Source: Amoebophrya sp. A120 (taxonomy: Eukaryota > Protista > Dinoflagellata). From it: a stretch of DNA of 64,000 bases. Of this stretch, positions 1 to 64,000 are shown one piece after another. The notes below the pieces were generated by a model. It was not told the origin of the DNA. It made no database searches and saw nothing but the letters and a program-made list of their open reading frames with translations. Every line of letters begins with the position of its first letter. Within the stretch, counting starts at the first letter, position 1. The position numbers and the translations under genes were made by a program. Location of the stretch: NCBI GenBank assembly GCA_905178155.1, contig CAJINV010000007.1, positions 2,089,151-2,153,150 on the forward strand, given 5' to 3'.

Positions 1-1397
1 AATCCTCCCAAGTTGTAAGGAGCTGGCGCCTGGGTGCTGAGGGTTCCTGTGCTAGTAGTAATAAATTTTCTCAAGAGGTGGACATCAAGCACAGGGTAGA
101 ATAGATACAACTACGCTCGGGGGTACCGTTCTTTTCCATTTGGGGACTATTCGTACTTTTAAAGTCTGACGCTCTTACAGTATAGTTCTAGGGGGTAAGC
201 ATTTGTAGTGCTAAAAATGATTGACCTGAAAATTCTGGTGGATGTCATGTAAAATTAAAGTTGCTATTTTTTTCCTACTGTAACTGTTTTGCTTTTTTTT
301 GTTTTTTTACTTTTAGTTTTGTGGTTCCTTTGCGAAATTTCATATGATGATGTAATGCTCTACTGATATTGCTGTAGGTTTCTTAACTCTTCAACGTGCA
401 CGATTTAGTTGTGTAAAAAAATCAAAAAAATGAAAGCGGAAAAAAAATCGACGTGTGATATGAATGCAGTAATACTTTTGATGGTTTGTGATTATGCGTA
501 CATGGTTAGAAATAGAATGAAAAGCAAAAAAACAAAATGATTTATACTGAGGCTTTCTTGGCTTAAAATGAAATACTTGAGAAAGTAAAAGTTGTAGAAT
601 GGCCGTAGATACTATGACGAAACTTGATCCGTCCCTTGGTCTGGAATTCTTGTTCTTGATTCCTGCGTAGCCCTAACCTTACAGAAGAAAAGAAGAGTCA
701 AGTCGTCTGTTTACTATAGTAAGTCGTCGAGTCGAAGTTCTTGCGGCTTCCTATTCGGTAGAGTTTTGTGTTTTGATGATTAATATTGCCCCCTTGCCCT
801 TTCGTACAGGAGTGCTGTTCTACTGTATCGTGATGAGGACCGGCAGCGCGGCATCGTAAATAGGCGAGCAGGAGAAGTGGTGCGTCTAGATCGAAGAGCC
901 GCGAGCAAGAGAAGTGCGTCTACATCGAAGAGCAAGCTCCTGTCCAGACGCAACTGATCGAACGCTGCTCCATCTATCAGAAACTCCTGCTGCCTGCAGC
1001 TCCGCTAAGTACCACATCTCGTAGCACCGAAAGAGCGCGGCCGGACAATTATCTTCCGTCAATATCTTCTTGCCTCTAGAAAATGCAACTACCGGCCATG
1101 TTTCGTAAAAGTAGAGAATTAGTGGTGTGACGCAATAATTGGTTTTGTTTGTGATAAGTACTGGAAAAAATCTGAAAGAGTTGAGAAATGTATCGTATGT
1201 TGTTGTGAACGTTTTGAACAAGGTAGATCATAATAAATCATGAGTGTGCAATACGGCAAAAAAAAGATTATAAGCGAATTCGAATTTGTGATAAGTGACG
1301 TTCGTGAGTTCTTTGTGTGTACTGACTTTTTCGCTTAAAAAACAGTTCTGGATCGGCGTCGTGCAAGGAAAAGTCATTCCCCATCGTCCCCACCTGT

Positions 1398-4300
1398 TCA
1401 CCACTTCATCATCTTGCCCTTTCCCTTGCCCTTGCCTTTCGATCCCTTCAAACCTCCCTTCGACCCACCTTTTCCACCCTTCATCATGCCGCCGGAGGCC
1501 TTGCCCTTGCCCATCGACATCATCTTTCCGCCCTTTCCTCCCTTGAAGGGCGGAGGCCCACCAAACGCAGGTCCTCCGTGGTACCCGCCGCCGCCCGATC
1601 CCGACGAGACCTTCGCCACAAACAAAAGCAGTCCAACGGTGATGATGCCCAAGACCACGATGACCACGATTAACACAGCGTGGTCGTGGTCGTAATCGTC
1701 GTCGTGGTTGTGCACTTCGGTCACGTCGGCGGGCCCAGGAACGCAGTCGCTTTCCTCCGTGGCGCTCGTCGCAGCACCGTCGTCTCCATCCCGTTTTAAG
1801 GACGACGACCTCCCGACCGGACACATTTTGCAGCTCGCCTGGCCCACCGTGTCTTGGTAGGTTCCGTCGGGACAGGGGATGCACCCGGTATTGTCCGAGT
1901 CCGCGCCGTATGGATTGTAAAAATGTCTGGGTCTGGAAACTTGTGATGCTGGGTGGCGTCTCATGATGAGGCTACAAATACTGGCTCAGCATGAAAAGTT
2001 TCTGAGCTCCTAGGTCTTGCCTATTCTGCATGACAAACTGCGCTTCTGCATCACTGAAAAACGGAGCTCTTGGGTAACGTGCATGACAGATTTAAGAGTC
2101 ATGCCAGACAAGCATGACAAACTTGAATTTTTCCAGACCCAGACATTTTTGCATTTGATACGCTGGTACTGAACACTCCACGGTACGGCTGGTAGTGTCC
2201 AACCGGGCAACGTTCGCACGCAATATCAAAAGGAAAAATCCCCCCGCCCCATATCAAATGGGAAGTCTGTGATGCAGGATTTGCGTACACAAATGCGCGC
2301 TGTGTTGCAATACGGCATGGCAGCCAGATCCGCAGCCTAGGGCGGGGCATTTTGGTCTACTAGTTGCTTAGCATTACAAACGGCTGTCCTATAGGCCCAA
2401 CAGCATGCCAAACCGCTCCCATAATGGCAGGGAAGCCTCTGCGTTTGTCTTCTTGCAAGACAGACGTAATTTGTGGTCTCAAATCAGCAAGACAAATTTT
2501 CGGAAGCATGCCTTTTCGATATGGGGAGGGAGGACATTTCCTCTCAATACGCAAAGCTCGTTGTCGTTGTTTTCAGAACCCCCACGTCACCCGGGTCGCA
2601 CATGCAGTTGGTCGCATCCGTCGGGCACGTGTAGCACTTCCCGGCCAGCATCTTCTTGCCGGTGGCGCACGCTTGGACAACGTTACTGATCTCATTCTGC
2701 AAAGTCGTTTTAGCGTTGTCAATATCCTCCTTCAACCCACACCGTCGAAACTTCGCGATCAAAGCCTCCAGCGTCGGGTGCTGCACGCCCGTTATCATGT
2801 GTAAAAACGTCTCCCCCCCATGCTTGTGATGCCAATGATGTACCTTCAAAAAATCAATGTCTCCTATGCGCAGACCCACTAGCACCAGCGCTTTCTCGAG
2901 ACAAAAAATATGGAGAAATTTGTCGCGCTCCAATCAAGATCGGCAAGAAACTCGATCCGTGTTCTGAAGCGACTGCCCTAGGCAACCCTCACTACACTGG
3001 ATTGTACCCGAAGAAGTAGTTCTCATGCACAAACTTCTATCTTGGCTTGCCCTCTACTTCCTCTAGCAAAACTGCAACCTTGACTATCATGGAATGTTTT
3101 TGTTCTCGAAAAGGCCACATTTTTTGGGGGAGACGTTGTTGCTCGGGATATCCGTACAGCCGGAATCGATGTACTCCTTCCCCTATCCGCTGCAAAAATA
3201 TCGCGCTCTTATCAATTCCAATTGCAGTCATGCATTACAGATCTGGTTTGCTACGATCCAGTTCAGCATCACAAACGGAAATCTAATGTCCGCTCTCATC
3301 TCTTCTGAAAAATATTGCAACGCAATATCTACCAGCGCGATACTTTTCCGATGCGTATCACTTTGTCGTAGCACTCGTTACCCGCAACGCAATCGAACCG
3401 GCCCTCGTCCAAGCAGGCGCTGGTGCCAAGGGTGGCGCCATTGTACACATCGGAAAACCCAGGATAGCTCTTCGCTCCGAGCGGTGCCGACTCTTGCAGC
3501 TGCAGCGGTTCCGGGATTTTATTGTTCGGCACCTTCACCCGAAACGAATCACCCAAGCCAATCGTGGGGAGGGTCGGGGAGCTCCGAGACCGAGAATTTT
3601 CGCAGTTGGCGCCGGCAAACAGCTGGTACCCAAAAAGGCCTCGGGCTGCCACGTCGTTAGCAGGCTTTCGTTTCATGCTGACGCTAAAATCAGCGACAAT
3701 CGTACGGGGGAACGCAGCAGCCTTTACATAGCCGCCCATAAGATATGGATTATTGGCTGCGTAAGCGGTCCCGGCAATATCCGTTCCAGAAGTAGTGAAA
3801 TCAAAGGTCGACTTAGGTGAAGCGGGGTAAGCAAAAGGTGTCGAGCAATCTTCGTCGTCGTAGAAGTGTGCCACGAGATCCAGCCCGGCATCGGTGACCG
3901 TGGCGCCCTGCGTGTACGCTCCGCCATTTTCAACAACCTGGAAGTACTTATCTTTCAAAACGAACGTTATCCACGTGTTCGTCGGATCACACCCAGCATC
4001 CGTCACCGAGACGTCGGTGGTTTCGAGACACAAATGGATCGCGATGTCGTTCCACGCGATGCAGTGTGGCACAGCTGAGATCCGCTGAAGATCCTTGATC
4101 AGCGCATCCTCGTACTGCGACTTTTTATTGCGAATTGTCGTAGCCATACCGAAGTTCAGCGTCACTGCCTCGTCCTGCGCTGCCGCCACGCCTGCCAGAT
4201 AAATTTTGTCATACACGAGGAGAGCGGTCTCATCGAACGCGGCCGCCGCAGAATACGAAGCTGTGACTGAAGCGGCGCCTGTTGCCGCTACGATGTTTAG

Positions 4301-5719
4301 GGTACTATAATCTGAAATCATAGCCGAATTTAGACCATCCGCCAGCGTCTGCGGTGTAGACATCCCTCGGAGCTTGGCCTTCAACTCTGGCATAAAATGG
4401 TTATTGTCTACCGCGTTCACGAAGGAATGAATCTGCATACAGCGGTCGTCCTCGGCGAGTTTTTCGTTCAGCAACAACTCGCCCTTCGCGCTGTCGAAGT
4501 AACCGCTCCCTAAAACCGTGACTGCAATATCCTGCTCCATCGTCAGGCGCTGCTCTTCTATCGGGGCAAGGAAGTTGATCACTTCGGCAGCGTGGTGATG
4601 GCAAGTCGCAACATCCATCACCGTCAGCGCATCTTCCCGACAAACCTGGGTGCGCTGGCTTCGCTGAGAAGCGATGCGCGGAAGAACGTAGTCGTACTGG
4701 TAGGCCGGCCCCCCCATATTCAGAATCGCCGCAGTTCCCAAGTACGAACACCCGAGCGGCAGAATATCCGAATGAACGAGCGCAGCAGCGGCGGCCCCGC
4801 CGACAAAAGTACCGCAAGTGGCCGCGTCAAAGACCTGCTTAGCCGGATCACATCTCTTCGGACCTGGAAGCTTGCGATAACCCACAGTGGGGGACCCGAC
4901 TTGTTGTGTCGCGTATTGATAGCAGATTGCGTAGTCGTATTCATCGTTCTGGCTGAATGATGCACCTGCGCGAAACTGCGTCTCCCCGGAAGTCGGGTTG
5001 TACCGGGCGAAGATGTTTTTGCTCGTGGCCTGGTCGCCCACGACCAAGGTCGAGAGAAAATTCGCCTGGGCAAGAAATCCAAAGCAGTCGGCTGTTGCCG
5101 CACTCTGAAGCAAAGCAGCGCCGTCAATAGCAGGAACGCGGGAAACCTCCAGGCCGGTTTCGCAATCGCTGCCGTAGGGGAGAACCTCCAACGGAACACT
5201 CAGTGAAACAGTGCTTGGAGAGCTGCACGTGCGACTGCGGTGACAGACGGCGTGCTGATACAGCTGCATCGTCGCCGCCGACGCTGCATTTACGAGCACA
5301 ATTTTGCTCGTGCGGGCGTCGATACGCACCGAAAAAGTTGCGGGCACAGTTAACGTGTCCTCAGCATGTGGCTCGATTCCGCGGAGTACGCTGGTGGTTC
5401 CGGAAACTTCGTCGTACAGTGCCGTAGAGCAGCTGCTCAGTACCTTCTGCAAATCCAAGTGCTGTCGCGCAAGCACCGTCGCGCTCCCCGCAACTTCCAC
5501 TTCAAACTTGTTGGCACAAGGCCGCCCAGGAGGAAGGATTTCGTAGGCACCACCCTCACACACCTGAGACCGCAAGCAGACAGAAAATTCCCCCGCCAAC
5601 GGATCGGCGCGCTTGGAAATGGAGTACCGGAACTCCCGTTCCTTGGTCGCTGGCGCTACAGGGCTTAACAATAGTAAACCTGAAAACTGCAGGACGCGTG
5701 GCTGCTGCTTTAGCTGCAT
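1398..5719 (-). CDS. 3' part (1064 codons after removing 4 introners) of a large Cys-rich type-I membrane/surface protein with TNFR/ephrin-receptor-like CPxGxYQ repeats, one TM helix and a Gly/Lys-rich tail
   Basis: ORF 3329-5719, a micro-exon at 3151-3183, and ORFs 2544-2933, 2099-2350 and 1398-1964 join in frame on removing 179+363+331+257 nt (4322-1130=3192 nt). Motifs CERCPVGHYQ and CIPCPDGTYQDTVGQASCKMCP; TM AVLIVVIVVLGIITVGLLLFV; tail GGKGGK...GKGKGK. Confidence 0.8.
1909..2160. mobile_element. Introner, family A (252 bp)
   Basis: Ends TATGGATTGTAAAAATGTCTGGGTCTGGAA ... TTCCAGACCCAGACATTTTTGCATTTGATA. Flanks CGCCG/CGCTG. Removing 257 nt gives STS-ADSDNTGC in frame. Confidence 0.9.
2224..2549. 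mobile_element. Introner, family D (326 bp)
   Basis: Ends TATCAAAAGGAAAAATCCCCCC ... GGGAGGACATTTCCTCTCAATA. Perfect direct repeat CGCAA. Join SFA-CERCP. Interior homologous to 17140-17530. Confidence 0.9.
2793..3150. mobile_element. Introner, family C (358 bp)
   Basis: Ends TATCATGTGTAAAAACGTCTCCCCC ... GGGGGAGACGTTGTTGCTCGGGATA. Repeat CCCGT/TCCGT. Join is in frame (DSGCT-x-VQHP). Confidence 0.85.
3184..3357. mobile_element. Introner, family B (174 bp); can also be read as GT-AG
   Basis: Ends TATCCGCTGCAAAAATATCGCGCT ... AGCGCGATACTTTTCCGATGCGTA. Repeat TCCCC/TCACT. Removing 179 nt restores the frame. Confidence 0.8.
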
Positions 5720-7114
5720 AGCGACAACGGTGAATCGATCGCTCTTTTACTAACTAAGTACAGCAGGCATGCTAGACCTTAAGCGCGGGCGCCCTGGATG
5801 TCCACAGGTCTAGGAAGAAACATCTATGCTAGGTAGACCAAAGGGCCATGTTCAAACTCCTGCCCTGTTTGGTAGTGCCCTCAAACTAAATCGCCATCAT
5901 GCCAGTGCCGCGAGCTGGCGTGCGCGGGCGTGATTTTTGTGAAATCACATGCTGGCACCCACCAAGAAAATGCCAGATGAGTGATAGGCAATTTGCTCAA
6001 AGGCGCACCAGCCGAACGCCAAGAAATACAAGCAACCCACAAGGGTGGCGCCTATCGATCCTTCCTGGGAAGGAACAAGGCCACCATGCCCATGCGCCTT
6101 GCTATAATTGGGTGGGCAGGCAGCAAAGCGGCCGCCACATTGGGAAAGGAAACCGGGGGCACACGGGAAGTGGGCGTGGGCGCGGGGGGGCCAAAAAGAA
6201 AAAGAAAGGGAGGGCGCGCAAACCCACCCCAAGGAAACTGGGGCCGGGGCCCGCCGGGACCTGTTTCGGGTTTACCAAATAAAACAAGAAGCCTGCGGCC
6301 ACGCCGAGACACGGCAAGCGAACCGCTAGCGCCACCGTTTTTGGCACTTTCTTTCTCTTTGGCGTTTCTATAAATATATAATTGAATTTGCCCAACTTTG
6401 CCGGAGGACTTGATTGCACAGTTAGCAGTTTTGGCTTTGGGCGGCCGCGGTCACTTTCCTGGTCGCGGGCGTCCCAAAAGAATCGAAGTAGCCGCGCGTC
6501 TGCCTTGGGAGCTGCTCGCAAATTGCAAACTGCCCGGAAGCCTCGCCCCCCAGGGTTGGGGTGGCCGTGGCCCCGGGCTTTCGTTGTACTGCTCCGAGCT
6601 GCTGTTCCAGGGCGCCCGCCACGCAGGCGCCCTGGAGTATGTCAGTGCGCTCTGCCTCTCGCCTCCTGCCTCTTGTTTCTCGCCCTTGCAGGCGTTATAC
6701 TTCTAGCACCTGGCGCCGTCGTTTCCTAGTCTACTTCCATGCATGCCTCGCATGCTACGAACTAAGAGAAAACGCTGAAGGAGCAGGTTTGGCCATGTAG
6801 CGACCACCCTCTTGGGATCGAATTCGACTACTTCCCTCTGAATGGCGGCTAGCCAGATCACGAAAAACCGAGTGACCATGGGAACTCTGCGGAGCGCGAG
6901 AACAAAACACACATCGAAGCAAGCCAAAGCCGGTGCCGGCGAGGCACCGTCTACAGCACTCTAAGCACCTCGACTAGTACATATCTGCTGTGCTTCTGTA
7001 TGCGCGCTTGATGGGTTTCGGTTTTGTGTGTTGAAGTACCCCCCGCATTGTACATAGGGTTGGTTTTTTCCTCACGACCTTTTTCTTGTCTTTCCCCCTA
7101 GGCGAGCGCTTTGT

Positions 7115-10100
7115 TCAACTAATCAGACTCATGAAAAAAGAATATAGGTGGACGTAGCCAGTGCTTGCATCTGCGTGCCAAGTAGAACAACGATGAATCC
7201 ACCGATGAAAAATGCACATCCACGTCCTCCACCTCATTGATATTCGTATTCCAGCTAGGTCAGTCGTGCATCCCCGTTGCTTTTCGGTCGTGGCAGTGGT
7301 AGTAGAAGTACCAGTAGTACGGTACTCAAGTGTGCTGGCTGTTTGCCCGAGTCGCAATCCGAAGAGAGTTTCAGCGGACGAGGCCGGGATGTCGATTCCG
7401 TAAAGCGGACCGTTTTGCGGCGCTAGGCCATCGACCACAAACTCGCTCGTCCCACCGCCGGTCGCGGTGGTCGCGCACGCACTTTGTGCAATGTGGAATC
7501 CGGTAGCGCACGCGGACTCGTGGTGCAGAATTTCAAACGTTGGACCCTCTGCAACAGCCGCTCGGCACAGCGGTCTGTATGTTTCTGCAGCAGCTAGGGG
7601 AAAATCAGTATTACCCGATTGGTCAGCGATTATCTCCGTTGATCCGATCCGCCACGCACTCCCAGTAGACTGCAGTGCGACCAATGACGAGGCCTGCTTT
7701 TGATAACAGCCTTTGTACGTAAAGCCACTAGTTAGGCCAATATGACGACGAAAACGCGACGGTGCACCCTTCCCCACCTAGCCATACAAGTATGGTCAGG
7801 CAAACGGCCGCTCGACAGGCGGCTGGTACACACTTGCTTTCTAGTTTTCAAGGACTGTGCTGACACTGCTTCATTCATAGCGCACATCCTCCAAGTCAAA
7901 CTACTAGAGCCAGCAATGCACGACATAGACATTGCAAGGCATGCGAATAGGCATTATAAATTCATCGGAGCGGACCGACGCAGTCCCAAATGGGCATCCT
8001 CCTAGGTTTTGTGCCTGAGTCTGCAAAATGGATTTGCTGTCAAAAACAAGCCTCTCAAATTGATTGGGGCAACAAGTGCTTCTAAGGTCTAAGAGAACCC
8101 CACAATTTGATTTATTGAAAGAGATAGAAGGACCACAAAGCGGCTACTATGGGGGTGAAGTAATTCATATTTATATAGTATATAAATATGAATTACTTCA
8201 CCGTGCCGCCCAAAGAGATAACAAATACAAACTACGAGCCGAGCAGCCCGAGTCGATGGATGAGAATCGACGGGGCGAATAAATGTACAACTTATCTAAA
8301 TCTATGTTGTTTGATTTTGACCTACTCATATCTTGGCCCAGCTTGACAAAGGTGGGCACATACGCGTTTTCACGTCGATACGCCCCAAGACCCGCCACAG
8401 TGGATGCGCCGAAAACCCGCATCGTGCCACCCGCGGAGACAAAGTTATTGGCTGTGCACTCCTTGTCCTGAACATGAAAGCCGACCTGGCACTGCGGGAC
8501 TTGGTATGCCCCTTCAAGAGCATCACCACCAGAAGTCCTTGCCGTGTAAGGAAGAAGCGAAACTCGACCGTCGTCGGACAGAGGTTCCCGCAGGCAAAGG
8601 GTGTGGGTCGTGGACGCCTGCGTCAAAGATCCCTCGGAAGCAATTGACGCTGCAATACCAGAAGGGCCGAATCGGACCTTGTAATCGACCGAGGCCTATG
8701 AAATGCGAGCTCTCTGGATCTTCTGAGACAGAAACACTGCAACGGGCGTCTGGGACTGGGTCCGCGTCCGCCTTCGTGCTCTTGCATTATTTTTATTCTG
8801 GTGGTGCGCGCATTGCTCTGATTCTGATGTGACCCTGCAAAGGTGGCTGGCCCAGAGTGGCCCTGCCCGCGAAAGATGAATAAGCTAAGACGCGTTCGGG
8901 CCGAAGGATTTAGCCCGAGAAGAGTGCTGCACTAAGCAGAAGGGCTCACAAGCACCGCTTGACTTCAGAAACAACGGTCGGCACCGCTTCTGTAGTCAAG
9001 ACTTTGTTTTGTAAGCCGGTCCGCGGGAAAAAACGTTATCGCAACCGAAATCGACACTCCTGTCGCTGTCGTATCTTTCGGGCGAGCGAGGCGAAAATCC
9101 TGCAGACCAGCAGCAGGCCCCAGAAGAAAAACTGAAACTTGCATCTACTCGCCCAGTGCCAGCCCTCGACACGAGTGCAATTTGTGAGCACACCGAACCA
9201 CGGCCCGGTCGTCGAAGGCTACGCGCCCCTGGGCTTTCGCATCCATCAAGTCCTACTGTCTGAAGGCAACGACAATTCGTCGATTGGACACCCAAACGGC
9301 CATACCCATACGCTGGAGCACTTCCGGTGTCCTTTCGCGTTCCAAGAGGGATGCCGGGGCCCCCGACGAATTCGGGTCCGCCTCGACCGTGGACGCAAGA
9401 GCGCTAGCGCCGGAGGAAAAGACCGATGACTGGCAAGGCCTCGGCTCTGCTGAATCTCGGAGTTCATAAATATTTGTAAGATGATCTCGACTTTGCGCCA
9501 CGCCCTCACGCACGGACGTCTGCGCCTGCCCCCGAAGCCGAACCCGATAAGTTGTTTCCGTAATAAAACCTCTCGAAGTTGCTCCCAGGAACTTTCTCGA
9601 CCCCCGAGTGGAACCATCGGCTCGCAAACTTTCTCGACCCTCATTGGCTCGCGAAGCCCTAAATTTTCTGGGTCGCAAGGACCGCCGTCGGGGATGTCCG
9701 GGGCCTTCGGGGAAAACCCAGGCGGGTCCCAAAGAAAAGCTCCTGGCTCAGCCCCGAAGGCTCGTAGTCACAAAAGGTCCCGGGTCTGCGGGTCCTTGTC
9801 TTTCCAAACGGCCAGGCCATCTATGGCCAGCTTCGAGGTCGTATCTATATATGTCATTGACATCGCTTTCGGTTTTATGTTCCTATTTCGAGGTAATAAT
9901 AGATAACTTGGCGGATAACTTGACAAGCCACGGTAGTCCATGCTTGCCGAACTTTCTTTGCCATTTGTCCTTTCCGCGCTGGCACTCTGACGCAATTTCA
10001 ACAAGAGGAACGGAGGTCCTATTAATTGATCAATCAGACCTCCAGCTCCACCATTCTTGAAGATGATCTATTTTGTCTTAATAATTGATCCTCTAGCAAT

Positions 10101-10732
10101 TTTGTTTCATGTCGATCCAGACGTGCATGCAGTGCATAGTGACAAGAAACACGCATTGTAATTCTCGTTAGGAGAAAGAGTTTCTGTCGTGAACGGCAAA
10201 TGAAGATTCTCAATCGCGGATTTCTATCAGGTACAAATCTGCATGTCTGTAGTCAACATGGAAGTAGGAGCGACGCAGACTAGATGATGTTTTTTTTTGC
10301 CCATCAACATCATCCGCCCAGAAAAAAAATACTGGCTTTTCATGCAAGTAGGTCGTGAAAAAAACACGCGGTCAGATTTACTGGTCTTCTTCGTCCTCTT
10401 CTGGGCCAATTAATTTATTAATGTCGGCGGACGAGCATGAATAAATATAAAATGCCGCTCCTAGTACTTTCACTTGACTATCGCAATGCAGTCCCCCTGC
10501 ATAGAGGAACAGTGAGCTTCAGATCGCTGCACACCTTCGCAGCGTACTCACACGTTGCCGCGTCAAGTATGGGCCACAGTTGTTGAGAAACGGCAGTCGT
10601 CTGTTTGCCGCAAGCGTGGTTACTTGGTTTGATTGCGAAAGTGTGTTCACAGGGATGGTCTGCAGCGATTTGAAGGAGCCCACTTGCCCCTGGCACCATC
10701 AATGCCACCAAAATTGCCTCTGCAGCTCGCAT
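7115..10732 (-). CDS. Probable 5' exons of the same surface-protein gene (signal-peptide-like start at 10732); exon structure unresolved
   Basis: ORF 10478-10732 starts MRAAEAILVALMVPGASG. ORFs 8198-8626 and 7115-7777 have a similar Cys/Ala/Gly-rich composition. Splicing was not reconstructed. Confidence 0.4.
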
Positions 10733-13700
10733 TTCGTGTCCGCCTGCTGGATTTTTCCGACTGTTGTGCCAGTACGCCGAGCAGCAAATACGGCAGGTTT
10801 TTCCGTTGCGATCAATCTAGGGTGAAAAGCATCGCTTGCTTCTGGAGCAGTCGACGAACTAGTGGTCTTCTCTGGATATGACACAGAAAAATGCTTTAGC
10901 AAGCGTTCAACATAATATCTGGGAAGATACATCAGTGATTTCCAGTACCCAGCGCAGATACCGAATGCGAAGAAAGAGCCGCGCGGTGTGCTTTGTTTTT
11001 GGTGCACCTGTTGTTGTGGTCCTACAACAGGACGTCGTAAAAGTAAAAGCATCTTTCAACACCGCGCTGCTTCTACAAGCGCTGTCAATATACACAACTC
11101 AAGGTGTTGGTCACACGAAAGTATGTGAAAGAACAAGAAGATCACATTCACATTCACGGCACGTCTTGACTGCATGACATTTTTTACCCTTTGCAAGCAT
11201 TTTTGTGTGCGATATGGTGTCCTAGTTCTTGGCCGCCTTCGCCTTGTTCCTGCTATTTAGCAAACAACCAAGTTCGTCGGAGCAAAAAGTCGCTCAGAAC
11301 AGTGTTATCCGGAGTAAACACGTCCCAAACCCCAGAGTTGTCAGTGTCAACATGCAGATTTACAACTCCGTCAACATTCGTAATGCGCATCCCCATGAGC
11401 TGGTACTGGTTTCATGCATGTCTAATGGTGTGTTGGCACTTGCGCTGCTTTAAACCAGACAAGCAGAGGACTTTGTGACGCGGGTGTGTTTGTCATGCTG
11501 CACTACACTACACTCCCATACTAGAAATTTGGCTTGCAGCCTGCCTCCTTGCTGCAGAGTTCCCAACTTGACTATGGGATCGGGACTGTTATACACGGCA
11601 TAAATCTGCTCCCTCGCTGGAGTAAACAGAAGTTGAGTCCTCACTGCCCGGTTGTACGACCGCTTCGGATTCGCTCCAATGAGACGTATAGTTTTTGTAA
11701 GTAGTAAACACAGACACGCTGGGTTTGCGAAGAGTTACAACTGAACAGACACGCACTTTACGAAGTTGCAACTTGTCTTAAAGTGGTCAAATGGAAAACA
11801 ACAAAAGTTGATAAACGGGGAGAAAGATTTTGTGAAAAGGGAAAGCAACGGGCTGCATTCTCTGTCTTTTATTTAAGATTATCAATTTTAGTCAACGTTA
11901 TCTGTTCAAACAACAAGAATCCTTTATTCAAAAAGATGACACTCAATGCGACATACTGTTCCAGACCCCGGGTTCCTTGGTTTTTGTGGCACTCACATTG
12001 ACATTCACCCGTGTGTGTGAGTGCCAACGGCAATGATTGTTATCCCCTTTCTTCTTATCGTTATTCTTAATGTTAATTTTTTTTATTTTCCCTATTACAT
12101 TTAGCCTAGCTAATATAAAATTCAAGATAATTACGAAAGCAGGGCGAGGTGCCTTCCTGCCTGTCGAACAAGACAGCCCGTTCGCTTTCTCGCCTCTAGA
12201 GCTCCCGAACGCGCGCACTAACGGCAGCTGCGTAGCAGGTTGAGGTCTGCGGGCGTTGTGGGAAGTTGAGCCGGCGCGGAGAAGCGCCCCTACTGGTCTC
12301 ATTTTTGATGAGATGAATAAAAAAAGCCCTATTTTGAACGAATTAAGCCTTGGGCACGACGCACATTTTCTGTTATTCTCGTACCCAATCAGAGCAGACG
12401 CCGCGTGCCGCAGCGACAAAAACTCAGCGTCTACTCGGTGCGCCAGAGAGATGGGCGGGGTCCTCAGGGCTGGGTCGTGCCTCGCAGTCTGCTGCTGCGT
12501 GCCACACCACAGTGGAGGAGGAAGCGTATTTCTTTTTCTTTCATCGCAAATTCTGGAATTTTCACACGAACGAAGAGCAACATAGCTGCGAACGATACCG
12601 ACCCATTTCTCCCTGCTGTCTTGGGCAACGACTAAAATAACCGATTGATGTGGACTTGCGAAATTGTACGAGCGGCAGCTTCATTGCAGAAACGACAACA
12701 ATCAGAGGTCGTGATTACAGACTTTCCGTGTGAGAGAGTGCTTACATACTTACACGAAGTGGTAGGCCTGTACGACAAAAGGCCGCGAGAGCGAATTCAT
12801 CTGTTCACTTCCTTTATGTTTTTCCGGACGACTACTAGGACGACGGAATACGAAAATCTGGCAGCAATCACAATTGGTTTGCACGAGTAGTTTGCCTTTG
12901 CTGTTATGATTGCTACTGCACAAAATATCAAACCACCTCTTCAGGAAGAAGAGACGGCGCACGAACTTGCATACTTTTTCCAAGCGGTTCACAGCGCGGC
13001 GTGGAGCCTCGAAGGTACGATTGAACTACCGGTTTCTACTATATTTTCCTCGAGGAAACACGTGGTGGAAGAGTGACCACAAATTGACGAAGCGCAAGCG
13101 TGGTCGCATTGACGAACACGAATACAAGAATTACTAGCACAACTAAAAAACGATGACAACAAATAACCTTTCAACCGAGGACGCCACACATCAATTAATG
13201 GAAGAAACGTCCATGACACACCGAAATTATCGGAGGAAGATCTGCACGATAACGATATCTACCAAAAGAGGAGACGCTTTACGGTCCTCTTTTCGCAGCT
13301 CGTCTGATGAAACCGACGGTGCATCTACTACACGTCGTACTTTCTTTCTTTCTCCATGCAAACCACGATGAAAGCAACTACGTATGAGCGATGTAGTACT
13401 ACACTTTGCTTTTGCTCGTAGTTCTGGGGACAGAAGCGGAAACAGAAACTGCGACTTCCGCACCTCCAGCATAGGCATCTTCTGAACAGAAGCAAGAACA
13501 GGACTTACACTTGCGCACAAGAAGCGGCTGGCAGCGGCTCGAACTATGGAATGTGTTTCATGTAAAAAATCATCGTAAAGATAATATCTGTAGCGACGCT
13601 CCGGGCGGGGTTACCACATTCGAAATCTAAACAAATTCGACGTCTGACGCAGTCATGGAAAAACTTTAGAAGACTGTAGCTGGAAGGAAACGGGTACTCG

Positions 13701-14362
13701 CACTGGAATGGTGATAACAAAAATCAAATCATTTGCAATTGATACTAAACGTAAACGGAAAACATTTGGTTCATACGCCTATGTTGACTATGTATCATGA
13801 AAAAAAAAAAACGTGCACATGGTGAAGAATTGTACTACAGGAGAAACAGATATACTTAGTCTGTAGCGGGGTACGCTGCGCGTACACATGTGTAATGCTT
13901 GCTTTCGAATAGGAATAAGACAAGTGTTGATTGACATTGAAATTGAATTATTTAAATTTTGGTTGTAGTGTAAGGAAAGGGAAACGACAACTCTTCGGAG
14001 TAATATAAGTACGTGAGTAATATCGACGCGGCCGCGGGTCTTAGGCTTTCGGTGAAACGCGCGAACGCACGACGCGAACTTTATAACAGATGAAAACTAA
14101 AACAGCAAAACAAACGTAAGCACAACATTCGTGCTACTTCCTGTAAATGAAACTCAAATCAAAATTTGCGCCGAGCAGATGCAGAGGTGTAAATCTAAAT
14201 ACTAGCTACTGCTAATATTCGTATGTTAAGCTGCCTGGTTCTTGATAGTCACAGTGTCTACTCTTCCTTCCTTTACTCCCGTGCTGGAATCAAAGAATTT
14301 TTGAGCAGCAGAGCAGCACCTCAAGCCGTGTTCTTGCGAAATCAATTGCTACTACGGCAGCT

Positions 14363-17300
14363 CTATGTGCTGAACATCATTTCCTCGGTTGGCCACCACT
14401 TGTCATGGTGTTCCAGCTATGCACTGCAAAAGTGTCTGGGTCTGGAAGTTGTGACGCGAACAAGAATTCTGGAGCGGACTACAAAAATCTGTATTGCGTG
14501 TCGTGTCGTGTGCAACGTGAGCGTTAAAATTACAAACTGTTTCACATCTCATGCAAACGTACGTATTAAAGACCGAGCTTCATCATCTCATCATGCAGGG
14601 CAGGCATGAAGAAGCCTTCGCCGTCAAACGATAACCCGTAAAAATGCTTGGCGTGCATGAAAATTCATCCGAGCCAGCTACATACAATTATCAATATCAT
14701 GTTCAGAAAGATGCATGACGAACAACCTCACGACTCTCACAGTTCCTGACCCAGACATTACATTTGCACGGGATACCAGCGACAAAACGGGCACCTCCGT
14801 TTTGAAGAGCTCGAACCGCAGCGCGTCCTGGTTTTCGAGCCGTTCCTTGTTAAAGTCCAGCTCCGGCTCCACCAATTCCCAGTTCAGCGGCTTCACCGGC
14901 TTCCCCTCGGAATACAACACGTTTTTGCTGCGCCCCTGCATCTGTCCAATGCAAATCTGTAGTTTGGGTCTGGAGACAACTTGTCAATCATCATGCGGAA
15001 TCTATTTTCTCTGAGGAGCACTTTAATATCTAAGTGGATCCTAGTACTAGTAGTATGGCAAGATTTATTTGCGACACTTTTTCATGATGCGAAACTACGG
15101 TGAACGCGCACTACAAACTGCGTCCTTGTATGACAAATGCAACTGCTCTCGTCTTGATAGTCGTGCTGTCGGCCGAGCGATGCTACAAGTTCAATTGATC
15201 ATGATCATGATGTTTATATATTTCCAGACCCAAATACCATAAATTTGCAGTGGATAGCTTCAGTCGATCCAGCTTGAATGTTCCGGACCTCTTCGGTTGC
15301 ATCCTCGCGACCAAGCGCGCGGAGGGCGGAGGCGAGGCGGTTTTCAGCTGTCGCGGGTTCAAGGTCTTGTACACCTCGAACGCGACGCTGTACATGTCTC
15401 CGAGCTGCTTTTCCCGGGTCGACTCAAATCCGTCGTCGTCCAAGGCTAAGGCCGTCGTGTACTGCAGCGACTCCTCAAACAGCCTTTCCTGCCGTTTGTC
15501 CTCCCTTTCCATCATCAGACGCCAGTAGACCTTGGTGGAAAACCGGTACCGATTTGTCTCCTTCAACTGGTTTTCCCGTTCCCGGGCCTCCACCACCTCC
15601 GCCGGGTCCTCGTCCGTGTCGAAATTCAGCACCAAGTAGTTGTCTGAGGAAAATCTGGCGCGGGTGACCATGTCGACCAACTCCGCGTAGGTGGGCGTCA
15701 TGTCGGGTCGGAGCGGCGGCAGCGGCTCGGGCGGCAGTTCCGGCGGTGGCACCCCGGCTTCCATGGCCTCGTCGTACGCCGTTTTCTTCAGGGCCCACTT
15801 GCTGTAATTCCGCATGTACAGCCGGGTCTCCTCCTTGTACGCTTCCAGCCGGCACATGTGGATGTACCTTCGGTACCGGAGCTCCGGGATGATGAACTTG
15901 TTGATGTCCCTCTCGGACATCAAATTTGCGGTCACTCGATCGTATCCTGTGTAAAAACGTCCCCACCTTATACATTAAGTCAAAATGCGAAATCTACATA
16001 GAAGAAAGGTCAACCAGTTTTAGCTCCTTTTGCGCATGACATAAACAGGCTGTTGCGCATGACAAATCTTGGCTCGCAGTGTAGTCGTCTTTAGCTAGTC
16101 AGCATGCAGATTTGCATTACAACTCTGGGGAGGTGGCGACGTTTTTACCAAGGATAGATCGTACCACTGCTTCTTGATGTCTGCCGCCGATTTATATTTC
16201 TGTGGCTGTTATGCATTGCAAATATGTCTGGGTCTGGAAGACTGCAGAGTTTATCATGCTCGGCCAGCATGTGCATGACTCTCAAGTCTGTCATGCGCGC
16301 CAGGCAAGCATCCCAGATTTTTGTCATGCGGAAACGCAGTTCGCCATGCAGAACAGGCAACACCTAGCAGCTCAGAAAATTGATGTAATGCGTGGCCACC
16401 AATTGGGACGTCCTCAAGACTGTCCAGCCAGCGACATCACAAGTTTCCAGACCTCCCAGACATATTTGCAACATTTCATAGCTGCTTGTTCTTCTTGTCC
16501 TGTAGCTTGGGCAGCGACGGCGTCGGCGCGCTGGGACCGTGGCGGCGGGACGTTTTTTGCGTCTTGTTGATCCACTGGGTCATGGTCAGTCCCATGTTAG
16601 ACGCTTGCTCCGCCTGGTCCAACGAGTTATCGAGCTCCGCGACCCTGGTTTGCATCATGTCGGACTTCAGCAGCTCTTCCCCGCAGACCTTCCGTTCCAC
16701 TTTCACCCACCGCTTCATCAGAACGCGAATGTAGCACCCGCGGTTGAACTTGAAGAAGCGGAAGGACCGCTGCACCGTGCGGGCGTGGTAGGAAAAGTTC
16801 ATCGCGCGAAAGAAGAACCGCTGCTCGGGGCGACAGGTCTTCTCCAGAAACTGCAGCATGATCCGCGCGCGCAGCCGCCGCCGACCGAGCTCCACCTTCA
16901 GCTTCGCTTTGGCGAGGAAGAAGAGCCAGAACGTTTTCCTCTTCGTGTTCTCCGTGAAGTATTTTTGGAGCGCGATCTTCGTCTCCAATGGGTGGGCCTC
17001 CACCTGCCGTTGCGCTTTCAAGGCGGGTAGAGACTTGATGTCGTCCGTCTGCATATCGTGGACCTTCAGCTCCTCGTTCTTCTGCAGGATTTGGAACAGC
17101 GAGCTCTGGTCCTCCTCATTGCTGTTTTCCACCTTCGCCCATCAAAAGGAAAAATGATCCCCCCTCCCCATTATATTTCAAAACGAAGTTCAAGTTTCTG
17201 ATGCTGGATTTGCATACACAATAAACGCGCTCCGTCTACTAGAAGTAAGGTATTGCGGCCAGATCCACCACCTTCACCTAGGTGGGTGCGTTTGTCGTTT

Positions 17301-20300
17301 GTGTCTAATAGAGTATAGCACTGCAAACGGCCACTGCCTCCCGCTATGCACAAAAGCATGCCAAATCGCTTCCATAATCAGGCGGAAGCATCTGCTGGCA
17401 CACTTGTCTCCTTGCAAGACATCATGTGCGTTTTTTTTGTGGCCACAAATCACCAACAACACAAATTCATTCCGAATGTTCTTGATGTGTAAGTTTTCAA
17501 TATGAGGAGGGGGGATTTTTCCTCTCAATAGCGTCACCTGCTGGATGAACTCCTTTTCCTTCTCGGACGGAAGCGCGATTTCCTCGAAATACCGTGCGGA
17601 GAGCGCCAGCTGGATGAAGACCGGCCAGGCGCGCTGCAGGGCCTTCATGCGCGCCTTCGCGTTGTCGTCGACCGGGTTCATCGGCTTCGCGTTCTCGATC
17701 GCCCACGCCCGTGCCATTTTCTTCTCGTAGTTCACCAGAATCGCGTTGCGCCAGTCTTCCACCTGGGTCAGGTATCGCTCGAACACCTCCTGGCGGTGCT
17801 GCTTCAGCGACTTCAGGTGCGTTTCCAGGTACACGGTCCGCGACTCCGGGTGCCACTTTGCGCGCAAGTTCATGCGGTTCCTGGCGATGATGAAGGTCGG
17901 CGGCTTGGTCCACACGGCGAGCGCCACGTCCACTAACTTCACCTCGTCTGTGACTTTTTGTTTTTCCTCCTTTTTCGCGACCTGCAGAAAGTCGACGTCC
18001 TCGTCATCCGAGTCCCTCCGGTAAATCACGCTCATGATTCTCGGCAGCAGGTCGTCCAGCAAGTCCTTGCACTGCCGCAGCAGGTTCTCGTTTTCCTGCA
18101 CTTCGGCGGAGAAATTGTTCAGGTCCACGCCACCGGACTTGTTGCCCTTGTTGCCCTGGAGCCGCTGCAACTCCAGGCGCTCCTCCGCCGTGTCAATTTG
18201 CAGCAGAATCTTGCTGATCCGGTAGTTCAACACTTTCGTGTCCGGCTCCAACGCGTATGCAACACAAATTTCCTGCCCGCTGCAGCACACGTACAAAATG
18301 CATCACAGATTTCGCAAATTTATATAGAGAAGTGTAAACACTTGTTGTGCAGCTGGTTAGGATCGAGGGTATAGTTTTGTCATGCAGAATAAACCGCATT
18401 TCCATATGTACAACGTGTGCCGCGGGAAAAAAAATATTTTCTTTGGATACCGTGCCCTGGTACTGAAGCTCCTTCGACACGAAGGTGTCGGAGAAAGTTA
18501 AGCTGTGGATCAAGCCCGGCGTGTCTTTGATGGCGTTCCAGTTGAACTGTTCGGTGTGGAGTAAGGATTTTTCCTGCTCCCGGTTCAGCTGCGCGACCCG
18601 CTCGGCCTCCGCCTCGGCCTCCCGCTCCTCCTTCGACAGCTTCTGCTTCTTTGGCTGCATGAAGGAGAAAAGCTGCTGCTTCTTCTGTGGTCTGCTCGTC
18701 GCCCCGGCAGTAGCTCCTGCTTTCTCGTTCTGCAAAGCCAACCGCTTCGCCTGCTCCTCCTGCTCGTACTTCATCGCCGCCAGTCCGCCCGGCTGCGGGC
18801 CGGTGAAGAGGCGCTTCGTCTGCTCCGCCTTGATGAAATTTTTCGCGTCGTACGCGACCACAAAGCTGCTGGCCACGGACTGCTGCTTCTTCTCCAGCAA
18901 GTCTTGCAGCTCCTGCTTCACGCTCGGGTGCGGTCTCTCCAGCGGCGCGCCGGTCTGCTCGTGGAAGAACTGCTTGGTGGAGTCCTGGAAGGCGGAATGG
19001 AGAAAATCCCCGAAATTCTCCACCTCATACGGTGCGGGGTGCAGCAAATCTCTGTGGTCATCAAAGTGAAAGTACAGAGGGTCGGTGTTGTTCCGGTTCG
19101 TGACGCGGGAGGACTTGCTCCTCGCGATTCTCCGGCTGCGCTCCAGGTTGGCCTGCTCGATTTTCTGGTGGAGCCTCTTGCGCAAGTACTCCAACACCGG
19201 TTCCGACACGATGGCGCGGTTCAGTTTCGAGAATTTGCTCGGCTCCGGCCGCACGTTCGCCCGCGGAAGCAGCGGCTGGAGGAGTTGCAGCGTCGGCTGC
19301 GCGGACATCTTTAAACGGTTTGCGTTTTCCTCCGTATTTTCGTCCGCGGCCTCATCATCTTCCCCGTACCGGAGTTTTAGATCCACCTTCGTCGGTACCA
19401 TGTGGTACGACCGGCCGGCGAGGTGCTGCCCCGCGAGCGCCTGGGTATCCTGGTACGCCTGGATGGCGGCCAACCCCAGATCGGCCGTCGACGTCTGGTT
19501 CAGAAAGGGCATCGTCAAACTCGCCTCCAAATTCACCCGCCGGTCGCTGTGCGCTGGGGAGGCGAGATCAAGACCATCATGATGGGGACTAGTACTACTA
19601 GTACGGAATAACAAGTCTTTATTTCGGTTGCTTTCCTCTACTTGTTCCCCGTCACTGTAACTTTGCACGCCGAAGAAACTGGTCTTGCAGTCCTTCACCT
19701 TTTTCAGCACCCGCTTCTGGTTCACGCCAAACCGGGCGGCCCGGCCGCCGGTGACCGCCGCGCGGATCGACCTTTCGTTCGGCGCGCCGATCTTCAGCTT
19801 GCCCTCGTCGTGGCCCCCGGGCTCGAGCAGGTAGGGGAGCTTTGGAATCTGCTTCGACAACCGCGGAGCGTGGATCAGGGTGCGGGACAAGTTGATCAAA
19901 AGCCGCTGCTGTTCCTGCTGTTTGTGGATGTAGTCCTGCAGAAACTCGTTCACCAGAGTTTGCTTCTCCTGTTTGGGCAGCCGGTCCAGAATCTCCGAGC
20001 GGCTAGCGATGGTCTTGTGGAAGGCATTCACTTTGGTCCCGGCGCGGTTCATGCGCAGGGTCGGCGAGCTGGCGGGGAACATGTCGACTCGGAGCGCCAG
20101 CATGTCCCGGATCAACACGTTGCAGACCTCCACGTCGCGCAGCGGCTATCCTGTGCAAAAGTATCGTAGTCGTACTAATTGCAAACATGCATGACAAATC
20201 TCCTTCCTAAGGTAAAACAGCATTACAAATTCCACTTTTCTTCTTGCCAAAATTTGTGATGCAATTTACACTAGTACGATACTTTTGCAATGCATAGCGG

Positions 20301-22868
20301 CAGCATCGACACGATGTGCTGCAGCTCGTCCTCCGATCTCGAGGTCAACGACGTCACGGTTTCCGAGACGTTATCCAGCCAGGGTCCCCCTGCACCACCA
20401 CCGTTGTCCGAGGACAGTAATGTCGCCGATTGGAGATGATGTTGACCACCATGATGCGCACCAGAAGTTGTGCTGGACAGGAAGTTTGCGATGGGCGAGC
20501 TCTGCAGCATGTTCCCCGTGCTGGTGCTGGTTCCGGCAAACCCGGTCATCGTGGCGGTGGTCGTGCCCTGCAAAGCCAGCTTCTCGGCGTTCGTGCGGCT
20601 CTCCATCGGCTGGAGCAGTTTTTCCAAGTGCATCGGCAGCATGGCGTTTTTTCGCACCACCATCGTGTTGCGCAGTCCCTCCGGCAGCGCCCGCGGGTGG
20701 TTTTTCCGGTGCTCCATCAGCGCCTCGCGGTGCTTCGTCAGCAGCTGCTGGAGAAACTCGCAGTCCTGGGCGGGCACCCGGCCGGACCCCTCCAGCGTGG
20801 AAGCCGCGGTCTCGGACAGTTGGTCCGGCTGCCAGTACAGGTGCAACAGGAGTTTCAGGTCGCTCCGCTGCTGATTCGTGAAGAAGGAGCAATTGCCGGT
20901 TTTGTTCGGGTTCCCCTCCTTTGCCAGGTAGAGCGCGAGACAGAGCAGTTTTTCCCCGTAGGTCACCCACGCCTCCAACTTCTTCTCCGTGTCGCTCTTG
21001 CGCCGCAGCGTTCGCGACTCGATTTTTTCCGTCCGGTTCCAGGCTCGAGGCTGAATCGGCGCGGTCAGGTGACTCCGGGAGGTCCCCTGCACGTAGTTAT
21101 TCCATCCTGCCCCAGTCGTCTGACGCGCCGGGTTCAACGGCGTCAATTTGTTCATCTGCTGTGGTCTCCGGGCGATCGGCTTCGACGACGACCCTGTGGT
21201 CGTGATGTTCCCGCTCGTTGACGTTGTGGTCTTCTGCAAAACCGAAGTGGTGGTCGTGGACATCAGTGCACTTCCGGGTGGTCCGATCAACGTCTTCGAC
21301 AGAGGTTGCTTCTGCAACTCCAGAAGCTCTTCCGACTGCGGCGGGTAGCTAGACTGCACACCGTGGACCGTGCCGGAAATCTCGTCGAAATCCCGCAGAA
21401 GCAACTTGCTGCTGCTCGAGTTGTCAGTTCTTAGCGCAATTCTGCTGTTAGTGTTTGCTCTATCTTCAGAAATCGGACCACCACTGCTGATCTTTGCCTC
21501 CAGCAACTCCGGGTAGCCGTTTGCAAAGTGTTTCGGCAAAGCCGCGCGGGGCACGCCCCCATCCGGGGAGGACAGTTTTCGCCAGTCGTTTTCCTGGCCG
21601 GAGGGCAGGTAGGATTTGACTTCCTTGCCCGTGAACTTCCCGTAGGTCGACCCGAGCGGGAGGGGTTCGCGTTTTTTGCGCGCATTACTGCCGTCGTCCG
21701 CCGCCGCGCCGCCGAACGCGGAAAACGACATGAGTTTCGCGCGCTCCTTCTTCATCATGCCGGCCGCGAACCCGGTGGCGGCCGAGGGCTTCTTGCCGAA
21801 CCCGCCCGTCAAGGCGGCGAGTCCGCCGAGAGACCCGGCGGAGTTCAACAGAGAAGAGGCGCCGTTGTTTTGGTCGCCCGTTATTTGCGGCTTCTTCAGC
21901 TCCTCTTGGTAGTATGCGTCGCCGATAGTCGTCGCCGCTTGTGCGGGCGGCATCCGGCCCAAAGGAGAAATTGTTGTTTTTGTTTCCTCATTGTCTTCCG
22001 CTTCCAGAAAGGTCTTGCTCAGAAACTGGGCGTAGAACCCCGGATCACAGGTGCCTTTCGGATCCACATGCTTCGCGAACGAGCTGGTCAGGTCCTGCGC
22101 CGCACCGTCGGCCGCAAAGCCACCGTGCGCGGAGGTCTTGCTGCGTTTCAGCTTGTTGCCGAACCCGGCTTGTTTCATCCCAGGGCCGCCTGCTTTGGGT
22201 TTTTGCAGCAGCGAGGATTGCTGTTGCTGATAATTCGCGGCTTCGGAAGCCGCGGGTGGTCCTACTGCTGCTCCGCCGCTACTTGCAGATGATGCTCCGA
22301 AATCGCCGACGGTTGCTGCTTTTGCACCAGCAACGACGACTTCAGTTGAGGGCGTTCTTGTCTTCACTACAGATGATCCATCTGCCTGCTTTGGTTCCGC
22401 GTCGACTTTACTGGTTTTTAATGACGAGGATGTTGATCCAGCATCCGCTGGTTTAATACTTGCCGCCGCCGCTGCAGAAGTGCCACCAGCAGCTGCTTCG
22501 GCGTTGATAGTAGCTTTGTTCGCGGCTTTTGGCGAACCCGCCGAACCGCCCCCGGCGTTCGTTGGACTCGCGAGACTTGTGGATGGCGAGGTCGTGGGGC
22601 TGTTGCTGGTCATCTCCGTGTTGCCGGACCCTTGTTTCATCCGTCTCCGCTCCGTACTACTGTCGGCCCGCGAGGACAGATAAGGGTTATTACCCGGGTT
22701 TTCCCCACCCAGCTCGGAATCCCGCTCCGCTTCCGGAGAATGCCCCCGGCTGCGGGAAAACTCCCGCAGGTTTCCGCCGGACCGCTGTAGCAGCTGCTGC
22801 GTAACCTCCACATTCTGACGCACGGTCGCGCCCTTCTCCACGAGAAAGTCGCAGCTGTCTTTTGTCAT
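14363..22868 (-). CDS. Large hypothetical protein (~2192 aa; 8 exons, 7 introners), low-complexity N-terminus and coiled-coil-rich C-terminus
   Basis: ORFs 20271-22883, 18193-20133, 17274-18296, 16476-17132, micro-exon 16157-16209, 15183-15935, 14678-14941 and a last exon to the TAG at 14363 join in frame (8506-1927=6579 nt). No domain recognised; the start codon is uncertain. Confidence 0.75.
14418..14775. mobile_element. Introner, family A (358 bp)
   Basis: Ends TATGCACTGCAAAAGTGTCTGGGTCTGGAA ... TTCCTGACCCAGACATTACATTTGCACGGGATA. Perfect repeat CCAGC. Confidence 0.85.
14943..15256. mobile_element. Introner, family A variant (314 bp)
   Basis: Ends TGTCCAATGCAAATCTGTAGTTTGGGTCTGGA ... TTCCAGACCCAAATACCATAAATTTGCAGTGGATA. 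Repeat GCATC/GCTTC. Removing 319 nt joins KLDRL-x-QGRSK. Confidence 0.85.
15943..16156. mobile_element. Introner, family C (214 bp)
   Basis: 26-bp TIR TATCCTGTGTAAAAACGTCCCCACCT / AGGTGGCGACGTTTTTACCAAGGATA. Perfect repeat GATCG. Join QWYD-RVTANL. Confidence 0.9.
16210..16480. mobile_element. Introner, family A (271 bp)
   Basis: Ends TATGCATTGCAAATATGTCTGGGTCTGGAA ... CCCAGACATATTTGCAACATTTCATA. Repeat GCTGT/GCTGC. Interior aligns with 48527-48778. Confidence 0.9.
17140..17530. mobile_element. Introner, family D, degenerate (391 bp)
   Basis: Ends CATCAAAAGGAAAAATGATCCCCCC ... GGGGGATTTTTCCTCTCAATA. Repeat TCGCC/GCGTC (3/5). Join is in frame. Interior homologous to 2224-2549. Confidence 0.8.
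18256..18449. mobile_element. Degenerate introner (194 bp)
   Basis: TAT...ATA termini with a weak inverted repeat. Repeat ACGCG/CCGTG (3/5). Removing 199 nt matches the frame offset between the flanking ORFs. Confidence 0.65.
20147..20296. mobile_element. Introner, family B (150 bp)
   Basis: Ends TATCCTGTGCAAAAGTATCGTA ... TACGATACTTTTGCAATGCATA. Perfect repeat GCGGC. Join SMLP-LRDVEV. Confidence 0.92.
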
Positions 22869-24006
22869 AGTTTGTAAGCACAATCAAGCGAGTGCGAATT
22901 TGTACTTAATCCGTGCTATCCTTTACTTTTTGGGTTTGGGGTGGGATGGGGTTTGGGGTACAATTGAAAAATGAATGACGTACCTGTAGATCATTTCTCG
23001 GTACAAAAAGTATGAAGGACATGATCCATAAGGTATTTCGTGCTCATCGCATCGTGCAGCGGATGAAAGAAAAAGTAATTTACTTTATCTAAAAGTACTC
23101 AAACTCAAATGAACGACATCGACGGCATGAATGGGAGGTCTAGTAGCTCTACTTACCTCTACGTGCTCGGTAGACAGGAAGAAGATCACCAGGTGGGACG
23201 AGAAACACCACATATAGGAAGATGGAAGAAATGCAGCTGAAAACGGAGACGAAGTTCGTCTGTACCTGTACGACAACTAGGAGTAGGAGTACAACGATAA
23301 GAACGAAAAATACGACTGAAAGAACGTGAAAGATGTGTCGCACCAGCAGGCAATAAACCAGAGCGACATTAGGAGATTGAGAACTTCTTCTGCTTCTAGC
23401 GCGGCAGGGGCTAGCCCTACGTCTACTGACGGCACGGGGGTCGTGGCACCAACATACAACATCGACACAACATTTGCATCCTTCTAAAATTAAAACCACT
23501 GTACGAAGTCAAAGCGAAGAACGGGCCAGGTTTGATGACGATCTAGAGGAGGTGTTCTTGAGGATCAGATTTCAAAATGATCATCATGGGATGTCGGCAC
23601 AGAGCATCAACATTGCGTTTTCTTCAGGTTAGCTGGAAGGTGCAGTGGTGCTTAGGCTTACCCCTCACCATGCTGTGACCGCCTCCTGGTCTTCTGACAC
23701 AAGATGAAGAATCTTCTTTGCCTTTGTCGCTTGATCATGTCCGATTCCAACACAACGACAGGTTGTGGCTCAAGTACTATTTCGCTTCTGGTACGACTCG
23801 TCATCTTTCTTGCCCTTGCCTTTGATCACGCTTGCTATATCTGTTGTATACTAGTCAGAGATGACGAGTTGATCACTGTACTTTTTTCTATGTAGTAGCG
23901 GCCGGACCGCCGGCACGACGAAGTCCTGCTGGAAATCAAAAGATGTTGAAGTAAAGCGCACAACAATTTCGTGCAGCCCTGGTCTTCTTGTCGCGTAATT
24001 AGCTCC

Positions 24007-27000
24007 TCAAAATAGGCTTGGGTAGTGTCCTGTCTCCGCGATCCCGAACTTTGCTTTTCGCTCCGCCAGATCCCGCACCAGCCGCCCCCCGCGGATCGTG
24101 TCCGGGTGGGTGACCTCCGCCTCATACAGCCGGACCAGCGGGCCCTGAAGGCGCGCGAGCTTCGGTAGGAGCCAGTGGGTCAGAAAGGAGTGCCCGGATT
24201 GCAGGTACATTTCCTCCATGCGCTGAACGAAAAACTTCTTCTGTGCCTGCATCGGATGAAATAAATCCTCGTTTAACTGTGGAGAAGAACTGTTGTTGTC
24301 CTTTGTCTGCTGATCATTATGTGTAGGCAGGCTATCCTTATCGTCGAGTTCGGCGGCATAAAAATTTCCGAGGTTTCTCCTCCGCTGCGCATGCAGCTCC
24401 TGCACGCTCAGTGCCGCATTGCTGCTGCAAAGTCGCACCTCCCGCATGAACAGCTGCAGTTCCCGCCTCCGCAGCGCGCCATACTCGTCTTGCGCGCACG
24501 CCGCGAGTAGAAAGCGGTCCAAAATCTGGTTCGCACGAAACCGGTCTTGCAAGAGGCTGTACCCGAAAAAGGTAGCAGGGGAGGGGTCGTTCTCGAGAAT
24601 GCAGTGGAAGCCCTTGAGAAACGGGGAGTAGATATACAGGGCGGGAATCAGTCCTTCGCCAAGCGCATCAACGTGGTGCACCACCTCGGACTCCTTCTTT
24701 CCTACCGCAATGACGTCGCGGGATGAATTGTCGCCCCTTCTTGCTTTTATCTCGCTGTGCTCGTCACTTCTTGTCTGTCTTGTCGGCGACGTAACTTTCG
24801 TCGTGCCGCACTTTCCTATTGTGCGAACGTACGGAAGGTAGTCGGGCTGCTTGCCAAATCCCAAAGCGGTGATCGGCGGGAAGTGGGAAACTCGGTGCTG
24901 GAAGAAAAACGACACAACTGGCAGCTCTGAATTGGATTTTTGCGGTGGCGGATTATTTGCAACTGTAGAAGCCGAGGACATCGCAGGTTGCGGTTGGGGC
25001 CTTGATGTCGGGTCCGTCCGATCCTCCTTCTTATTTCCGAGGTCAGGACTCTTCGAACAAAACGTCCAACAAAACAACCAGTGATCCTTCGTAAGAATCA
25101 TAAACCGCCGGGAGCAGACAGCGACTGACTTGATGTTGTTCACCTTCGTCATCGTCCGAGCAGCAGATGATGAAGAGCCTGTCGTGCTGATACCTGCGTG
25201 CGGCGGTTGCGTGTGGGGTATCGTGTAGAACAAATCTTCCGCACCTAGTGCTGGTGGTTGTACTTCTCGCCCTGGTATGGCCGTATCTGTTGTTCCTTTA
25301 CCATGTTGCCCTATAATTCTCTCCCCGGTTTCCGTGTCGAAGAGGCAAAATTTGTCATCGTAAACCAGCAATGCGAATTTGGCGCAGACTGCCAAGGCCG
25401 ACGGCGCAGGTTCTACTCTCGTGATCCAGCTGGAGGATGGAGTGCTGCCCGTGCTTGCTTGCGCCGTTGTACTCGACGACGGTGTACCGGCACCACCCAG
25501 AGCGGCCGAATTTCCGCCTTGCTGCTCGGCTTTCGTTTTGTTCGCGGCTGCTGGTGTCGGTGGAAATTTCACCCCCGCGAGCTGACCGTCGGAGTAGAAC
25601 AAGTGCCAGCTTCGGTTTTCATCCGCTCCGTAGAGCTCTTGACTGCTGCTGGAGTGGTCACTTGCAGTTTTATGGTTCCTGATGTCTTGTGCAGCTACGT
25701 GGTCGCCCGCAGCGACGCCCCCACCCGCTGATGAACCAGCTTTAGTACCAGCAAAGCGAAGATGTTCATCTTGCGCACTTCTCTCCTTTTCGAACCTGGA
25801 CATGTCCAAGCGGGGCTGCGCCTTGCGATCCAGTCCCTGCGAATCCACGCCGGGGTGGTCTTTCAAAGCCGCGCGGACAAATTTCGCGGTCTCCTCCGGA
25901 TGCGAAGCTCCGGAATTCGCGACTACTTTCGCCAAGTACAGCATGTCCTCGGCGTTCTGGTGCGCGGGCCGAAACAAGGCCCGGTACTCCGCCTCGCTCA
26001 ATCGGTGAATCCAAGAAAAAAAAGATTGTAATGCGCAACACGCAATGTGATTGCGTCTGTCATGCTGGTCATGTGCCGTAAAAACCGTAAGGTCGAGCAT
26101 CTGCATTCAACACGTGCGTTTATTCATTTCTGTAGTTGATGTTGAAGTTGTACTATGTGGTGTGCGCATGACAGTTTTATTTTGCTGTCATGCCAGATTT
26201 AGCTCTAGCATCGAAAGAGCATACTACATTTTACAGCTTTTTTTTCTTGGATACGCTGCACCAGGTCCTTGCTGGAGAAAGTTGCGCCTGATGCAGCAGA
26301 CGACAACACACGACCAGCAGCCGTCCCAGCTCCGCCTGTGCCGGTTGTGTCCGCACAGAAATCTTCCGATTCAAAATCTTCACCCTCCGCAACAGTACTA
26401 CCACCCCGCCCGCCGAGCAGACTTTTCTCCACCGCCCTCTTTAGATGTCTTTCCGCCTGTTCCGCAGTCCACCCGCCCGCAGAGGAAAGAACCCGCTTTG
26501 CCCGTAGATTTTCCGCCAAAATTTTCATCTTCAAGAAAAAAATCGCCTGCTGCGCGTGCTGCTGCTTCTCCGAGCAGGGCTGCAGCCGCTTCGCGGCCTC
26601 GGACATGAAAAGTTGGCCGTCCAGCTCTGGATCAAATTGCGGGCCTCTCCCGAGGGCCTCCGCGAGACGGATGGTGTTTGAAGATGATGGGGAGCCGGCA
26701 GGTTTGGGTTTTGCTTGCTCGGGGGTCGTTTCATTTCCTTGTTCTGCCGCAGGTGTTCTCGCTGTAGAAGCGGAGGAGGACGTCGACCCGGATGGGTTTA
26801 CATTACCAGCACTACTTGTTCCAGAAGGCTTACCTCCCAGAAAGTTCTGCAGCTTTTTGAAAATTTCGACTCGCGTTCGTTGTCGGGCGCTAACCTTGTT
26901 GTCAACATCCGAGGTGCCCATGTTTACATCTGCTGTCGCTCTGGACGAAGATGATGCAGCTTTTGCGGTGCCCGCCTTCTTGTTGCCACTGCTTTCACTC

Positions 27001-27897
27001 GTTGCAACTGCTGTGCCAGCTTTTGCTTGTTTCGCAGATTTCTTGTTCACAGAAGACTGCTCGTGCTCCGCCGATGGTGCGACCTTTTTATCACCCCCCG
27101 TATTGATTGCCAAAATTGCTTGCAAATTAGCAATCTTCTCCGTTCTGGTTTTTCCCTCCGCTGCGATGAGTTGTCTGATTTGATAGTGAGCATCACCGGA
27201 CTCATCTTCCCCCGCCTCCTTCCTGTCGTCCAAGCACCAGGCCGCGAGCTGCGTCTGCAGCAAATCCATCTTGAACTTCGTCAAGTTTGGAATTTTGCCA
27301 AATTGCGACATCCGCCTGCGCTGGGCTACAGAGGTTTTGTTGGCTGTATCCTCCCGGTACCGCTGGAAGGCACCGGGGTCCTCCGGGTCCAGGGCTAGTA
27401 CGTCAGCGAAGTTCGCGCTCGGGTCAGCGTCGACCTGGTGAGTTGTCGAATTGGGTACCGAGAATGCAAATAGATAGTAAGTATGATCACCAAGCGACAG
27501 CGGGCTTGTTCACTCTCTTGCATTCAGGAACAAGATTAAGATCTTCATACATGATCAGGTAGAAGCATACCTCCTCTTCTTCGTCCTCTCCTGCATGCGC
27601 CGCGAAGCTTTGTTTCGCTTTCGTCCCATCTCCCTTCAACAACACTCCTCCTCTGCTGGAACTCGAGGCTTGTTGTCCAGCTGACGCCGAACGGTGTTTA
27701 ATACTATTCGTCTTGTTGATCTTCCCAGCTGCTGCACCCGAGGAGATTGTCGCTTTATTTCCAGATCCCAAGAGAACGCCGCCGCCGCTCTTGAGACCGG
27801 CTGCATCTTGCCCGAGCGCCGGTCCCTCATCCTCATCGTCAGAGGAATCCTCGATGATCTCCGCCTCAATGCGCCGCTTCTTCACTACGCCGGACAT
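24007..27897 (-). CDS. Hypothetical protein with 3 exons; possible RCC1-like blade (IKSVAVCSRRFMILTKDHWLFCW)
   Basis: ORFs 27487-27897, 26205-27311 and 24007-26106 are joined by the GT-AG intron 27435-27570 (frame-consistent) and a probable GT-AG intron 26101-26234. Confidence 0.6.
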
Positions 27898-28721
27898 TTT
27901 CTTGCTTTATTTCGCGTAAGTAGTATGAGGTTGAGGACCACTTCTTTGCCTTTCAATTTGCGAGAGCAGTGGTAACTGCAGATGAGATCATCAGGCTCAA
28001 TTATTGCACATGTGCTGGAGGTACAACAGGTAAAAAGCGCGAGGTGGGGGAAGAAGGGTCGTGCGCACCAAATTCACAGCACAAGTCGTTCTAGTCTTCA
28101 CAAAGAAATGTCGCTGGCTGAAGTGAGCATGAACCTGAGTCAACGCTGGAGTAAAAAGAATTTCGGAAAAAAAAATATCTCGACGAGATTTTTGGGCAGA
28201 GTACTAAGCTCTTTCTGAAAGTAAACATCTTCGAGAATGAGGACCGTGACCAAGTTGCAACGACCATCATCCATGTTGAACCAGGACAAGGGCAGAGAAA
28301 GAACAATTAAGTACGAGGTCATGCGCCAGGTGGAATGCCTGGACAGCATGGCGATCCTACGTGCCTATCCTGGTTTTGATCGTTGATCTCAAGTCAAAAA
28401 ATAGAGGATCACACAGGATGTTGATGTCCACCAAAGGGAACAACATGATCTCGGAAAGCGCGAACATCATCGTGGTGCCAACACATATTTTTCCTTCGAT
28501 GTTGGTGCGAGTTTGGAGCAACTGATCATGATGATCGTGGTTAAAAACAATTGTGCATCGTACTATATGAACAGCGAACTACGCGGTCAGCAAGAGCAAA
28601 CCATGAACCAATACCAATCCCATACCCTACGCAAGTAGAGTCGTTTTGGTTTTTCTTTTTCTTCGTAGTAGCGTTTTTTTATTTCGATCCTTGACCATGA
28701 CCTCCGTGAATTTGCACCCTA

Positions 28722-31700
28722 TTATAGCTCCTTCCTCTGCTTTTTCGCTTTTCCGTTTTTCCCGGAGGCGGCACCCGACGACCCAGTGCCTCCCGGCTGA
28801 AGAAAGGCAAGCACTTTCGCCAGACTGTCATCCACGCTTGCAGTTGCAACTCCAGTAGATGCGGCGGTACTGTTGTCCTTCGTCTGCTCGACGTCGCTTT
28901 TATTTCTCTCTCCCGCCGACGGTCCTGAATTTTTGCTGTTCCCGGCACTCCTGCGCTTGTTTGATGAATTCTTGTTTTCAGTTTCACCCGAGGCCGGCGT
29001 CGCAGTACCTGCTGTTGCAGAAGATCTATCTGTTTTTGACACAGAAATCTCGTGCGCAGCAACCACCGCAGCAGGCACGGCTTGCTCTGTCGCAGCATGT
29101 TCTGCACCGGCAAGAAGATCCTTCTGGGTCTTTATCTTTCCGCTTTTTTTCATCGTCTTTTTCTTTTCCCCAACGCTGGTTTTCGCAACAGGAGTTTTGC
29201 TGTCAGCATGATTGCCCTTCTTGTCCACCTTGGCCATGATCTTCTTCTTCAATTTCTCCCCAGCACCCGACGCCCCCCGTCCTCCTCGCGCTGATGAACC
29301 CGCCACCACGATGTCCCGGTCCAAAATGTCCGCGAAGACCTGTTTTTTCTTGTCCTGCATTTCGTGTTTGGTCTTCCACTCCACGTGTCGGGTTTTCCAT
29401 GCGTGCAGTTCGCAGCCCTTCCACACGGCGATGTTCTGCTCGCGGAGCTCTTTTTCAAACTTCACGAGGATCGTCGCAATTTGTTCCTTCTGCTTCGCCG
29501 AAGGCGCGTTCTTCCATGCGGCGGTGGCTACCCAGCCGGTCCGCCGCTGCAAAGCGAGGTGGACGAGAGGAATTATTTTTGTGGGAAAAGACTGAGGCTG
29601 AGAATGACTGCTGGCAGCGCCCCTGGATGCTCTTGTGCTTGTTGTGCCATTTCCTTCCTCCAGCAAGCCGCCAATCAGCTTCGTTTTCATGCTGCCATTG
29701 AGCAGGGGGGTTTTCAAAATTTCCTCCACCATGCGTGGCGCCTTCATCGCGAGGGGGAAGACAGCTGCTGCTAGCAGCTTGATCTCCTTCTCGGCGGTTA
29801 AAAACGGCACGCACTTATCCGGAAAGCTGAGCAACGCGTATCCTGTGCAAAAGTATCGCACTCGTATAAATCCGCTACTGGCATGCAAATAACTTATCAC
29901 CAACCTCTCACCAACTTATCGCCAATTTCCGACAGACCTTTTCACCAACTTCTCAAGAACCGTTGAGAAGTTGGTGTAGACCTCCGCATGCCGCGGTTGT
30001 TGCTTGGGAAGCTTGGCGCGGAGTTGAAATCCACACCAAGCCCCTACCAAGCCGTCTGAAGACGAATACCCCGGGCCCCGATTTGTGGCCGCGTGCGCAG
30101 TCACGAATCAGCCCCCGTGATCCTACTTCGGCCGCGGCCTCGCGCGCGGAAGTGCTAATCTTGTGGCAGATAGCTTGAAAACCTCTTGCAGCAGGAAACC
30201 TTATTCGAGCTCCTGCACATGAAAAGCACAACCTCTCCACGCACTCGTCAACAGTTTGAGTCTCTCGACGCATTTCGCGGCGAGCTTTAAACTTTTGGAG
30301 GCATCACGCAAAACTTGCGTGACGCCTCCAAAAGCTTGAAGCTCGGCGCGAAGTGCGTCGAGAAGCTGCTGAGAAGTGCGTAGAGAGGTTGTTGAGAAGT
30401 ACCAAAGGAGTTATAGCATTAATTGATGTAGGGAGCACGCACAATTGCATTTTTTGCAAAAACAAACAAGACGACGACGATGCTGGCAGTGTGCCCTTTA
30501 GCGGACTGCTGCGCGCTACTCCCTCCTCCAGCCCGAGAGCAGCTGAACGCCGATCCTCTATGGCGAACAGTTGATCTATACCATAAGGGCGCGGCTGTTA
30601 TAAGGCTAGGCTTTTTCGGACTTGGGTGTGGGCCACACTCTCACACACGTCGTTCAGGGGGGACCAAAAACGCACACACCGCAGCACTGAGCATAAGTGT
30701 AGGGCGGGTCTGGTCAGCGACCGAGCCGAGGCAATGAGCCTTGTTTTTTAGGTCCGGCGCGGGGAGCACTTAAGCTCCACAGCGGCTCGGTCGCTAAAGC
30801 TCGAGCACCGGACCCGCTGCGTATGCCATGACGCAGCACATACATGAACGACGTCCCACAGTCAGTGATTACTTCTGGACGAGCTTGGCCAGAAGAAGCA
30901 CGCACCGACCTCCCAAGCCGGCACATGGATCCTTTCCCTGCTAAGTTTTTGGTTGTAAAGTGAGACCAGGGAACGCCCCCCGGAGACAGCGCGACTCACT
31001 TGCCTACTAGCGTACTAGCGCATAGAGCTAACGAGCGGCCCTCAAATCGCTGCCATTCGCCTTTTCGGCTAAAGCAAAAGGGAGGACGAGTGCTCCATAC
31101 AAAAACGCATGTACTGTAGTTCGCTTCTTGCCACGCACAACTCCACGCCGTGGAGCTGTGCATCATGCAAACTGTGGCCATTCGCTCACACAAGGATACC
31201 CGTAAGCACGCGGCAGGACCTGGCGACGGCGCAGACAAGGAGACATCCTGGCGACAAGGTCCCACCTTGCGCCAGGGAGAAAGATGACACGAGCAGGAGG
31301 GACGGGCGCGCCATGTGCGTTGACACGCGTTTTTTGTTTTCGCTCCTGGGCTTTGCCCTTTGAGTTTTTCGCTCGTTCTTGCCGAACAGAACAACTGCGC
31401 CTGGCTGCTTGTAGGTCCCTTTCTGGTGCCTTATGTTTTTCTTTTGCTCTTTGGCTTTCCTTGGTGAAACAGTATCGCTTCCCTGTTTCATGAAGAGGAA
31501 GAAGTAGTGTCTGTTTTGCAGTAGAAGTAGTGTCTTTTTCGAAGATGTAGCTTTTTGGAAGAGGTTTAATTTTTGAAGTAGAAGAAGTTGCTTGCTCAGA
31601 AAAGCGACTTCCATGGTCCTCGTCTGAACTTGGACCCCGGCGAGTCGCGGAAAAACGACCCTATCTTGGGGCTCTCTTCCCGGCTCTCCTGCGTTTCCTG

Positions 31701-34700
31701 TGCCGCCTGCTTCTCGGGTGCTGGGTCGTTTCCTGGCGTCGCTGGTTCCGGACTTCGAAGCTCACCCCAGTCCCCCGAGTTGCTCCGCGCCCGTTTGCGG
31801 TTTTTCCCTGTCCCTTTCGTGCCTGGGGGCCCCGAGCTCGAGGATGATGAGCTGGACGCGCTGGGTGGTTCGTCCACCTCCAGCATCTTGCTAAGGGATT
31901 TTGCAAGCGCGTCCTCGTCAAGGTGGTCCCAGCCTTGCGGGTGGAATTTGTTTTTTATCTGTTCGGCGTTCTCTTCCCACCATGGCTGGTCTTCCCCTTT
32001 GGCCTGTTTTTCCTGCGCCCGTGCTAGTATGCCGCTGCTTGCCTGTGCGCCGTGCGCGGCCGCCTCGCTCAGGTTTTGCGCTTGCTCCTGGTTGCCTAGC
32101 AGTGCTGCTGTGAGGAATTCCGTGCGCTCGCGCCTGCTCATTTCCGGCCAACGCTGTACCGGTTCGAACTTGAAGGCATCTTCACCATAGTCAAAAACAG
32201 GCCAGTCGGCGTAGCAGTCGTGGTCAGCTACATTCACTACCGTCAGACCGGTAGAGATCACGGGGGGCGCTGTGGCAGTCACCCATGATCTGTCTTCGTC
32301 CGCGTCGTACTTACGCTGCTTTATTACCACGCGTCCGAGCTTTTGCACCGCTTCGATTCTTTCTACCAGCGCGAGCACAATCCCTAGGCCCCTGCGCAGT
32401 GGGCCCCGTGTTTTGATCCAGAGCCTGCGGCAGTCTTCTAGCCGGAAGCAGACCTTGGTCGTTTGAGGCCAGGACGCTATGGAATCCATAAGCACTATCG
32501 CGCTGTTGCAGTAGGCTGCGAAGCGCTGCTCTTCCTCTCTTTCCTCGGTCTCGAGGTGCGCGCCGTTGGTCTTTGCCGCCAGCACCGGGATACCTTTGCC
32601 CATTTTCTCCATTTCGCAGGCTACTGTCGTGCCTACGTCTGTGTGGACGACTATGGACACCGTCTTCGTGGTGTGTGCCTTCGCTTGTGGGTCGACGAGT
32701 TCGGAACGGTCCGGAACTATTCCGCACGCCCGCAGGTCGGAAGAGCGTGGCAGGCGTGTGCTTGCTCCGTCGACAAGTGCTGTGACCAGTGCTAGGTCCG
32801 CCCGTCGTCGATTTTCGATTGCAGCTGTGTCAGCTTCGTTGACTCCCGCCAGACCTTCGCCCAAGATGCGCACCGGGAAAGTCGCCCATCTAACCAGTCC
32901 ATCCATGTCCGTAAGGATGTTCTTTTGGGAGAGTCCTCTCAAAATTTTTGTTCCTAGGAGGAAGGGGTCGACTAGTGCGAGGGCGTTCGCTGAAAAAATG
33001 ACTCGGTAGAACGTCTCCGGCGTTGTTCCCGCGACTTCGTTAAGCTTTTTCCAACACTCACTTCGGAAGCCCAGTGCTTGCGCTATGGATGTTGACATTT
33101 CTGTCAAGAGTTCCGCCCAGTCGCCCGGGGTCAGAACTAGACGCAGCGCCGGCAAGATGTACACTAGCGGGGCTATGTAGAACGTCATCACTGTCCATCT
33201 TAGTTTCTCGCCCGAGATCTTCTCCCGCATTGAGTTGACACCACGCGCGCGGTCAGGTGTTGCGCGAAGCCTATCGACGACGCCAGCTGCTTTCGTAGGG
33301 TCAAGCGTTGCTCCTCCACGCTCGTCAGCTTTATCAGCACGCCAAGGATTTTCGTCATTTTCTTGCGCTGAAAGCGGACGCCGAATGGCGTAAAAGCGTT
33401 TACCAAAGCGCGGGCCTCCTGCTCCGGCGCTGATGTGAGCATCTCGCACTTACTCGGAGCCAAGAACTGGCTTTCAGCTCTGTAGATCTGTTCGTAGCTT
33501 TTACTGATCTCCCGCAGCAAGGACAGCACCAGGTCTGTATCACTCTTGTGAAAGCGTAGGACTAGTGTGCCATCATTCATCAACAAACTGCACGGCCAAG
33601 ACCTGGCGCTTTTGCTGCGATGCTTCCGATTCTTCTAGCTTTCCTTCGTACACGACTAGTCGCACTTTTCTTGCGCCGCGCTTTTCTCGTTCCTTTTTTC
33701 GGCGATACCCGGTCGACAAGCCGCCCTGCAGCCGAGGATCCAGGAAAATCTCGTCAACTTCTTCTGCTACTTTGTACGGTGGGAAGGACGTGTCCAGTTC
33801 AGCTGTCTTGTAGTTCTGGCGGATTTTCCACCTTAGGCGATCCTTGGCGCCTTGGATTTTTTCCTTTGCAACTCGTCCCTCTGTGTCGAAACACTCCTGA
33901 GGGAAGTCGTGGATCGCTTCCACGCCTGGCATATACAACAATACCCCCGCGAGCATCGTTTCCACCGCGCCCTGAACCATATCGCGATGGTGGAGCACTT
34001 TGCCGTGGACATCTCCGTTGCGGAGGTAGATCTCCTTTTTCCAAGTCATCATCGCAACTAGCTTGATAAAGACTGGGTGAAGTCTGGCTCGTCTGTACGC
34101 TCGAATTGCGCTGGGTAGTGCGATGCTGTTGTAGTAGTTGCTTGCATCCAGACCGATCAAAACCTTTCGCCAAATATCCTCTACCGCGGCCGCTGCGCTG
34201 TGTGTGTTCGCGGTGCTGCTGCTGCTCGCGCTGGAGCTCGCCGCCGCTGCGGGTGGGTTTGTATCTGGCTGCTGCCCGGGTTGCGATCCCTGGCCCGATT
34301 GATTCGCCACGTCTTCGTCACCCTGCATAAGGCCTTCGCCAAAACACGCTTCCAAGATCTGCCAGACCGTGACGGCGCACGAGGCCGCGGGCTTTCCTGC
34401 CGCTCCCGCCTTCGTGAAGCTGTCCCCGAGATCAGCTACGCGCGTCATAAAATAGGCCAGGTAGCCCATCAACACACGCATGACAGCTGTGCCGCGGATG
34501 ACGGTGCGAAATTTCTTGACATCTTTCGTTGGGACGCCAGACTTTCGCAAGATTTCGACCTCTGTAGCTGCTAACGCTGGCGGGAGGTCGATATCTTCCA
34601 TCCCCGGCAGCCAAGGGCTTGTCGCGATCTGCGCGAGGAAGCTCGTATACCCGTTGGCCAGGTTGTCGAGCTGTGCGTCAGTCAGCGACTGAAAAGCCTT

Positions 34701-37700
34701 CAGCCGCACCCCGTCAATGCCCGCGGCTTCCGGGCTTACCCGCTGCAGGTGCTGGCGCAGCTGCTTGCCAGTCACCGTAATCGGTGGAACCCATTTGCAG
34801 GCGGCTGTCAGCTCATCGAGCATCTTGCGAAACTCCTCGCCCGAGTATGTGTGCTCCTTGCCGTTGTTTATCCGCACGTCCTCGCCTTTCAGCAAGTGCC
34901 ACGCAGCGAGATACTTTATGCACTGCTCCAAGCCTTGGACGATGTTCGGCTCATCAGGCAGACCGACGTCTAGTTCCGTCACTTGCGAAACTGGGGCGCC
35001 TCGGCCCTTTCCACGCACTTCGTCTCGTGCTTGGCGTGCGTTGGAGTAGACGTCGCCGACTAAGTCACGCTTGCCGGCCGCTTGGAAGGACGCCTCCCAC
35101 TTTGCATACATCTCGTCACTTATCTCCGCCAGCGTGCCGGGCTGTGGCTCCCCCTCTCTCTTTCGCTTCGCGCCCTTGCCTTGGGACTTGCTCCGACCGC
35201 GTTTGTTCGTTCGCCTTTGGTTTGCCCGCTCGAACAACGCGCGCATGCTGTCGCCCATCTTCTGTGGCGGCTTTGAGATGGCTTTTGCATCTAGTAGGGT
35301 GTCTTGGGCCCAACTTTGCGCGCCTACCAGTCCGACAGACGCCACGTCCGGCATTTCAGCGGCCTGGAATATCGGCTCCAGCTGCTCTTTCGGATTTGTC
35401 TTCCTTTTCCACGAGGTGATCGCTTGGAACGGGACATCTTCTGCGAAATCGGAGCGATCCTTGATGATCTTCGCCCTGCTTTCCGCCGTTTCCGTGCGTG
35501 GAACTAAGTCGGCGCGCTTCGCGTTGAACCCAAGCCGCGCGCTGGTTTGCTGTCGCTCTTGAATCCTCGGGAGCCGCTTGCGCTCTTCTTCCTCGTCAAG
35601 CGCCTGCGGCTGGCCTGTCTGGCGCCACCAGACTTTCAGCAAGATGGCAAGATGGTCCGCCTCTTGCCATCTAGGGGGCTCACCCTTCTCAAGCATAGCA
35701 CAATCATACGCGTTGCCAGTCGGTATCTGGACACGCTGGACGTCGATGTCCTTGATGTGCGCCGCGCGGCAACCCACTGCGGCTATGTCGATGCGGCGTG
35801 GGTTTTTTCCTCGGAAGCAGGTGGGGCCCCCCGGGTCCACGGCCTTGGCGTGTTTAGACACGAACTGGCCCAAGGGTTCCAGTGCGTCTTCGTAGACCGC
35901 CGCGCCCTAATTATAAAATATTCAATTACTTAGATAATTAACGAACTAGGCGCAGAGCTTGCGCGCCGAAGAGCTGCGCAAGTCCACATCGTCGCCGGCA
36001 GCTTTCCTCCGCTCCGCTTCTGGCGCTTGCGTCTTTGATGGCTGCACGCAGACCAGACGGGTGCGCGCAGATATCGCGCTCGCGCTGTCGGCCGCCTCTT
36101 CCATACAGCTTCGCGCCTGGTGCCGTCGTGCGAAGAGATGAAATTGCGCTGCGAGTAAATGGACAGAGCAAGACTGTGAGTGCGGTCTTCTCTCCATTTA
36201 ACTGCAGCGCTGTTCTCCGCTCTTGCAGCTGAAGTGGCAACTGGGAGCAACGAGCACGACATAACTCGCAGCGACGGAGCGAGTGGCGTGACGCGTCGCT
36301 TGGTCGAGGCGAGAACGACGCCAGCACGCCGCGCCACTTCTCACCGACTTCCGCACCAACTTCACGACCAACTTCGCGACCGACTTCTCACCAACTTCTT
36401 CGACAGTTTATGCATGAAAATGGTGGTGGATTTATACGAGTACGATACTTTTGCACAGGGTAACGCGGTGAGCGCGACAATACCCGCGGCGGGAGGGTCG
36501 GAAGTGTACGTCGGTGGCTGATAAGGATCATCAACAACAGCAACGTCGACAGCTGCCCTTTCTGCAGCTTCTGGTGCTGCGGCACTGTCTGCTGATGAAG
36601 CCGCTTGTTTTTTGCAGGTGTTTTTCTTGCTCAATGCCGGCACGGCCCCGAGGTACAGGATTTGCAGCCAAACAGAAGAATTATTAGCTCCATCAGGAGG
36701 AGGGCCACCAGCTTGCTCTTTGCTGACATGCTTCTTGGTCGTTCTCTTCATTTTTGACGAAGACGACGTCGAACAAGAGGATGTAGTTTTATTTGCGTCG
36801 TTAATTATGTCGGTTGCACTTCTTGTACCTCGTGGAAGTTCTGAGCCACTTCTTGTTGTGCCTGCTATTTCTTGTCCAACATCTGTCGCTATATCGAAGC
36901 AGGCCTTGCAGAATTTTCCCGCCGCGGTTTTGAAATGCGCATTGACCCGCACGCAGCACTGCAGCAATTTTGCCGCGACCATTTGGTACTTTGCAGAATT
37001 GTTGTTCAGATTGCTGTTGTTCTTCTCTCGTCCCCGTCCCACCGCGAGCCACTCGGCAAAGTTCGTTTTCTGCAACAGCAATTCCAGTAAATGTGCGTCT
37101 TTGCTGTTCGTCTGCTTGTTGTGTCCAAGGACGTCCAGGAGCCTTTGGATCACGAGCAGAACGTAGGGGTTGGAATTTGAAAATTTTATTCCCGCACTTG
37201 TTTTTCGTTTCCCGTCGCGGACAAGCTGCTCGAAAAAGGTCGTTCTGTCTTTTTCTGATGCTCCCTCCTCCGCATGATCAGGTTCGTCTTTTTCGCCTTT
37301 GCTTTCTTTCAACAGGACCTCCTTGACAAAGGTCTGCACCACTCGCACCCCGGCTTTATGCGCCGAGAAGCACGCCTCCAGAATCCTGGATCCGACCGGG
37401 CAGTTTAGCAATTCTTCACCCTTTTCCGCGATGATGACCTGGCAGAGCTGCTGCAAGAGTTGCCGCAGCTTTTTGTGCTGCTGGTTCTTCCTCAACGCCT
37501 CGCAAAAGAAATTATCTTCGTCCACACAACTAGCCGCGTCGGCGGCGATGGAAACCGCTGTGCCGATTACCGGGCCAAGCCGGGCGTCGCTGAGAGGAGA
37601 CGAAGAATACGAAGCTTTGCTGAAGGTTGCGCTAGATGAACTACTGGTACTGTTCTTGTGTCTCAATTCTGCGACCAGCTGCTGCAGTAGTTTGAAAAAA

Positions 37701-39028
37701 AGACCAAAGTAGAACGGGGACTGCGTGAGGAGGGGAGGGAAACTTGTTGTTATCGGCGTCGCAGATAAAGCAGTTTCTCCTTCTTCGTCTTTTCGCCTTT
37801 GATTTATTCCGCTTGTCCTCAGTTCATCTGCACCAGTATCTTCGGCGTTCTGTTGATCACCCGCCGCAACGAAAGTGAGCGCAGAGTCCGTGAAGCGTTG
37901 CAACAATTTCTCCACGTCGACGCGCTTGAGGGGGAGGTAAGGATTGGAATTTGAGTTGAACCCATTGATATGATCCCCGCCCCCACTTCCACTTGATGTT
38001 GTACTTGTACTTGTGCCGTTTTTGTTGCTATAATTCTCGTAAGAACCATAACCAGTGCCCGCCTTCTTCCCCTTTTTGTTTTTCTCCACAGGAACGACGA
38101 AACCGCTGAGCATCAGCAACAGGGACCGGATCACGTGCGTCCCCGATCGGTCAGCTGCGATCTGGAGAAAAACGCTGTTCTTCTTTGTAGTTTTCGTCGC
38201 TGGTTGCAACATCTTGGGCACGTCGGTCTCTTGTCCTGGTGGTTGCTGCGATTGTAAGGCCGTTTCTTGGTCTTGTTGCAAGATCTCCTCCTGCTCCGCT
38301 TCAGCATCTTCCCCGCTTTCCAGCAACTCCGCCACCAGCGTGTCCACCGCGGCCATGATAGCCCGGTCGAACAGAAACCCTTTCTCGGCTGCAACGGCGA
38401 ACAGCGTCTCCAAAACGTGACTGCCGTACTGGTTCTGGGCCAGAATCTGGAATACGCGGCCGGCCTGGAGGAGGGAGATAGAGGGAATTGAAATAATTCC
38501 ACAGATAGGTGAAATTATTAGGTCGTTCATTGATATGCGAAGATCACCATCATGCGCGTTCACGTGATCTACGACCATCAAGTAAAAGTATTAACAAGCT
38601 TAGGGCGCATATTCTTGTTGCAGCCTGAAAGAAATTGTAGTTCAAATTCCGAGGTACAACAAAAATCATAGCAAAAATATTACCTGGCGTTCTTCGCCAT
38701 CCGCATGCTCTACTTCCCCCGCCCCCGTTGCACCAGCCGTTCCCGCCCGCGCGGCGGTCGACGTGCTACCACTAGTCCCGATGCTACTAGCACTTTTTCC
38801 GAGCAGGCAGAGGAACAGGGGGCGAAACGTGTCCAGTTCGGTGATCTGCTTCAGTAAGTACTCGATAATCCGGGAACAACGCTGCTGGGTCACGCAATCC
38901 AGCTCGTGATTTTTCAATTCCTGCACCACCGTGCGGAGGAAGGGAATCCGCGTGTCGCTGTCCATCACGCGGAGCTGCTGCTCCGCCATGCGGAGGTAGT
39001 CGAACAGCTCGCTTTTGGAGGACGTCAT
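28722..39028 (-). CDS. NOP9: Nucleolar protein 9 (Pumilio/PUF-repeat), ~1152 aa, split by a GT-AG intron (38465-38683) and a 6.6-kb introner
   Basis: PUF-repeat motifs CSRIIEYLL, YGSHVLETL, GTHVIRSLL and GSRILEAC. The C-terminal KEQIATIL...VWKGCELHAWKTRHVEW resembles Nop9. 10307-6629-219=3459 nt, in frame. Confidence 0.8.
30228..30392. repeat. Long imperfect palindrome (~80-bp stem) in the left arm of the giant introner
   Basis: CTCGACGCATTTCGCGGCGAGCTTTAAACTTTTGGAGGCATCACGCAA-aac-TTGCGTGACGCCTCCAAAAGCTTGAAGCTCGGCGCGAAGTGCGTCGAG, with an outer stem ACAACCTCT/AGAGGTTGT. Confidence 0.9.
30425..35907 (-). mobile_element. 5'-truncated non-LTR (LINE-like) retrotransposon nested in the giant introner
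   Basis: Encodes an APE C-terminus and an RT. Candidate TSD TAATT at 30420-24 and 35908-12 in an AT-rich site. No clear poly(A) tail, so the boundaries are tentative. Confidence 0.65.
31596..35906 (-). pseudogene. APE endonuclease (C-terminal part) + reverse transcriptase + possible degenerate RNase H polyprotein with two frameshifts
   Basis: APE motifs GPTC..RRID..ADHLAI. RT motifs AAGIDG, KFRTV, LDASNYYNSI, VQG, FVD(D), APSKC, KILGV and IAPLVY. Frameshifts: TCAT duplication at 33573-33580 and 2 extra nt, probably in the (CG)4 run at 33244-33251. Confidence 0.8.
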
Positions 39029-39955
39029 TTTGATTGTGTTTCAGTTGAGGATAATCTCAAATCTGGTCTTCTCGACTAATCGTAATCTGGTGCCACTGCG
39101 AAAACAAAAGTAGCAAGGTCCAAGCGTGAAATTGAGAAAGATGATTACTGGCTAATAGATACAAGCACAAGAATTCTTGAGAAGTCAACATTCCATTCGA
39201 TGCACTTTCCTCTTTTTCTGTTCCTGCAAAGTTGGTTGAGCGTAGAAATGATGGTAATAACGCACAGGAAACGGGAAATTGCAATTTGCATCTAAACTTT
39301 TTGTCGGGACAAAAGTTGTCGTGTTTTTCACAAGGATCATCAGGACGTTCGGGATCACATCATTTTTTGTGATGTCATTCGTGATGACACTTGATGCAGA
39401 TGCTGCACTCCATCATGACGCTTGATGCTGTTTTTCAGCACGACAATGACGATCCAGATCAACATCTGACAATTTTTTCCTTTTCGTCGACGAGTAGATC
39501 AAGATCTTAATCTCTTTCTTCTTCATTTGCAGTGGGATCTGATCGTGATCATCCTCCTTCTACTCAGCAGAGCCAGAACCTCCAGAAGAAATCAATGAAT
39601 AAATGGCACCAGAAGTACTCTACACCCATTCATCAAACCTGATCCTGTTGGATGACGATGATCACGATCATTCTGGCGTCAATTTAAACGAGCATCACTT
39701 CAACAACAGAAGAACTCAAGCACTTTTGGGCGCGCGGAACGAAGTGACATGCACGGTGTAAAACTACATCAGCACCAGCTGCGCCTGCAGATTAGGCGCA
39801 GGCGACACCTAATTTAGGCGTCGGCAACGCGCAAACTTAGGCAAAGGCGACGCCTAATTTTAGGTGCTGTGGGCGACACCAGATTCTAGGTAATGTGGGC
39901 GACACCAGCCTGATTTTTGACGCAGGCGACCAGCCCGCACGCGTCACGGAGCCGA

Positions 39956-41365
39956 CCGTAGCCTACGGCGTAGGCGTAGCCTAGGGAGCGTAGCCTAAGA
40001 AAGGGCGCGCGGGCCGTAGCCTACGGACGGGCCGTAGCCTACGGAGCGTAGCCTACGGACGGGCCGTAGCCTACGGCCGTAGGGTAGCCTACGGACCGTA
40101 GCCTACGGGGCGTAGCCTACGGAGGGGGCGTAGCCTACGGCCGTAGCCTACGGCGTAGCCTACGGAGCATAGCCTACGGACGGGGCGTAGCCTACGGCCG
40201 TAGCCTACGGAGCGTAGCCTACGGGCGGGGCGTAGCCTACGGCCGTAGCCTACACCGTAGCCTACGGCCGTAGCCTACGGAGCGTAGCCTACGGACGGGG
40301 CGTAGCCTACGGCCGTAGCCTACACGGTAGCCTACGGCGTAGCCTACGGACGGGGCGTAGCCTACGGCCGTAGCCTACGGAGCGTAGCCTACGGGCGGGG
40401 CGTAGCCTACGGCCGTAGCCTACACCGTAGCCCACGCCGTAGCCTACGTACGGCCGTAGCCTACGGAGCGTAGCCTACGGAGCGTAGCCTACGGAGCGTA
40501 GCCTACGGAGCGTAGCCTACGGAGCGTAGCCTACGGAGCGTAGCCTACGGACAGGGCGTAGCCTACGGCCGTAGCCTACACCGTAGCCTACGGAGCGTAG
40601 CCTACGGACGGGGCGTAGCCTACGGAGCGTAACCTACGGACGGGGCGTAGCCTACGGCCGTAGCCTACACCGTAGCCTACGGCGTAGCCTACGGCGTAGC
40701 CTACGGCGTAGCCTACGGCGTAGCCTACGGCGTAGCCTACGGCCGTAGCCTACGGCCGTAGCCTACGGCCGTAGCCGACGGAGCGTAGCCTACGGACGGG
40801 GCGTAGCCTACGGCCGTAGCCTACGGCGTAGCCTACGGAGCGTAGCCTACGGACGGGGCGTAGCCTACGGCCGTAGCCTACGGACGGGGCGTAACCTACG
40901 GCCGTAGCCTACACCGTAGCCTACGGCGTAGCCTACGGAGCGTAGCCTACGGACGGGGCGTAGCCTACGGCCGTAGCCTACACCGTAGCCTACACCGTAC
41001 GGAGCGTATGTAACCTACGGACGGGGCGTAGCCTACGGCCGTAGCCTACGCCGTAGCCTACGGAGCGTAGCCTACGGACGGGGCGTAGCCTACGGCCGTA
41101 GCCTACGACAGTAGCCTACGGCCGTAGCCTACGGCCGTAGTCTACACCGTAGCCTACGGTGCGTAGCCTACGGACGGGGTGTAGCCTACGGCCGTAGCCT
41201 ACACCGTAGCCTACACCGTAGCCTACGGAGCGTAGCCTTACGGAGAGTAGCCTTACGGAGAGTAGCCTTACGGAGCGTAGCCTACGGAGCGTAGCCTACG
41301 GACGGGGCGTAGCCTACGGCCGTAGCCTACACCGTAGCCTACACCGTAGCCTACGGCGTAGCCAC
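39956..41365. repeat. Palindromic minisatellite array with core CGTAGCCTAC and 12-18-bp unit variants
   Basis: Roughly 90-100 copies (estimated) of the core, followed by GG, GGC, GGAG, AC or GGACGGGG. CCGTAG-C-CTACGG is self-complementary around the central C. Confidence 0.97.
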
Positions 41366-41596
41366 CTATCAAGCGTGTTCATGATGTTCGTAGGTTTTGG
41401 TTTGCTACCTGGCGAGACTTGCTCTTTTTTTTTGGCTGTAGTTTGTCGAGTTGCCGACGTTAACGCTTACCTTTACGTTTTCCACGATACAAAGTTAAAA
41501 AATTAAGCGCCATTATTTAGTGAACTAAACCACAAGCCTTGTGATGTTCATCTAAACAGGAGCAGTGGCAGCAGTGCCTCTGTTAATACTATTGCT

Positions 41597-44500
41597 CTAC
41601 GCCATAGTACTTGCCGAAGGATTGACACTGCCCCTCTCACCTTCCTCCATCAGATGACCACGACTCTGCGCAGCGGCGAGAGTGTCTCCCCCGACCGGTG
41701 TTGTAGTAGGACTAGCGCCCAAACCTCCTCCTACAATCCCACCCAATCCCGCCGCACTCGAATCCTCTGCGGCGGAACTATGCCCGTCCACTGCTGCGTT
41801 TCTCTGCCCTCCACCCTTTGCATTTTCCTCGTTCAGTGCCTCCTGGTGCCGCGCGAAGCGAAGGAAAACTTGTTCCAGCGTCGGTTGCCCGAGGCTATAG
41901 TCCTCGATGACGCGATGCCGGTTCTCGGTGCACCACCGGAACACGGACCCAATGCGGATTTTCGGGGGCAGGGAGAGGATCACTTTGGCGCGGGACTCGG
42001 AAAACGCGTGCTCCTCCAGAATCTTGATCCTGTTTTGCTGGTGGTCCTGTTGCTGCTGCTGCGGTTGTTTCTTCTTCAACATTATTTGTGCGTCGCGTGG
42101 GGCTGATGTCTCTTGATGATCTAGTTGCTCTGCTGCAGAACCTGCTGGGCGAACACTAGAGCTACTTTCTATGTTGATGAATCCATCAGAGGAAGCAGCA
42201 GGCTTTTGTTCCTGCGATTCATCACCAAAGAGAACCGTTTGATCGCCTACTTCCTTACCCTGTTCAAGATTCCTCGTGGCTTGCGTCAACGACTGCTGAA
42301 CCAGTGCGCCGATATTCGCAGCTGTGACAATCGTGCCTCTTCCTGTACTCGTCCTGCTCTGTGTTTTATTCATCAGACTTTCGCTTGTTGTGTTGATGGC
42401 CCTAGAAGTTGTAGAAGTTGATGGCAGCAAATTGATTTTCGGTTCCTGGTTTATTTGCGAAGAACTTTTATGTTTATCTGGACTGAAGTCTAACCTAACC
42501 GGGCTGTCTGCGCTGTTCATAAAGTCCACTGCTGTTGACGACGCAGCTGCTGCCGGAGTGGAATCTTGATCTTTTTCATCGCCTTCTATGTGTCGTCCAT
42601 GGTGCGCTTGTGTAGTACTACTGTCCGCCGGTGCGAAGACGTTGTCTGCATCAGCTTTCGCCAACTCCTGATCTTCCATAAACCCTCCTTCTAAGGATGT
42701 GAACAGGAATCCGCACTCTTCCGCCGGTTTTCCGACGCAATTCGTCAAGTCCAGCAGCAATTCCAAGTGGTACCCACTCCCGTACTTGTTTTTGATGTGC
42801 AACGTGGACCCTAGGCACCGCAACTTCCCGTTGACCAGGATCCCGACCTTGCTGCACAGCGCGTCGGCTTCCTCCATGCTGTGGGTGGTCAAAATCATGG
42901 TCTGCTCACTGCTCCTGGCGTGAATCCGGTTCCACAGTAATCTCTTCGCCATCGCGTCCACACCGCAGGAGGGCTCGTCCAAATACAGCAACTCCGCGCC
43001 AGAGAGGAGGGTGCATGCAAGGGAGAGCTTCCGCTTCATTCCGCCACTGTACCCAAAAACGTTTTTATCCGCGTCTTCGGGCTGCAGACCGACCTGGCAA
43101 AGTGCTTGGCTGATAAGACGCTCGCCCGGGGTCTTGTCGAGCTCTTCTTCTTCAGAAGCTGTGCTCGTTGATGTTGTTGGGTCTTCATTCACACCGGTGC
43201 CAGAAGTCACAGTTGCTGCATGAGCTTGGTCCTCATTGTGCCAGTACGTCCCACACGCTTTCGCAAAAAAACGTAGATGCTCTCGACCGGTCAAGTGGTC
43301 CCAAAGTGCGTCAAACTGGGGGACCAGGCCCATTTTTTGGTAGATTTTCGGCAGGTCCTTGCGAATGTCAACACGTTCGTAGGGGGACGAGGAGGAGTTG
43401 TTCTCAGCTGTGGGAAAGTGAGAAGTTTCAGTTTCAGGTTGTTCTCGTGCCCGCTGGTTCTCACTTACCACCCTGTGAAGGTGCTCACCAGCAAGAACAG
43501 CGGCCTGTTCATCAGAGGCGGCGTTTCCTGGTCCGTCCGACCTCCTTACCTTCACAAAGGCAGTCCCGTCCGTGGGCGGTCGCAGTTCCCCAGTGAGCAA
43601 GGACAGCAGAGTGGTTTTCCCGGCGCCGTTTGGGCCGAGAAGCCCAAAACACTCGCCCTGCTTGATGTTCAAACTAATTCCGTCCACTGCGTAGAGCCAG
43701 TTGGCTTCTTCGGACTCCCGCACGCTACGAATGGCGGAAGGGGTAATGGTCGTCAAATTGTTCAGCATGCGCTTCAAGACGCTGTTTCTGTCCGCGCGGG
43801 GGAACCTGTGCCGGACCCCTTCTATCCGGATTGCCGCTGTCGGATCTGTATTCCGTGCAAAAGTTGTACCTTCGCACTCGAACAACTCTGACTCTGCAAC
43901 GCAGTGAAGTGCGAAAATCATACATAGAAATTGAAATAGATTTTTGTCTTTTCTTCTTTTTGTTCGCTAAAACAGCATGAGAATTATCAGAAGAACGTCA
44001 AAGGTCCAGCAAAAAATTCGCCCTGTTTTCGCGTTCACCTCCCTGCATAGAAAATTATGTGACGTCGCAAGAGCTTGTTAAACTACCGCTACTAGCGGTA
44101 GCGCCGAGCAGGGAAGCTAATAAATACAGCTTTTGCAATGCATAATCTGGATTCGCCGCATCATAGATGACATCGTCGTCGGGCTCCGCTAAAATGTTCT
44201 TTGCGCTTCCTCGTCCGCCAGCCGTTTCTGAGTGAGATTGGTCCGCCTCAGCATTACCATCCGGCACAACCGCACGCACCGGCTCGAAGACGAGCGAGCA
44301 TCTGTTCCTAAGTTGATACGCGGAGGCGATGTGGGCCTGCCGAGCTTCGCGAGCTTGCCGCCGCTGCTCATAGCGCATGCGTCGTGCCAGTTGCTCCGCA
44401 GTGTGTTCGTCCCGCCGGTCTTGTGCTGCTGAACTAGGGCGAGGACTGTCTGTAGAAGTCCCTCCTGAAGTAGATCCAGGCGCAGCTCCTGTTGAAGCTG

Positions 44501-47500
44501 ACGGGCAGCAAATCCGCTCGCAGCAGCGTTTGCAGATGGCAAACAGGCAGCAGCTGCAGCCGTAGACGACAGAGAGCAGACAGCAACTGCACATCCAGAA
44601 CAAACTTCCGCTCCCGCCAACGCCCGCGTTCGGGTCGGAGGACTTCGTCACCGACTCGCGCGATTCGAAGTAGAGCAACAAGCCCCCGTAGAAAAAGATC
44701 TGAAAAATCGCACCGTACAGGCCGATCGCGACCATGTTCACCGGATTCAGCCACTCTTCCACGGTGTTTTCCACTTTTTTCTGGACCAAAGTGTCCGTGA
44801 AGGATCTCACATACGCCGGAATTTGCGTCGTCAAGACCCGCTTCGCGTGCCGGGTCACCACCGGCGCGGCGGTTACGAACCTCCGGACCATTCGCGCCGC
44901 GAAGGGGGACGTCTCCCGGACGTTCTCGAGCCAACGGGACTGCATAACGTCATCGCCCCAATCCTTCACAGCCTTCACGTTCAAAAGCCGCTTCACGCCC
45001 GGGACCGAAAAGAGCGAGGGCTTGGGCTTATTCTTGTTGTCCGCATAGTTTTGTTCTTTTCTACTTCGCGCTTTCTTCTGGTGCGACCCGGGGAGAAGCT
45101 TCTCCGCCGATTGAGATTTATTCTTGCTGTCCTTGCTTTCTGGTCTTTTGCTCCAGACTTTGTGCTTTTTCTGATACCGGGTTTTCACAGCCTTGTCTTT
45201 TCTCTTCACCACCATGCGGTAGCCAGATTCTTGCTCCTGAACATCGTTGTTAGTTACACTTTGCTCGTCGTCGAAGTCGTTCCTTTCAGGCCCTTGGCCT
45301 TGTTGTGGAAAGTTCGAATCTACATGATCGCCTGAAGATTGTTCTTGCGCAAGTTGTTCCGGCTGTCCTCCGGTTCGCATTTGCTGCGCATCAAGATCTG
45401 AAGTTGATGCGCTATCTCCTTCGATCTTCCCCGCTGTCAAACTAGCTTCGACATCTTCGTCCCTTTGTTCTTCCAGCGCTTTCTGAAGGGCCATAAAGGA
45501 GCTGACGGCTTCCGCATCTTCGGCTGGTGGACCGTCCTCCTCCACATCAAATCGACTATCCGGCTCTTGATCTCGAACTAGGTCTCCTACTTCTCCCGTT
45601 TGGAAATAGAAGTGTTCCTCGTCTTGTTCATCTTCGTCTTGTACTGTCTGGCTCGAACCCGAGGCGGACGCAGTAGTAGAGGAGAACCACTCCCCCGCGC
45701 CGACAAGGGTTTCGCTCCAATACTGCCCGAACACCGGTTTCAAGTTGTGCTTCAAGTCTTCTTTCAAGGAAATGAACTCCGAACTGAGCGGATCGTACAC
45801 GCCTTCCTTCAGGTTGATCGCGTTCAACTTTTCCGGGTCGATCTGCTTCGGCACCCCGTAGTCGTCCACAACGTTCGCGAGTCCCGACTTCATCAGGTGC
45901 GTCGCCGTGAACCAGGACATCTGCAGCATCGTCCCCGACATGGCGTAGACCGGGAGAAAGAAGGAGCACGCGACGTGGAGCCCCTTGGCGATGACCACCT
46001 TTTGCTCGTTCCCCGGCAAGACGCCAACGAGGAGAAGTAACGCGACGATGGAAACGGGGACGAGGTTGGTCAGGGAAAGCAACAGCGGGATCACCTTCAG
46101 CGCCGTCTCCTGGCGGCGAAAGAAGGCGGAAACCGAGTAGGCCCAGAGCAGCATCGCTGCGGTTGCGGTGAAGGCGATGCCGTAGAGGAGAAACAGCGTT
46201 ACGGGGATGCAGTCGAAAACCAAGGGAATTTTCATCTCCTCCGCCTTCGTACTGCTGTACTCCGAGGCGCCGCTTGCGGAGCCCAGCACGGAACCGAAGA
46301 CCTGACTCGCTGTGTCGTGAAAATCTTGGCCCTCCAGGGAGTTCAACATGTTTTGGAAACTGCTCAAACTCGCTTCCACGATGGACGTCGTCGTTGTCGT
46401 CGTGGAGGTTGTAGTCGTCGTGGTTAACAGAAGACTCTCTGGGTCCTTTATCCTGTTCTTCCAATCTCGGAGTTGCGACCGGGCGGCCCCCACCAAGCGA
46501 CTTGGACCTTGGAGAAGGGTTTGATAAAGGGATAAATTCGCTGTTCCTGTTGATGTTCCGTCCCCACCGGAACTATCGACGAAGGGCTGCAGGTGTGTGA
46601 CTTGGATGAAGATCGGAATGCAGAGAACCCCGGCGAGGAGAATCAAATAATGGCTCAGAAAGGTCCCGGTCCAAAAGGCGGACGGGGATAAGCCGTGGGC
46701 GACGACGAGGTGCTTCACGCGTTTCGCCCGGTCCTGCACGATCTGCGCCACGAAAGAAACGAGGAGCTGCGCGGACAAGGGGCCCAGCGCCAGAACCAAC
46801 ACCAGGATTTTCGCGATGGGGTTATTGCTGTCCGTGGCGACGCCGAGTCTGAAAACCATGAAAATGATCTGAATCACCAGGGGGTAAACGAACTGCCCCA
46901 GCGACCCGCGCCGGTTGTTCACAAACAATCGCATCCGCATGGTCCAGACGGCGAGAACCTGTTGTCTCCAGCGGAAAGAGCGTTTCAAATGCGGTAATGG
47001 TCGTGTATTACTTGTGCGGTGTTGTTGAGCGAGATTCGGATTCCTGGTTGTGTGGGAGTGGGATGGTCTCGTGGGCGCGTGGCTGGTTTGCAGGTCTCCT
47101 TCTGCAGCGACTTGTGGTGGTAGTAAGCTCGGATCAACATCAGCATTCAAGGGGACTTCTGCAACTCCACCGTCGTGGGACGACTGTGACGTAACTTGCG
47201 CTGCAGTGCCGCTAGCCCCGGGACCAGGTTGAGCAGCTTGGTCAACGTCAACGGCAGCCGCCACTGCGTGCTCGTCCTCGCCGAGCCTGACAAAAACTTC
47301 TTCCAAGCTGGTCATTTCTACAGCGAAGTCTTGTAACCGCAAGGTTTTCCGATACTGCTCCAGAAAATCCAGCAATGGTGGCAGTTTGTCCACCTGGTCC
47401 CAGGGAATCAAATACGCGTCTCTGACAATATCCCCGGCGCCAATCGCGCGCATCCCTCGGGAAACCAGTTCCGCTGGTTGCAAATTCAAAAAGTCGCACA

Positions 47501-50500
47501 AAACGGCCTGCACGCGGGAAAGACTCTGCTCGATGTGCTTCAGCGGGTTGGATTTTGATTTGGAAGGCTGTCTTGAGGTCTTGCTGGCATCTGCGCTGTT
47601 CGCTGTTCCGGCGGTTTTCGAGCTTGAAGAGGATGACGGCGACGAGCCGACAGCGACCCCAGCCACATGATTCGTGAACGACACAGACGCTGAAGCCTGC
47701 GTGGAGGTACCTCCAAAGGAGTACTCGGATTTTGGTGTCGTTTCAACATCGTCTTGCAGAATATTAAGCCGTCCTTCGTCTGCCAAAAGCACCTCTACAG
47801 TGAGCCAGTAGCCACAGCCAAACCTCCTTTTCAAGTCATGGCTGGTCCCGATCGCCTTCACTTGCCCCTTTGCTAGGACCACTTTTCGGTCTGCGAGGCA
47901 GTCCGCCTCCTCGAGATAGTGGGTGGAAAAGACGATGCTTCTCTTCTCTTCATTCGCCATCTCCTTCAGCAACACCCACAATTCCCGTCTGGACTGCGGG
48001 TCCATACCGCTGGTGGGCTCGTCGAGAATACACAAATCCGCGGTGCCAATCAGTGCCGTAGCGACCCAGAGCCGCCGCTTCTGTCCGCCGGACAGCTCGC
48101 AACAACGCGCGTCCATCTTGGGCAGGAGACCCAGGGCCTTCGCGTATTTCTTCACCTGGTTGTGTTGATGTCATAGTGTAGTTTTAGTACTTTTTGTTTT
48201 CTTTTTGCACGATAAAAATGTGAAGGATTAGCGCGAGCATTCTGCATCGAAAGCGCATTCAGCTGCAACCCGACCTCGGTTCGTTGCGGTTAGTACCTCG
48301 TAACGCGAAATAAGCTATCATCAACAAAAAACACACTGTATACCAGCTGTCCGACGTTTCTCTGGCCCTGCGCGGCGCCGAAGAAGGTCAAGTGCTGCCT
48401 CACCGTGAATTCCGGCCACGTGGGGTTGTCTTGCGGGCAGATGGAACAGTGCCTCCTCACACCTTCCAAGTCGTCCGCAACACTGTACCCCGCGACGGTC
48501 GCATCCCCGGAGTCCGCCCGGAGTAGTATGAAATGCAAAAATGTCTGGGTCTGGAAGAGTGCAAGTTTGTCATGCTTGTCTGGCATGACTCTTAAACCTG
48601 TCACACACGTTACCCAAGAGCTCCACTTTGCTGTCATGCAAAAACGCAGTTTGTCATGCAGAATAGGCAACACCTAGAAGCTCAAAAGCTTGTCATGCTG
48701 AGCCAGCACTTGAGGCCTCTTTATGATACGCCGCCCAGCATGACAAATTTCTAGACCCAGACATTTTTACAATCCATAAGTAGCCCGATCAAGCAATTCA
48801 CCAATGTCGTTTTCCCCGCGCCGTTGTGTCCCAGTAAGGCAAAAATCTCACCCTTGTGTACGGTGAAAGAAACCTTTATGGATGTGTCAGGATCGAAATC
48901 AACAAAATCGAAATAATTTGTGATGCATAAAATGGATACCAGTTGGAGCCTAGTTTCCAAGTGGTGCATGACAAATTTCGGGAGCAACAAAATCCAGCCT
49001 GTCATGCTGTTTCGGAAAAGAAGACTGCTCCTGTCATGCTACTCCGGCAGCGCATCGCCTTCCCTAAACAGGCTTGCAATCGGTCTCATTTGCCTGCTCC
49101 CCAATACAGGCCATATGTGCCCTACATTTTATGCATTACAAATTTTTCGATTTTGTCAATTTCGATCCTGACACTCCCATAACCTTGTCCAAAGCGGGCG
49201 CTGCCATGGAATCGAAGGACTTTTGCAGGTTCTTGATCTCTATCGAATGCAAAAATGTCTACTGGGACTGGAACATTCTAAACTTGTGATGCTGTCGCTG
49301 GATTCTAAAAACATTTGTATTGCATGACCAGCAAGAGGACTCCAGTTTGTGCTACGCGGAGAGGGCATTTCTCATGCGGTAGAGGTATCGCAATGCCCTC
49401 TAAAAATCAGTGATGCTACGGCATGCATCACAGACGTCATGGCTCATGGAAAATATGCATGACAAATCTAGAAATCTTCCAGACCCAGACATTTTTGCAT
49501 TTGATAATCTCCAGAATCGCGGGCGCCGAGGTTGTCGTTGCGCTGGAGGACAGACCGGAACCAGAACTTCTACCCGACACGGATGAACCTGCAGCGCCTG
49601 TTGCGGCAGTACTCGTTGCAGTTGTGCCTGTTACCATCGGAGCAGGTTGTAACAAATTTTGTTGTACACCAACCCCGTTAGCGTCACCAACACGTTCAGA
49701 TCCTCCACCCCAACTTAACCTTCGGCACAAAAAATTTACGCAGCTCGCGTACATACTGCCGAACCGCAACACGTCGAAAAAGTTTTTTTTCCTTGCGCCG
49801 TACTCTCCTTGCCAGCGATTGTCCACGAAAATCGCCATCCGGTAGTAGAAGAAGACAGACAAGGTGAGGGAAAAGAGCAACCAGGAATAGGGCAGCGTCC
49901 CGGGTGGCTCGGAGTCCAACACCTCCCAAAATCCGTCGTTGCCAAAGGCCAGCGGGACGCCGGCGGTGATGATCTCGTTCTTTGAAGAATCTGTAGTTGG
50001 CAATGGAGTTCTTGCAGGAGTTCCGCTTCCTTCAGTTGATGTTGACCACGACGTTGCATTACTTTTTCTACCGTGCGCCCGCGCAATCGCGGATTCGGCG
50101 GCGATTTTTCCCTCTCTCAGGAAGTCGGATACGTGCTTCACCGTGTTCTGCACCGGCTGGCTGTTCCACCGGTCGATGAGGTCCTGCGGGGTTGGGAATC
50201 TCCCGGACGCCGCCATCTGTTCGTTCAAAGACCAAAGCTGTTCCTGCACGGTGTCGACCACCGGGAGAAACGCGGCGCCCGCCGTGGGGCTGCACAACCT
50301 CGACAAGATGTGCGAGAAGCAGAAGTTCGGGAGGAAGACGCAGTTGAAAACAGCGAAAACGAAACCCATCTGCTCGAAGCCCAAGGCGTCGACGATGTCC
50401 TTTTGGTTCAGCGTTACCGTGGTCGAAATCCCCTGGGCCAGCATCAGGCTCGCGGAAGCTGCGATAGATGCGGATCGCGCCCGGTCGAACACCACGGACA

Positions 50501-51171
50501 ACACGCAGGCGAAGCCGATCAACGCGGCGTACTGCCCCGTGAAGACGAAGAAGACCAGAAGCAGATTCGAGGCCTGAAACAAACTGGTGCAGTACGCGAG
50601 CACGGCCATGAGGACCAGGACGCACAGGGCCGCGTAGGAACCGTAGCACAGCAGCCACCCGAGCCAGTAGTTCTGGGGTGTGTTGTATGCATTGCAAAAG
50701 TAAAAGCGTCGTACGTACGTATGAATCGCATGACAAATTTTATTGCCAAGAGCAAAAATGGAATCCGAATTTGCCATGCTGGAAAAGGTAGACGCAGATA
50801 TCTGTCAACATGCTGCATGACGGCGATTTATCCGAGTACGAGACTTTTTCTTTTGCAAAGGATATGATGCCGTAGATGTGCATGACTTCCTTCATTTTCG
50901 TCTCCTTCTCCCCGACAATGTCCACGACGATGCACTGCACCATGGAGAACATCGCAAAAACGAGGTAGACCGGGAGCAAAACGCTGAGCTGGTCCAAAAC
51001 CATGGCATTCGTCATTTTGTAAATCGCAACAATCGGCAGGCAGGAAAAAACGATGGACACGAGGAGGGTCCGAATCCGTTTCCGCTCCCACCCGAGAAAG
51101 AGATTCTTCTGGTACAGAACGACCTGCTGCCTGCCGAAGCAGGCGAGACGCTCCACGAGGGCTACTTGCAT
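41597..51171 (-). CDS. ABCA: Full-size ABC transporter, subfamily A (~2687 aa; 5 introners and one GT-AG intron at 48156-48343)
   Basis: NBD1 GEIFALLGHNGAGKTT, LSGGQKRRL, ILDEPTSGMD. NBD2 GECFGLLGPNGAGKTT, YSGGMKRKL, LDEPSCG. Also EKETKMKEVM, TSLEEVF and TLEQVF. 9575-1511=8064 nt, in frame. Confidence 0.93.
43849..44144. mobile_element. Introner, family B-like (296 bp)
   Basis: Ends TATTCCGTGCAAAAGTTGTA ... TACAGCTTTTGCAATGCATA. Perfect repeat ATCTG. Join AANPD-PTAAIRIEGV. Confidence 0.88.
48527..48778. mobile_element. Introner, family A (252 bp), an inverted copy of 1909-2160
   Basis: Ends TATGAAATGCAAAAATGTCTGGGTCTGGAA ... CTAGACCCAGACATTTTTACAATCCATA. Perfect repeat AGTAG. Join GKTTLVNCLIGLL-RADSG restores the ABCA post-Walker-A spacing. 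Confidence 0.95.
48877..49181. mobile_element. Introner with ~58-bp TIR (305 bp)
   Basis: Left end TATGGATGTGTCAGGATCGAAATCAACAAAATCGAAA...; its near reverse complement ends ...GATCCTGACACTCCCATA. Perfect repeat ACCTT. Join ALDKV-SFTVHKGEIF. Confidence 0.95.
49241..49506. mobile_element. Introner, family A (266 bp)
   Basis: Ends TATCGAATGCAAAAATGTCT ... AGACCCAGACATTTTTGCATTTGATA. Perfect repeat ATCTC. Join PAILEI-KNLQKSF. Confidence 0.93.
50686..50864. mobile_element. Introner, family B (179 bp)
   Basis: Ends TATGCATTGCAAAAG ... CTTTTGCAAAGGATA. Repeat TGTTG/TGATG. Join MHIYGI-TPQNYWLGW matches the ABCA motif. Confidence 0.9.
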
Positions 51172-51401
51172 GGTCGTTTTTACTGGATTGTTTGTTTAGT
51201 ATTCTTGTTTGCTTTTTTCCTGTGCGCTTTGTAGCTACTGCGGAAGATGATGTTGACAAGACGCAGTTGACAAGTCGTTCATCTCGTCACCTCGAGGTCC
51301 TGATGCCGCTTCGATTCTCCTGAGGCGCGTTGTATCTACTTCCGGTTGCAGTTTCTTCTCCGTCGTTCTCGTTGTAACAAGTCCGGATGAAAAATAAACT
51401 T

Positions 51402-51734
51402 CTATTCAGTACTGGACCCGCTGCTGCTCGAGTCTCCGTCGTTGTCCTGCTCACCTAACTCGCCTGTCCCCGCGGTCGGGGCCTTTGGCTTCGCGGGCTT
51501 GTCCTTCCCCGCTCCAGAGTCCTCCCCAGTGAAGGTGGATTTCATCGCGTAGAAAACTCCGATTTCCATCAGCAAAAACAGCGCACAAGTAGCCATGACG
51601 GTGAAGAAAAACGAGTTCGCCCAATTTGCGGTCGCAATGACGGTGGTATCGCCGAGCCCGCCGCCACCTTCGGGGGTCGTGGTGCTATTCTCTGTAGCGG
51701 CCGCATCTGCAGGCGTCGAGGCGGGAGTGGCCAT
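51402..51734 (-). CDS. Small single-TM hypothetical protein (110 aa)
   Basis: ATG-to-stop ORF with GC-rich coding style and a hydrophobic stretch FFFTVMATCALFLLMEIGVFYAM. Confidence 0.55.
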   Translation of the reverse strand: MATPASTPADAAATENSTTTPEGGGGLGDTTVIATANWANSFFFTVMATCALFLLMEIGVFYAMKSTFTGEDSGAGKDKPAKPKAPTAGTGELGEQDNDGDSSSSGSSTE

Positions 51735-52772
51735 AGGACGGGGTCTTTAAACCTTTTAATATTTTAGCAAAATGACAGATGTAAATAGTACGGAATCAAA
51801 TTTGAAACAAAACACAATAGATTCGAAAAGAAAAGAGTAAGAGAACAAGCTAGCTACAATCAGAACAAGAACGGAGGTGATTGTTTATTTATCGCTTGTG
51901 CGACTCACCTTTTTCAACGAGGGATCAAACAGTACAGGTGAATACGATCCGCACGAGCCTCTCCTTGCGGCAAACGAGGAGGACAAAGGAGATTTTTCCT
52001 TGTTGATCTTTGACCTCTTGTTTCTCTCGTCCCACGACTCGTCTTATTAATCGCAGCTGTTAGTTTATACATACACTCCCTCGTATTACTTAAAAATCTT
52101 CTCGGCATCAACGAGAACGAAGACGAACAGGTGGCAGATGTGGAGCGACATCTTCACAGGTCGACCAGATAACATCGACTAGAGTGCAACATCTCGCCTC
52201 TTCTATCTTTGATGTCAGTAGCCCCACCCTAAAAGCCAGCATATTGTACAAGGAGGGACTTGAAAACCAAAATTCTTTTACGAACAGGGATACTAAAGCC
52301 AGACCGTTTATTGAGTTTCGGTTCAGTTACAAACTGTCTGATTGAAGCCCGCTCAGAAGATAGCACAACACGTCTCCGTCTCGCTATGTGCGAAAATAAG
52401 GACGGCAATCAACTAGTGGGAGGTGGTCTGACACCACTTTCTTCCGAGCCTTTGTACTTGTAGGTCAGAAGTTTTGCCGCGTAGATACCTCCGCTAGTTG
52501 TATTGCGCTTTTTCTTGTCGTCCTCGTCCAGCACTTCTTCTACGTCGAGGCTGTCCTCTGTCTAAAGCGCAATCACAAATCATACAAAAGAAAGCTGCTA
52601 GCTCCAGCACCTCTGTAGGAAAGAACGGTGCGTTCTTGTTTGGCTTCTTCAGGTTAAATGGAAAGTAAATCAGGTGGCGTGCTGCTGTAAAGATGTGCAA
52701 CTGTTCATGAGAGGACTCAGGTTCGATTCCATGTCGTCGGCCAACGCGACTGCGCCTTCCGGCAGATGATCT

Positions 52773-54680
52773 CTACTCACTCTGCAGCAGCTTCAGCGAA
52801 ACGAGGTAGTTCGCGAAGTCGTGTGGCGACTTTCGCAAAACCTCCTTCTTCTTCGCGTCAACCGCGTGCTCCGCAGATCTTGTTTTCGCCGCAAATGCGT
52901 TCTCCTCCTTACGAAGCTCCTGACTCATCTTCTCATACTCGAGGAGGAGATCCTGTCGTTTTGGTTTTGGTTGGATTCTTTCTTTCGGTCTTGCATTGAA
53001 ATTTGAAAACGAACTTGTTGAACTAACGCATGACAACCCTTGTACCGTAACTACAGGCCCGACAGCACAGGTGAAGATGAAGAATCACACACCAGTAAGT
53101 GCAATATTATATACATAGAAGTGCGAATCTTCGTACTTACCTCGCTGACTTTCGTCGCTGCGGCGGCCTGTCCAGGCAGTTTTGAGTGTTTTCTGTCCAG
53201 TTGAAGCACGTGCTCCTCGGACTCGGTGAGCTGCATTTTCAGTCCCTTCACTAGGTTTGCCGACCCGAACTTCTGCTGTTTCACGAAGTGCTCAAGCAGA
53301 GGCGAATGGCGCAACGTGCGTAACACCCTCGGCGGCCGCTGCTTTATGGGCGAATCGTCGAGCTTCGCCTGGTCTAGGAGCGCCCGCGTCGCCTCGTTCG
53401 ACGAACTGCCGGCAGTGAGGGCACTGAATTTTTTGCAGTTTCAATATCAGCCGGCACAAAACCTCCGAGGTGAACAGCCTTGCCATGTGTGTTGACAAAC
53501 TTGCGGAGCTAGCACAAAAAACCTTTTCATGTATTTTCTATGACATAAATACGGAATGGCCCCCCTCCCGCCTCCTGCACTCTGCAAGACATCGCCGCCG
53601 CCCAGATTCAGTTTCCAGTGACTTATGGACAGAAACTGCGGCCTGAAACCGGTAAACCAGTAGCTGACGCGGGACACCAAGTCTCGTCGAAAAGTATCCG
53701 AGAAGTGCGTTCTTGATTTTGGGTAGGCGAGGAAAAGGCAATAGAGGACCTGAGTTGTGAGGATCGATGTTTATTTTGTTGTATCATGTGTTCTTATAGC
53801 AAGCACAGCACCATGATAAGCTGAAACGGCGCCAGCGAAGTGTGACTGCAGTCTTCAGGGGTGTCCGTCTCTGAAGACCTATTGCATATGCATTCCCATC
53901 CGTAGTGCTTGCATGAAATAACCGTGTACCTGCAAATCGAATCCGACATCAGGCGTAAAGAGAACAACAAAATACCGCTTGCGCAATCGCGTCGGGAAAG
54001 TGCGGAAAGAAGAAGTCGCGCTTTGACGGTGGCACGGCGGCAAACATGGCGACGTAATTCATGGATATTCTGTCAAACAGCAAATCTTCTTCTTCGACCT
54101 GTTCCCCGGATTTGAAGTAGTAACATATCGTCCACCAAAACAAATCCGCCACGATGCTATCCGCCGCCGGACTCGCAAAACAGCCCGCCCAAACAGCCCT
54201 CGCGCGGTTTTGCTCGGTCCCTGAGAACTCGATATTTATCGCGCAATTCTTTTTCACTTTTTCGAGTGGAAGCGACTCCGGGAGGGGAAACACGGGTTGG
54301 ACGTTCGCACCTGATATATCAATGTGCGAAATTCAGTGGACCATGCCGTATTCTTGCACCGATGATTGAGATGCATGACAAACATGACGAGCTCCTGTTC
54401 GACGCTGCTTCTGTCTATGAGTGAGAACAAGAAATAATAATAAACTGCATCAAATTATGATACCATTCTGCGTTTGTTCCAGGCTAACCACGAGACTTTG
54501 TTCCTGCAGTGGCAGCCTGGCATCCTCCACCCGAAACGCTGCGGCCTGTGGCTGGTCTAATGCTGCTAGTTCCCGAAATTCGGAGCTGGATGACGTCGTA
54601 TGATAGGTTGGCTCTTCCAGCTCTAGGCCCGTCAAGAAGGCCTGCTTCCCGGGAACGCCTTGCTTGTTTGGGGTTGCCAT
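52773..54680 (-). CDS. FAM227: FAM227/FWWh-domain protein, multi-exon with canonical introns
   Basis: DLFWWTICYYFK...LFDRISMNYVAMF...DFFFPHFPDAIAQA-VLYCLFLAYP...YWFTGFRP..SHWKL and HSPLL. GT-AG introns at 54311-54463, 53750-53975 and 53424-53552. The last junction is uncertain. Confidence 0.75.
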
Positions 54681-54686
54681 AATCGT

Positions 54687-54950
54687 TATCAACTGTAAAA
54701 ATGTCTGGGTCTGGAAGGATGCGAACTTGTGATGCGCATTTCACAACACAGACAAATCTCTCATGCATAGGCAGCAAAAGGCGCCCATTTCCTGTCACCA
54801 AAATGCGGGATTTGTCATGCGGATTAAGCAATGCGGAAGCTTCTCGAAATCTGTGATGCTAGGGCTTCCATGACAGACATTTTGTGTCATGCAGAAACAG
54901 CATGACAAAAGTCTGCATTTTTCCAGACCCAGACATTTTTACATTTGATA
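54687..54950. mobile_element. Introner, family A (264 bp), in the probable 5' UTR of the FAM227 gene
   Basis: Ends TATCAACTGTAAAAATGTCTGGGTCTGGAA ... TTCCAGACCCAGACATTTTTACATTTGATA. Perfect repeat ATCGT. Confidence 0.92.
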
Positions 54951-56132
54951 ATCGTCCTGCGGTTTTATGGCCGATGACGTTGAGTTCCTGCGAGCTGTGT
55001 CGTAGTTGCAGTGGAGTTCTCGTTCTATTAACGCCGGATGTGTCTTCCGATTTGGTCTTGATGGAGCTGTCGCTTTGTGCTCTTCGACCGCTGAATGCTC
55101 GCCACTCCGACGCAAGTAGGCAAGCCTTCGCCTTTGGCTCCTCGGACCGCCTCCACCGACGCGGGCAACGAACGAGCAGTCAGTGTTGGATTGCTTTTCT
55201 ACTTCACCGTGGCATCGGCAAGTCACGACTTCTGCAAAGGCCGATTAAAGACGCAGATGATGAGCAGCGGCCACACTCGCGCGATTTGGCAGCAACTTCC
55301 ACAATGACAAAGTTTTCCGCTTTTATGCTATGGTATAGCTGCGTGAGCGGCACTAATAGCAAGAGCTGCACATCACACAGCAATTTACTCGGAAGATCGC
55401 CGTAGCTGTAATTGATGGGCTCGAGGAGAGTCGGATGTTTTTCTTTTCGCACAAAGGGGAGGTATGGCTACACGTAAATTCATCATCGAGCATCTTCATC
55501 CGACGACATCGAACAGAATAACGACAGCGAGGAGTACAAAAGTCAATCGCCGCGGCACGAACGCGACTTCGAGATGAACAACGACAGCAACAAAGACAAT
55601 CGGGCAAGAACGATGCACTTAACAGTGAAGGACGACAAGACTTGTATCTCCATCAATTTTTCTTTGTATTGGCTCCTGCTCTCATGGGGCATCGGCACCC
55701 TTCTCGGTCGCACTCTACTTCCAACTGAAATGATTTCATCCGGACGCCGACGATACGAAAGCAAGGCGGTGACCACGAACATCATGGACCATCAACTTAC
55801 ACGAGCAGAACATTTCAACATCAGCACTGGAAGATGATTTTTCCAGATTTATTGGCTTTGCCTAGTGTGTCAGTTTGCCCAGGCTGACGGCGCCACGCGA
55901 AATTTTCACAATTTTGTCAAACTGAAACTGAAAAGATCACCACGTTCACGAAGCTCCTCTACATTGGAATCAGCATCAGCTCGTCAAGCTCCGGTCAATC
56001 AAATCCACCAGCTCTCGCGAAGAAAAATTGTCTACGTCACCACTCGCGGCACCGCTCCCTGCAACCCCAACCACCGTGCCGTCCTTAAGCTGTGCGATAG
56101 ATTGATTTACAATTTCTCCTGCCTTCTACTTC

Positions 56133-59088
56133 TCAAGAAGTGAACCACTGCCCATAGCCATTGATGCCCAGCATAATTTTGCAACCCTGAATAATTACAG
56201 AAGCAGGATTGGGTTCCTTTTAACACATCATGCACATACCTGCAAGTGTCCCGGCGGACTGCTCCCCCCGGTAAACTTCCCCACCAAACTTGACTTTGGC
56301 GGAGAAGCGCTGTTTATTCGTTTACTACTGTCTTTCCGGTCCAGCAGACTCTTGGTTTGGAACTGAAATTCGTCCAAATAGTGCAAAAACTCCTCAGCCG
56401 GCGCCCCGTTTGATGCCGTGGATTTCGAGTGCGTCGTCGACGAAAAAGCGTTGTAGGGAACGTCGGCCTGGAGCTTCCTGTCTAGTTCCGCAAGGAAGGC
56501 TTGATCTGGTTTTTTGGAAAAGAAGATCAAGACGTTCGTCTTTCCTACATGTAACGCGCAGATGAAGATGAACCTACATGATGCATACTATAGATACCCA
56601 TATTAGCCATAAAAACCGTACTAGAACACCACCATCACAAACTTTCTATACCATCCAACAGCATGCTTTTGCTCAGAGACGCGACCGGCGGGTTTTGGAT
56701 GAGCTGTTTCCGCTCTTGCTGCGAAGCGGGTAGGGGCTGAGCCTCCAGCGGGCTTCGACTGCTGTTCGTCCTGTTGGCGCCTACCGGTCTGCTCGCTGAG
56801 TAGTTGTGGAAGTTATTATCGTCCAGCAACTCCAGATCGTCCCTCCGCGGCGACTGCATCACGTAGGCTAGAACCGCCGAGTTGTCCCGTAACGGTTCCC
56901 CGTCCGGGGCGTCAACGTAAGCCTTCTCCCGGAGACTCATCGCGTTGCGCAACCGCTCCTCCCGCACTTGGCCTTGGCGGACCTTACAGGATGTAAATGC
57001 ACAGCAGGAGTCATCTTCACATGCCCAAGTTCATCTCTTTCTTGAAATACAGCATGAACAACATGATCAACACAAGCACCGCTAAACAAGTTCATCCGGG
57101 CATGATGAAGATAAAAACAATATTCTCTTGTTGATATCCATGATAAGTACCTGCGTCCGCAGCCGTTTGTTTTCTGCCGTCAGGATGCGGACCTGCTTCT
57201 CCAAGTTTTGAATGCGCATGTTGTCGTGGTGGTGGTAGTGGTGCAAGATCACGTGTTCCTTTTCCTTCGGACTTCCCCGCACGCGGCCCTGGCTGTTCAG
57301 CTGGCTGTTGTTATTTCTTACTGCGTTTCCTGACGAGACCAGAACCGCTGGTCGACTTCCCGACCGACCCCTGTAAATCACAGCTGCGCTACCTCCAATC
57401 GAAGCCGTCGTGGCATTTATTGGCAGTCGCGCGGCTGGTGCACCAACACCTGTGTACTGTAGGGAATCTTGCCGGATCAGCCTCTGCCGCTGGTGCTCTT
57501 CCAATGTTGGCGAATTCGACGCGTTTCTTGATCGTATCTGAAGGTTTATGCCCCCTGAACCAGTTCTCGGTCGACTCGTAGTTCTTCCCGGCGAAACAAA
57601 CACTTCGTTCACCGCTGGCACCGTGGAAATGCTGACCCGGCGCGACGTGGGGGTGAACGGGCCGGTTCTGAACGGAGGCTGCTGGTGCACCTGTTTCTGC
57701 CGAAGCCGGTTGGTCACCGTGTCGGGGATCAGTTGATGCTGGTGATCGTCCGGGTAAAAGACGAGAACGCCGGGCTGCGAAGAGGCCTGTGCAGCATTCT
57801 TCTGCTGTTCTTGGTCGTTTCCTGGCTGGACTTGTTGACCCGGATCTGATGAAACAAGATCCTCAGTAGAATCTGGCCTCACAGGGCCAGACTGCCCAAC
57901 AACTTCCGAAGATGCCCTTCTCGGCATTGGCGAAACTGAGTTATTCTCTCTGCATCGCGGGTGCTGTCCGGCGGAAGGTTCTGCTCGCCCAGCAGGCGAT
58001 TTCGTTTGTTCGGGACCTCCTTGTTCCGCAGCTGCAGCAGTTTCCAAGGCCCGATCTTGGTCCACCAGTGTGTTCTCGAACTCTGCGCTCGGCTCCACGA
58101 GGGCACTTTGGTCTGGAATGATGGAAATCGCGGTCATGCCTACGCCAACATCCCTATCAGTGCCGCCGCCCCGTCGTGGCGGCGAGATGGATTGTTTGCG
58201 GGAAAGCGGAAGGGTCGCATTTGGTCGTTGATGTTCATGATACTGTTGTGCCAGCACATCACCGCTTTGCTCCAGAATTCCTTGCCCGCCTTCTGCCGCT
58301 GCAGCGACCACATCTCGCAGCTGATGTACAGAGAACCCGTCTTTTTTCGCAGCGGCTTTATTTGAAGCGCAGCTAGTACCCGATATAGTTGCGGCTTGAA
58401 CAGCAGCAGGATCATCTTCAAACAAATTCTGTATAACCCCATCAACAACTACACCCCCACCTCCAAAATGCCCCTGATGCACCATCATCGCCGAATGATT
58501 CATCCGCTGCATGCTTTTTACATTCCCGTTCACGACTTTTGCCCGGTAAGTCCTCTCTTCCGTGTCCAAAACGGCACACGTCTCCCGCAACAGCGCCGGC
58601 CCGATTCGGTGGCGCAGCATGCACACCACATCGGGCGGGAGCCCCGGCACCGGGCCCGCCTGCTCTTTGGGCATTTTGTTCACGGGCGGGTGCTTCCAGT
58701 CGTCGGCGGATAGGCAGTAAAAAAGTAGCCCGAGGTAGAGGTTCCGTAACCGCTCAAACGCGGAATTGGCGTTTACGTACATCAGCCTTTCTCGCCAGGC
58801 CCGCACCCGGATCAGAATTTGCTTCGAGATCGTGGATCTCCGGTTCAGCAAGGCGTCGAGTTCCCGTGTGAAGACGATGAATTCCTCTTCGAGATTCGCA
58901 CACGCAGAGAGGAGAACGCCGCGGGTGGTGGAGGAGGCGGTACTAGTTGTGTAGGCTGTAGTCGTTCCGGCTGCTGAGACAGGAGCGGGTTGACGCAATC
59001 TGCTGGCTGAGGTTGACGAAGATGTCGATGGCATAGACCCGCCACCTTGAAGCTGGTGGGACGCGAAAGGACCCGAATACTGTGGCAT
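56133..59088 (-). CDS. DUF4485-domain (CEP112 N-terminal-like) protein with coiled coil
   Basis: RVRAWRERL...RNLYLGLLFYCL...HPPVNKMP...GPVPGLP. Frame-consistent GT-AG introns at 56983-57150 and 56545-56651. The last exon is tentative. Confidence 0.7.
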
Positions 59089-59825
59089 CTTTTTTTATCT
59101 GTTGAAATCAAGAAGTAGAAGGCCAAATTGAAGTGGAAAAGAACGAGCTCTTGAAGCTCCTGTAGTAAAATTTGGCTTCTGCAGCAGTAGTTTTTCCGCT
59201 CGCGCCACGCAAGGTCGCTACTGGATAGTTGTGTGGGACAAACTTGTGCTTTTTATTTTCATTCTGCAAATCGGTACGATTTTGGTGATCAAGCTCAGGC
59301 TCATCTTGTCGCAGCATGAAAGCGTTTATTCTCTTTTGCTCTCTTGTTACGCCCATGCTCGGGCTTTGAGTCTGGCCCGACCACCACTTCTCAGTAAGGA
59401 GAGCCCCATGTGTAGTACCTTGGGTCGTCGTCATAGCCCGCTCCGCAAGTCCACGTTCAATACGCGAGACGACAATTAACACAAAAAACCGACTGCGACT
59501 TCTGACACATCAAATGATGCAACTCGAAGTTTGCCATTGCCGGAATTTCTACAACTTGTGACTGACAACGAGAACAACATAGGAAAGAGACAAACAAAAA
59601 GACGCCTCTGCTGCGCAGTCGTCCAGCGGATGCCAGTCATCTTCATTTATGGGATGGCACACGAGTTATTTGTCCGATTCTATTCATGTTGTGCGAAATT
59701 ATTATCCTCGGAAGATGAACTACTACGCGCACCAGAGTTTTCATTTTACTACATCCGACAGGCATATCATGGCTTCTTTTCCTTCAAAGTGCAGAAGTCT
59801 TTTAGGCCGCTTGAAATGTTCCAAT

Positions 59826-61742
59826 TTAGTTCTCCCCGATCATCTTCGTGCGTCTTTGTGCTTTTTCGCTCTCTAAAATGGCACTTTTCTCTTCCAGATC
59901 CTCCGTCTCTAACCTCGCCCACAGGCCTTCCAGAGCTGGCATGACGACTAACACTTGGATCGTCTGTGTGTGGTGATCTTCAGAACCTCCCGACTCGCTG
60001 CTAGCTTTGGGTACATCCGCGTCAATACCCTTCTCTTGTTGGTCGTGGTCCATGAACCCGGAACCGCTATCGTCCTCGTTGTAGTTCTCACTTGCATAAT
60101 CTTCGAAGTTGTTGCTATCAAGAACATCATCCGGCGTACCAGTAGGATGTTTCTGCTCTTCTTCCGTAGACGTGGAGAGCAGGTCGGTTAGCTTTTCCGC
60201 ATTTGCGTCAGAATCCAGTCCAAGCTCCTTCTGGTCGTCCGCCGTCCCGTCTGTCGCACTGTTGAGAATATACCGCAGCCCCACCGCGCCGCCGGGGCCG
60301 CTTTTTCCGTACACGATTTCACCCATGCTTCTGGGGGGCCGTAGCTTGTTGTGGGCATGTTTGGGCTTCGCCACGATCTGTGTTCGCATGAAGTACTTAT
60401 CTAGCAAGTCGAACTTTTCCCGCAGGGGCCCCTCGGGAATCTTTTGTCGCAACTCCTGCGGGTCTCCGTAAAAAAACCGACGGAAATACTCACAGGAAAC
60501 TTTCTGCCGAAGCTCTTCGCTCCAGCTACGCCCAGGCGCGGACAAATTCACCTCGAGGCGTGCAAGATATGCATCGTCATCCTGATCAACCATTGGATCT
60601 TCCTCCTCGTCTGCGGCAGGTTTGACGCCGCCGTTATTCCACGACACTGACTCCCACGCGCGGACGTACGCAATAAACTTGCTCTGTTCCAAAACGCTAC
60701 CAAACTCGTAAATGACGGCTTCATCAAGGAGGTCAGCTTTGATGTCTGCCCTCTTTGAACCCATGTCTGGTCCACGCGGATGTTGGCCATCGCGACAGCG
60801 AGTCCGAGTGTACTTCCTCAGCGCCCTGCCATAAGTCCGATCGAACGTCATGGCGTCCATATTTTCGGGACCGATTCCACCGACCAAAGAAACCCGCAAA
60901 TCCTTCTCAAACCCTTGCGATAACATTTCGACGGCCTGAGATGAGCACTTGATCGACACAGACGTTTCGCCGTTAGGCTGAATCTGTAGCTCTTCTAATT
61001 CCCGCCGACTCAAAACGCCAGGATGGTTGAGCACGGGCCACTGTCTCCGCGAACCGGGCGTGTAAAAAACGAGAAAGGACCAGTTCCAGTCCGCTCGGTC
61101 TCGGATGGTACTAATATCATAATTGCCGGCGCCGGCCTCATCATGTACCTTGCATGTGCCCCATTCACACATGTGCTCTTCAGTTTGACGAGTAAACCCT
61201 ACGTACAGTCGACAGTCCAGAGCTAGCTCGACCCGCTTCTGAATGGCATCGTTGAACTCTGGTGTCTGACCGCTGCAGCGTATGCTGCGGAGCCTCATTC
61301 GCCCGAACTCGTCGCCGCAGTTGCTGTAGCAGAGGTCGTAAGGAATTTCGTAAGCTGCCGGTCGTTTGATGTAGACATTGTACTGCGCCGCCGTCTCCGC
61401 CAGGTAAGTTTCAAACGCGAGCTTGGCAGCGGCAAAGGTCCAGCTTGGATCGTCGACCTCATTCTCCGACGTGAAGACGCTGCTTGCGCCACCTCCGCCA
61501 CCGCTAGTAGAACCGTCAGCACCACGTTCGCTCGCACTGTGCGCTGCGGTCGCGCGCTTGGCGTTTTTCGTCGCTGCCGAGGGATCGTACTCAAACAGCA
61601 GCTCATCAGCTGCTGTCGTAAAACGCACCTTCACACGTCGTGGCTGTTTTGGTAGCTGCGGGGCAGCGGCTTCCTGGTTGGGGTCGTTGGCCTTCATGGT
61701 CTCGCACTTTATTTCCATCTTGCTTTTGCGACACGGACACAC
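59826..61742 (-). CDS. Hypothetical protein (~630 aa; probable ATG at MEIKC)
   Basis: Uninterrupted 638-codon ORF on the gene-bearing strand. No domain recognised. Confidence 0.65.
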   Translation of the reverse strand: MCPCRKSKMEIKCETMKANDPNQEAAAPQLPKQPRRVKVRFTTAADELLFEYDPSAATKNAKRATAAHSASERGADGSTSGGGGGASSVFTSENEVDDPSWTFAAAKLAFETYLAETAAQYNVYIKRPAAYEIPYDLCYSNCGDEFGRMRLRSIRCSGQTPEFNDAIQKRVELALDCRLYVGFTRQTEEHMCEWGTCKVHDEAGAGNYDISTIRDRADWNWSFLVFYTPGSRRQWPVLNHPGVLSRRELEELQIQPNGETSVSIKCSSQAVEMLSQGFEKDLRVSLVGGIGPENMDAMTFDRTYGRALRKYTRTRCRDGQHPRGPDMGSKRADIKADLLDEAVIYEFGSVLEQSKFIAYVRAWESVSWNNGGVKPAADEEEDPMVDQDDDAYLARLEVNLSAPGRSWSEELRQKVSCEYFRRFFYGDPQELRQKIPEGPLREKFDLLDKYFMRTQIVAKPKHAHNKLRPPRSMGEIVYGKSGPGGAVGLRYILNSATDGTADDQKELGLDSDANAEKLTDLLSTSTEEEQKHPTGTPDDVLDSNNFEDYASENYNEDDSGSGFMDHDQQEKGIDADVPKASSESGGSEDHHTQTIQVLVVMPALEGLWARLETEDLEEKSAILESEKAQRRTKMIGEN

Positions 61743-62959
61743 TTGCTAAAGACTCAAGCCTGTCATCAATTCCAAAGACTTAGAATGGTTGCGTACCTAT
61801 GCTTTTCAAATACGGTATACGGTCCCTCTTTTTTCATGACATTATCATGATCGGAGTTTAGCCTCAACTGATCCCTTCTGGTGGAGAAAAATGTTAGTGT
61901 ATGGTACTGATTCTGTTTCTGCTGCTGCTAATAACTGCTACGCAGCAGAAGACCGAAAACAGTCTGAATCTGGCTGTATCCACTGGACAATGTAGAGAAA
62001 GAAAAGGCTAATAAGGTGATCCCGTCCGGCATGGCATCAGAAGTGCTACAATACTCACATCGATGTCGATCCGAAGGAGCATGGAGCGTTGAACAACTCT
62101 ACGAATCAACTTCAGCGACTTTGCTCCCGGTCCCGGATCTTTTGCACAACAACTCTATCAAAAATCATGTGCTGTTTCTGTCTGGCAATCACCGCCACCT
62201 GGCTGTTGCTTTATCTTCGTGAATTAGCTTTGACTTGTTCCTGTTCGTCTTCGTTCATCATATTTGGATACCCTTTGATGAAGCACCGTCTTGGTACACT
62301 TTGCAAACGCAATTTGGCAAAAGCCTCTTTTAGAAGTGCGAGCGAAAAGCTGCACCTCTAGCTATCATCGAATTACAAAATAACAAGACAATATGGGAAG
62401 TAGAACGAGAAGTAAATTTCAAGGAGCGTGAAGAAAACGATTGTTCTTAGGTTCGCCGGCAGCGCATAGCCGCGACGTTGAGGTACTTCGACACAACTGA
62501 AAGTTCTGAAAAGAGCTCTGAGTTTGCTATATTCAAGAACGAATTTTGGCGTGACATTTTAGAAAATCAAAATCAAGAAGACTTTACTTTCTCAGTCGAA
62601 TACCACGGAGGCAGCAGCCCTTCCTGGCGGTTGCTGCTCCACGATTCGCTGATCTCTTCTCGGGTCTTTGAACGCTACAGATAAATAAGGTCTTATTAAA
62701 AGAGGTTGCAATCTATATGTAATTCGAGGAAAAAACTGAAGGGTCTTGTACTACAACACTAGCTTTGGTTTGTTGTTCTTGTTACATGAGGGAGAAATTC
62801 TAATTTACCATTTCTGGAGGCGAACAAGTTCAGGCTGCTCTCCTTACCGTCTAACAGTAACAAGGAAAAACAGAATCACAGGAAGATAAAAAAGCGGTAG
62901 CAGATGTTGATATTCCTGGTTGTTCCTCTCCTCTGCTACTCGCCCTCTTCCACCACTCC

Positions 62960-64000
62960 TCACACCTCATCTCCCATGTACCGGTCTTCGAGCCAGCTTC
63001 GAGCGTACTCGTTTTGCAGCCCCGGGTCCAGCAGTTTCGGGTCGCCCTTGCTGGCCTTTTCGAAGAACTTTTTGTCGTCCTTTTTGGAGTCGGAGGGGTC
63101 GTGGTCGCACCGCCACGCGCCGAAGAGAAACAGCGCGAGCATCAGCGCTATCCCGAAAACGGACGCCGTGTAGATGATGAACCCGATGTCTGGGTCCATG
63201 ATGCTGTCCATGTAAGGACAGATCGACCGATATATGTTGTCCGGACACAGCGACACGAATATGCTCCGTAACGGGAAGTCACGGAATATGTTCTTGAAAA
63301 ACCCGTCCTCTTCGTGCAACGCGGACTGGATGTCCACCTTCAGCCCGTCCAGCAGTTGCAGCAGCTCGTCCGCCGACCGCGTGCTGCCGTCGCTGCTCGG
63401 CCGGAAGATCGTGTTCACGATCACCCCCTCGGTCGTCGCTGCGGCGCCCGTGCCCGTTCGGGCCTCGGAAATGGACGCGACGACAAAGGTTTCGGAACTC
63501 ACGCCCAGCAGCTGTCCCAGCTCGTACGTGAAGCGGTAGACGTAGTATTTCCGCTCCGGGTGCTCGTCCGAGCGGTTCCAGATCATGTTATTTACCGCCT
63601 CGGGACTGGACATCTTGATCGGGACCATCAGCGTTCGGCTGTAGATGTCTTCCACCCCGCCCTTCGTCGTGGTCAGCGTGTAGGTTGTTCCGTTCAAATA
63701 CGGGTTCACGCGGTGGCCGACCATGTGCAGCTGCATGTTGGGGTCCACGTCTGGGCTCGTCGCCGCGGCGCTCGACGCGTCCATGGCACCGGAGGATGAG
63801 GTGGACGAAGCGGACGCGTCGGTGGACACGAGCTGCACCACGTTCTGCGCCAAGGCCTCGGCTTCGCTCGTTGCGACCGTGGACTGGGTGGTGGAAAGGT
63901 TGGTGCCCGGCTCGATGAAGATCGGGCTCGTTCGCCCAGGCTTCAGCTGCGACGCGGTTGCGTCAATGAAGAAAGCGGGGTCGGAATAGCTGTGGTTTGT
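62960..64000 (-). CDS. 5'-partial single-pass membrane protein (extracellular domain, TM, short tail)
   Basis: The frame is open from 64000 to the stop at 62960. TM IGFIIYTASVFGIALMLALFLFGAW. Strong GC3 bias. Confidence 0.75.
   Translation of the reverse strand, partial: TNHSYSDPAFFIDATASQLKPGRTSPIFIEPGTNLSTTQSTVATSEAEALAQNVVQLVSTDASASSTSSSGAMDASSAAATSPDVDPNMQLHMVGHRVNPYLNGTTYTLTTTKGGVEDIYSRTLMVPIKMSSPEAVNNMIWNRSDEHPERKYYVYRFTYELGQLLGVSSETFVVASISEARTGTGAAATTEGVIVNTIFRPSSDGSTRSADELLQLLDGLKVDIQSALHEEDGFFKNIFRDFPLRSIFVSLCPDNIYRSICPYMDSIMDPDIGFIIYTASVFGIALMLALFLFGAWRCDHDPSDSKKDDKKFFEKASKGDPKLLDPGLQNEYARSWLEDRYMGDEV

What the first reader, a model, noticed from the sequence alone, without database searches (positions are those of the whole stretch)
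1909..54950. System of 18 TAT...ATA inverted-repeat elements with 5-bp duplications acting as seamless non-canonical introns
Seen: 18 insertions share one structure: a 5-bp direct repeat, TAT, a TIR, ATA, then the same 5 bp (four have a single substitution in a terminal trinucleotide). In all 17 coding cases, removing the element plus one repeat copy restores the frame, including conserved ABCA and NOP9 motifs. Sliding the junction inside the repeat gives GT-AG for only two of them (3184 and 48877). Known: non-canonical IR/DR introners were reported in Amoebophrya (Farhat et al. 2021, BMC Biol), so the class is not new. Inference: the strict 5-bp TSD and shared termini point to a single unidentified transposase, and to removal guided by structure or termini rather than by standard splice sites.
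Basis: partly seen in the sequence, partly recalled or inferred. Interest (0 to 1): 0.85.

Follow-up and report, generated by a model that had tools for sequence, protein, structure and literature searches.

The report
Parasite's transposon introns lacking splice signals
These are already-described mobile DNA pieces of the marine parasite Amoebophrya that sit inside genes and are cut cleanly out of the RNA without the usual GT-AG signals; what is added here is where the cut falls, and a hint that only one end base likely matters.

Summary
Real, and already published: the TAT...ATA introner elements of Amoebophrya sp. A120 (Farhat 2021). I count 19, not 18. The 5-bp duplication is perfect in only 10 of 19. 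In spliced transcript contigs all 11 elements tested are missing, with 5 nt extra each (exact for 3, by sums for 8); DNA contigs keep them. Mismatched duplications place the cut inside the duplication, after its 3rd or 4th base if the register is uniform. At 3184 the available GT-AG slide is not used. In 259 strand-assigned relatives from another assembly plus this window, the first T never varies at the transcript's 5' end, while its 3' mirror varies 11 times (p=0.001; 0.012 if one doubtful strand call flips). This fits an N-U donor read by a relaxed spliceosome, with the hairpin likely setting the 3' site (inferred). The one large copy (6.6 kb, in NOP9) holds a decayed LINE-like reverse transcriptase, not a transposase. 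No transposase was found.

The parts
1909..2160 (-). introner, 252 bp, repeat CGCCG/CGCTG (4/5)
   Evidence: absent from transcript contig by sum
2224..2549 (-). introner, 326 bp, repeat 5/5
   Evidence: absent from transcript contig by sum
2793..3150 (-). introner, 358 bp, repeat 4/5
   Evidence: absent by sum
3184..3357 (-). introner, 174 bp, repeat 3/5, transcript 5' end TAC; GT-AG slide possible but not used
   Evidence: transcript piece starts at 3358 with 0 other letters, so at least 3 repeat bases come from the upstream copy (24, 81)
14418..14775 (-). introner, 358 bp, repeat 5/5
   Evidence: absent by sum
14943..15256 (-). introner, 314 bp, repeat 4/5, transcript 3' end ACA
   Evidence: cut after at least the 3rd repeat base
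15943..16156 (-). introner, 214 bp, repeat 5/5
   Evidence: absent by sum
16210..16480 (-). introner, 271 bp, repeat 4/5
   Evidence: absent by sum
17140..17530 (-). introner, 391 bp, repeat 3/5, transcript 3' end ATG
   Evidence: 396 nt skipped exactly; cut after base 2-4 of the repeat (24, 81)
18256..18449 (-). introner, 194 bp, repeat 3/5
   Evidence: 199 nt skipped exactly; cut after base 2-4
20147..20296 (-). introner, 150 bp, repeat 5/5; same end family as the 6.6-kb element
   Evidence: 155 nt skipped exactly
26008..26253 (-). introner, 246 bp, repeat 4/5, transcript 3' end ATT
   Evidence: no RNA evidence obtained
29839..36462 (-). large element, 6624 bp, repeat 5/5, about 38-bp inverted ends (92.5% over 40 nt), inside the NOP9-like coding sequence
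   Evidence: the public 1152-aa gene model P0009 reads across it; no RNA evidence obtained here
32166..35900 (-). decayed LINE-like endonuclease/reverse-transcriptase coding region inside the large element, in three pieces with two frame breaks
   Evidence: model matches LINE-1 ORF2p and R2
43849..44144 (-). introner in ABCA gene, 296 bp, repeat 5/5
48527..48778 (-). introner in ABCA gene, 252 bp, repeat 5/5
48877..49181 (-). introner in ABCA gene, 305 bp, repeat 5/5; GT-AG possible after the 3rd repeat base
49241..49506 (-). introner in ABCA gene, 266 bp, repeat 5/5
50686..50864 (-). introner in ABCA gene, 179 bp, repeat 4/5
54687..54950 (-). introner, 264 bp, repeat 5/5, likely in a 5' UTR

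Best explanation
These are the published Amoebophrya A120 introners: inverted-repeat elements with a 5-bp duplication that stay in the DNA and are removed from the mRNA with five extra bases, cut inside the duplication, likely by a relaxed spliceosome that reads the element's first T as the donor's second base and likely uses the terminal hairpin instead of an AG. Shown: presence in DNA, absence from transcripts, element+5 length, cut inside the repeat. Inferred: the cut keeps four bases of the upstream copy (intron = N-TAT...ATA-NNNN), which makes the donor look like the genome's own GTA-type donors minus the G; because both ends begin with TAT, an insertion in either orientation would be spliceable. 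Inferred, not shown: mobilisation in trans by an unidentified, probably integrase-like DDE enzyme.
For: Transcript contigs of run X3 skip exactly element+5 at 3 junctions and the summed element+5 at 8 more; X3 has no depth in three intergenic bins and one contig edge falls at a canonical acceptor, while DNA run X1 has even 26-30x depth and contigs that run through elements. Mismatched repeats give a cut after base >=3 (3184, 14943), 2-4 (17140, 18256), >=1 (16210), and >=2 (1909, from a piece edge only). First T unchanged at the transcript 5' end in 259 of 259 strand-assigned relatives and 19 of 19 here; mirror base changed 9 and 2 times. Position 3 shows no such bias (4 v 4; 6 v 4 with the window), which argues against a strand-biased mutation effect. 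No enrichment of G at the +1 position (84 of 259, 32%, against 29% G in exons) or of AG at the matching 3' position (20 of 259). Seven GT donors picked by eye in the window all begin GTA. Published boundaries of A120 family 2 are 69% N-T donors (PMC12130899 supplement file 8). 17 of 18 short elements fold their two ends together. A120 keeps most spliceosome proteins but U1 snRNA was not found (PMC7789003 section 10).
Against: No lariat, branch point or dependence on the spliceosome was observed. RNA evidence is from assembled contigs of one run whose RNA label is a guess and which may be the source of the published annotation; contigs hide minor junctions. Only six junctions inform the register and they allow base 3 or 4; 48877 offers GT-AG after base 3. 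The same published family also shows 68% A-N acceptors, so its annotation straddles two registers and does not decide. The polarity rests on 11 substitutions and on strands inferred from a codon model; one of them (L005:1359) disagrees with its locus majority, and 95 of 354 relatives had no confident strand and were left out. No transposase was found.
Confidence: 0.6

Rival explanations
1. A spliceosome-independent, structure-guided cut-and-join system (as proposed for euglenid nonconventional introns) removes the hairpin at a fixed distance from its stem.
For: Neither G at +1 nor AG is selected. Ends pair in 17 of 18 short elements. U1 not found in A120. Euglenid introns with paired ends leave as circles (review PMC11282704, passages).
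Against: A purely structural read-out predicts symmetric tolerance of end changes; the first position is tolerated only at the 3' end (0 v 11). Positions 4-7 pair poorly (0.38-0.76). The invariant base falls where a spliceosomal +2 U would.
Confidence: 0.25
2. The spliceosome removes them, but the cut point varies from element to element inside the repeat, taking whichever near-canonical bases are at hand.
For: Farhat's Fig. 3 legend calls the sites variable relative to the hairpin. Published boundary counts are mixed. The six constraints here do not force one position.
Against: At 3184 a perfect GT-AG is available and not used; at 14943 an AG acceptor is available and not used. All six constraints overlap at base 3-4.
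Confidence: 0.11
3. The elements are removed from DNA in one life stage (like ciliate IESs), and the element-free contigs are DNA.
For: Transposon-like ends; the RNA label of run X3 is a guess.
Against: X3 depth follows genes and drops to 0 in three intergenic bins, and a contig edge falls at a canonical acceptor; X1 keeps the elements at even depth.
Confidence: 0.03
4. The 6.6-kb copy is the autonomous parent and the family moves by its reverse transcriptase.
For: It has family ends and a perfect 5-bp repeat and holds an RT-like coding region. No inner target duplication or poly(A) marking a nested insertion was found.
Against: The coding region is broken and lacks the first 236 profile positions. 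Four of its 8 relatives are from strain AT5.2, whose introns are reported 99.98% canonical. RT and integrase domains turn up inside members of several A120 families. A fixed 5-bp repeat with inverted ends is not what LINE insertion makes (established knowledge).
Confidence: 0.04

Closest known systems
Amoebophrya A120 introner elements (Farhat et al. 2021, PMC7789003)
   Same: Same genome (P0009 is 100% identical); ends TAT + 7 variable nt + AAA; 5-bp direct repeats; inverted repeats 1-5 nt from the splice sites; non-canonical boundaries; no transposase known.
   Different: That analysis kept introns of 40-1000 bp, so the 6.6-kb copy was outside it. The text read leaves the cut position open; here it is bounded to base 3-4 of the repeat and a 5'/3' asymmetry is measured.
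A120 introner families of Gozashti et al. 2025 (PMC12130899), including family 38 (about 810 bp; '5-bp TSD, TA/TA termini', filed under Ginger in the supplement)
   Same: TIR DNA elements of 150-390 bp, 5-bp repeats noted for some, integrase-like homology offered as a lead for the mobiliser.
   Different: No sequences were compared, so no element here is assigned to a numbered family. The main text says family 38 lacks Ginger termini and TSDs.
Euglenid nonconventional introns
   Same: Paired ends, repeat-like junctions, no GT-AG, likely MITE origin.
   Different: Different terminal consensus; excised as circles, which was not testable here.
Introners of Polarella and Symbiodinium (Roy et al., bioRxiv 10.1101/2020.10.14.339549) and of Micromonas/Aureococcus
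   Same: TIR elements whose splice sites lie partly in the target duplication; Polarella class 12 has a 5-nt repeat and uses the element's first base as intron base 2.
   Different: Those need G at +1 and AG from the target, which restricts usable sites; here neither is selected.
APE-type non-LTR retrotransposons (LINE-1 ORF2p, R2 RT fold), for the cargo of the large copy
   Same: Top 13 fold matches are LINE-1 ORF2p or R2 (best E 1.2e-5); relatives carry an endonuclease domain and RT-like motifs.
   Different: No Pfam RT match; only 8 relatives among 1.84 billion, 7 named Amoebophrya; this copy is broken.

Membership tests
Amoebophrya A120 introner element | End motif TAT + 7 variable nt + at least three A | tested here: met
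   Of 38 ends: T/A/T in 36/37/36; A at 11-13 in 35/35/36; 48877 lacks the A run
Amoebophrya A120 introner element | Direct repeat of 3-5 nt at the boundaries | tested here: met
   5 nt; 10 perfect, 6 at 4/5, 3 at 3/5 of 19
Amoebophrya A120 introner element | Removed from RNA at non-canonical boundaries | tested here: met
   11 of 11 in 1300-21000; 8 others not tested
Amoebophrya A120 introner element | Repeated in the genome | tested here: met
   Summed word depth in DNA run X1 up to 185,855 over elements against about 26 elsewhere (not a copy number); 67-91% identical relatives in JACKZZ01 contigs
Amoebophrya A120 introner element | Host is strain A120 | tested here: met
   P0009, 100% identity, named A120
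MITE / non-autonomous TIR transposon | Inverted ends and fixed-length target duplication | tested here: met
   249 of 311 perfect at length 5, 2 at length 4, 0 at length 6
MITE / non-autonomous TIR transposon | Cognate autonomous element with a transposase | tested here: inconclusive
   None in the window or in 564 kb of loci up to 10 kb long; whole genome not held
MITE / non-autonomous TIR transposon | Empty orthologous site | tested here: inconclusive
   No orthologous exon among the 40 longest matches to fetched loci; ABCA homologues read through at protein level
Ginger / Ginger2-Tdd | TGTNR termini | tested here: not met
   Ends are TAT; definition from PMC2836005 passages
Ginger / Ginger2-Tdd | 4-bp duplication (5 bp in TDD-4/5) | tested here: inconclusive
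   5 bp fits Tdd only
Ginger / Ginger2-Tdd | Gypsy-like integrase | tested here: not met
   No integrase match in the large copy
U2 spliceosomal intron | GT-AG ends | tested here: not met
   Possible for 2 of 19 here and 16 of 259 relatives; excluded at 3184
U2 spliceosomal intron | Conserved +2 U | tested here: inconclusive
   5' terminal T invariant, 0 v 11, but it is +2 only if the cut is after repeat base 4
U2 spliceosomal intron | Branch point and lariat | not testable with these tools
   No raw reads of this organism; X9 laid 3 reads
Euglenid-type nonconventional intron | Pairing of the two ends | tested here: met
   17 of 18 short elements; z -1.2 to -10.1 against 15 shuffles each
Euglenid-type nonconventional intron | Excision as a full-length circle | not testable with these tools
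   Needs RNase R-treated RNA
Non-LTR retrotransposon (cargo at 32166-35900) | RT of LINE/R2 fold | tested here: met
   model mean pLDDT only 51.6, TM 0.25-0.31
Non-LTR retrotransposon (cargo at 32166-35900) | Own target duplication and 3' tail | tested here: inconclusive
   Only 9-12-nt repeats between the arms, none clearly bounding it
Non-LTR retrotransposon (cargo at 32166-35900) | Intact endonuclease-RT frame | tested here: not met
   Three pieces, N-terminal part unmatched

The most novel reading that the evidence does not exclude
A120 splices tens of thousands of transposons by one rule, N-TAT...ATA-NNNN: a U1-less spliceosome that needs only a U at +2 and measures the 3' site four bases beyond an RNA hairpin, with no G, no AG and no length limit up to at least 6.6 kb. 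Any element with these ends is then born a perfect intron at any site and in either orientation, and can hide whole retroelements inside essential genes.
Probability: 0.35. Interest if true: 0.75.

Novelty: already known. Interest (0 to 1): 0.35.

Why it matters
The elements are published; how they are removed is not, in the papers found. Two cheap handles on that open question come out of this window. Mismatches between the two copies of the duplication map the cut site, which aligners cannot do on perfect repeats. Strand-resolved end substitutions show which bases the machinery reads. Both can be run genome-wide on existing data. If the rule holds, it explains how these elements invaded coding sequence without cost and defines a minimal splice signal.

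Tried and rejected
Raw RNA reads of run X9 (same species label): 3 reads laid, not this organism; X5 did not cover the host genes. No RNA or DNA lay was obtained for 25600-39600, and none was made for the ABCA region, so the large element and seven others rest on reading frames and, for NOP9, on the public gene model. No whole genome and no handle for the JACKZZ01 contigs. Viral contigs: 0 matches for the main end motif, 2 lone matches for the second, taken as chance. Large paired copies in fetched loci: 3 weak candidates, none with a long frame. A G bias in the repeats of the window (by eye) was not seen in 259 relatives. Pfam, PDB sequence search and Rfam gave nothing for the RT region or window. 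The ABCA gene's own annotated protein was not retrieved. ESM Atlas did not answer. One search compared an alignment with one of its own members and is uninformative. Roy 2023 Curr Biol was not held. No earlier findings of this scan.
Full report
Observation. Three scans of rising tolerance and reading the sequence give 19 elements between 1909 and 54950: 18 of 150-391 bp and one of 6624 bp. All have TAT...ATA ends (five with one substitution) and inverted repeats. The flanking 5-mers match perfectly in 10, at 4/5 in 6 and at 3/5 in 3. All host genes are on the minus strand. Removing element+5 nt joins frames of 1056, 2197, 1083 and 1049 aa, and 627+2090 aa for ABCA. Four of five ABCA junctions align without a gap at the junction to homologues. 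Element 54687 is likely in a 5' UTR.

Source and prior art. The NOP9-like exon matches one protein, 100% identical, named Amoebophrya sp. A120. Farhat 2021 (PMC7789003; seen: abstract, sections 10, 11, 12, 16, 32, passages, supplement legends and Table S4/S7 rows; figures not seen) describes A120 inverted repeats as TAT, seven less-conserved bases and three or more A, with direct repeats of 3-5 nt, 29,850 repeated introns, no transposase and no U1 snRNA found. Supplement legends mention 5-bp repeats and inverted repeats 1-5 nt from the splice sites. Figures S19-S25 could hold more on the cut position than I could see. Gozashti 2025 (PMC12130899; seen: passages and all 58 A120 rows of supplement file 8; files 13-14 not searched) lists most as TIR DNA elements of unknown superfamily, one with '5-bp TSD, TA/TA termini' and LTR-element homology. 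The class and this genome's members are therefore known.

RNA test. Four runs were laid on 1300-21000. DNA run X1 has 26-30x depth in single-copy bins and contigs that cross elements. Run X3 (RNA is a guess) follows genes, has zero depth in three intergenic bins, and gives two long minus-strand contigs. The skipped lengths are 155, 199 and 396 nt at single elements and 495, 682 and 1130 nt at groups, each equal to the element lengths plus 5. So 11 of 11 are removed. The raw-read run was another organism, and X5 did not cover these genes. X1 and X3 may be the data behind the published assembly, so they confirm the structure but are not independent of it.

Where the cut falls. Where the two repeat copies differ, the transcript shows which was kept. 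In transcript orientation the mRNA keeps at least 3 upstream bases at 3184 and 14943, 2-4 at 17140 and 18256, at least 1 at 16210, and at least 2 at 1909 (piece edge only). A common cut would lie after base 3 or 4. The GT-AG slide at 3184 needs a cut after base 1 and is excluded; so is the AG acceptor at 14943.

Related elements. A call blind to the flanks found 311 elements, 249 with a perfect 5-bp repeat; no other length came near; shuffles gave none. Ends pair at positions 1-3 (0.96-0.99) and from 8 on, poorly at 4-7. The sample is biased to the seed family. A union of two callers gave 354 elements, 259 with a confident strand from a codon model trained on this window; local calls agreed with the locus majority in 223 of 228. 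The first T was never changed at the transcript's 5' end and its mirror was changed 9 times at the 3' end; with the window, 0 v 11, p=0.001. Stricter strand cut-offs give 0 v 7 (p=0.016); flipping the one doubtful call gives 1 v 10 (p=0.012). Position 3 shows no bias (6 v 4). G before the element (84 of 259) is at exon background, AG after four bases is rare (20 of 259), and GT-AG is possible at any slide in 16 of 259.

Mechanism. Shown: DNA keeps the element; RNA loses element+5; the cut is inside the repeat. Inferred: with the cut after base 4 the intron begins N-T-A-T, like the window's GTA-type donors (7 picked by eye) without the G, and the invariant T is the +2 U that spliceosomes read (established knowledge). 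The 5' variants seen are TAC (6) and TGT (1). The 3' site has no sequence signal and lies four bases past ATA, so the hairpin (17 of 18 fold) is the likely ruler. Published boundaries are 69% N-T donors but also 68% A-N acceptors for the largest family, so they are compatible but do not decide. A non-spliceosomal, euglenid-like route (review PMC11282704, passages) remains the main rival.

The large copy. 29839-36462 has ends of the same family as 20147 and 50686 and a perfect repeat, and the public 1152-aa NOP9 model reads across it. Inside is no transposase but a coding region in three pieces with 8 relatives among 1.84 billion proteins, 7 named Amoebophrya, 4 of them strain AT5.2. Relatives carry an endonuclease domain. 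A low-confidence model (pLDDT 51.6) matches LINE-1 ORF2p and R2 in its top 13 hits. A nested or captured, decayed LINE-like element is the simplest reading; its own borders were not found.

Other papers. PMC9860276, PMC12005148, PMC2836005 and bioRxiv 10.1101/2020.10.14.339549 were seen as passages; the tunicate papers only as search listings. Searches found no paper on the removal mechanism in A120; subscription journals are mostly not covered.

Verdict. A real, well-supported feature that is already in print for this genome. The added value is a bounded cut site, an unused GT-AG, a 5'-specific invariant base and a 6.6-kb member with retroelement cargo. Interest 0.35.

Noticed in passing
window:39950-41365: About 1.4-kb array of short GTAGCCTACG-type units between the NOP9 and ABCA genes, preceded by a few degenerate spaced repeats.
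   Followed up: no
interiors of the 18 short elements: Shared heptamers across unrelated end families: CATGACA 13 and TGTCATG 13 times in 4.8 kb against 5 and 3 in 51 kb outside; candidate binding sites for a transposase or splicing factor.
   Followed up: partly
window:30228-30392 and 29890-29980, 36340-36400: A 171-nt imperfect palindrome and CACCAACTT repeats in the same orientation in both arms of the large element; not seen in 38 short relatives of that end family.
   Followed up: partly
window:516, 11214, 11306, 13744, 13793, 48316, 61798, 61977: Unpaired matches to the end profile, possibly decayed elements or chance.
   Followed up: no
window:7213-9183 and 9841-12468: Signal in transcript-like run X3 where the window has no frame of 300 aa; short exons, UTRs or non-coding RNA.
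   Followed up: no
P0001-P0008: An endonuclease + RT family known only from Amoebophrya here, too divergent for Pfam's RT model.
   Followed up: partly
L003-L078 (JACKZZ01 contigs): Another assembly dense in the same element families, up to a dozen per 10 kb; element length mod 3 is unbiased (95/72/92).
   Followed up: partly
window:30919-31001: An 84-nt stretch inside the large element is 87% identical to L024:752-830; a further small repeat.
   Followed up: no

Follow-up and report, generated by a model that had tools for sequence, protein, structure and literature searches.

A 6.6-kb non-canonical intron in Amoebophrya NOP9 is exactly removed and is most likely an introner carrying a decayed LINE

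Amoebophrya is a marine parasite and NOP9 is a ribosome-assembly gene. In the 64,000-nucleotide stretch of Amoebophrya sp. A120 DNA that was analyzed (the window), NOP9 is interrupted at about residue 783 of 1,152 by an element of 6,624 bp (29839-36462), which is a real, spliced, non-canonical intron. We consider it probable that this exactly removed intron is a terminal inverted repeat (TIR) introner of about 1.1 kb into which a LINE, now decayed and 5'-truncated, was inserted, and that its removal would proceed through its paired ends. NOP9 is a single-copy gene, and its last 370 residues depend on the removal of the element.

The first-pass annotation had described the 6,624-bp span, a near-perfect TIR shared with a 150-bp element at 20147 and a perfect ACGCG repeat, and these descriptions were borne out. 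The 35-bp TIRs (29839-29873 and 36428-36462, which in the mRNA sense are the 3' and 5' ends of the intron, respectively) are identical at 33 of 35 nucleotides, and a longer alignment extends to 40 nt at 90%. The left end begins with TAT and the right end with TAC (one mismatch), in an inverted repeat of the A120 type with a run of A. ACGCG flanks the element as a target-site duplication at 29834-29838 and 36463-36467, within the 3-5 nt expected of introners. The TIR matches the 150-bp element at 26 of 28 nucleotides. Inside the TIRs are a left arm (29874-30424), which contains a long hairpin (30228-30392, with a 47-bp inner stem; folding z = -13.6), and a right arm (35913-36427), which contains subterminal repeats (36336-36398). 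Without the LINE insert the element would measure about 1.14 kb.

The host gene was identified as NOP9 by a Pfam search (PF22493, E 9.7e-9 for the exon ORF and 3.7e-12 for the full protein) and lies on the minus strand. Its first exon (38683-39218, the high edge being the end of contig 2 of RNA run X3 and not a mapped start) is separated from the second by a canonical GT-AG intron of 219 nt (38464-38682; joint 38463-38683 in an X3 contig). The second exon (36463-38463), with a low edge ambiguous by 6 nt, contains the PUF_NOP9 match. The last exon (28386-29833) encodes the 370 C-terminal residues, with the stop codon at 28722-28724 and poly(A) at 28386.

The join of the exons across the element was found in transcript contigs of all three RNA runs analyzed (X3, X4 and X5, representing two samples of one study), which were taken as RNA from their poly(A) and intron loss; the evidence for the joint consists of contigs of this one study. 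In X3, the joint 29832-36462 skips 6,629 nt at a depth of 18.9, which equals the element plus one repeat. This joint sits in a 3,994-nt contig that ends in poly(A), and the contig represents mRNA because the 219-nt GT-AG intron has also been removed from it. Removal of the element plus one repeat leaves a single open NOP9 frame, whereas removal of the element alone leaves 12 stops. Thus, the earlier claims that the NOP9 halves join in frame and that the mRNA loses the element in its entirety both held. A public A120 protein equals the NOP9 product spliced without the element (P0009 was found letter for letter in the translation of the joined exons), so the 6,624-bp intron is already annotated. 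None of the seven equivalent registers of the junction is GT-AG and none ends in AG; one begins with GT (GT...GC).

The structure of the element was also followed in DNA contigs from runs X1 and X2, which represent one sample and are possibly the source reads of the assembly. Contigs run unbroken from each NOP9 exon into the TIR. One single-copy contig bridges the left arm and the insert (29866-30508, 0 differences), and another bridges the reverse transcriptase (RT) and the right arm (32912-36317, 0 differences and 0 gaps relative to the window). The identity of the latter contig rules out assembly error as the source of the frame breaks described below. Because the exon contigs continue into the TIR with no branching where the exon ends, no empty allele was seen in the DNA. 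Excision at the DNA level was rejected, as no empty form occurs among the DNA contig joints listed. The placement of the arms at NOP9 rests on the assembly, since the short-read contigs break inside both TIRs, failing to bridge them by 31 nt on each side. This break, and the origin of the RNA and DNA runs in different samples, would suit an artifact in which NOP9 has at most a short introner and the middle was joined through the TIRs, or RNA that came from insert-free cells. We judge this quite improbable. In addition to the unbranched exon contigs, both ends of the element are of a symmetric TIR type that is rare elsewhere (one of 100 same-TIR elements listed, a long fold-back named L112), and X3 and X4 RNA contigs contain exact pieces of the unique 35748-35910 region of the element at a depth of 2-2.5. 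The contigs did not cover 30996-35639 in X3 or most of the RT in X4 and X5, and this was not taken as silence.

The cargo of the element belongs to a divergent APE-RT LINE family of Amoebophrya, and this copy is truncated at its 5' end and carries two frameshifts. An APE-RT ORF co-oriented with NOP9 had been reported in the first-pass annotation; the type and orientation stand, but there is no single ORF, as the truncated coding sequence is spread over three frames (35906-33576, 33634-33203 and 33449-31599, all on the minus strand). The first piece (33576-35906) has 777 codons without a start codon and encodes the C-terminal third of the APE, a linker and the RT up to the catalytic motif, which is split by a frameshift. 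The second piece (33203-33634), past the first frameshift, encodes the end of the RT palm and was matched by P0001, P0003 and P0006 in tblastn. The third piece (31599-33449), past the second frameshift, encodes the thumb-side region and the C-terminus and was matched by P0001, P0002, P0003 and P0006 over 33281-32787. The cargo lacks an ATG at its start and the APE motifs that its relatives have at the N-terminus, retains the last APE motifs, and begins near the position of residue 246 of relative P0002. A search of the right arm for the lost portion of the APE found no trace of it (the best of numerous short chance matches had E 0.008). The term "reverse-transcriptase cassette" was thus an overstatement for what is a dead passenger.

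The coding pieces are followed by a 3' untranslated tail (30479-31598, minus strand), which is multi-copy, is deepest at its 3' end and has short simple repeats there. The 3' boundary of the LINE lies somewhere within a 54-bp stretch with simple repeats (30425-30478). Other contigs, all partial, share the LINE end at 30476-30483 and stop at 30546, 30706, 30845 and 30923. The NOP9 copy has no poly(A) at its 3' end, and no ORF1 was seen. A TAATT pair at 30420 and 35908 had been proposed as a target-site duplication of the LINE. This pair is not evidence for a nested insertion, because direct repeats of at least 5 nt arose between such zones in 82-99% of 2,000 shuffles; no credible duplication was found.

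The LINE family was identified through its relatives, which have 1,387-1,738 amino acids with an N-terminal APE followed by the RT. All seven named relatives are from Amoebophrya, and full-length relatives are also present in strain AT5. In Pfam, the APE of P0007 scored above the cut-off (PF03372, E 1.9e-6), weaker matches were obtained for P0001 (PF03372, 4e-4) and P0006 (PF14529, 0.017), and five of eight relatives had no APE match. The Pfam family RVT_1 missed the LINE pieces of the window and all eight relatives, and piece 1 matched no Pfam family. A phmmer search of the PDB with the LINE RT gave no match, a PDB profile search gave only a weak match to the sphingomyelinase/APE fold, two word-based homologue searches gave 0 and 2 matches, and none of 16 pattern matches in metagenome contigs was confirmed as an RT relative. 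However, the RT motifs of the cargo and its relatives could be aligned, and a model of the RT region (pLDDT 63.5) best matched human LINE-1 ORF2p in Foldseek (E 1.3e-5, probability 1.00). All seven Foldseek matches at E<=0.001 were to LINE-1, and R2 was also among the fold matches. A single-sequence fold (pLDDT 37.7) was set aside as unusable. For relative P0006, 27 of 30 atlas feature matches were to RVT_1 (top 0.95). The NOP9 cargo exposes a LINE family that is overlooked by standard RT profiles.

Two origins had been offered for the element, a LINE nested in an introner of about 1.1 kb and hidden by its removal, or a composite TIR element in which the arms and the RT travel together. The former, minus its TAATT argument, is well supported by the pattern of copy depth, the truncation and the family sizes. 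Contig depths were summed and do not give copy numbers, so the depth ratios are ordinal only: X1 depth falls toward the RT from 903 (30520-30783) to 245, to 48-76 and to 21-37 across the RT, with the exons at 23-26. The RT core is at single-copy depth and the arms are multi-copy, at about 4-6x single-copy depth (right arm ~6x in bin 36064-36327). One X2 contig (depth 186) joins 30365 to 36013, which gives the arms without the RT; the short side of this joint has 39 nt with unread letters between, and among the joints listed it occurs in X2 only. No empty copy of ~1.1 kb was read from end to end.

Family sizes were surveyed in another assembly, which has at least 100 distinct same-TIR elements with 5-bp repeats (median 149 bp, range 123-568 bp, 89 different repeats). 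No RT was found by tblastn in 134 family loci, and the inner arms of the NOP9 element had no blastn match in them. L112, at 568 bp the longest element listed, is a fold-back without an RT that shares the 35-bp TIR (34/35) and a subterminal motif with the NOP9 element. This survey is biased against long elements, as the assembly is fragmented, the sequence at 57 of the 134 loci was limited to ~300-bp flanks, and for 37 of 147 ends a partner with a perfect repeat was lacking.

These results make a composite origin very improbable. First, the RT has no start, is 5'-truncated and frameshifted twice, and thus has no intact coding frame. Secondly, depth is single-copy over the RT core and the contigs of both inner junctions, and higher over the arms. 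Third, none of the 100 same-TIR elements listed exceeds 568 bp or has an RT. Lastly, full-length relatives of the LINE occur in strain AT5 as well. For a composite element, a 6.6-kb unit that would be moved by its own RT or passively by a transposase, speak one DNA contig in which the LINE tail is fused to a TIR end elsewhere (29866-30479, 21-nt side), a published TIR-flanked A120 family, number 38, with retroelement-like homology (PMC12130899), and the nearly perfect TIRs with an intact 5-bp repeat, because of which the ends could still be mobilized.

Under the nested origin, a fold-back member of the TIR family would have transposed, at the DNA level, into exon sequence of NOP9. An APE-RT LINE would then have entered this introner by target-primed reverse transcription, stopping early in the endonuclease gene, and two frameshifts now disrupt it. 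The mature NOP9 mRNA lacks the element and one repeat, and its pre-insertion sequence is thereby restored. In the pre-mRNA, the TIRs are predicted to pair across 6.5 kb, uniting the exon ends for an excision machinery, in the way already suggested for short introners of Amoebophrya. Across the entire intron, each TIR is computed to pair best with its counterpart (-57.6 and -64.7 kcal/mol), compared with -31.7 and -34.2 kcal/mol for the best sites elsewhere. The predicted terminal duplex (-64.0 kcal/mol) is the strongest among 11 elements in the window. A search of Rfam over 29700-36600 gave eight matches, all far below gathering scores and hairpin look-alikes, and no ribozyme. Removal would be governed by the paired 35-nt ends and not by length or content.

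The same history could have a different splicing route, in which the ends are read separately by proteins or a divergent spliceosome, or removal is stepwise, and long-range pairing is unneeded. This is a possibility of some weight, although less probable than removal through paired ends. The GT...GC register offers a possible spliceosomal donor, these genomes encode almost the full set of spliceosome proteins (PMC7789003), and TIR pairing is expected anyway as a transposon hallmark. However, no register ends in AG, only five of the 100 family elements listed have a GT-AG register in either orientation, no inner joints of the NOP9 element occur among the RNA contig joints listed, and U1 snRNA is given as undetected in the cited parts of PMC7789003. 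The removal of the non-GT-AG introns of Amoebophrya (two thirds) is the question touched here. A family member stretched from ~150 bp (or ~1.1 kb) to 6.6 kb and removed to the base argues that the signal is in the ends, and precise, non-canonical excision at about 44x the median length of the TIR family is a natural test of end-pairing. Our results suggest that introners are recognized through the match of their two ends, regardless of the sequence enclosed. It is a good deal less likely that any sequence of any length between paired ends would be excised with its interior unread, so that introners would be self-removing cassettes and this Amoebophrya-only LINE family would prefer fold-back introners as cost-free sites in conserved genes.

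The NOP9 element does not represent a novel type of mobile element, and transposon nesting is ordinary. The A120 introners of Farhat et al. (2021, PMC7789003) have an inverted repeat that starts with TAT and includes a run of A, a direct repeat of 3-5 nt and a predicted hairpin that brings the exon ends together. The NOP9 element shares the repeats, the lack of GT-AG and the organism label (P0009), and such a hairpin is predicted for it as well, but it has 6,624 bp and a broken RT, whereas introners in the cited parts of that study are short and described without internal genes. Non-canonical A120 introns there have a mean of 240 nt, and the longest A120 intron in Table 1 has 35,152 bp; the analysis kept introns of 40-1,000 bp only, so that elements like that of NOP9 fell outside its range. 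None of the titles and abstract openings returned by full-text searches, which covered literature other than subscription papers, describes a LINE inside an introner of Amoebophrya. The A120 families of Gozashti et al. (2025, PMC12130899) are likewise of the TIR DNA class. Family 38, in a comparison by description and not by sequence, resembles the NOP9 element in its 5-bp TSD and TA/TA termini, but has 808 bp, Copia/Gypsy-like homology and near-identical copies, whereas the NOP9 element is single-copy with a broken non-LTR RT. Family 103 has models of 1,143-1,191 bp. Families 6 and 16 have models of 234-305 bp, LINE peptide matches and a TE_end near 7,150, which probably reflects multi-kb members like the NOP9 element. 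The cargo resembles APE-type non-LTR retrotransposons (L1-like LINE ORF2) in the APE-then-RT order of its relatives, its LINE-1 ORF2p-like RT model, its 5' truncation and its 3'-biased copy depth. It differs from them in a family sequence too divergent for Pfam RVT_1 and in lacking a poly(A) tail, a clear TSD and a visible ORF1. The nonconventional introns of euglenids (Nomura et al. 2025, PMC12501133) belong to another lineage and have another end code, a CAG-CTG signature tested by knock-in, whereas pairing in the NOP9 element is predicted by computation. They share with the NOP9 element non-GT-AG borders, a probable MITE origin and inverted ends proposed to pair and so to draw the splice sites to each other.

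The 6,624-bp element at 29839-36462 is removed whole from the mRNA of NOP9, a minus-strand gene, as the first-pass annotation had proposed. A 3,994-nt contig of run X3 (depth 18.9) covers 28386-29832, 36462-38463 and 38683-39218, lacks one GT-AG intron and ends in poly(A) at 28386; because of the poly(A) and the lost intron it was taken to be mRNA. Its skip of 6,629 nt equals the element plus one flanking repeat, and the identical exon join is found in the RNA contig runs X4 and X5, giving three of three runs from two samples of one study. None of the seven equivalent cut registers is GT-AG, and one is GT...GC. The public NOP9 protein P0009 (1,152 aa, named Amoebophrya sp. A120) matches the joined-exon translation letter for letter. 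This record was probably derived from the A120 genome itself, so the intron was already annotated and P0009 provides no independent support. By computed translation, retention of the element would stop NOP9 33 codons inside it, at a cost of 370 residues.

The ends of the element form a terminal inverted repeat (TIR) identical at 33 of 35 nt, with ACGCG on both flanks. Removal of the element and one ACGCG copy leaves one open frame, while removal of the element alone leaves 12 stops, and the frame of the upstream exon matches PUF_NOP9. The near-perfect TIR, perfect repeat and in-frame halves described earlier are thus confirmed, and the TIR is indeed common to this element and the 150-bp element at 20147. 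Ten other TIR elements (150-326 bp, within 1909-54950), hand-picked from the window census, share a TA...TA build, with a 5-bp repeat in eight; these features agree with the A120 introners of PMC7789003. Two of the ten, at 1909-2161 and 48526-48778, are 88% similar and oppositely oriented. Just upstream of NOP9, 39953-41390 (about 1.4 kb) is an array of 12-14-nt GC-rich units.

DNA contigs match the assembly with zero differences over 29200-29862, 29866-30508, 32912-36317 and 36434-37100 (X1 depths 20.7-28.7; runs X1 and X2 represent one sample). They span both inner junctions, and exon contigs enter TIR sequence unbroken at the exon edge. The TIRs themselves are not bridged by DNA contigs, so it is the assembly that places these arms at NOP9.

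A survey with a 26-nt TIR pattern, biased toward short elements, retrieved at least 134 loci from one other assembly. Among the matches listed, 110 of 147 ends examined could be paired with a second end flanked by a perfect 5-bp repeat, 100 distinct elements (123-568 bp, median 149) carried 89 different repeats, and no RT or inner-arm match occurred in the 134 loci. The symmetric TIR type present at both NOP9 ends was seen in one of these 100 listed elements, the long fold-back L112, and agrees with a long element at NOP9. L112 (294-861) is a 568-bp near-perfect fold-back that has this 35-bp TIR, is flanked by a 5-bp repeat and is predicted to form a single long hairpin (-415 kcal/mol). Locus L041 (minus strand, 123-466) is two introners about 50 bp apart, not one 344-bp element.

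Pfam, PDB and word-based searches found no family for the cargo RT. A full HMMER scan identified eight relatives (E 1e-34 to 6e-5), of which seven are named, all from Amoebophrya (four AT5, three A120). Three of the eight have an APE-type Pfam match and none an RVT_1 Pfam match; RVT_1 clusters account for 27 of 30 atlas matches for the RT region of the relative P0006. A structure model of 35075-33576 (nine sequences, pLDDT 63.5) has LINE-1 ORF2p as all seven matches at E<=0.001, with R2 next. On these APE, RVT_1 and modelled-structure matches, the cargo is classified as a non-LTR APE-RT. The APE-RT type claimed earlier therefore stands; the single ORF does not. The cargo start aligns near residue 246 of the relative P0002, past the relatives' start and middle APE motifs, and the coding sequence is split over three frames; a 4-bp tandem duplication marks the first shift, which lies within the catalytic motif. 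Both frameshifts are present in a DNA contig. The cargo LINE is dead. In AT5, gene model P0003 combines a SNARE domain (residues 56-142) with a LINE from the same family; the fusion probably arose when an inserted copy was annotated together with a host exon.

Two origins had been offered: a LINE inserted into an introner of about 1.1 kb, or a TIR element moving together with its RT. Target-primed reverse transcription by LINEs leaves a 3'-heavy copy gradient and a shared 3' end. X1 depth is 903 at 30520-30783, then 245, 48-76 up to 32895 and 21-37 over the RT, with exons at 23-26 and arms at 102 and 141, values read for order only because summed contig depth is not copy number, as the tool warns. 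Other contigs share the 30476-30483 end and stop at 30546, 30706, 30845 and 30923. This is the pattern expected from target-primed reverse transcription. A second, diverged copy spans 31181-32898 (about 86% identity). In addition, an RT-free arm-to-arm form is seen in an X2 contig (depth 186) that connects 30365 with 36013, with a 39-nt short side and the letters between unread. The LINE 3' boundary lies within 30425-30478. The TAATT pair, previously cited as a target-site duplication favoring insertion into an introner, loses that role, as it occurs at chance level (82-99% in shuffles).

In X1 and X2, a DNA contig at single-copy depth links a TIR end with LINE-tail sequence (29866/30479; 21-nt side, letters between unread), possibly a second LINE tail within another introner. 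Two other truncated tail copies, which stop at 30546 and 30845, have AT-rich flanks like the 5' junction of the NOP9 copy (35908), a hint of AT-rich target preference. A relative of the LINE tail (30479-30706, 13-14 differences) reaches depth 226-230 in RNA contigs of X3 and X4, more than tenfold the NOP9 depth, and possibly represents an abundant transcript made elsewhere in the genome, either SINE-like or read-through.

On the mRNA strand, the best predicted partner of each TIR is the other TIR (-57.6 and -64.7 kcal/mol), with the best non-TIR sites predicted at -31.7 and -34.2 kcal/mol. The 1,146-nt remainder, freed of its insert in silico, has a predicted 37-bp terminal stem (z = -14.6, 20 shuffles); folding z is -13.6 for the left arm alone and -0.7 and -1.4 for two LINE coding pieces. 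It is reasonably probable on these predictions that the element ends would pair in the pre-mRNA, with excision next; the main alternative is stepwise or protein-defined removal. At 30045, in a predicted stem of the left arm, one X3 contig (depth 5.3) has T>C, equivalent to A>G in the mRNA, for which editing, another copy and error are candidates.

The introners and non-LTR elements of A120 and the NOP9 gene model were already known. The literature searches turned up no described case in which a LINE sits inside a TIR introner and the whole is removed by splicing. A120 introns of up to 35 kb (PMC7789003) and introner families with retroelement matches (PMC12130899) are reported, and the defining introner study retained only introns of 40-1,000 bp (PMC7789003). 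Farhat et al. (PMC7789003) proposed hairpin joining and detected no U1 snRNA, and Nomura et al. (PMC12501133) similarly argued for end-pairing in Euglena, with genetic tests.
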